Source: Ministeria vibrans ATCC 50519
Taxonomy: Eukaryota > Protista > Filasterea
DNA: 57,580 bases
Direction: 5' to 3'
Assembly (NCBI GenBank): GCA_943704425.1
Contig: CALSCP010000320.1
Span: 1-57,580, forward strand
Shown here: piece after piece, positions 1 through 57,580 of the stretch
Layout: every line of letters starts with the position of its first letter
How positions within the stretch are numbered: position 1 is the first letter of the stretch
The notes under the pieces: model-generated
The model's input: only the letters and a program-made list of their open reading frames with translations
Databases searched by the model: none
What the model was told of the DNA's origin: nothing
Made by a program: the position numbers and the translations under genes

Positions 1-380
1 AGTGTCTGTCGAATACGGACGAGTGTGGATCGAGTCCGTGCCAGAACGGTGCGACATGCAACGACGATGTCAACATGTTCAGCTGCGTGTGTCCGGCCGG
101 CTTCAACGGCGACATGTGTGAGGTGGACACTGACGAGTGCGAGTCGAGTCCGTGTGCCAACGCAGGTACATGTGTGGATGCCGTGGATGGGTTCTCGTGT
201 ATGTGCGCCTCGGGGTGGTTTGGCACACAGTGTCTGTCGAATACGGACGAGTGTGGATCGAGTCCGTGCCAGAACGGTGCGACATGCAACGACGATGTCA
301 ACATGTTCAGCTGCGTGTGTCCGGCCGGCTTCAACGGTGAGCTGTGTGAGGTGGACATTGACGAGTGCGAGTCGAGTCCG
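1..380 (+). repeat. Near-identical direct repeat, 228-bp period (two EGF units)
   Basis: agtgtctgtcgaatacggacgagtgtggatcg... at 1 recurs at 229. Confidence 0.85.
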
Positions 381-1964
381 TGTCAGAACAGCGGGACCTG
401 CATCGACGGCATTGGCATTTTCAGCTGCAGCTGTGTCCTGGGTTGCACGGGTGCGCTGTGCCAGACGCAAATACCGTGTGCATCCAATCCATGTCGGTTT
501 GGCGTCTGTGTTGAGAGCAGTCTGAGCACCGAAGTTTCTTTTGCGTGCATTTGCAATGTCGGAATCACCGGCACGCTGTGCAATGACCGTATCAACGTGT
601 GCGCCTCCAATCCATGCCGCAACGGAGCGACATGCGTCAATGCTTTCAGCGAGACCTTTCTCGCAATCCACTACAATTGCACGTGCGCCGAAGGATATAC
701 TGGCGAGGAGTGCGAGGTGGACATTGACGAGTGCGCGTCGAGTCCGTGCCTAAACGCTGGCACTTGTGTCAACGCAATGGGCGTGTTTACGTGCACGTGT
801 GCCATTGGCATTACGGGTGCGCAGTGTGAGACGGTGGTTGACGTGTGCGCCTCTAATCCGTGTGCCAATGGCGGCACCTGTGTCAGTTCACCCTCGGGTG
901 AGGATTTTGTGTGCACCTGTACAACTGCCTGGACTGACGTCGCGTGCACCAGCGACATTTGTGCGTCATCATTGCAAATTACCACAAATGCCGAAAAGGC
1001 ACACGTCATGGCGGCGGTGTCCTTGTGCGATCCACTCGCGGTTGGAACTGTCGAAGTGACCGGCAGTGAGTTGACAACCATCGACGACCTGTTCAAGAGA
1101 GCCGTATTGAGAGATTGGGAGGGTGTGAACATCGTCATTCGCAATCTCACCAACAAAGCGATGACGGCAATGGCACTTGAGACCGAGGACGTGGGCTCTT
1201 TTGCAGTCGTGGACAATCCCTACTTGCGCCATCTCGACCTGCCCTACCTGGATGATCTCGACGGTGGGCTGTACATCCAGAACAACCCGACACTTATCTC
1301 TGTGTCCATGCCCGAGCTGAACAACGTTGACAAGGACGATCAGGGTGTAGGCATCCGCATCAGCGGCAACGACCAACTGCGCGTCATCTCGGCTTTTTCC
1401 GGCGGTCCCGGCCTCACATGCTCCCATTGCAATGTGCTCATTGAAAACAATTCTGCGCTCACGAGTTTATGCAAGAACGAGCACGACAACCTCAGTGAGC
1501 TCAAGGGCACAAGCCGCAGTGCCGAAGAGTTTGTCTTCCCCAGCAAGAACGACCTGACGTGCGGAGTATTTTGCTCGGGCGGAGTCTTTGCGGACAATTT
1601 CGCACTCTCTGTGCTCAGCGAGTGTACAGTCGTCTCGGGCGACGTCGTCATGCAGGGTTCTGGTATTTCGTCGACGTCAACCAGTGCTCTCAGCAGCATA
1701 CACAGCATCCGCGGCGATCTGCGCATCTCGGACACCAACCTTTTGTCGCTCTTTTTCATGTTCACCAACCTCCAAGTGGTCGAGGGCAGCGTGACCATCA
1801 CCAACAACGACTCACTATTCGGTATCAGGTTCCCTGTCATCTCTCTCGTAAAAGGCGACTTTTACTTGAAAGCCTCGAGATTCACCCTGACTCTCACTCA
1901 GACCGATCGCATTAGGTCGGCAACGCAGGGAACGGTGACTCTGCCTTCTGATTTTCTCCGTTGA
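3..1964 (+). CDS. 5'-truncated EGF-repeat protein (~8 EGF visible) ending in receptor L-domain-like repeats; no TM in the visible part
   Basis: Frame is open from base 3 ([13 protein letters not shown]...). EGF consensus DECxSxPCxNGxTC...CxCxxGFxGxxC is followed by L-domain-like segments (LSECTVVSGDVVM; LSSIHSIRGDLRISDTNL; FTNLQVVEGSVTITNN; LDDLDGGLYIQNNPTL). Stop TGA at 1962-1964. Confidence 0.85.
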   Translation, partial: CLSNTDECGSSPCQNGATCNDDVNMFSCVCPAGFNGDMCEVDTDECESSPCANAGTCVDAVDGFSCMCASGWFGTQCLSNTDECGSSPCQNGATCNDDVNMFSCVCPAGFNGELCEVDIDECESSPCQNSGTCIDGIGIFSCSCVLGCTGALCQTQIPCASNPCRFGVCVESSLSTEVSFACICNVGITGTLCNDRINVCASNPCRNGATCVNAFSETFLAIHYNCTCAEGYTGEECEVDIDECASSPCLNAGTCVNAMGVFTCTCAIGITGAQCETVVDVCASNPCANGGTCVSSPSGEDFVCTCTTAWTDVACTSDICASSLQITTNAEKAHVMAAVSLCDPLAVGTVEVTGSELTTIDDLFKRAVLRDWEGVNIVIRNLTNKAMTAMALETEDVGSFAVVDNPYLRHLDLPYLDDLDGGLYIQNNPTLISVSMPELNNVDKDDQGVGIRISGNDQLRVISAFSGGPGLTCSHCNVLIENNSALTSLCKNEHDNLSELKGTSRSAEEFVFPSKNDLTCGVFCSGGVFADNFALSVLSECTVVSGDVVMQGSGISSTSTSALSSIHSIRGDLRISDTNLLSLFFMFTNLQVVEGSVTITNNDSLFGIRFPVISLVKGDFYLKASRFTLTLTQTDRIRSATQGTVTLPSDFLR

Positions 1965-2400
1965 AAAAGTCAATATTGATTAATAATAATAATATTGAGT
2001 AAACTATGCATTTTATTCCGATTATTTGTTACTATTATGACGGATTATTAAATAAGGTTGTTTATTGCTCTATTTTATTATTAATTTTTTTATAAATAAC
2101 AATAATAATAATTATTACTATTATTAATATTATTATTAGAATTTATAGAAAAGCGGAGTTTTAGAGTGTTTTGAGGGGCTGTTGCTCATGCTGAAGTACT
2201 GAAGTAGAAAAGCTCAAGTGCTCGCGAAGGCAAACACTTGTTCAGGAATTGTGTTCAGACCCTGAACCGCTTGCAAAATCCGCTAAGGGTTGCACTGACT
2301 TCGCACCGACAACGGGGTAGACATATAGAAAGTAAGACAGCACGTCTTGATGATATAAAAATAATTATACTTATTATGATAATAATTATCATTATTTTCA

Positions 2401-4553
<2,153 letters not shown>

Positions 4554-4827
4554 GTTTCAACGGATGCGCACTGGGAACCAACACGGAAGCAATGCGGTGC
4601 AAACAAGATGCACACACACAGAAAGACAGTAAGTGTATGAATAATTATTTTTTCGCGATCGAATAAAACCAAATGTATACTCTCCTTTATTTTTCTTATT
4701 TGATATTATGATCAAATCGATTGTAAACAAGCTGAATCATCTTGTACGACTAGGTAGTACTCGACGGACGACCGGAGTAAAAAGAACTGCATTACGCCCA
4801 TGAGAGGAATAATATATGAAGTTGTGT

Positions 4828-5208
4828 TTACTTGGGAACAGCGACAATGTCAAAGAGCTGCACCTTAGTCTCATACCAAATGGGAGGATCAGAATTGCGG
4901 AGGTAGATGATGCCCCAGAGGTAGGTTGAAAACCAATGGGAGGTGCCGGCGGTGGGCTGGCACTTACGGATGAGGATTGGGTGGGGCACGGGAAGCAGAC
5001 CGACAAGTGTGCCATGGCGCAGGAAGGCAAGGACGTCCGCCTCGTCCGTAATGCCACTGATGCGCAGAAACGTGAAGAGACAAAGAAAGAAACGAGAAGA
5101 GAAAAGAAGAGAAGAGAGAAAGAGAGAAAGAGTTTGAGTTTGAGAGAGTTTGAGTTTGAGTTTGAGTTTGAGTTTGAGTTTGAGTTTGAGTTTGAGTTTG
5201 AGTTTGAG

Positions 5209-5253
<45 letters not shown>

Positions 5254-5317
5254 AAGACAGAGTTCAAGAGAGAGAGTTCAAGAGATTCAAGAGAGTTCAA
5301 GGGAGTTCAAGGGAGTT

Positions 5318-5355
<38 letters not shown>

Positions 5356-8300
5356 AGAAGAACAAAAAACAAGTGATAGAGAGAGAGAGAGAGAAAGAAA
5401 GAGAGAGAGGACGCGAAAGGAGAAGAACAAAAAACAATGATAGAGAGAGAGAGAGAGAGGAGTGGGAAAGAAACACAGTGATAGAGAGAGAGAGATAACG
5501 TGGTAGAGAGAGTTTTTCAGCACAAGTCCAATGAAGTAAACTAAGCATTGTCATACCGGTCCAGGCAGATTTTCTCCACTTGTGGTACAAGCACTTGAAG
5601 GAGGCGCGTAATAGCCTGCAGCGGCAGTTTGGGCTTCCATGTTGCTAGCTACGGAACAGACATGGACAACACCAAGGATGAGACGGATAAGAGACGGGAT
5701 TGACTGACCCATTCGTTGTCGGGAACAAAGCCTTGGACGGCGGCCCGGGCCTTGGCGGGGGTGGGGGGCAGCTCGGCGGGCCCAGCGGAAGCGGAGGAGG
5801 AGGAGTCAAGAGGGCGGCGGCGCCCTGTGGCCTTGCTGGAAGGGAAAGTGGGGGCGGAGGGCAACGACAAGGTGCTTAATCGTTCAAAGACATCCCGTTT
5901 GCGGATTAGTGTGTAGATTAGGTTGGCGTTGCCTGCAAGAGAAAAAAACAGCGTGGTGGTGAGAGAAACAAGACAGTGCCAAAATGATAGATCAAGAGAG
6001 AGAAACAAAGGATAGATCGAGAGAGAGAAACAAAGGATAGAGAGAGAGAGAAACAAAGTGATAGAGAGAGAAACAAGGCGATAGATAGAGAGAAAAGTGA
6101 TAGAGGGAAAAAAGAAACAAAGCGATAGAGAGAGAAACAAGGTGATAGAGAGAGACAAAGTGATAGAGGGAAAAAAAGAAACAAAGTGATAGAGAGAGAG
6201 AAAGAAAGAAACAAAAGAGAGAACAAAGTAATAGAGAGAATAAGTGATTGCAAGGACAGCCGAGTGCACATACCGTCAAACTGATACTGAACAAGATTGT
6301 TTACAATCTCAAGAAGGAAAAAGACAAGGTGGTGATTGGATGGAGAGGCAAAGAGAAAGCGCGGAGCGGACACGACCTCCAGGAGATGGATGAGTTTGCT
6401 GGTAGCCGGCATGGACAGTGCCTAAGCCATACGACACAAAAATAGCAGAAGAGAGAATAGAATGATGTAAAAACCAACAAAAGGCAAACAGAATGATGAA
6501 AAACAAAGTGAGAGAGAGAAAAGAGAGAGAGCGAATTAGCCAAAGAAAACTGGTTGACTGGTTTGCGAATGTACCTTCACGTAGGGACTGATATTGACCA
6601 GAATTGTCAACATACAGTCGTACAGAGTGGCCAATCGCTCATGTCCACTCGTAATCACCCGATGAAACACCTGCAAACCCCAACAAAAACTCATAATCAC
6701 ACACAACCTCTCTATCTCGCCACTCAATAAGTTACCAGAACAAGCAAATCAGCGTAGTTCCCTTGAAACACAGGCAAATCCATTGGTACGTGACGTGTAA
6801 ACTGTTTGTTCAGTCGCACTCCAAAATTCCGCTCAGAGGAAACCATTAAAAGAATAAATATCCCAATGTGAACCAATCCCAAAGTCGCTACACAATTTTT
6901 TTTTAGTTTCTCCGTCTGTTTTTCTTTTCTTTTTCTCTCTCTTGTTCGTACCCGGATCAGAACGGGACTTGTATACGAAATAGAGAGTGGGAAGCAACAA
7001 ATCGAGAACGTCTGAGCTCTTCAGCAGATGAAACATAAACGCCTAAACACACACGACACACACACACACACACACACACACAATAAGAGACAGTTGCAAC
7101 CGCTTGTGTCTTTCGGTTTCGTCTCTGTCGTACTTTGTTTAGATCACAAAACTTCCACAGGAGAATGAGAAGTTCCTGATGGAACTTGACGGGAGCAACG
7201 GAAGCCGGGAGGTAGGTGGACGCAAGCGGGTCGTTGAGAAGGCGCTTGAGAGCCGTGATGATGAAGTGGAAGTCGTCGGGACGATGGAGGCGCGAGAGGA
7301 AGAGCCGGAACTGGTTGGGCGGAGCATCTCCTGCTGATGCGGATGGTGGGGCGGTGTAGTCCAACAGGATAATGAATAGCTGTGTGACGGGCTCGACGAG
7401 GCGCGTTGGAGCGTCGCTGGTAAAGAGGTATGCGTAGGGGAGGGAGAAGGCTGAGCGGGGCTCATACGAGCAGAGTGTATTGAGCAGCGAGCAGAACAGC
7501 GGCAGGGCGGCTGCATCAGAGCATTCCGTAAAGTACGACAACCACTTGTTGGGCGGTGCATGCGCAGGGTCCGCTGGTTTGCTGTACAGTTGCTCCGAAA
7601 AGCACACAAGAAGAAGCTTGACTATGAGCTCGCGCGCGGTCAAATGCGCCGCAGAGCAGCCTGCCGCACTTGTGATGCCCACTCCCGCAGCCCAGATGTG
7701 CTCGCGCGCATCCACGTCGTGCATGTCAACGTGCGTTGATCCTCGCTTGAGCGTTAACCCGGGACAAAAGCACAGCTGCAAAAGACTGTCGAGAAGCACA
7801 ACAGCAAGGGGGCGTTGCAGCGCATCGCTGCTCTCCGCCCGCTGTCCTACCGACGTGTCTCTACCACCACCTCCACCACGGCCGCCGCCGCCGCCGCCGC
7901 CGCCTCCTCCTCCATACCGTCCATGGCGCCGGACGCGCACGCCGTGCCCATGGCCATCATCATCATCATCGGTGGTGTCATCGTCATCCCCCGCAGCACC
8001 CTCCTCCGCCTCCAGACTCTCCACCGACATGACTGCAGCGGCACTCTCAGCAGCCTCGTCTCGCCCAGCCGCCGCCACGCCACCCTCGTCGGCACCCCCT
8101 CCCGCGTCGCTGTCGCCCCCGTCGCCCTCAGCAGCCGCCATGGACTTGCCAGTGACGCGCAGAGTGTTGGACCAGAAGAAGCTGCGCCAGTCGCCGTCTT
8201 CAAACACATACGGCATGATGCGAATCAGAATACGCATGCACGTCGTGATCGCCACATAGTCCTCCTGGTCCGCACACCCTTGCTCGCTTGCAAACACGAT

Positions 8301-8716
8301 GCGCTCAATGGCCTAAGGTTGATTATTATGATAATAATATTATTATTATGAATAATTGTCTCAAAAATAGCAAAAAAAAGAACAAGCCCTTAAGAGAGTC
8401 GAGAGGGAGGCAGAGGCGGTGGCTGTGGGCTGACCTTTCGCAGCAACGAGCGGAAGTTGGCAGGGGCGTCGTCTTTGGCGTGGCGGAGGGCGGAGGCGGG
8501 CGCATGGAGGTGCAGGGCGTCGCTGGAGGCGCCACTGCTCCACAGACGCACCCAGAAGTCCTCGTCGATCGACGAGATGGGCTAGAGGGGGGGGAGGGAG
8601 GGGAGACGCATGTGCATGAGGACGGGCAGGGCGCATGGGGGGCGGCGTACGTGATCGCTGTCGCGAAGACGATCAAGCGAATTCTCAATCACTTCCGTCG
8701 ACACAGCACCGCCCAT
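4828..8716 (-). CDS. HID1: HID1 (HID-1/dymeclin family Golgi peripheral membrane protein), multi-exon
   Basis: N-terminus MGGAVST (myristoylation-type), DEDFW, RILIRIMPYVFEDGDWRSFFWS, LFCSLLN, FLSRLHRPDDF, FHQELLILLWKFCDLNK, ERNFGVRLNK, NISPY; C-terminus HGTLVGLLPVPHPILIRK...TYLWGIIYLRNSDPPIWYETKVQLF, stop at 4828-4830. Confidence 0.92.
5130..5352. repeat. Intronic (GAGTTT)n, (GA)n and GAGTTCAA satellite
   Basis: Direct reading; HID1 last intron. Confidence 0.9.
5985..6250. repeat. Degenerate ~20-bp minisatellite (TGATAGAGAGAGAAACAAAG-like) in an HID1 intron; related copies at ~5370-5510
   Basis: Direct reading. Confidence 0.8.
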
Positions 8717-8924
8717 TGGTGAGCCTTGTGTCGTCCGCGAGGGGGTTCACACGCACACAAAGGCAAGATTCAAACGACGTAGAGACGACGAAGCGAGAAG
8801 CGAAAGTGTAGTGATACTCAAATGACTCAATGAGTCACTTCTAAAAATGTTGTCTTCTTCACTTTCTCTTCTTAGTTCACAGCACCCTTCACTAATTTTG
8901 CTTACTTTTGGACGCACGGCCGCG
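8717..8924. promoter_or_regulatory. Probable bidirectional promoter between HID1 and the GH27 gene
   Basis: Divergent start codons only 208 bp apart. Confidence 0.55.
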
Positions 8925-10666
8925 ATGAGAACAGTTTGGATCATCCAGCTTGCTGTGCTGGCGGGAGTTTCGCTTGTGCACGCGTGTACGAGCGGAAAGA
9001 GCTCACTCGCTCGCTCACGTTCCTTGCCCTTCTCTCCCTTTTCTGCGTAGACGACAATGGCATTGGGGGACGCCCGCCAATGGGATGGAACACGTGGTGC
9101 ACCCAAGACGCCTGCGGTGCGATTGGTAGGCTTGCGGTGACTCATAATCGCGTTTGACGGGTAGTTTGGCGTTTCGCTTCCTCCATTCACAGACGACTGC
9201 TCCGACAGCGAGGTTCGCTCCGTCGCCAAGGCCATGGTCGACCAGGGCTTGGACAAGCTAGGCTATGAATTTGTCAACCTGGACGGTACGAAACGACAGC
9301 GAGAAAGCGCGCAATGACGTCCCTCTGCCCACAGACTGCTGGAGCGCGACGGAACGCACCGCATCCGGTGAACTGCAGCCCGACGCAAAGCGATTTCCCA
9401 ACGGAATGAAAGCACTTGCCGACTACGTCAACTCACTTGGACTCAAGCTCGGTGTGTACACTTGCATTGGAACCAAGACGTGCCGTCGCAACCGCCCTGG
9501 ATCATACGGCCATTACGAGCAAGATGCGCGCACGCTTGCCTCTTGGGGCATCTCGTTCGTCAAGGTCGACAACTGTGCCCACCCCGCCACCAACGAGACC
9601 ACCGAACAACTTTACTCCGACTTTTCGCGCGCGCTCAACGCCACGGGCCGTCCCATGCTCCTCTCTCTCTGCGAGTGGGGTCGTGACAACGTAACTCAGT
9701 GGGGCGCCAAAGTCTCCCAAATGTTCCGCATCCAAATGGTACGCTATCAAGCACACACAGCCCATCCCACCCCACACGTCACTCTTCATTCTCTCCCGTT
9801 ACCCCGTACAGGACCATCTCCCGTTCTGGCACTTCCCGGGCACCGCAGCCGGCGAAGGCTTTGGTCAGGGCACCTACGACATCATCGAGTACGTGGCAAC
9901 CCTCCGACCCTCCACCTTTGTCAAACAGGTACAGAGATTGAAAAAGATCAACCAGTGAGCGTCCGCGCTCAAGGGTTTCTCTCCTCTCACCCCCCCCCNN
10001 NNNNNNNNGACGCAACGCCATCTTGGCAGCTACCGCCATTCTGGCATGGGGTCGACGTACAGTCGTTTATGCCTCTCTTTGATTCTTTTCCCTCTGTCTC
10101 AGTTTGGCTGGCTTGATCCTGACTTCGCCGAGACGCTTTTTCCCGTCACAATGAACTTCATTGACTCGCGCACTGAGTTCTCCTTCTGGGCTCTCTGGTC
10201 CGCTCCTTTACTCGTTGCAACCGATTTGCGAAATTTAGACAAGCACAAGGAGCGCAAAGAGATTGTCACCAACGAAGAAGGTTCAACCAAAAAAACAGAA
10301 CACACACACTGATTCGGTTGGCACATCGGCCGGATTGAACACTTGAGCATTGTTGTTGTAGTGATTGCGATTGATCAAGACCCACTGTGGACGGGCGGAG
10401 ACCGGATTGCAAACCACACCGATGGCGGACAGGTGTGGTTCAAACCGTTGGCCAACGGCGACTGTGCCGTCATCCTCTATAATAGCGGCAACCGAGCGTC
10501 TATCGACGTCACCGTCCACTTTGCCGACCTCCACTGGGCCCCGTCCTCCACCGCCGCCGTTCGCGACCTTTGGGCCCGCGCCTCTCTTGGCAACGCCACC
10601 GCTTCCTACTCCGCCCACATTGCCCCCCACGACGTCAAAATGCTCCGTCTCACAAAACTCCAATAG
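8925..10666 (+). CDS. Secreted/lysosomal GH27 alpha-galactosidase / alpha-N-acetylgalactosaminidase, spliced (N-gap at 9999-10008 in an intron)
   Basis: Signal peptide MRTVWIIQLAVLAGVSLVHA; DNGIGGRPPMGWNTW, YEFVNLDDCW, RFPNGMKALADYV, WGISFVKVDNC, ALNATGRP, SLCEWG, GWLDPD, FSFWALWSAPLL, IAIDQDPL, VRDLW. Confidence 0.93.
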
Positions 10667-10885
10667 TTGATTGCAAAGAAAAGAAAAATAATAATAATGA
10701 ATAAAGAGACATTTACTCAAAATAAGAATCAAGAATTTTAATAACAATGCAAAAAAGAGAATACAATGCCCCCATCAAGCTTGAAAAAATGAATTATGAT
10801 CATTGTATCAAAGTCACAAAGGAATTCTCTCTGTCTCTCTCTGTCTCTCTTTGTCTCTCTCTGTCTCTCTAGCCACGCCGCTCAT

Positions 10886-13800
10886 TTAGACATATCTCTC
10901 GTCATAAAGGGAATTGCTCGTGTCAAACAGACGCGTGCCAGGCGCACCATAGCCCGGTTCGACACTAGGTCCTGCCACATCCGACGTGAACAGCGTTCCG
11001 CGAGGCGACGGTCCAAACGATACCTCGTCGTCGTAATTGCTGCTAGACGTGCCAGTGCCGCGCATGTGGCGGCCCATCGCGGCTTCATTTGGATAAAGGC
11101 CACCCACGGTAGTCGGTTGCTCCGCGTGCAAACTAAACAGGTTACCAATTTGCATGCTCAAAGAGTCCTGCTCCCGGCGCAATCCCTCGTATGCCGCACT
11201 CCATCGGTCCGTGTTGGCCATTTGACGCTCAATCGCAATCTTGCGATGGCGCAGTCGCGTCGCCGTGTCCAAGAAATCATCCGTTTGCGGAGCGGAACCC
11301 GTCGCATCAGTCGTCACGCTGCGTCCTATACGCGATGAACGCATCTCATCGCCCGCATGCACAGAGTGGTCCTCGTACGATGACGTCGTGCCCAACGCCG
11401 TCGGCAAACCCAGACCCACCACACGAGTGGTCTGAGTCGGCGAAGACTTGCCGCGTGGCGTCTCCAGATACGGTCGATTACCGACGTCCGACATTTCAAT
11501 CCGACCGCCACTGTAGCGAAGATCGTCAAGATCGCGTCGCGATCGTCGATGACGCGTCACCAACACAGCAACAATAATCAAAATGAGCAGAAACAGAAGC
11601 GTGAGGCCCACAGCCAGTCCAACGGTCGTCGACGAGCTCGAAGACGAATTGTCCTGGCCAGTGCCTTGTGCCACCGTGTACACACCAAAGGGTGTCGATG
11701 TCGCACGGCGTCGTCGCGTACCCCCAACGCACAGCTCAGCTGAGAGACCGTCGGCCGCCACAACAATCGTACCTTCCGTAACCACCGTCCAGTCGTTGGC
11801 CGACGGCGACGACGCACGCACAAGCTGAATTGTACTGCCCTGAATCGACGACGGAATACAAAACGTCATGCACACCTCGCCAAAGAACGCCTGGGTGTAC
11901 GGCGACAGTGCAATGTAGTCACCGTGGTTGGTCGAGGTCAGGTTGGTCGTGGACACATCCGAAGTTGACAGCACCGAAATACCCAGTGTCGTCGTGCTCG
12001 CCACCGCACTACTAGTCACCTGCACCGAGTCACACGTACTCCCTGGAATGCTCACCTTGCCAGACTGTCCTGCTGTAATCGGAAGCTCAGCACCCACGGC
12101 ACAATCGCCGTCGACCGTGCTTCCGCCATCGCAGCCCTGGTAACGAATCTGGCCCGACGGACATGCGGTGCACGTCGCGCACACCGTCTGACCAACCGAT
12201 GGGTTGTAACTGCCTTCGGCGCAGGGACTGCACGGACCCGTGTTCAGCGGGCCAAAATGACCCGTCGCACACAGCGTACAGTCGTCGCCAGCGGCCGTCT
12301 CGGGACACGTGCAAGTGAAGCCCGCCACTTCGTTGGTACAGGTGCCACCATTGGCACACGGCGATGACGCACACTCATCCACATCCGTCTCGCACTGTGA
12401 GCCCGTGAAACCAGACGCGCACGTACACGTGTGGCTATTTACCGCGTCCACACAAGTCCCGCCATTAGAGCACGGCGACGACGCACACTCGTTGGTGTCT
12501 GTTGCGCAGGTGATGCCGGAGTAGCCATCGGCACAGTTGCACGTGTACGACACGACACCGTCGACGCAGGTTGCGCCATTGGAGCACGGGTTCGACGCAC
12601 AGTCGTCAACGTTCACGTCGCAGACCGAGCCTGTAAAGCCAGTGACACAGGCGCAGCTAAAACCATCGACAGCATCTGTGCACGAGCCGCCATTTCTGCA
12701 CGGCGATGAAGAGCACTCGTTGTCGTTGGTCGCGCAAAGTGTGCCCGAGAAGCCGCTCGCACATGTGCACGTGTAGCCATCGACGGCGTCGTTGCACGTC
12801 GCACCGTTGCTACACGGCGACGAATCGCACTCGTTGTCGTTGGTCACACACAAGGTGCCGGAGAATCCACTGGCGCACGTACAAGTGTACGAAACGACAC
12901 CGTCCACACACGTCGCCCCGTTGGCACACGGTGACGACGCACACTCGTCGTCGTTCACCTCGCAGTGAACGCCCGAAAATCCGGCCGCACACGTGCAGCT
13001 GTAGGTAGTCGTGAAGGTGCACGTGGCACCATTCGAGCACGGACTGCTCCCACAGGTGTCCACCAGGTCGCAGGCGGTGCCACCAAAGCCAGTGGCACAC
13101 GCGCACGTGTAGCCATCGACGGCGTCCGTGCATGACCCACCGTTGACACACGGCGTCGATGCACACTCGTCAATGTCCGTCTCGCACTGTGCACCCGTGT
13201 AACCAGCAAGACACGTGCACACAAAGAGATCAGCCTGCGTGCCCGACGAGCACACGCCACCGTTCACACAGGGCGCCGACTGGCACTCGGGAATGTCCGT
13301 CTCACACTGCACGCCGGTAAAGCCCGACACACAGGTGCATGCCCACGAATTGGGCGCATCCTCGGCGCACGTACCACCGTTGGAGCAGGGCGACGACTCA
13401 CACTCGTTGATGTCCGACTCGCATGTGACACCGGTGTAGCCCGCAGCGCAAGTACAAGAAAATTCGTCCACTTTAGAGCTCTCGACGCAAGTGCCTCCGT
13501 TGGTGCACGGACTCGACTCGCACTCATTAACATTCTCCGTACACGTCACGCCAGTGTAGCCGGGAGCACACACGCACACGTACGAAGAGGCACCATCCTC
13601 GCAGGAGGCACCATTCTGACAAGGCGACGAAACACACTCGTCAATGTTTACCTGGCACTCCTCACCCGTAAATCCCGATGGACACTGGCACACAAACAAG
13701 TTGGGTGTTGCCGCATCGGTACACACGCCCCCGTTGCTGCAGGGCGACGACTCGCACTCGTCGACATTTCCCGAGCACGACACTCCTGTAAAGCCGGCGG

Positions 13801-16800
13801 TACATGTGCACACATAAAGTCCCGGCGTGCCCTGGGCACACGTGCCACCATTGGTGCATGGACTCGACAAACACTCGTTGATGTCCACGGTGCACAGCGT
13901 GTCGGTGAATCCACTCGCACACACACAGGCAAACTGGCCGACCGCCGACTCAACACACGACGCACCATTGGCACACGGCGACGAGGCGCACTCGTCAATG
14001 TCAGACTCGCACTGAACACCCGCAAAGCCCGTCACACACGCACACTCAAAGTTGTCAATGCCATTCTCCGAACAAGAGCCTCCATTGGAGCAGGGAGACG
14101 ACGCACACTCGTTAATGTCATCTGCACACAGGGTACCGGTGTAGCCGGCGGCGCAAGTGCACGAAAATCCATCGACACCATCCACACAGGTTGCTCCATT
14201 CGTGCACGGCGATGAGGCACACTCGTCCACGTTCACCGCACACGTGTCGCCCGTGAAGCCGCTGGCACACACACACACAAACAAGTCCGAGGAGGATCCC
14301 TGTCCGCACGACGCACCATTCATGCACGGCGACGACGCACACTCGTCCACGTCCAAGTCGCAGTGCGTGCCCGTAAATCCCGCGGCACACACGCATCCAT
14401 AGCCGTCAACTCCATCGGTGCAGGTAGCACCGTTGGTGCACGGCGACGACTCGCACTCATCCACATTTTGGGCGCAGTGAACTCCAGTGAAACCCGATGC
14501 ACAAGTACACATGTAGCCATCAATAGAGTCGGTACATGTGGCACCGTTGGTGCACGGCAACGAGGCGCACTCGTCCACATCCGATTCGCATTGTGCACCA
14601 GTAAAACCCGACGCACACACACACTCAAACAGGTTGGGCGAGTTGCCTTGCGAACAAACACCTCCATTGGAGCACGGGGACGAGTCACACTCGTCGTCGT
14701 CCACCGTACAGAGTGTCCCTGAAAAGCCAGCGGCACACTGACACGTGAACATGTCTACGCCGTCGCTGCACGACGCACCATTGGCACACGGCGCCGAGGC
14801 GCACTCGTCCACATCTGTTTCGCACACTTCGCCGGTGAATCCCGATGCGCACACGCACACAAACAAATCGGGTTGCGATCCTTGCGAGCAAGTACCGCCA
14901 TTCGAGCAGGGCGTCGACGAGCACTCGTCAAAGTCCGACTCGCAGTGCACGCCCAGAAAGCCACTGGAACACTCACACTCGAAGAGGTTCGGAAGCGACC
15001 CTTGCGAACAGGTGCCGCCGTTCGAGCAAGGCGACGACAAGCACTCGTCCACATCCGATTCACACTGGTCGCCGACAAAGCCCGCGTGGCAGCTACATGT
15101 GTAGCCATCCAATGCGTCGGTACACGTGCCGGCGTTGTTGCACGGCGACGAGTCGCACTCGTTGATCTCCGACTCACAATTCTCACCGGTAAATCCGGAC
15201 GCACACGTGCACACGTACGAGCCTGGAACCACCTCGCCGCATGCACCGCCATTGGAGCACGGCGACGAGTCACACTCGACAATGTCCACCTCACAGTTGG
15301 AGCCAGTGTAGCCGCTAGCGCACGAGCACGTAAACGATGTAACGCCGTCAACACAAGTCGCACCGTTCTCACATGTGTTTGAAATGCAGTCGTCCATGTT
15401 GGTCTCGCACAGCGTGCCCGTGAAGCCAAAGGCGCAGCCACAGGCAAAAGCGTTGCCAGCGGACGGACCCGAAGTGAAGCGGACCACCGGTCGGGGGTTG
15501 CTCACACCTGAGGGGGGGAAGGGAGTAAGACTACAGGCAGACTCAGCGGTATCGGACGAGTAGCGTTGACGCTCCGACACGTAATTGGTGATGGCAACCG
15601 AAATGAACGAGCTGGTGCCCACCGTGTCATCTTCGTGGCAAAAGTTGAAGACGATTGAGCTGGTACCGTCCCACACGAGCGGCTGACGGAAAGGAACGGT
15701 ATTCCAGCCCACGACGGGCGTGTACGGTCCATCGTACAAGTCGGTTGTGCCCGGCGCCGTAGTGTCCACAAAGCCTCCGGAAAGATCCGTAAGCGTCGAC
15801 AGCTGACCAGTGATGGACATTGCGGAAAGCGGATCGCCCGCGACAGTCACATCAAAGGCAATAGAGTCAAGGCCGTCGCCGGCACTCAGACCAACGCCGG
15901 CAAGATCGCTGGCAAGGAAAATCACTTGCTCGCGGAATCGAATGTCGTCACGACGGAAAATGTTGAAATGATCCGTGGTCGTCACGGCAGTTCCAACCGT
16001 TGCCGTGACCACGAGGCCCGCCTCGGTCGGCTCAAAGCAAGTCGCGCCGTTGAAACAGGGCGAGGAAGAACACTCGTCCACATCGGACTCACATGTGGTG
16101 CCCGTGTAGCCGAGAGCACAAGCGCAGAAAAAATTATTGACGCGGTTAAGACAGGTGCCGCCGTTGGTGCACGGTGACGAAGCACACTCGTCCACGTCAG
16201 ACTCACAAGTGTCACCTGTGAATCCAGAGGCGCACTGACAACTAAACACGCCAAAAGCGTGCGAACAAGAACCGCCGTTGGTGCACGGCGACGAAGCACA
16301 CTCATCAATGTCCGACTCGCAAAAGTCACCGGTGAAACCAACGGAACACGAGCACGAATACAAGGTCACAAGGTCGACGCAGGTAGCACCGTTAACACAC
16401 GGACTTGACAAACAGTCGTCAATGTTGGTCTCACAATTCTCGCCGGTGAAGCCCGGCGGGCAGAGACACTCATACAACGCCACACTCGACTGGAAGCAGG
16501 TACCGTCATTCACACAAGGCGACGACACGCACTCATCCATGTCCGATTCGCACTCGTTGCCGGTGAATCCGACAGCGCACGTGCACGCATAAGCATCAAC
16601 CATGTCAGTACAAGTGCCACCATTGGTACAGGGCTGACTGAGACATTCGTCCAAGTCTGTCTCGCAGTTTGTACCCGTGTATCCGCTGGCACACTGGCAC
16701 TCGTACAAATCTGCCAAGAAGCTTTGCGCACAAGTGCCGCCGTTGGTGCACGGCGACGACGCACACTCGTCAATGTCGCTCTCGCACTGGACGCCAGTGA

Positions 16801-19800
16801 ATCCCGTCACACACGTGCACTCAAACAGATCTGCCGAGGCACCCTGCGAGCATGTGCCGCCGTTCGAGCAGGGCGACGAAGTACACTCATCAATGTCCGA
16901 CTCACAATGCGTGCCAGTAAAGCCCGTCACGCAAGTACACGAATACAGGTCGGCAGTGCCACTTTCGACACATGTTCCGCCGTTGGTACATGGCGACGAA
17001 GCACACTCGTCAATGTCGCTCTCGCACTGAACACCTGTGAACCCTGTCACGCAGGTGCACTCAAACAGATCGGGCGAGTTGCCCTCCGAGCAAGTCCCGC
17101 CGTTCGAGCACGGACTCGACGCGCACTCGTCCACATCCGACTCACAGTCGACACCGGTAAACCCAACAGGGCATGTACACTCGTACAGGTCGGGCGAGTT
17201 CCCTTGCGAACAAGTGCCGCCGTTCGAGCACGGAGCGGACTCACATTCGACAATGTCCGACTCGCATTGCGCTCCCGTAAATCCAGGAGCGCATGTACAG
17301 TCGAAAAAGTCTGGAGAGCTGCCCTGCGAGCATGTGCCACCGTTTGTGCACGGGGAGGAAAGGCACTCGTCGAGGTCCGTCTCACAGTTGACACCAGTGA
17401 AACCCTGAGCACAAGTGCACTCGTAGAGATTCGGCGAAGATCCATGCGAGCATGTGCCACCGTTGGCACATGGTGCCGAGTCGCATTCGGAAATATCCGA
17501 CTCGCACTGGTCGCCGGTGAAACCAACTGGACAAGAGCATAAGAAATGATCAAAAGACTCAGTACCGTGGAAGAAGCGAAAGTTGGGGCCAAATCGACCA
17601 GTTGCGCTCGAGCTGAGAACACAGTTGTTTGTGCCGGATGTGTCAGGGAAGAAGAGCGAGTTCACGTTGAGGTCGCAGCGCAGTCGTTGCCCATACGCAA
17701 TGGAGTCTGTGAAAAAAGACGACGTCTGCGCCTCGGCAACATAGCGATCGTTTGTGCCCGAGTTCATGTACAACGCAGATACGATGTATGTTCCGCCATT
17801 GACGAGGCTCACTGGCTGGGAGAGACTCGCATAGCGGAACCCGTTGATGAGTTCGTCCGACGACTGGACAGTGACAGACGCCACGAGTGTGCCACCTGTG
17901 GTCCACACACCAACCTCATGCGAGGCTACAAGACCATCCCCATCGAGATCAAAGATGCCCAACTGGGTAAGACTCACCGCACCCGCAGTCGTGAATGACC
18001 AGCCCACTTGGAAGCCCGAAGCTTCGCCACCCGTATTAAGGTCCGCGGGGCTGTACGATAACTGAGTCAGTGCCACCTGCGGCCCGACAAGACCATTGGA
18101 GCAGGAGCCACCGTTAGAACAGGGCGACGACGCGCATTCGTCAATGTCTGACTCACATAAAGTACCCGTAAAACCAGATGCACATGTGCAATCAAACAGG
18201 TCCGCCGAAGCACCCTGCGAGCATGTGCCGCCGTTCGAGCAGGGCGACGAAGTACACTCATCAATGTCCGACTCACAATGCGTGCCAGTAAAGCCTGTCA
18301 CGCAAGTACACGAATACAGGTCGGCGGTGCCACTTTCGACACATGTTCCGCCGTTGGTACATGGCGACGAAGCACACTCGTCAATGTCGCTCTCGCACTG
18401 AACACCTGTGAACCCTGTCACGCAGGTGCACTCAAACAANNNNNNNNGCCACTTTCGACACATGTTCCGCCGTTGGTGCATGGCGACGAAGCACACTCGT
18501 CAATGTCGCTCTCGCACTGAACACCTGTGAACCCTGTCACGCAGGTGCACTCAAACAAATCGGGCGAGTTGCCCTCCGAGCAAGTGCCACCGTTCGAGCA
18601 CGGACTTGACGAGCACTCATCGATGTCGCTTTCGCACTGGACGCCAGTGTATCCCGTCGCACAAGTACACTCAAACAGGTCTGCCGAAGCGCCCTGCAAG
18701 CATGTGCCACCGTTGGAGCATGGCAAAGAAGTACACTCATCAATGTCCGACTCACAATGCGTGCCGGTGAAGCCTGTCACGCAAGTACACGAGTACAAAT
18801 CAATTGTCCCACTCTCAACACAAGTACCGCCATTCGTGCAAGGCGACGAAACACATTCGTCAATGTCGGATTCGCAGCTATCTCCCGTGTAGCCGGCAGC
18901 GCAGGTGCACGTAAATCCGTTCGCACCATCGTTGCAGGTGCCACCATTTTGACACGGGCTCGATGCGCATTCGTCAATGTCAGTCTGGCACTGTTTGCCT
19001 TCGTATCCCGAGGCGCAGTCACAGGTAAAAAGAGGAACATGGCCGCTCACGACTAGGTCATCAATGTAAACTACACGCGAGGACGCGTACGACGTGAAGG
19101 AGCAGGATACAACCGCGGTCGAGCCAGTCATCGATGCCGTTTTTGTGATCCACTCGTCCGAGACAAAAGAAGTACCGTCCATATCGACAATAGTCGACAC
19201 GGTGCCACTCTCGCTCATCACCTGACAGGAAAATTGATCCTGCGACGAGTAGCTGAGGGAAAACGCAAAGAAAAACGACACGGAAATGTCGGCAGCACCT
19301 GCCGCTGAGACATCAATCTCCGTGAAGGTAACCGTTACGGCTCCCTTGCCATTGCCAATGGCAAACACACGGTTGCCATTCACTTCCATAATGCCAATCG
19401 GCGCAGACGAGATGCGTGAGTAAGAGCCCTGCGGTGCTGGTACAACATCCGTTTCGAAACCAATTTCGTCGGCGAGATCGGTCGCGACCGTGCTTTGAAC
19501 AGTGTTAAAGTTCAGGTAGTTTAGAAGCGCGTGGGGCGCAGCCGAAGCAAGTGAGGGGTTCTCTGCATACGTTCCTTGTGTGCTCACGGTCTCAGCATCA
19601 AACGATGTCGATGCAATCGTGGACACACCCTCGTTGACGCATGTCCCGCCGTTGCTACATGGCGACGAAGCACACTCGTTGACGTTGGTTTCGCATTGTG
19701 CGCCGGTAAATGCCGGTCGACAACTGCACTCAAACAGGTGGGGCGAGTTGCCCTGCGAGCAAGTACCGCCGTTCGAGCACGGACTCGACGCGCACTCGTC

Positions 19801-22800
19801 CACATCCGACTCACAGTCGACACCGGTGAAACCTGCGGCACAGGTGCACTCGTACAGGTCGGGCGAGTTGCCTTGCGAACAAGTGNNNNNNNNNAGCACG
19901 GACTCGACGCGCACTCGTCCACATCCGACTCACAGTCGACACCGGTGAAACCTGCGGCACAGGTGCACTCGTACAGGTCGGGCGAGTTGCCTTGCGAACA
20001 AGTACCGCCGTTAGAGCACGGAGCGGACTCACATTCGACAATGTCCGACTCGCAGTTCGTGCCAGTAAAGCCGGCGTGGCAGGAGCATGTGTACAAATCG
20101 GCCGTGCCAGATTCAACACAAGTACCGCCGTTGGTGCACGGCGACGACACACACTCGTCAATGTCGCTCTCGCACTGGACGCCAGTGAATCCCGTCACAC
20201 ACGTGCACTCAAACAGATCTGCCGAGGCACCCTGCGAGCATGTGCCGCCGTTCGAGCAGGGCGACGAAGTACACTCATCCATGTCCGACTCACAATGCGT
20301 GCCAGTAAAGCCCGTCACGCAAGTACACGAATACAAGTCGGCAGTGCCACTTTCGACACATGTTCCGCCGTTGGTACATGGCGACGAAGCACACTCGTCA
20401 ATGTCGCTCTCGCACTGAACACCTGTGAACCCTGTCACGCAGGTGCACTCAAACAAATCGGGCGAGTTGCCCTCCGAGCAAGTCCCGCCGTTCGAGCACG
20501 GACTCGACGCGCACTCGTCCACATCCGACTCACAGTCGACACCGGTAAACCCAACAGGGCATGTACACTCGTACAGGTTGGGCGAGTTGCCTTGCGAACA
20601 AGTGCCGCCGTTCGAGCACGGAGCGGACTCACACTCGACAATGTCCGACTCGCAGTTCGTGCCAGTAAAGCCGGCGTGGCAGGAGCATGTGTACAAATCG
20701 GCCGTGCCAGATTCAACACAAGTACCGCCGTTGGTGCACGGCGACGACGCACACTCGTCAATGTCGCTCTCGCACTGGACGCCAGTGAATCCCGTCACAC
20801 ACGTGCACTCAAACAGGTCCGCCGAGGCACCCTGCGAGCATGTGCCGCCGTTCGAGCAGGGCGACGAAGTACACTCATCAATGTCCGACTCGCAATTGAT
20901 GCCGGTGAATCCCGATACGCATGTACATGCATAGTCGGATGGGACCTCGGTGAATGTCACATCATCAATGAGCATGCGATCCGAATTGGAGGCGGTGTTA
21001 ACCGTGCAAGAGAGCGTTGCAGTGGTACCCTGAGGCACCACCGAGTACTCTACCCAATTTCCTGTGTCGAGACTCTCAGCCTCAATTTCCGTTCCAGTAT
21101 ACGAAAAAAGGGAGTAGACAGTGTTCGCCTGGTTCGTGACTCGACATTCAAGGGTGTCTGAGGCGTCCCAGATAGCGGGACGAATCGCAACAGTCAAGGA
21201 CACCACAACTGCATGGTCAAGGTCAATGTTCACAGGAGTAAATGTCACCGTGACGGGACTGCGGCCCTTGGCAAGGCTGAATACATGATTGCTGGACAAA
21301 AGTGGGTCACTCATTACACCAATAGAAGCACTGACAATTTGTTGATAATTGGAATCGGGAGTCACTGACGTCGAAAAGCCAAAGGTACCCACGGTGCTGA
21401 CAACAATATTGTTGCTGCCCCCTTGATTGAGCAGTTGATGAAAAGAAGGATTCGATGAGGGCTCCGTGTACGAATCGCCCACAGCCTCCGCGCTGAAGTC
21501 ATTCTGAGCAATGACACGCGGGGATTCCTCGACGCAAGTACCTCCATTAGTGCAGGGCGCTGAAGTGCACTCATCAATATCGCTCTCGCACGTATCACCA
21601 GTATGAGAAGCAAGACAATTGCAAGTGAATCGATCGGCACCATCAACACAAGTGCCATGGTTCACACATGGACTCGACGCGCACTCGTCCACGTCAGTCT
21701 CACACATGTCACCGACAAATCCACTGGGGCAAATACACTCAAACAGATCTGGTAAATTGCCTTGAGAACAAGTGCCGCCGTTCGAGCACGGAGCGGACTC
21801 ACACTCGTCAATGTCCGACTCGCAGTTCGTGCCAGTGAAGCCGGCGTGGCAGGAGCATGTGTACAAATCGGCCGTGCCAGATTCAACACAAGTACCGCCG
21901 TTGGTGCACGGCGACGACACACACTCGTCAATGTCGCTCTCGCACTGGACGCCAGTGAATCCCGTCACACACGTGCACTCAAACAGGNNNNNNNNNNNNN
22001 NNNNNNNNNNNNNNNNNNNNNNNNNNNNNNNNNNNNNNNNNNNNNNNNNNNNNNNNNNNNNNNNNNNNNNNNNNNNNNNNNCCGTCACGCAAGTACACGA
22101 ATACAGGTCGGCAGTGCCACTTTCGACACATGTTCCGCCGTTGGTACATGGCGACGAAGCACACTCGTCAATGTCGCTCTCGCACTGAACACCTGTGAAC
22201 CCTGTCACGCAGGTGCACTCAAACAGATCGGGCGAGTTGCCCTCCGAGCAAGTCCCGCCGTTCGAGCACGGACTCGACGCGCACTCGTCCACATCCGACT
22301 CACAGTCGACACCGGTGAAACCTGCGGCACAGGTGCACTCGTACAGGTCGGGCGAGTTGCCTTGCGAACAAGTGCCGCCATTCGAACACGGAGCGGACTC
22401 ACACTCGACAATGTCCGACTCGCAGTTCGTGCCAGTAAAGCCGGCGTGGCAGGAGCATGTGTACAAATCGGCCGTGCCAGATTCAACACAAGTACCGCCG
22501 TTGGTGCACGGCGACGACACACACTCGTCAATGTCGCTCTCGCACTGGACGCCAGTGAATCCCGTCACACACGTGCACTCAAACAGGTCCGCCGAGGCAC
22601 CCTGCGAGCATGTGCCGCCGTTCGAGCAGGGCGACGAAGTACACTCATCAATGTCCGACTCACAATGCGTGCCAGTAAAGCCCGTCACGCAAGTACACGA
22701 ATACAGGTCGGCAGTGCCACTTTCGACACATGTTCCGCCGTTGGTACATGGCGACGAAGCACACTCGTCAATGTCGCTCTCGCACTGAACACCTGTGAAC

Positions 22801-25800
22801 CCTGTCACGCAGGTGCACTCAAACAAATCGGGCGAGTTGCCTTCCGAGCAAGTGCCACCGTTCGAGCACGGACTTGACGAGCACTCATCGATGTCGCTTT
22901 CGCACTGGACGCCAGTGTATCCCGTCGCACAAGTACACTCAAACAGGTCTGCCGAAGCGCCCTGCAAGCATGTGCCACCGTTGGAGCATGGCAAAGAAGT
23001 ACACTCATCAATGTCCGACTCACAATGCGTGCCGGTGAAGCCTGTCACGCAAGTACACGAGTACAAATCAATTGTCCCACTCTCAACACAAGTACCGCCA
23101 TTCGTGCAAGGCGACGAAACACATTCGTCAATGTCGGATTCGCAGCTATCTCCCGTGTAGCCGGCAGCGCAGGTGCACGTAAATCCGTTCGCACCATCGT
23201 TGCAGGTGCCACCATTTTGACACGGGCTCGATGCGCATTCGTCAATGTCAGTCTGGCACTGTTTGCCTTCGTATCCCGAGGCGCAGTCACAGGTAAAAAG
23301 AGGAACATGGCCGCTCACGACTAGGTCATCAATGTAAACTACACGCGAGGACGCGTACGACGTGAAGGAGCAGGATACAACCGCGGTCGAGCCAGTCATC
23401 GATGCCGTTTTTGTGATCCACTCGTCCGAGACAAAAGAAGTACCGTCCATATCGACAATAGTCGACACGGTGCCACTCTCGCTCATCACCTGACAGGAAA
23501 ATTGATCCTGCGACGAGTAGCTGAGGGAAAACGCAAAGAAAAACGACACGGAAATGTCGGCAGCACCTGCCGCTGAGACATCAATCTCCGTGAAGGTAAC
23601 CGTTACGGCTCCCTTGCCATTGCCAATGGCAAACACACGGTTGCCATTCACTTCCATAATGCCAATCGGCGCAGACGAGATGCGTGAGTAAGAGCCCTGC
23701 GGTGCTGGTACAACATCCGTTTCGAAACCAATTTCGTCGGCGAGATCGGTCGCGACCGTGCTTTGAACAGTGTTAAAGTTCAGGTAGTTTAGAAGCGCGT
23801 GGGGCGCAGCCGAAGCAAGTGAGGGGTTCTCTGCATACGTTCCTTGTGTGCTCACGGTCTCAGCATCAAACGATGTCGATGCAATCGTGGACACACCCTC
23901 GTTGACGCATGTCCCGCCGTTGCTACATGGCGACGAAGCACACTCGTTGACGTTGGTTTCGCATTGTGCGCCGGTAAATGCCGGTCGACAACTGCACTCA
24001 AACAGGTGGGGCGAGTTGCCCTGCGAGCAAGTACCGCCGTTCGAGCACGGACTCGACGCGCACTCGTCCACATCCGACTCACAGTCGACACCGGTGAAAC
24101 CTGCGGCACAGGTGCACTCGTACAGGTCGGGCGAGTTGCCTTGCGAACAAGTGCCNNNNNNNNNNNNNNNNNNNNNNNNNCATTCGACAATGTCCGACTC
24201 GCAGTTCGTGCCAGTAAAGCCGGCGTGGCAGGAGCATGTGTACAAATCGGCCGTGCCAGATTCAACACAAGTACCGCCGTTGGTGCACGGCGACGACACA
24301 CACTCGTCAATGTCGCTCTCGCACTGGACGCCAGTGAATCCCGTCACACACGTGCACTCAAACAGGTCCGCCGAGGCACCCTGCGAGCATGTGCCGCCGT
24401 TCGAGCAGGGCGACGAAGTACACTCATCAATGTCCGACTCACAATGCGTGCCAGTAAAGCCTGTCACGCAAGTACACGAATACAGGTCGGCGGTGCCACT
24501 TTCGACACATGTTCCGCCGTTGGTACATGGCGACGAAGCACACTCGTCAATGTCGCTCTCGCACTGAACACCTGTGAACCCTGTCACGCAGGTGCACTCA
24601 AACAGATCGGGCGAGTTGCCCTGCGAGCAAGTCCCGCCGTTCGAGCACGGACTCGACGCGCACTCGTCCACATCCGACTCACAGTCGACACCGGTGAAAC
24701 CTGCGGCACAGGTGCACTCGTACAGGTTGGGCGAGTTGCCTTGCGAACAAGTGCCGCCATTCGAGCACGGAGCGGACTCACACTCGACAATGTCCGACTC
24801 GCAGTTCGTGCCAGTAAAGCCGGCGTGGCAGGAGCATGTGTACAAATCGGCCGTGCCAGATTCAACACAAGTACCGCCGTTGGTGCACGGCGACGACACA
24901 CACTCGTCAATGTCGCTCTCGCACTGGACGCCAGTGAATCCCGTCACACACGTGCACTCAAACAGGTCCGCCGAGGCACCCTGCGAGCATGTGCCGCCGT
25001 TCGAGCAGGGCGACGAAGTACACTCATCAATGTCCGACTCACAATGCGTGCCAGTAAAGCCCGTCACGCAAGTACACGAATACAGGTCGGCGGTGCCACT
25101 TTCGACACATGTTCCGCCGTTGGTACATGGCGACGAAGCACACTCGTCAATGTCGCTCTCGCACTGAACACCTGTGAACCCTGTCACGCAGGTGCACTCA
25201 AACAAATCGGGCGAACTGCCCTCCGAGCAAGTCCCGCCGTTCGAGCACGGACTCGACGCGCACTCGTCCACATCCGACTCACAATCGACACCGGTGAAAC
25301 CTGCGGCACAGGTGCACTCGTACAGGTTGGGCGAGTTGCCTTGCGAACAAGTGCCGCCGTTCGAGCACGGAGCGGACTCGCACTCGACAATGTCCGACTC
25401 GCAGTTCGTGCCAGTAAAGCCGGCGTGGCAGGAGCATGTGTACAAATCAATTGTCCCACTCTCAACACAAGTACCGCCGTTGGTGCACGGCGACGACACA
25501 CACTCGTCAATGTCGCTCTCGCACTGGACACCAGTAAATCCCGTCACACACGTGCACTCAAACAGGTCCGCCGAGGCACCCTGCGAGCATGTACCGCCGT
25601 TCGAGCAGGGCGACGAAGTACACTCATCCATGTCCGACTCACAATGCGTGCCAGTAAAGCCCGTCACGCAAGTACACGAGTACTCGTTTGCGTTGGAACC
25701 GTCGACACAGGTAGCACCGTTAGAACAAGGCGAGCTGGCACATTCGTCAATGTCTGACTCGCATCGGGAACCCGTAAAGCCAGTGTGGCATTTGCACAGA

Positions 25801-27015
25801 AATTGATCGAGCTGAGCGCCCTCAATACAAGTGCCGCCATTTGAGCAGGGCGAAGAGCCACAGTCGTTCAAATCGGTCTCACAAAAGGTCCCGGTAAAAC
25901 CGCCCACACAAGTGCACGTGTATAAGTTGGGAAGGAAAAAGTCGGTGCAGGTGCCACCGTTGTGGCATGGACTCGACTCGCATTCGTCGTAGTTTTGATC
26001 ACACAAAGTGCCGGTGTAGCCTGCAGAACAAATGCAAGCAAACATGTTGGCGGACGAGCCTTGCGTGCACGTTGCGGCGTTTTTGCAGGGGTTCGAGTCG
26101 CATTCATTAATGTCGACGTCACACACGTTGCCACTGAACCCGGCGGCGCATTGACATGAGAAACCGTCAACGTCGTCGGTGCATGTGCCTCCATTGGTAC
26201 ACGGCGACGAGTTGCACTCATTCACATTGGACTCACAAACGTCTCCAGAAAAGCCTGAGGCGCACACGCAGTCATACGAATCCACACCGTCCACGCAGGT
26301 GGCGCCGTTGGTGCACGGCGACGACGCGCAGTCGTCAATGTTCTCGGCGCACAACGTACCGGAAAATCCGGCTGCGCATGCACACCCAAAGCCATTAATA
26401 CTGTCGGTGCATGTGCCACCATTCGTGCACGGTGATGAGTCGCACTAATAAAAAACAAAAAAAAAAAACAAAAACAAAAAGGTGTGAAAAACGACGGGTG
26501 GGTGTACGCGAGCGAGTGAGTTAAAGCATGAATATACACTTGGTAATGGGTCGCAATGTGAGACGTCTATTACGCCAATGCCTCACCTCATTGATTTCTT
26601 GGGCACACGAGTTGCCGGTGTAGCCTGAGCGACAGGTGCATGAGTAGCCGTCGATGAGGTCCTGGCAGGTCCCGCCCTGTGCGCACGGGCTTGAGACGCA
26701 CTCGTCGACGTTTTCGTCGCACTTTGTTCCCACAAAGCCCCCCGGACAGATGCATTCAAACAGATTGAAGTCGTTGGTGTCGATGCAGGTTGCGCCGTTA
26801 GCGCATGGACTTGAGCCACACTCGGCAATATCTGTCTGGCAGTCGCTGCCCGTAAAGCCGGCCAAGCACTGACACGTGTAGGTGGTAGCACCTCCTGAAA
26901 TGCACGTGCCGATGTTCTGGCAGGGGCTAGAGTCGCAGTCGTCGGCGCGGGCGGGCTGTGTGGCGCCCACAAGGAGCAGTGCCAGCAGAAGGAGAGACGC
27001 GTTTGCTTGAAACAT
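10886..27015 (-). CDS. Giant single-pass receptor A (~5,300 aa): signal peptide, ~95-100 EGF repeats with 5 inserted beta-domains, GCC2/GCC3-like Cys repeat, ZU5-like domain with RRRR, TM, ~220 aa tail; single intron 26445-26586
   Basis: ATG at 27015 gives [24 protein letters not shown]; ORFs 26521-27063, 19584-26354, 18418-19914 and 10886-18496 are broken only by the intron and N-gaps; [24 protein letters not shown] followed by RHRR; C-terminus LYDERYV. Confidence 0.88.
16715..25680 (-). repeat. Array of near-identical 600-bp (5 x 40-aa EGF) coding repeats, interrupted by inserted domains and N-gaps
   Basis: Same nucleotide strings at 600-bp offsets (22195/22795, 24574/25174); repeating units [36 protein letters not shown]. 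Confidence 0.9.
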
Positions 27016-27050
27016 CGCGACGCCCCCTGCCCTTTTCTTCGCTGCTTTGT

Positions 27051-27060
27051 CTATATATAG
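27051..27060 (-). promoter_or_regulatory. TATA-like box upstream of receptor A
   Basis: CTATATATAG about 40 bp upstream of ATG 27015. Confidence 0.4.
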
Positions 27061-27772
27061 CACAGTCTTGTTAATGGCCGGCGATTGCAGCGTAAGCTCA
27101 AACGGTACTGTAAGTTTAAGTCGTTTGAGATTTGCAACACTTTTTTTTTTTTAATAATAAAAGAAGAAATATCACAGCTTGATTTTGCAGGGACAACAAA
27201 TGGGAATCGTATGGGGTGAGGGGAGAGAACACATGCCAAAGAGACGTATGCGGGGCGCGGCGGGGTGCTGGCGAGTGCCGAATTGGGCGTGAGCGATTGA
27301 GACGGACCTGAAAACGATGGAAAAAACTCTCTCACGCTCAGAAAACAACCAAGCAGCGTCCAAGAGTCTGAGGCTTATTCGAAGATGGATAACCTTCGAG
27401 ACAGCAGTACAATGGAGAGGCCACAGAGGAGAGAAAAAGGAATGAATTATGAAAAGGTTATTTATAGTTTCTCGTCGGTATTCTGTCTAAAATGTTTTCT
27501 TTCTTTTCTTATTGAAGATCAAAAAGAATAAATGGAGCAATAATAAAATTTATGGAGGGACTCACTCACTCAACCGTCCGCGTGGAAGCATTGTATTGCA
27601 ACACACTATTGCCTCTTAATTATATTTATTTATTAATTCTTCTCTCACAATATATTTATTATTTTAATTTATGAAACAATAATAATATAAATTTTATTAT
27701 TGTTTATTATTATTATTATTTTATTGCTCTCTTTTCACTCTCACTCCTCTCTCTCTGAGTGCACGTTGCTCT

Positions 27773-30700
27773 CTACAGGTACTCGTCGTCACCAAAACCA
27801 GTGTTGGAAAAGTCAAAGCCAGTCGACTCAAAGCCAGTCGACAAAGCCGGTGGCTCCTGTGAAGGGCCCGTGTTAACGACACCTTCCAGCAGCATGTCCG
27901 CCGAGTCACGCTTCAGGATGGAGCGACGGGGCATGGTCGAATTATTCGGTTCGTGGTTCGCCTTGTCGATCAAAAGTACTCCCTTGTGGTCAAAAGAGAC
28001 CCGACGTGTCAGTGGCGCAGACGAAGGGCTCCCGTTGTCGGTCGACTCGTGCGGATCCTCATTAGCGAACTCCTCAAATTCCAATCGCTGATGCTGGTGC
28101 TGCAGCTCGCTCGCGGGAGGTGGCGGCGGCGGCGGCGGCAAGGATGATTGCTCCAATGGCTGAGGGGAGCTCAGCTGGGGTGGAGACATAGATGATGGTG
28201 AACGGGCGGCAGTCGCTGTCGCACCTCCGCGGCCGGTCGTCACCGACACAGGTCGGTTGGTGCGCAAATGTGCGTCCGCGCTAAAGGCAGCTGGCACCGC
28301 CAGAAGACCAACGTCGCGCGAAGCGCTCGCAAAATCACTGCTACCGTCACCTTCAAAGGGAGCACGGCTGGCCGACACGTCGCCAAAGTGGCGCTCGACA
28401 GGCGGCTCTTGGCGCGCTGCCTCTGGCGGGTTGTCCAAGTCGACAAAGACAAGGGGCTCGTTGGCAAGGTTTGCATCAAGCTCGTAGCCGGTCGCCTTGT
28501 CAATGGACGACGACCGCTTCGCAGGGTTCTTGGCGGCACGATTGCGCTCGCGCAGCTGTCGCTGTTGCTCCTCACGCTCCTCCGCCTGCTTCTGACGGTA
28601 CGCCTCTTGCTCATCGGCAATCCGCTGCAACTCACGTTTGCGCTGCTTCTGCTTTTCCTCCTCCGCTCGCACGCGACTCTGTTCCTCCTCAAACGCAACA
28701 CGACGACGCTTTGCTTCGTCCGCGCGTGCCTTCTCTTCCTCCTCTTGGCGTCGCACTTCCGCCATTCGACGACGCGCCTCAATCTCGTCCGCCGTAGGCT
28801 GCGTCGTTGTCACCGTGGACGCCCCGACCGCATCAAACGATGCATATGGATCGTCGTTGGTGTATAGGTCGCGCGCCGACAGCGGCTTTTGATGTCGCTC
28901 CATCTCAGGCGTGCTGTAAAAGTCTGTCTCAGGTTTGAGTGACACAACCGGCGCAAACGCATACGACGCCGGCTTGTTCTCGTACGACCCCAAGTCGGGT
29001 GGCGACATTCGACGTGGCGCGTCCTGTGCCCCGTACAGCTGCGTCGGGCGCGTCTGAACGTGGTACTCGACGCCCATTCGCTGTTGCTGTTGCTGCTGCT
29101 GTCGCTGCATTGCCGCCGTCGCAGGCTCACGACGCGAAAATTGCGCGGGGTTCGACGAGAACAAGTCGGCGATGGACGTGGCAAGAACCGTCTGCTGACG
29201 TTGAAGTGCGTGCCAGTCGTGCGAGCCAGGCATGGTCTGCATCAACTGTTGGTCCACCTGTCGCTTTTCGAAGCGCAACCGAGTCGCCTCGGCCGCAAAC
29301 CAGCCCATGCCCATTGTGTTGGTGACGCCCGTCATTTCCTCAGCATGCGACAGAGGCACCGGGTTAAGGTCACGTTCGGAGCGCGCCAGACGCTCCTGCA
29401 GCGTCTCGCCCACAAGCATCGATGAGCGTCCCGAGTCGCCGCGTTGCACATTCTTGTTGATGCGATCACCCGAGGCCGACGATGGCCCGCGTCCAATGCG
29501 GGCTGCCGACAGACGGTTCTCTTCCATTTGCCATTGGCCTGCCGACGAGTGACCCCAACTCGCCTCGCTCGAGGGCGACTGCGCTCCGCGTGGCTGCCCC
29601 ATGCCGAGTCGATGCGAGCGCACTTCCATCTCGAGTCCGTACTGTCGTTCCATCTCGTCGACGTGCCTCATTTTGCCGGAGCGCTCGCGACGCCGCATAA
29701 AACACACCAGCAAAATGACCAGAATAAAGAGGAAGCACAGCCCAAAGACAAGTCCAATGACCCAATAGGAGCTGCTGGAAGACGACTGGTTCGACAAACC
29801 GGTGCCCAAGCCCACGCCGTAGATACCCAGTGGCGTCGTGGTGGCACGACGACGACGCGCACCGCCAATACAGTAGCTTGCTGACGTACCATCGCTGCTC
29901 AATGTCAACGTGCCGTCCGTGGCAATGGCCCAGTCGTTTGCCGTGGGTGACGACGCACGCAGAACCACAAGGGGGTTGTTTCGCAGAGTGCTGTCAATAC
30001 AAAAGCCCAGACACACTTCCGCCTCAAACTGCTGGTCGTATGGCAAGAATGCAACGTAGCTGCCAGGGATGTTGGTCGTCAGATTGGAAGTAGACACATC
30101 GGACGCCGACAAAATTGCCATGCTAATCGTCGTGGGCGGTGATGACGAGGGAATAGCACCCGCCGAAATATCAGCACGATCGCACGCCGAGGCAGCAAGT
30201 GCCGCAGCAGCACCGCCCGCAATTACAACCTGTGCACCAATGGCACAGTCGCCGTCGGTCGTCGCGCCACCGTCACAGCCCTGGTAGCGAATCTGCCCCG
30301 AGGGACAGGTGGCACATGTCACACAACTAGACAGTCCCGCAAGCGGACTGTACGTGCCCGTAGCGCACGGACTGCATGGAGGCGCACCGGACGCTCCCGA
30401 GTAGCCTGCAGCGCACTCGTCGCAAAGCGTTCCAGTCGTGCCGGCCGCACACGCACACGCAAACGATCCAAATGAAGAGGTAGAGCAGGTGCCATCGCCC
30501 GCGCATGGCGACGACGAACATTCATCGGCATCAGCCGTGCACGTTGCACCGTCGTACCCAGCGGCGCATGTACACGAAAACCCATTCACCCCATCCGCAC
30601 AAGAGCCACCATTGGCGCACGGCGAAGACGCACACTCGTTGGTGTCTGTTGCGCAGGTGATGCCGGAGTAGCCGGCGGCACAGTTGCACGTGTACGACAC

Positions 30701-33700
30701 GACACCGTCGACGCAGGTTGCGCCATTAGAGCACGGGTTCGACGCGCAGTCGTCAATGTTTGTCTCACAGACCGAGCCTGTAAAGCCGCTTGAGCAAGTG
30801 CACGTAAAGCTGTTCAGACCGTCGTTGCAGGTGCCTCCATTAATGCAAAAATTGCCACAATTGTCGCTGTTGGTTTGGCAATTGTCGCCCTCAAAGCCAC
30901 TGGCACATGTGCACGTGTAGCCATCGACGGCGTCGTTGCACGTCGCACCGTTGCTACACGGCGACGAATCGCACTCGTTGTCGTTGGTCACACACAAGGT
31001 GCCGGAGAATCCACTGGCGCACGTACAAGTGTACGAAACGACACCGTCCACACACGTCGCCCCGTTGGCACACGGTGACGACGCACACTCGTCGTCGTTC
31101 ACCTCGCAGTGAACGCCCGAAAATCCGGCCGCACACGTGCAGCTGTAGGTCGTCGTGAAGGTGCACGTGGCACCATTCGAGCACGGACTGCTCCCACAGG
31201 TGTCCACCAGGTCGCAGGCGGTGCCACCAAAGCCAGTGGCACACGCGCACGTGTAGCCATCGACGGCGTCCGTGCATGACCCACCGTTGACACACGGCGT
31301 CGATGCACACTCGTCAATGTCCGTCTCGCAGACATCGCCCGTAAAGCCGGCGGCACACTCACACTCAAACAGGTTTGTCGACGGCGACGAGCACACACCA
31401 TCGTTTGCACAGGGCGCCGACTGGCACTCGGGAATGTCCGTCTCGCACTGCACGCCGGTAAAGCCCGACACACAGGTGCATGCCCACGAATTGGGTGCAT
31501 CCTCGGCGCACGTACCACCGTTGGAGCAGGGCGACGACTCACACTCGTTGATGTCCGACTCGCATGTGACACCGGTGTAGCCCGCAGCGCAAGTGCAGGC
31601 AAACAAGTCGATGGTGCTACTATCGACGCAAGTTGCACCATTGGTACACGGGCTGGAGTCACATTCGTTAATCTCGCTCGCACACGTCGAGCCCGTGTAC
31701 CCCGCGGCACACACGCATGTAAACGTGAGGTGCCCATCGACACACGTGCCGCCATTCGAACATGATGACACCTGGCAATCTTCAATGCTCGCATCACACG
31801 TCGATCCGGTGTAGCCCGCGGCACACTGGCACACAAACTTATCGGGTGTCGCCGCGTCGGTGCACACACCGCCGTTTTGACACGGTGACGATTCACACTC
31901 GTCGATATTTTCTGAGCACGCCACTCCTGTAAAGCCGGCCGTGCACGCACACACATACAAACCAGGCATGCCTTCAGCACACGTCGCTCCATTTGTGCAT
32001 GGCGATGAGGCACACTAAAAAGAATTGAGCGTCACAAGACTACAAAAAAAAGAAAAAGACACTAAGCGATCTTACCTCATCCATGTCGCTTGCACACAGC
32101 TCTCCGGTAAACCCAGACGCGCACACACAAGAGTACTCATCCGTTCCCGCTCCATGTACACATGTGGCACCATTCATGCACGGAGTCGATGTACACTATA
32201 ATAATAAAAAAATAACAACGTCAGTGCAAGCATTCCGATATTATCACTGTTTTAATATATTTTCTTATTGCGCTCCCCTCTTTTTTTTTTTTACCTCATC
32301 AGTGTCACTCTCGCACCGATCCCCCGTGTATCCAGCAATACAACTACACAAAAAGCTACCAACGGCGTTCTGGCTGCACACCCCATCGTTGCTGCAGGGC
32401 GACGACGCACACTCGTCAATGTCCGTCTCGCAGTTGACACCGGTATAGCCGGCAGCGCAAGCACACACAAAGCTGTTGACGCTGTCAACACAGGACGCTC
32501 CATTGGTGCACGGCGACGACCCACACTCGTCAGTGTTTATGGTACACGTGGCGCCGGTGAAACCAGGCACACAGTCGCACGAAAAGGCGCCGATTGAGGG
32601 CATGGAGCATGAGGCACCATTCTCACAGGGAGACGAAGCGCACTCGTCTATGTCGGTCGCGCACTCGCTGCCGGTATAGCCCGACACGCACGTACACATG
32701 TACGAACCAAGCGCATCAACGCACGTGGCACCGTTCCTGCACGGCGACGAGGCACACTCGTCCGTGTCCACGTCGCAGCGTGTGCCCGAGAAACCAAATA
32801 CACAGGTGCACTCGTACAAGTTGGCTGAGTTTCCTTGCGAACAGGTGGCACCATTTTCGCAGGGAGACGAGCTGCACTCGTCAAAATCCGTCTCGCAGTG
32901 AACTCCAGTAAAACCAGGAACACACAAACATGAGTAGTCGTCCGGAGTGGTCATTAGCTCGAAACAGGAGCCGCCATTGGCGCAAGGTGATGAGGCACAC
33001 TCAACAATGGTCGATTCGCATGTGTCACCCGTGTAGCCGGCCGCACACACACACACGATGCTGTTGAGTCCGTCAACACATGTGCCGCCGTTGAGGCAAA
33101 GACCTCCCGCTGCGCAATCGTCGATGTTGTCCGAGCAGTCGACCCCGGTGAAACCCGAGGCACACGTACACGCATACAGGTTGGTGCCCATGTCAGCACA
33201 GGTCGCACCGTTAGCACACGGTGCGGAGGCACACTCGTCTACGTCAGACGCACACTCAATGCCCGTGAATCCTTGTGCACAGGTGCATGCAAAACCGTCC
33301 ACCATATCCGTACACGTGGCTCCATTAGTGCATGGCGACGAGGCACACTCGTCCACGTCCTCCTCACAGTGGGTGCCCGAGAATCCACTCGTACATGCAC
33401 ACGCGTAGCTGAGTACACCGTCAACACACGAGCCGCCATTTGAACAGGGCGACGAGGTACAATCGTCTTCGCTAAAGGCGCATGCAGGCCCCGTAAAGCC
33501 GGCTGCACACGCACACACATAGCCGTCTAGTTGATCGGTGCAAGACGCACCATTGCTGCACGGCGACGAAGCACACTCGTTTGTGTCCGTCGCACACAAC
33601 GACCCTTCGTAGCCAGCGACACACTCGCAAGTGAATGTGGCCACACCGTCAACACAAGTGGCGCCGTTTAGGCAGCCGTTGCCGGGACAATCGTCAATGT

Positions 33701-35029
33701 TCGTCTCGCACACGTCACCCGTGAAGCCTTCGGCACAGTAGCATGCGTACGAGTCGAACAAGGTCGGAGCAAGTGCAAATCGCATCACCGGGCGCGGGTT
33801 GGACACGAAGTCGAAGGGGTCGAGTGTGCACGCGTCCAAGGCCGCATTGTCGTCAAACTTGATACGTTCGCCCACAAACGACAGAGTGGTGTCGACCGCC
33901 ACGACGCTGTTTACGCCCGTCGCCGTATCCGAGTGACACATATCAATCACCACCGAAGAGGTGCCGTCCCACACGAGTGGGACAGCAAAATCAATCGTGT
34001 TCCAGCCAACCACGGGTGTGTAGGTGCCACTGAAGACCTCCTGGAAGGCCGACGAGTCAACAAAGCCAGCCGAGAGACTGGTCAGCGTCGACAGTGACAC
34101 GCGCACTGTCAAACTGTTGAGTGGATCGCCTGCAATGGAGACACTCAAGGCAGCCGAGGTGATGAGGCCACCGGCCGTGATACCGGCAGACATCAGCTCG
34201 CCTGCCTGGAAGAGCAATTGATCGCGCTGACGAATGCTGGCTCGACGGAAGGGAGAAAACGCATTGGTTTGGGTTGACTCAACGCCAAGGGTGTGAAGTG
34301 TAGGCATCGCAAGAGTCGACGCCTCGGCAAAACACGTGCCGGAATTCTGGCAGGGATTCGACGCACACTCGTCAATGTCCGACTCACAAAGGTCTCCCGT
34401 CGACCCAACGTTGCAGCTGCACGAAAACCCATCCGCAGCGTCCACACACGTACCGCCATTGGAACAGGGGCTCGAGGCGCACTCGTCAATGTCGGTCTCG
34501 CACACACTTCCCGTGTAGCCAGGCGCGCAAGTGCAAGAGAACACACCGACTCCTTCGTTACACGTCGCTCCATTGCGGCACGGCAGACTGACACACTCGA
34601 CAAGCTCGGTCTGGCATGCCTTGCCGGTGTAGGCACTGGTGCAGTCACACACATACGAAATCACGCCATCAAGGCAGGTACCGCCGTTGACGCAGGGATT
34701 CGAGTCGCAATCGTCAAGATTCGTCTCGCACAAGTTTCCGGTAAAACCCGGTCGACAGAGACACGAAAAGACGGCAAGACTCGGCTCGAAGCACGTTCCA
34801 TCGTTGTAGCATGGCGACGATGCACACTCCGCCACGTCATTCTCGCACTGGTCTCCCTCGTAGCCGTCGATGCACACGCACACAAAAGAGTCCACTCCAT
34901 CCACACACGTTCCACCGTTGACACACGGTTCCGATTCGCACTGTGTAAAAGACAAGGCGTATTTACATAAGAATTTAAAAAATAATAATATAATAAACTT
35001 CATAATAATAACAATAATAATATTATTAT

Positions 35030-35065
<36 letters not shown>

Positions 35066-35119
35066 AATAACAACAACAATAATAACAACAACAACAACAA
35101 TAATAACAACAACAACAAC

Positions 35120-35152
<33 letters not shown>

Positions 35153-35894
35153 TTAATTTTATTATTATTATTATTATCTATTATTATCAATTTTCTCGTA
35201 AGGGGGGTTTTTGGGTACCTCGTTGATGTTAGTTTCACACAGAGTGCCAGAGAAGCCACTGGAACACAGACAAAGGTATGTTTCGGGGACGGTGCCCTGT
35301 GTGACACAGGTGGCACCGTTAGTGCAGGGAGACGAAATACACACGTTGATGAGCGTCTCGCAATGCTCGCCGGTGTAGCCAAGGGAGCAGGTGCAGACAA
35401 ACAAGTCAGGTCCAACCGACTGATCATTGCACGTGCCACCATTGCTACAAGGACTTGAGACACACTCGGAAATATCCAGTTCGCAAGCGTCACCGGTGTA
35501 GCCGGTTGCACACGCACAAGAAAACGCTGCAAACTGGTCTGTGCATGTCCCACCGTTGTTGCAAGGGGACGACTCGCACTCGTCAGCAAGTGATTCGCAC
35601 TGCACTCCAGTGTAGCCGGCAACACACAAACATGCAAAGCTATCAGGTGCATCAACACTGCAGGTGGCTCCGTTGATACAAGGATTCGACAAACACGTGT
35701 CCACCTGCGTCTCACATGCACTGCCTTCAAATCCCGCAGCACACACACAGTCGTACGCTGTGCCACCCGCATTATCCACACATGTCGCTCCATTGGTACA
35801 CGGGCTCGAGAGACACTGCAATTATACGGCAAAAAGTTCAAAGAAATTAATAAACTGTTGTTGATAGTAATATAATAATAATAATAATAATAAC

Positions 35895-35925
<31 letters not shown>

Positions 35926-38900
35926 TAGAATAACAATAGACTAGCAAGTAAAAACAACAATGATTTACCTCATCAATGTCAGATTCACACATATCGCCAG
36001 TGTATCCAGCACGACATAGACAGTGGAACACACCCGGTTGTGCAGCCAGCTCAAAGCACGTACCGCCGTTGGTACACGGCGAGGAGAGACACTCGACTAC
36101 GGCAACGTCGCATGATTCTCCGGTAAAACCAGAAACGCACTCACACGTGTGAGTACCCAACCCGTTGACACAAGTGGCACCGTTCACACAGGGCGACGAT
36201 GCACATGTGTCCACCTTGATCTCGCACTGGTCGCCCGAATAGCCGGTGGGACACGAGCAGAGATAATCGTTGGCTCCCGTGAAGGTCTCCAGAAATTGCA
36301 TGTTAGGCCCAAAGCGACCAATACCAACCTGGGGCGTGCTGTAAAGACAGTTTGCGACGGACGGGAAAGCAAGGGTTCCCTGGTTGTTGCACAGAAGCTT
36401 CTGGTCAAAAGCAACGTTGTTCTGAGTGAGCGTCGTCGCCTCAAACACATACTGGTCAGAAATACCAGCGTTGGCGTAAAGCGCCGCCAACACGTAGGTG
36501 GTATTTTGTGCGAGGGCAACTGGCGCAGCCAATTCAACCCAGCGGAACGAGTCGGCAAGAGGATCCGACGTGGCGATCGTCGCAGTTGCCATCATGACTT
36601 CGTCTGACACACGGTAGAGCGCCACTTCGTGACTGCCGTCAAAGCCGTCGTCCTGGTAGTCAAACAGTCCCAAGTGGGTCAGCGTGACACCGCTTGAGAT
36701 CACTTCAAACTGCCAGCCGGTGATGCGAGGCGTCGTCTCGGTGCCCGTGTTAATGCCAGTCTGGTCAAAGGTCACCTGCGAGACAACAGGCAACGACGTG
36801 CCCCCAGTACTGCACACACCACCGTTGGTGCAGGGCGACGAGACACACTCGTCAATATCCGACTCACACACGTCGCCAGTGAAGCCTGCCGCACAGACAC
36901 ACTGAAACCCGTCCACAACGTCGATACAGGAGGCACCATTGCTACAGGGCGACGAACTACACTCGTCCACATTGGTTTCGCACACGTCGCCGGTGAAACC
37001 CGAATGACAGGTGCAAGTAAACAGGTTGATAGTGGCACTCTCAACGCACGTTCCTGCATTGTGGCACGGCGACGAGGCACACTCATCAACGTTCGTCTCG
37101 CATTGAGTGCCTGTAAAACCCGCGACACACGTACAATCAAACAAGTTGGGTCCTGTGTGGTCGTCACACGAGCCGCCGTTAGCACATGGCGAGGAGAGAC
37201 ACTCATCAACGTCCTGCTCACACAGCGAGCCGCTAAAGCCGGTTGCACAGGTACACTCCCACAGATTGGCCGCGGTGCCCTGCGAGCATGTACCTCCATT
37301 GGTGCATGGTGACGAGATACATTCATCTACATCGGACTCGCACAAGGAGCCAGTAAAGCCAGCCACGCACGTACACGAGTACAAATCGGCATTGCCACTC
37401 TCGACGCATGTACCGCCATTACTGCAAGGCGAGCTCGCGCACTCGTCAATGTCGGACTCACAATGAACACCCGTATAGCCAGCAACACACGTGCAACTGT
37501 AAGCATCAACTGCGTCGGTACAAGTACCTCCATTGGTGCACGGAGACGACAGGCACTACAGAAGAAAAAGAAGCGTTTCATAAAAATCAAAATCAAATCA
37601 TTGTGTTCCAATTTTGTCAACAGTATTGAATACAATTCTTTTTTTCAGTTTGTTTTTTGTACCTCATCGAGCTCGGTTTCACATTCACTTCCTGTAAAGC
37701 CTGAAGCACAGGTACAGTCGTAGGCGGGAACAAAAATGGAACGGAACGTAAAGGATGGACCAACACGAGCGGTGTCGCCAGCAATGTCACAAGAGGTGCA
37801 AATGTCGCTGCTCAGCAAATTATCACAGAAGCAGGCGGAGTCAAGGGTAAAAAGCCCGACGGGAGCGGCAGGGAAGGTAAGTGCAAGTGAGGGGCCACGC
37901 AAATACTGGTCTTGACCACTAGAGGCCCAGCCCGTGACAATGTAGGTGCCGGCAGCAAGCTCCAGTGAACCCGTCAGCGTCATGGTCGAACGGAAGTTGG
38001 GTGCAGCCGAGTCGGTGGCGGGGTCGCTGGGTGAGACTGTGCCCGAGGCGTACACGGTGCCCGAGGTATCCGTAATGCGAATTGGATGCGCCTCGTTGAT
38101 GGTCGAATCGCCACTTCCCAGGCTCAACTCAACATCATACCACGACAGAGACTTGATCAGAATGGGTGCGCTCAGAGTAAACTTCCAGCCAATCGAGCGG
38201 GACGATGCTCCCGCCGACGGATTCAGAGTGGACGACGACATGGAGGCAATGGCGGGTTTCGTCGCCAAATCAGGCAAGTTTTCACTGCATGTTGCTCCAT
38301 TACTGCAAGGCACAGAGGCACACTAAAATTGAAATGAGAAAAAATTGTATTAAATTTTTTTGCTATTAATTATTATAGTTTTTTGTTGTTTTTTTGTTGT
38401 ACTGTACCTCTTCAATGTCCGATTCGCACTGGGCACCGGTAAAACCATCAAGACAAGCACATTCAAAGAAACCACCAAAAGCGCCTTGTGAACAAGTTCC
38501 AAGATTGGCACATGGGCTTGAGGCACACTCGTTGATGTCACTTTCACAGTGGGTGCCTGTGAAACCGCCGCTGCAGGTGCACGAGTAACTGTCCACTTGG
38601 TCAACACAGGTCGCACCGTTCGTACACGGAACTGAAACACACTCATCGATGTCTGTCTCGCAGTTTGTTCCAGTGAATCCGGCGCCACAGGTGCACGTGT
38701 ACAAGTTGGCGGTGCCAGATTCAACACAAGTACCGCCGTTTGTGCACGGCGACGACGCACACTCGTCAATGTCGCTCTCGCACTGAACGCCAGTAAAGCC
38801 CGAGACACAATTACACAAGAACAAGTCAGCAACAGCACCATTCACGCACGATCCACCATTTGAGCAGGGCGACGAGGAACACTCGTCAGTTCCACTCTCA

Positions 38901-41900
38901 CAATTGTCACCGGTGAAGCCGCTCACGCAAGTGCATGTGTGAAAGTTTGCAATAAACACATCGGTACAGGTGCCACCGTTGTGGCACGGGTTGCTAAAGC
39001 ATTCGTCAAGATTGGCCTGGCATTGAGTGCCTGAAAAGCCGTCGACGCACGCACACTCAAACAAATCGGGCGAACTGCCCTCCGAGCAAGTCCCGCCGTT
39101 CGAGCACGGACTCGACGCGCACTCGTCCACATCCGACTCACAGTCGACACCGGTGAAACCTGCGGCACAGGTGCACTCGTACAGGTCGGGCGAGTTGCCT
39201 TGCGAACAAGTACCGCCGTTAGAGCACGGAGCGGACTCACATTCGACAATGTCCGACTCGCAGTTCGTGCCAGTAAAGCCGGCGTGGCAGGAGCATGTGT
39301 ACAAATCGGCCGTGCCAGATTCAACACAAGTACCGCCGTTGGTGCACGGCGACNNNNNNTTCGACAATGTCCGACTCGCAGTTCGTGCCAGTAAAGCCGG
39401 CGTGGCAGGAGCATGTGTACAAATCGGCCGTGCCAGATTCAACACAAGTACCGCCGTTGGTGCACGGCGACGACGCACACTCGTCAATGTCGCTCTCGCA
39501 CTGGACGCCAGTGAATCCCGTCACACACGTGCACTCAAACAGGTCCGCCGAAGCACCCTGCGAGCATGTGCCGCCGTTCGAGCAGGGCGACGAAGTACAC
39601 TCATCAATGTCCGACTCACAATGCGTGCCAGTAAAGCCCGTCACGCAAGTACACGAATACAGGTCGGCGGTGCCACTTTCGACACATGTTCCGCCATTAG
39701 TGCACGGCGACGAAGCACACTCGTCAATGTCGCTCTCGCACTGAACACCTGTGAACCCTGTCACGCAGGTGCACTCAAACAAATCGGGCGAGTTGCCCTC
39801 CGAGCAAGTCCCGCCGTTCGAGCACGGACTCGACGCGCACTCGTCCACATCCGACTCACAGTCGACACCGGTAAACCCAACAGGGCATGTACACTCGTAC
39901 AGGTCGGGCGAGTTCCCTTGCGAACAAGTGCCGCCGTTCGAGCACGGAGCGGACTCACACTCGACAATGTCCGACTCGCAGTTCGTGCCAGTAAAGCCGG
40001 CGTGGCAGGAGCATGTGTACAAATCGGCCGTGCCAGATTCAACACAAGTACCGCCATTGGTGCACGGCGACGACACACACTCGTCAATGTTGGTCTCGCA
40101 CTGGACGCCAGTGAATCCCGTCACACACGTGCACTCAAACAGATCTGCCGAGGCACCCTGCGAGCATGTGCCGCCGTTCGAGCAGGGCGACGAAGTACAC
40201 TCATCCATGTCCGACTCACAATGCGTGCCAGTAAAGCCCGTCACGCAAGTACACGAATACAGGTCGGCAGTGCCACTTTCGACACACGTGCCGCCGTTGG
40301 TACATGGCGACGAAGCACACTCGTCAATGTCGCTCTCGCAATGGACACCCGTGAATCCGGTCACGCATGTGCAGCTGTAGTTATCGACATCGTCCGTGCA
40401 TGTGCCACCGTTAGTGCATGGCGATGAGGCGCATTCGTCAATGTCTGTCTCGCAAAAATCGCCAGTGTAACCAGCGTGACAGGTGCAAGAAAGTACCTCG
40501 TCACCGCCAATGCGAAAGGTAAACACGGGTCCAAAAATGGACGATCCCTGTGTCGGCGTAGAGCACGAAGCACAGGCGGCAGCTGCCGAGGCGACCCCGT
40601 CACACAAGCAAGCCTTGGTCAGGGTAATTTGAGAGGCAAAATCGACTGAGGTCGAGCCTGTCAAGTACTGATCAGGTCCCGCCGGAACGTGGCCCAGCAG
40701 TCGGTAGGTTCCTGCAGGCAGAATGCTCGTGCCCACAAGAGAGGTGGCCACACGCTCAGCTTGGCTATTGACCGCGTCCGATACCTTGACGGTGGCGGTC
40801 AGGAGCGTGTTTCCCGCGCTGTCATCGATTCGCACCGCATGCTCCAGGTCCATATCGCCATCGAGGTTGGCGTGGATGTCGACGTCAAGCCAACCCAGAC
40901 CGGTGATGGTGATTTGGGTCGAAACGGTAAACTCCCAGCCGACAAGTTGATTCGTGGTGGGTGCTGCGCTCACGTCCGACAGGGACGAGATAAGTGAGGA
41001 GAAAGCAGAAGCGCTCGCTTGGGTCAGGGGCGATGTTGTTTCGGAACACGTGGCGCCATTGGAGCACGGTGATGAGTCACAAATATCAATGAGATGACAG
41101 AGGGTGCCAGTGAAACCGTTGGCACACACACACGAAAACATGTTGACGGCGTCGACGCACGTTCCGCCATTCTGGCACGGTGCCGAAAGGCACTCATCCA
41201 TGTTCGTCTCACAGTTGTCGCCGGTGAAGCCGCTGTGACAACTGCACGAGTAAGCATCCACAGCTTCGACACACGTTCCGGCGTTGGTGCACGGTGACGA
41301 GGCACACTCATCGATGTCACTTTCGCAGTGGGTACCGGTGAAACCCGACGCGCATGTGCACGTGTAGCCATCGACAGCATCAACACACGTGCCGCCCGCG
41401 GTGCACGGACTCGAAAGACACTCGTCTTGGTTGGTCTCGCAGTGTAGACCGGTAAAACCCGACGCACATGTGCAAGTATATGAATCAACCATGTCGTTGC
41501 AAGAGGCACCGTTGGTGCATGGCGACGAGGCGCACTCGTCAACCTCCGACTCACACATGTCGCCAACAAATCCGCTAGCACAGTTGCAAGAGTACGAATC
41601 AAATTGATCCACACACGTACCACCATTGGAGCACGGCGAAGAAGAACACTAAAGAGGAGGGCGGGGTTGTATAAAGTGTCTGTGTTCTTCCTGTTCTATC
41701 GTATTACCTCATTGACGAGCGATTCACAGTTGAAGCCAGTATAGCCAGACACACAGGCACACACAAATGTGTCCGGGGAGTTTGACTCAGAACAAGAGCC
41801 CCCGTTACTACACGGTGAAGAGACGCACTATAAAAAGAGTTTCAGAATGAAAAACAATAGCATTATACTCTCTATAATACATCTATTTTTATTCCTGTTC

Positions 41901-44900
41901 TCTATTAATTATTTCTTATTATGCTATTATTGGCTTACTTCATCCACGTCTGACTCACAGAAAACACCGGTAAAGCCAGCGGGGCAGGAGCAAGAGAACA
42001 GGTCAACGGTGTTCTCGTTGACGCAGGTGGCACCATTAGTGCAAGGACTTGAGAGGCACTCGTCAAGATCCGCCTCGCACTGTGTGCCGGTGTAGCCTGC
42101 GGTACAGGTGCACTCAAAGTGGTTGGGTGTAAACGCACCAATGTGCAACTGAATTGTCGGTCCAAAGTAACCATAGTCACTGGTTGCCTGCGCCGAAGTA
42201 CACGCCGGATTGGCGGGGTACTCAAGGGCGGAGACGTCACAGCTAATTTTGTTGGCGCTCGTAATGGCACCATCAAATGTAATCGACGAGGCTGTCTGAA
42301 TGGCACGATCCGACTGCCCGGCACCCGTATACAGCGCCACCAGGTGATATGTGCGTCCGTTGACAAGGGCCACTTCAGAGCCGTAGGCGAACGTGCGGTA
42401 GCGGAAGCTGTCCGAGCTCAACGGCAAAAACGTACCGGCGTACACCGTTGTTTGCGCCACAGCCAGTTGTGTCGTCGTGTCGTACACGGCAACTTCATGG
42501 TCGCCAGCAAGACCGTCACCAAGCTGGTCGAAGACACCAAGTGCCGAGAGGTACACATCCGCCGTGCCCACTGTGAACGTCCAGCCTACCATTCGCGATT
42601 GTGGGTTGCTCTCGGCCTCGCTGAAGCTCAGACCAGTCGCGCCCTCCAGAGGTCCCGTGAAGCCCAGGCCACAGGTGCCGCCGTTGACACAGGGGTTGCT
42701 ATCGCAATCGTCTGTTTGCGTCTCGCACAGCGTGCCAGTGAAGGCAGTGGTACACGCACACGTGTATGACTCAACTTGATCGACACACGAGCCGCCGTTC
42801 TGACAGGGCGCAGAGACACAGTCGTCAATGTTGGTCTCGCATAGAATGCCCACAAAGCCTGCGGCGCACGTGCAGGTGAACAGGTCGACCGAATCCGTTT
42901 GGCAAGTGGCGCCATTGAGACAGGGCATCGATGTGCATTCGTCAATGTCTTGACCACAGTCCACTCCAGTGAACCCCGACGCACAAGCACAAATAAACTC
43001 CCCTGGCGAGTTTGTACACGTAGCACCGTTGCTGCACGGCGACGAAGAGCACTACAAAAGCAAAAAAAAGAAAAGAAAAAAAAAAAAAGAAAGAGAGGTG
43101 TAAGACGCGCACAATACGTTTCTCGTTTGGAAGGCGTACCTCGTCCATGTCCGATTCACAAAGAGTTCCAGTGAACCCGACAGCACATGTACACTCGTAC
43201 GAGGCGACACCATCAGTGCACGTGGCGCCATTGGTACAAGGCGACGAAGCACACTGGGAGAAGAACGAAATTATTAACATGCTTTTTTTGTTTGTTTTGC
43301 CACACACACTCACTCACCTCATCAATGTCCGACTCACACTGGTCACCAACAAAACCATCGGCACACGCACAGCTGAATACGTTTATTCCGTGGGAACAGG
43401 TGGCGCCGTTGGAGCAGGGATCAGACTGACATTCGTCAACGTCTGCTTGACACTTTGAGCCGGAAAATCCCGCTGGACAAGCACAAGTATAGCCATCAAC
43501 GGCATCCGTGCAGCTACCTCCATTGGTACATGGCGACGAGGCACACTAAACGTGAATTCGAAAAAGTGCAATGAGCGATCAGCTAAAAAATTATTCATAA
43601 TATTATTGTTTTCACCTCGTCAAAGTCCGTCTCGCAAAGAACACCAGTGTATCCATTGTGGCAAGAACAAACAAACCCGTCGGGAGAGGCTGCCTCGGCG
43701 CACGAGGCGGTGCCCAATGGAGCACAGGGGCTCGAGGCGCATTCGTCAATGTCTGATTCACACTGGACTCCCGTAAAGCCTGACGCGCAACTACAAGCAA
43801 ACTCGTCAACGAAAGTTGTTGCACAAGTTCCGCCATTGGAGCAAGGCGATGAGGCGCACTACAAAGATAATGGTACAAGGGAATGAGTGTTAATATTGAA
43901 GAAACTTATTTAAGAGTGTTTGTCCGACCTCATCAATGTCACTTTCACAGTCAGTTCCAGTGAAGCCCGAGGCGCAAGTACAAGAGTAGAAAGCAACCAG
44001 GTCATTACAGGTTGCTCCATTTGTGCACGGTGACGATGAGCACTAAAGCATAAAATATTATTAAAATTATTTTAATGCTCTGCAAAGAACATGAATTTCC
44101 AAACAATATAAATACCTCGTCAATTTCGGTTTCGCACTGATTGCCATCGAAACCAAGGGCACAATTGCAGAGGTACGAGTTGACGCTGTCCTCTACACAC
44201 GAAGCACCGTTGCTGCATGGTGAGGAGGCACACTCGTCAACGTCTGACTCGCATTGAACGCCAGTGTAGCCAACGATGCAAGTGCACTCGAAGAGGTTGG
44301 AAGACGTTCCTTGCGAGCAAGTGCCTCCATTGGTGCAGGGTGATGAGGCACACTCATCCATGTCAGATTCGCAATTCGTGCCAGTAAAGCCTGGTGGGCA
44401 GGCACACGTGAAACTGTTTACATTGTCGGTGCACACGCCTCCGTTGGCACACGGCCCCGAGCCACACTCGTCAATGTCCGTCTCGCACATGTCACCCGCG
44501 TAGCCGGCAACACATGAGCACATGAAAGAGTCAAACTGACCATTCTCCGAGCATGTGCCACCGTTGGTACACGGTGACGAGGCACACTCGTCAATGTCAG
44601 ATTCGCACTGGTCGCCCGTGAAGCCGTTGGCACAGACACAAGCGTACGTGCTCGGCGGACCTTGGCTGCACGTTCCTCCGTTCGTGCAGGGCGACGAATC
44701 GCACTCATTGATGTCCACATCGCAAACTGTGTTTGTGAATCCTGCTTGACACGTGCACAAATACCCGTCAAGAGCATCGGTGCACGTGGCGCCGTTGGCA
44801 CATGGTGAGGAGGCGCACTACAAAAATTTCGGTTAAATTTCTTGACTTCAACGCATTCCGCTTGTGTGGCTTGAGCCGTTGGTTGTGGCGTGTGTCTGTC

Positions 44901-46610
44901 TGTGTGCGTGTAAATGTATGTATGTGTGTGCATGTGTGTCAAGAACGATGATACCTCGTCGATTTCGCTCTCGCATTTGATGCCCACAAACCCGGCGGCA
45001 CACGCACAGGTGAAGCTATCAACCAAATTGGTACAGGAGGCTCCATTGGTGCAAGGTGATGAGGCACACTCATTAATGTCTGACTCGCACGTAGTGCCCG
45101 TGTATCCGTTCACACAAGTGCACGTAAACTGGTCAACTCCCTCGATGCATGTCGCACCATTAGTACACGGGCTTGAAGCACACTGCATTGAAGACGTAGA
45201 AAGAAAAGTCATTAATACTAATAATAATAATAATTTACCATTGGCAATAAAGGGTACCTCATCAACTTCCGATTCGCACTGGGAACCGGTAAAGCCACTT
45301 GCACAGGTGCACTCGTATGTGTCGATTGTCGGTGTGGTGCACGTCGCACCATTGCTGCACGGCGAGGAGGCGCACTCGTCAATGTCCGACTCGCAAAGCA
45401 CGCCAGTGTAGCCGGGAGCGCAAGTGCATTCAAAGACGTTCTTGTCAAAGACTTTCTCGCCAAACTTGGTGATGACGCGGAACTGCTGGAAGTTGTTGGC
45501 GTTGGCAAGAAGCGAACAGGCGCTGTCGGAGAGAACGTCACTCACGCCAGTCGCCATGCCGGTAAACGAGATGGTGGGGTCCACCTGGGCGACTGAATCG
45601 ACGGTACCAACGGTGGGCTCCTCGTGACACGTGGCAACGACCACATTGCTGACGCCGTCCCACTCGAACGGAGTTGAAAAGTCGATGGTGGTCCACGGGC
45701 TGGTGGGTGTGACAGGACCCGAATAGACTTGGGTCGCCTGGCTCTCGTCGATAAACGTACTACTGAGCGTCGTCGTGGTCGTGTGCATGATTTTGATGTT
45801 CATGTTGGTGAGGGGATCGCCCGCTGTGGAAATAGAGTAGCTGATGGACGCGAGAAAGGCGCCGGGGGTGATGCCCGACAGCTCCGATGCGAGAAACAAC
45901 GATTGGTCACGGTAGCGGAGGTTTCGTCGTCGAAGCGGACAGTACTCCTCTGTGGAGACCTCGGTGCCGCCTGCAGGGACCGCAACTTCCGTGGCTGAAA
46001 GCAGCGGCTCAGCACACGTCGCGCCGTTTTGACATGGGATCGACGAGCACTCGTCGATGTCCGTTTCACAGAGCATTCCCGTGTATCCCGCGGCACACTG
46101 GCAAGTGTAGTCTGAGGCCCCCTCGACACACGTAGCTCCAAACAGACATGGGCTGCTGTCGCACTCGAGCGCTGCAAGAAAAGCAGTAAGACGGTGAAAA
46201 AAAAAAGAAGAAAAAAAAAAAGAAGAAAAGGTGCGAAAGAAAAGGGGCAGAGAGGTGTGAGGGCCGTCGACTGGACGGTAACGAATGACGCACAGACGAC
46301 ACCCATGCCTCTGAGGTTTGGTCACAGATGTCCGTTTGGATTGTGGTTTGGGATCTGTGCTCTGCAAAAGTCAAGACGGCCAAATATAGAGCGGCTCAAA
46401 TCGCCGATGGGGTGTGCTCGTTTGCAAGAGGAGGTGCATGGGGCAATGAGAGGGGGTCGTTTGAGAAGTGATTTCGATGGAGCATCGGCGAGAGGACAGC
46501 GCGAGAGTCCCGATCGCTCGATCGACGCCGTCATGGGGGGTTTTCGTACCGGCCGATGAGGCCACAAGGGCTGCAAGAAGGGCAAAAGTAACGACCAGAT
46601 GGCCTCTCAT
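27773..46610 (-). CDS. Giant single-pass receptor B (~5,600 aa, 17 exons), paralog of A: signal peptide, ~90 EGF repeats with 6 inserted beta-domains, Cys repeat, ZU5-like domain with RRRR, TM, ~640 aa tail (coiled coil, poly-Pro, RVxF, SILK)
   Basis: ATG at 46610 gives [20 protein letters not shown], then a phase-1 intron 46172-46549; 15 phase-0 introns at 45183-45257, 44818-44954, 44043-44115, 43859-43928, 43546-43615, 43254-43317, 43052-43139, 41828-41938, 41649-41707, 38323-38407, 37556-37662, 35816-35968, 34941-35218, 32196-32294, 32015-32075; [25 protein letters not shown]; C-terminus FGDDEYL. Confidence 0.88.
35000..35180. repeat. (CAA)n/(TAA)n microsatellite in a receptor B intron
   Basis: Direct reading. 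Confidence 0.9.
39050..40340 (-). repeat. About two copies of the 600-bp EGF unit shared with receptor A
   Basis: Nucleotide strings essentially identical to 19900-20890. Confidence 0.88.
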
Positions 46611-47175
46611 GAAAGAAAATATATGCTTGCACAAAAAATCACAACACTTATTAACTTTTCACTTAATGAAGAGACCGTGTAATTATTTATTATTAATGAC
46701 TTCGGTCAGAAGGACCTCAGTTATACAATTGGTTTGGGGCTATCGCAAGAATCATCAATGAACAAAAATTCAAGACTGATCAAGGGCCAAGGCTCTGCTT
46801 AGTCACGGGCCAGGCCCGGCCAACTGCCTGCTCGAGTGTTTTCTGTGTCATACCTTCGGCATACGCTTAGAATGAAGATCTTAAATAAATTGTACCATTC
46901 TTTCTTCCCTCTGTCTTTCTTGTCATTAAGGGCAAAGGAAACGCTTCGATTTCACTGTTCTCTGACTGCAGCGAGACGAAGAAGTCAAGGGAGGGAGACA
47001 GACAGAGAGAGAGAGTGTGTGTGTGTGAGTGAGTGAGAGTGAAGGAAAGAAGAAAAGAGACAGAGACAGACAGACGAAGGTGAGAAGCAACCAACCGCAA
47101 AATTTTGCTGTGTGACCTACTCTCAACTGGTTCATGCCTTGACGCAGTTGCATTTACGATTGTTGACGACCTCCG
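46611..47175. promoter_or_regulatory. Divergent intergenic region between receptor B and the RTK
   Basis: Start codons at 46610 (-) and 47176 (+), 565 bp apart. Confidence 0.5.
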
Positions 47176-54227
<7,052 letters not shown>

Positions 54228-54487
54228 TATTATAAAATTAATAATAATAATAATAAATTATTAATAATAACACATAACAAAGGTGAAACCTGATTATTTT
54301 CCTTTTTTTGAAGTCTACGGCGGAAGTATTGTGCTTTTTGTATATAGTTTTGTTTTAACATTGAGTACAGCACTACAGCTTTCAATTCTCTATTTATTTT
54401 CTCTTTTGCTCAATTTGCTGTAGATCCTGGTGACTGTATCATGAAGAAATGGGTTGTATTGATCTTATTTACTTTCACTTTTTTCCA

Positions 54488-55101
54488 ATGCTTTCTATTC
54501 GCTACCTGGTCACAATGTGCGTGGCCGTTGCCATGATTTCTGTTGCCTATGGTCGGTCGTCATTTGAGCCTGGTGTTGAGGCGGTAAGGGGAAGGAGAGG
54601 ACAGAAGGGGATGAATTTGACAGAGAGACGCCATAGGCTGAATTCACGTCCTTCATTGCGGATATGCGTCGGGTCACGGAGGACTGTGTTGGATGCACGC
54701 CGGGCATCGACCCGTCGTCGGTGATTGAGGCGGTGCCTGGCCTGCGAGCCGCGGTGGAGCTGCTTCCGACGTACGGCAACTGCAGCACCGCCTGGCGCGG
54801 CTACTCCTTCTTTGTGGCCTGGGGCGATGGCATCTACTCTTCAGGCAACTACACTGCAATGGATCCCGTCAGCGTAAGACAAGAATGCCGTTCGGACTGA
54901 GACGTCAGTGTGCGTTTTAGTTTTTTGGACGAACTTCGGCAGTTCAGCTAAAGCTAAAGTGTAATGTCTTTCGCATTTTCGCAGGTCGAGCACACATACA
55001 GCAAGGGAGGCGCGTACGATGTCAAGGCCGCGTACTGTTCGCATCCGCACTACTGCTGTAACATTTGCTCGTACATTCACTCGACGCTCAACATTGCGTA
55101 G
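54488..55101 (+). CDS. Small secreted (~149 aa) PKD-like domain protein; exons 54488-54583, 54637-54873, 54985-55101
   Basis: Signal peptide MLSIRYLVTMCVAVAMISVAYG; phase-0 splicing gives YSFFVAWGDG...VEHTYSKGGAYDV (PKD signature WGDG/HTY/GxYxV), then YCSHPHYCCNICS. Confidence 0.7.
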
Positions 55102-55346
55102 AGAGTGAGAGTGAGAGAGTGATGAGTAAAGACAATGGCATGTCATACACAAGTTATTATATATATAGAGAGAGAAAGAGCCATCAATTGCAATGTGTGC
55201 TATAAGAGTAAAGAGGCCATTTGATAGAGGATCCAGGAGTAGTGACTAGTGAGCCCGGTATATTTGGAGTGGTGTTGGAGTGTATTTGGATTGTCTTCCC
55301 TTTGATAAATCTAAAATCTCCCGTAGTTCACTTACTTCTATTCTCC

Positions 55347-57580
55347 ATGCGACACGTCTTGCCTATCGTCCTTCTTGTGACTCTGGCGACACAGTCCCTC
55401 CTGGTGGCCGCATGCACAACGTACGGGAACTGAAGGAGTTTTCTCATTTCCTCACCAAACACTCTCAAGTCTCTCTCTCTCTCTCTCATTCTGCGCTCTT
55501 CTTGCTCCCCATTCACACACACAACACCCCTCCTTCTGCATTGCATCCACGCACACCGGCTGTCAAAAGCCCATTTGCATTAATCACTTTTTCAAGAAAG
55601 AAAAACGATAATATGACAACGGAACGACAGAAACCCACAAACACTCACCACAATATAAAAATATTAACAAAAAAAAATGATATGTAGTCCCTGTGAGAAC
55701 GGAGGCAGCTGCGTCTCGTTTGGACCGACGTCGGTGTGCCTCTGTGCCCCGGGGTTCACCGGGACGCACTGCGAGTCCCCGGATGCGTCGGGGCCGTGTC
55801 TTTCGAGCCCCTGGTAAGCCACAGCGCCAACAGTCCTTTTGGCCCTCTGTGTCCTTTGCGCAACGCCCGAGTCGAGTGGCTCAGCGACCCCTGTGTCTGA
55901 GTGAGACTCAGCACAGTGGACCTTTAAGACTATTGCTTGTTTTGGCTTCCCTTTTGTGTGTGTGTGTGTTTTTTTTTTATGTGCTCATCCCCAAACTTTT
56001 CTCTCGCGCGTTCCACATCCCACAGCCAGAACAAAGGCTCATGCGTGGCGCTCTTCAACATCGCAACGTGTGTTTGCCAGGACGGCTACACCGGCAGCTT
56101 GTGCCAGACGCCCGTGCAGCTGAGCGGCGCCTGCGCGTCACTCCCCTGCCAGAATTTGGGGCAGTGCACTGACACGCCCACCACAACAGCGGGCGGATTC
56201 ACCTGCGCCTGCTTCGCCGGCTTCACCGGAGCACGCTGTGAGCAGTCTCTCTTTTGCAGTCCTGGTTGCCAGAATGGCGGAACGTGTGTGCAAGGCAACT
56301 GTCTGGTACGACACAATGTCACCTGTGGTCGATGCGCCCTTTCTCATTTTGTTCTCTTTCTTCTCGCCCAGTGTGCCCTTGGCTTCTCCGGCGCTACCTG
56401 TGGTGACACTTCAGGCGACTCTTGCTCATCCTCTCCATGTCAAAACCAGGGTGTTTGTACTGTCGGCGGCGTAAGCATTGGACGACGCGCGCCTATCGAG
56501 GAACCCTACCTCTGTTCCTGCACCTCTCCCTACTACGGCTTCAATTGCGAAAAACAAGCCATTGGCTGTGCCAATATGCTTTGTGCTCAGAATTACGTGT
56601 GCGTCGAGACGCCCTCCAACGTGGTGGGCTCTCCGACGACACCACCCTTCACCGCTGCGTGTGTGTGCGCCACGGGCTTTACCGGGGCGCAGTGCGAGAC
56701 CGATTTGAGCGCGTCGCCGTGCGACTCGTCGCCGTGTGGTGCTAACGGCAAATGTTCGACAACGTCCAATGGCGACGTGGTATGTGCGTGTAGCTCCGGC
56801 TACACTGGTGCCAATTGCGAGTCCAGCATCCCAACTTGCGGACTGGGCTGCATGAATGGCGGAACTTGTCTTGCCAACTCCTTTACCTCTTTCTGTGTGG
56901 TACGCATTTTATATTTTTTGAATTGATTTTCTGACCCTGCTGTTTGTTGTGAATTTCTTTAATTGCATTCTTTGAAACGTAGTGTACGGAGGGATTCACT
57001 GGTAAGACATGCGCATCTACGATTGACGCGTGCCAGTCGTCGCCTTGCAGCAATGCCGGCACCTGCTCGCCCGGTGGCATCACCATTGGTCGTCGACGTG
57101 TGCCTGTGCCGTCCAGATTTTACTCGTGTGCGTGTGCGTCACCCTACTACGGCTTCAACTGCGAACTACAAGCGGTCGGTTGCGCGACGGTGCGATGTGC
57201 TCAGAATTACGTGTGCGTCGAGACGCCCTCCAACGTGGTGGGCTCACCGACGACACCGCCGTTTACCGCCTCTTGTGTATGCGCCGCGGGCTTTACCGGG
57301 GCGCAGTGCGAGACCGATTTGAGCGCTTCAGCTTGTTCTTCGTCGCCATGTGGCGTCTTTGGTAAGTGCACCGATGGGGGCACAGGTGCACGGGGATTTG
57401 TCTGCTCTTGCCCGCCGACGTACACTGGTGCTCAGTGTGAGTCGTATCTGGGCTGCGACGGACTGAAGTGTCTGAACGGTGGCACATGCAACCCGGCGGG
57501 CTTTGCGGGACCGTTTTGCGAGTGCGCGCCCGGCTTTGTCGGCGTCAACTGCGAGACGGAGATTGACGCGTGCGCGTCGA
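55347..57580 (+). CDS. 3'-truncated secreted or membrane EGF-repeat protein, multi-exon
   Basis: Signal peptide MRHVLPIVLLVTLATQSLLVAA; GT-AG introns (~55421-55687, ~55814-56025, ~56306-56371, ~56900-56982) link EGF repeats; frame open to the window end. Confidence 0.85.

Follow-up and report, generated by a model that had tools for sequence, protein, structure and literature searches.

Two neighboring genes of Ministeria vibrans ATCC 50519, here called A and B, encode giant membrane proteins made up largely of EGF modules, and some of these modules are interrupted by long segments of other sequence. What are these segments, how do they fit into an EGF rod, and what might they do? We analyzed a window of 57,580 nt (contig CALSCP010000320.1; "the window" refers to this whole stretch of DNA). 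Our preferred reading, to which we give a probability of roughly 0.6 as a whole, is that A and B are real, expressed type I membrane proteins (the RNA contigs come from gene B) in which split EGFs within the rod close around inserted sandwich domains, and that these domains are putative binding or adhesion heads.

Domains nested within EGF modules of two giant proteins

Genes A and B both lie on the minus strand (Table 1). Gene A has a single intron, close to its 5' end, and its frame shifts at N gaps only; gene B has many phase-0 introns. Pfam searches of the C-terminal 513 and 933 residues returned EGF plus weak TNFR/Ephrin_rec_like matches only, and the tail beyond the transmembrane helix has no Pfam match. 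The label "Notch-like" given in the initial annotation does not fit these C termini: Notch receptors have LNR, NOD, and RAM/ankyrin, none of which Pfam found in these residues, where there is only a TNFR/ephrin-receptor-like Cys-rich piece.

Table 1. Features of genes A and B (window positions)
Feature	Gene	Position	Strand	Insert	Remarks
Gene A	A	10886..27015	-		Signal peptide, ~98 EGFs as assembled, Cys-rich piece, juxtamembrane region, transmembrane helix, tail
Transmembrane helix	A	11558..11623	-		
RRRR motif	A	11690-11725			~20 residues outside membrane
Split EGF, family I	A	15407..16072	-	15443-16036 (198 aa)	
Split EGF, family II (DUF4082)	A	17504..18136	-	17540-18100 (187 aa)	
Split EGF, family III	A	18988..19674	-	19024-19638 (205 aa)	In near-duplicate block
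Split EGF, family III	A	20892..21569	-	20928-21533 (202 aa)	
Split EGF, family III	A	23256..23942	-	23292-23906 (205 aa)	
Gene B	B	27773..46610	-		Signal peptide, ~94 EGFs, C-terminal layout as in A
Transmembrane helix	B	29699..29767	-		
RRRR motif	B	29831-29866			
Split EGF, family I	B	33708..34367	-	33744-34331 (196 aa)	In spliced RNA contigs
Intron	B	34941..35218	-		GT..AG, phase 0, between Glu and Cys1; missing from RNA contigs
Three further such introns	B	35816-35968, 37556-37662, 38323-38407	-		
Split EGF, family II	B	36224..36847	-	36260-36811 (184 aa)	In spliced RNA contigs
Split EGF, family II	B	37663..38322	-	37717-38286 (190 aa)	One phase-0 660-nt cassette exon
Split EGF, family II	B	40452..41081	-	40488-41045 (186 aa)	
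Split EGF, family II	B	42077..42706	-	42113-42670 (186 aa)	
Split EGF, family I	B	45393..46049	-	45429-46013 (195 aa)	Second EGF of protein B

Translation of each coordinate pair places all 11 segments precisely in the Cys3-Cys4 interval of an EGF, in agreement with the site first proposed. Every insert has C-x4-C-x5-C immediately upstream and CxCxxG[FY]xGxxC immediately downstream, spans 184-205 codons, and is stop-free and in frame with both EGF halves. Within the arrays, the EGF period of ~114-120 nt is otherwise broken only by introns or N gaps, so all non-EGF segments inside the rods are nested. This confirms, for the EGF arrays, the earlier claim that every non-EGF ectodomain segment splits an EGF.

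As assembled, protein A has five inserts and protein B six. The initial count of 11 thus holds for the assembly as written, but block 18448-19885, which includes the family III insert 19024-19638, is flanked on either side by an N gap with a frame shift at both, and differs from 22716-24153 at two of 1438 bases. This block could be a duplicate made by the assembly, or a haplotig, of the copy that contains insert 23292-23906; being a gap-bounded near-duplicate, it leaves 10 inserts that are certainly distinct. Two gaps (21988-22081 and 24156-24180) fall within near-identical 120-nt EGF repeats; the closest inserts are 455 and 250 nt away, respectively, and neither gap reaches an insert or a host half-EGF. 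In the sequence as written, Cys4 motifs are 240 and 120 nt apart across these gaps, which keeps the EGF period. With its collapsed repeats and N gaps, gene A is therefore uncertain in EGF number and in one insert.

Three gene B inserts are retained in spliced RNA

RNA contigs X5 (polyA RNA-seq) and X1 align to 33600-34940, 35219-35815, 35969-37555, 37663-38322, and 38408-38766. In these contigs, four GT..AG introns are gone and inserts 33744-34331, 36260-36811, and 37717-38286 are retained, whereas the DNA run X15 crosses the same four introns unspliced. The RNA support covers three of the 11 inserts, all from gene B, on which the reads were placed; for these three, RNA bears out the earlier expectation that the inserts are exonic. 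The four introns checked are located at Glu|Cys1, never at Cys3/Cys4. One exon (37663..38322, minus strand) codes for exactly one split EGF together with its family II insert.

Three insert families and their relatives

The inserts belong to three families that are unrelated at the level of sequence, as originally suggested: hhalign probabilities are at most 1.3% between families and 94-99.7% within them. Single-linkage clustering of BLAST matches (E 1e-4) merged families I and II because two longer inserts match over 43 C-terminal residues; this merger was rejected because the hhalign probability for the two families is at most 0.6%. Paralogs among the inserts share 20-45% identity.

Family I is a CBM/lectin-like sandwich of an unnamed family, kin to a bacterial-type GEVED-protein domain. 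In the model, the insert (residues 61-247) resembles CBM-like and lectin-like domains (Z 9-10), and by hhalign it aligns at 99.4% with the bacterial-type GEVED protein P0061 over residues 110-275 of that protein. Family II is DUF4082 (PF13313), with inserts 17540-18100 and 36260-36811 scoring 45.8 and 30.2 bits against a gathering cut-off of 28.4 (DUF4082 hit at E 8e-12). Three other family II copies in the window fall under the Pfam cut-off and were joined via hhalign (IIa vs IIb, 99.7%). DUF4082 is matched by 11 of 20 paralogs, and two non-nested DUF4082 proteins, P0063 and P0065, have 53% and 37% identity to the query. Our literature search found DUF4082 in passing mention only.

Family III is a jelly roll of the CBM4/MAM/Eph type, an unnamed family related mainly to bacterial PEP-CTERM proteins. 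Its model matches CBM4, CBM22, MAM, the Eph ligand-binding domain, and cleaved adhesin with Z 11-13, and reelin subrepeats with Z 11-11.8. A profile search yielded 60 relatives, with PEP-CTERM in 17 of the 29 that were aligned. An acidic D-G-D-type motif is conserved in the bacterial relatives and lost in the copies here, so a ligand site shared with those relatives is not implied. In the copies here, families II and III have invariant Cys pairs that the bacterial-type relatives examined lack.

Clear sequence relatives of the three families are thus found in bacterial surface proteins (DUF4082, PEP-CTERM-anchored, and GEVED-domain proteins), but there the domain is terminal or in series, never in an EGF. 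NCBIfam gave nothing useful for seven inserts, profiles of the three families retrieved no related sequence from the PDB, and a metagenome scan with a single family I protein found none among 454 pattern matches. The ESM Atlas returned unnamed clusters only, with pointers to cleaved adhesin for family III and to phage or Bacteroidota hypothetical proteins for family I.

Beyond A and B, the nesting recurs in the genome, with at least 48 distinct nested modules across 13 contigs. Among the homologs found, only one nested example comes from another source: metagenome protein P0001, with a family III domain that scores no better than E 1e-21 against the profile. Homolog searches by word gave 2, 3, and 1 relevant proteins, which have little bearing on how widespread nesting is.

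Host EGFs and modeled closure of a split module

The host EGFs have six Cys in the pattern Cx4Cx5C...CxCx8C, and the next EGF follows directly. We took calcium-binding EGFs (cbEGFs) to be defined by six Cys, D/N-x-D/N-E/Q before Cys1, D/N/E/Q after Cys3, and an aromatic residue two before Cys4. The D-x-D-E motif preceding Cys1 is common (xDxDE in 78 of 172 ordinary EGFs), and D/E/Q/N occurs at Cys3+2 in 157/172. An aromatic F or Y at Cys4-2 is present in 165/172 ordinary EGFs versus 38/48 split EGFs (41/48 with W). The EGFs fit the cbEGF consensus and, judging from these residues, are probably mostly of the calcium-binding type.

An AlphaFold2 model of an EGF, a split EGF with its family I insert, and a further EGF has a mean pLDDT of 86.6. 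VIA-align superposes this model on Notch1 EGF11-13 (2vj3) with Z 11.2 and an rmsd of 3.4 Å, aligning 113 of 120 residues across model residues 2-304, and Foldseek TM-scores against EGF11-13 entries are 0.64-0.79 when normalized by the Notch chain. The EGFs have 41-45% identity to Notch1 and overlay on EGF11-13 and EGF20-24. In the family III model, the insert has a pLDDT above 90, but its EGF flanks are below 55, too low to judge closure. The initial idea that the disulfide core stays intact is therefore supported for family I alone, where the modeled split EGF would keep an EGF-like core and the rod would remain continuous. The rods resemble the cbEGF rods of Notch and fibrillin in the D-x-D-E and aromatic consensus as well as in the Notch1 overlay. 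To our knowledge, no domain is nested in the EGFs of either Notch or fibrillin.

Comparison with laminin and other modular proteins

The initial annotation did not recognize this architecture from animal proteins; however, the L4 domains of laminin are located at the same site, between Cys3 and Cys4 of LE modules (PMC5338690). Because this L4-in-LE nesting is already catalogued, the claim that there is no animal counterpart was wrong. As far as we have found, Cys3-Cys4 nesting in EGF-type modules was previously known from laminin/perlecan LE only. A literature search for split or interrupted EGF modules returned only split-EGFP papers.

The L4-in-LE units of laminin alpha/gamma and perlecan domain III are similar to the units here in that a ~180-200-residue beta-sandwich sits in the Cys3-Cys4 interval of a long tandem rod (PMC5338690). 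From the models, families I and III also appear to share their CBM-like sandwich fold. The hosts differ: an LE module has eight Cys with disulfides 1-3, 2-4, 5-6, and 7-8, whereas the hosts here are ordinary six-Cys EGFs, apparently mostly of the calcium-binding type. In addition, there are up to six inserts per protein, and these come from three other families (DUF4082 plus two unnamed). Unlike laminin and perlecan, the proteins here are membrane-anchored, no LN domain or coiled coil was seen, and the organism is unicellular.

Laminin beta LF (LE5-LF-LE6, PDB 5lf2) provides a second parallel, since its CBM35-like sandwich interrupts an EGF-type rod with the register kept. A crystal structure shows that LF leaves the regular packing of the rod intact, and L4 is predicted to do likewise (PMC5338690). 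However, LF follows a truncated LE without the 7-8 disulfide, includes an extra helical region, and does not lie in the Cys3-Cys4 loop (PMC5338690). Reelin repeats (subrepeat A - EGF - subrepeat B) likewise combine EGFs with CBM-like jelly rolls, but the EGF is flanked by two sandwich subrepeats and the sandwich is not within the EGF.

Putative function and alternative explanations

We propose that the Cys3-Cys4 hairpin carries, instead of its usual tip of a few residues, a complete beta-sandwich of ~190 residues. Each host would close by 1-3, 2-4, and 5-6 disulfides, in register with its neighbors, as modeled for family I. The composite unit of split EGF and insert would be bounded by phase-0 introns at Glu|Cys1, which would make it copyable as a cassette, and this cassette may have multiplied across the genome. 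The rod, presumably rigid and of the calcium-binding type, would show the inserted heads sideways and hold them at set heights over the membrane. The heads are putative ligand-binding or adhesion sites, with glycans or surfaces as the likeliest targets. The building principle would be that of the L4 domains in the LE rods of laminin and perlecan.

The term "binding head" may be wrong, since decades of work on L4 and LF, the closest analogues, have yielded no ligand (PMC5338690). The inserts could instead be structural, serving as hinges, spacers, glycosylation platforms, or sites of lateral self-association for a surface coat, as is suspected for L4/LF. A bend observed at the L4 position in laminin (PMC5338690) is in line with such a role, as are the irregular intervals between inserts over ~95 EGFs and the loss in family III copies of the acidic motif of their bacterial relatives. 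Yet the modeled rod is straight and superposable on Notch EGF11-13, and three unrelated lectin-like families that have strongly expanded, with paralogs so far diverged in sequence, fit diversifying recognition better. We regard a purely structural role as possible but rather unlikely.

The similarity to L4-in-LE might also reflect homology beyond analogy, with the nested units being surviving kin of the ancestor of the basement-membrane module. The insertion site is identical, and the family III matches include CBM15 1gny, the Eph ligand-binding domain, and MAM, which are the reported neighbors of L4, itself CBM/MAM/Eph-like in fold (PMC4834066). Two weak matches point the same way, one by Foldseek between the family I model and laminin beta2 LE5-LF-LE6 (E 2e-3) and one of a single DUF4082 insert to LAMININ_IV_B (E 0.13). 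CBM-like sandwiches are very common, however, with 166 chains at Z >=8 in the family III fold search, the clear sequence relatives of the inserts are bacterial-type proteins, and the host EGFs have six Cys where LE modules have eight. Laminin_B (PF00052) has no match at E <=1 in any insert or paralog, nor any in the genome, although control genomes were equally silent. Taken together, we consider homology with L4-in-LE improbable.

It is highly improbable that the nesting is an artifact of gene models or assembly, with inserts that are introns, foreign bacterial DNA, or misassembly and mature proteins that are plain EGF rods: gene A does have N gaps, frame shifts at those gaps, and a near-identical duplicated block with one insert, and the insert relatives are mostly bacterial-type, but all 11 inserts continue the reading frame of both EGF halves without a stop, three are kept where true introns are removed (including in a polyA RNA-seq contig, which refutes the artifact for those three), true introns lie at Glu|Cys1 rather than Cys3/Cys4, and nesting recurs on 13 contigs as well as on the metagenome contig encoding P0001.

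Implications for EGF receptors and their evolution

The nesting solution of laminin is now found in ordinary calcium-binding-type EGFs of a unicellular eukaryote, in at least 48 copies and with three unrelated insert families that all have bacterial-type relatives. The tip of the hairpin thus seems to be a place where EGF rods generally tolerate the display of other domains. The units are natural, compact "EGF + head" cassettes suited to structural and binding work; one of them is encoded by a single exon of 660 nt. They may also shed light on the assembly of basement-membrane-type modules and on the uptake of bacterial surface domains into eukaryotic receptors.

A more far-reaching reading, which we put forward tentatively and consider doubtful at present, is a combinatorial surface-recognition system, in which lectin-like domains of bacterial origin entered the EGF hairpin on at least three separate occasions and then spread as phase-0 exon cassettes of split EGF plus head among dozens of giant receptors. 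If this combinatorial reading were true, these proteins would form a diversifying repertoire for recognizing prey, microbes, or partners, and would be a living model for the origin of the laminin/perlecan L4-in-LE module.

Gene layout and assembly

Genes A and B, which encode giant EGF-rod membrane proteins, are arranged head to tail on the minus strand, and the genes adjoining them are likewise EGF-rich, one being an EGF receptor tyrosine kinase. Both proteins start with a signal peptide followed by EGF modules (~98 in A and ~94 in B as assembled, based on the Cys4-Cys6 motif count), then a Cys-rich piece of TNFR/ephrin-receptor-like type, ~150 juxtamembrane residues, a single transmembrane helix, and a long tail. 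Pfam gave no match to the tail or to the conserved juxtamembrane region and no Notch-specific parts in either protein. The juxtamembrane region surrounds a G-G-x-R-R-R-R-A-T motif, conserved in A (11690-11725) and B (29831-29866) ~20 residues outside the transmembrane helix; this is a possible candidate for a furin-type shedding site.

Features of the window: genes, EGF-nested inserts, and N runs
Feature	Position	Strand	Basis or remark
Gene A	ATG 27015, stop 10886	-	translation
Gene B	ATG 46610, stop 27773	-	translation
EGF-rich receptor tyrosine kinase	47811-53872	+	PK_Tyr_Ser-Thr match; broken by N gaps; head to head with gene B
Further EGF gene, with receptor L domain	75-1964		
Further EGF gene	55937-56926		
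Family I inserts	15443-16036, 33744-34331, 45429-46013	-	alignment and hhalign
Family II inserts	17540-18100, 36260-36811, 37717-38286, 40488-41045, 42113-42670	-	alignment and hhalign
Family III inserts	19024-19638, 20928-21533, 23292-23906	-	alignment and hhalign
N runs in gene A	18440-18447, 19886-19894, 21988-22081, 24156-24180		
N run in gene B	39354-39359		

The first two gene A gaps each carry a one-base frame shift and bound block 18448-19885 (1438 nt; four EGFs and one family III insert), which has only 2 mismatches to 22716-24153, at an offset of 4268 nt. Insert 19024-19638 is either a very recent duplicate or an assembly/haplotype duplicate of 23292-23906, and the block may not be a genuine tandem copy but a haplotig or scaffolding duplicate. 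Given the near-identity, gaps, and frame shifts, the previously reported count of 11 inserts stands for the assembly, but 10 are certain. The two larger gaps (21988-22081 and 24156-24180) fall within near-identical 120-nt EGF repeats, and thus the EGF number of gene A is uncertain. The EGF period as written is intact over both (successive Cys4 motifs are 240 and 120 nt apart, respectively); the nearest insert is 455 and 250 nt away, and no insert or host half-EGF is touched. A ~480-nt super-repeat of four EGFs occurs in many copies at 19900-25700 (A) and also at 39413-40373 (B). Its Cys4-Cys6 motifs end ...THC, ...VQC, ...TNC, and ...VDC, and its amino acids are nearly identical throughout, which points to recent amplification or to gene conversion between A and B. 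The near-identity of these super-repeats explains the assembly gaps.

Insertion site

By translation, all 11 inserts have C-x4-C-x5-C directly upstream and CxCxxG[FY]xGxxC directly downstream, and each is an open reading frame throughout (184-205 codons). All other interruptions of the EGF period within the rods are introns or N gaps. This confirms the observation in the initial annotation that every non-EGF ectodomain segment splits an EGF between Cys3 and Cys4. In the window's ordinary EGFs, the Cys3-Cys4 loop is 8-10 residues long, Cys3+2 is D/E/Q/N in 157/172, and Cys4-2 is F or Y in 165/172; the latter position is F or Y in 38/48 split EGFs genome-wide (41/48 with W counted). Since host loop residues are retained, the insert substitutes only a few residues of the hairpin tip. 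The calcium-binding EGF consensus residues persist in the split EGFs.

Expression and introns

Four sequencing runs were aligned to 33600-39300 of gene B. Two contigs, X5 (polyA RNA-seq, 4920 nt) and X1 (5736 nt), cover 33600-34940, 35219-35815, 35969-37555, 37663-38322, and 38408-38766, with four introns removed and inserts 33744-34331, 36260-36811, and 37717-38286 retained whole, while a DNA run (X15) is unspliced over 35937-38740. The expectation that the inserts are exonic was thus borne out in spliced contigs for 3 of the 11, all in gene B; the other eight have open frames and are members of the same families. Each of the four introns is GT..AG, phase 0, and lies between the linker-final Glu and Cys1 of the next EGF; none is located at the Cys3/Cys4 junction. 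Exon 37663-38322 (660 nt) codes for exactly one split EGF plus its insert, making it a symmetric cassette. At 37440-37555, both X5 and X1 show an additional, diverged alignment with many substitutions and small indels, which probably comes from a paralogous EGF repeat at a contig end rather than from editing.

Insert families and their relatives

The inserts were said to comprise three unrelated families, and hhalign agrees, with probabilities of ≤1.3% between families and 94-99.7% within them. BLAST single-linkage joined families I and II, an artefact of a short common C-terminal piece in two longer inserts. Family II is DUF4082 (PF13313; 45.8 and 30.2 bits vs a cut-off of 28.4), which 11 of 20 paralogs match. 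Bacterial-type DUF4082 proteins share 53% and 37% identity with the query (query coverage 32% and 79%, respectively), and there the domain is non-nested. No Pfam or NCBIfam model was found for family I, which matches residues 110-275 of the bacterial-type protein P0061 (hhalign 99.4%), with a GEVED domain further along. P0061 and P0062, relatives of 15443-16036, both place the family I domain upstream of GEVED and have both conserved cysteines.

No Pfam model was found for family III; searching 1.84 billion representatives with its profile returned 60 matches. The relatives are mostly 230-260 residues long, consisting of a signal peptide, the domain, and a PEP-CTERM anchor (17 of 29 aligned). 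P0002-P0060, relatives of 20928-21533, form an unnamed family of mostly small bacterial proteins, and the domain is also fused to lamin-tail and endonuclease/exonuclease/phosphatase domains. The best match, P0001 (865 residues, EGF-rich, eukaryote-like), is encoded on a JGI metagenome contig (L053) and has the domain within an EGF at one clear site near the protein start. Toward the other end lies another copy, probably EGF-nested as well, where the protein stops two residues after Cys4. P0001 is the sole example of a nested family III domain found from another source. The invariant Cys pairs of families II and III here are missing from the bacterial-type relatives inspected. Together, the bacterial-type relatives and these Cys pairs are consistent with a scenario in which bacterial surface modules were captured and then adapted.

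The genome (29.7 Mb) has 19 family I and 31 family II matches, with family III in gene A only. Fetched loci hold 48 distinct inserts on 13 contigs, counting those of ≥120 residues with both EGF-half motifs, a pattern that variant motifs escape. Most matches outside the pattern are also nested; they show variant motifs or have an intron following Cys3. One DUF4082 copy is apparently N-terminal and non-nested. On other contigs, EGF-nested inserts of 132, 132, and 192 residues (L035:2293-3006, L050:529-996, and L034:2020-2913) were not joined to families I-III by BLAST, which suggests that more than three nested families exist in the genome.

Structure models and comparison with laminin

An EGF, a split EGF with its family I insert, and another EGF were modeled together (304 residues; alignment of 16 paralogs; mean pLDDT 86.6). 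The top VIA-align match is Notch1 EGF11-13 (2vj3; Z 11.2, rmsd 3.4 Å), aligning 113 of 120 residues and spanning model residues 2-304; Foldseek TM-scores to EGF11-13 entries are 0.64-0.79, normalized by the Notch chain. This superposition indicates that, in the model, the two half-EGFs make one EGF and that the three EGFs keep the usual rod register, supporting, for the family I unit, the idea that split halves fold together. In the family III model, the insert is confident (pLDDT >90 for most of residues 60-255) and the EGF flanks are poor.

The family I insert (model residues 61-247) resembles the CBM-like N-domain of acetylxylan esterases, phage baseplate/tail-tip proteins, the Cwp84 lectin-like domain, and PHR domains (Z 8-10), and by Foldseek laminin beta2 LE5-LF-LE6 (E 2e-3). 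Family III resembles CBM4, CBM22, CBM61, MAM, reelin subrepeats, and cleaved adhesin (Z 11-13), and by Foldseek CBM4-2, the EphA2 ligand-binding domain, MAM, and CBM15 1gny. Such folds are common (166 chains at Z ≥8), and these matches denote class, not function. The main rival to a binding role is that the heads are structural or self-associating, which may hold for laminin L4 too.

The initial annotation did not recognize the architecture from animal proteins, but its design principle is already present in laminin, where an L4 domain is nested between Cys3 and Cys4 of an LE module (Pulido et al., PMC5338690). L4 and LF have a common CBM35-like sandwich, and the LE array stays regular around the LF insert (Pulido et al., PMC5338690); the closest fold neighbor of L4 is CBM15 1gny (CASP11 account, PMC4834066). 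Unlike in laminin, the host here is a six-Cys calcium-binding-type EGF, the inserts belong to other families (none matches Laminin_B), each rod carries up to six heads, the proteins are membrane-anchored and from a unicellular organism, and the family is massively expanded in this genome. Homology of the heads with L4-in-LE is possible but has no sequence support. A limited literature search found no description of a domain nested in an ordinary EGF.

Proposed working

Altogether, the products of A and B are secreted and membrane-anchored; each is a rod of cbEGF-type modules that carries whole lectin-like sandwiches at hairpin tips, and the split-EGF and head units are expressed and copyable as exon cassettes. 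The initial interpretation of a rod displaying binding heads is partly supported: such a rod would present its heads as putative binding or adhesion sites at defined heights.
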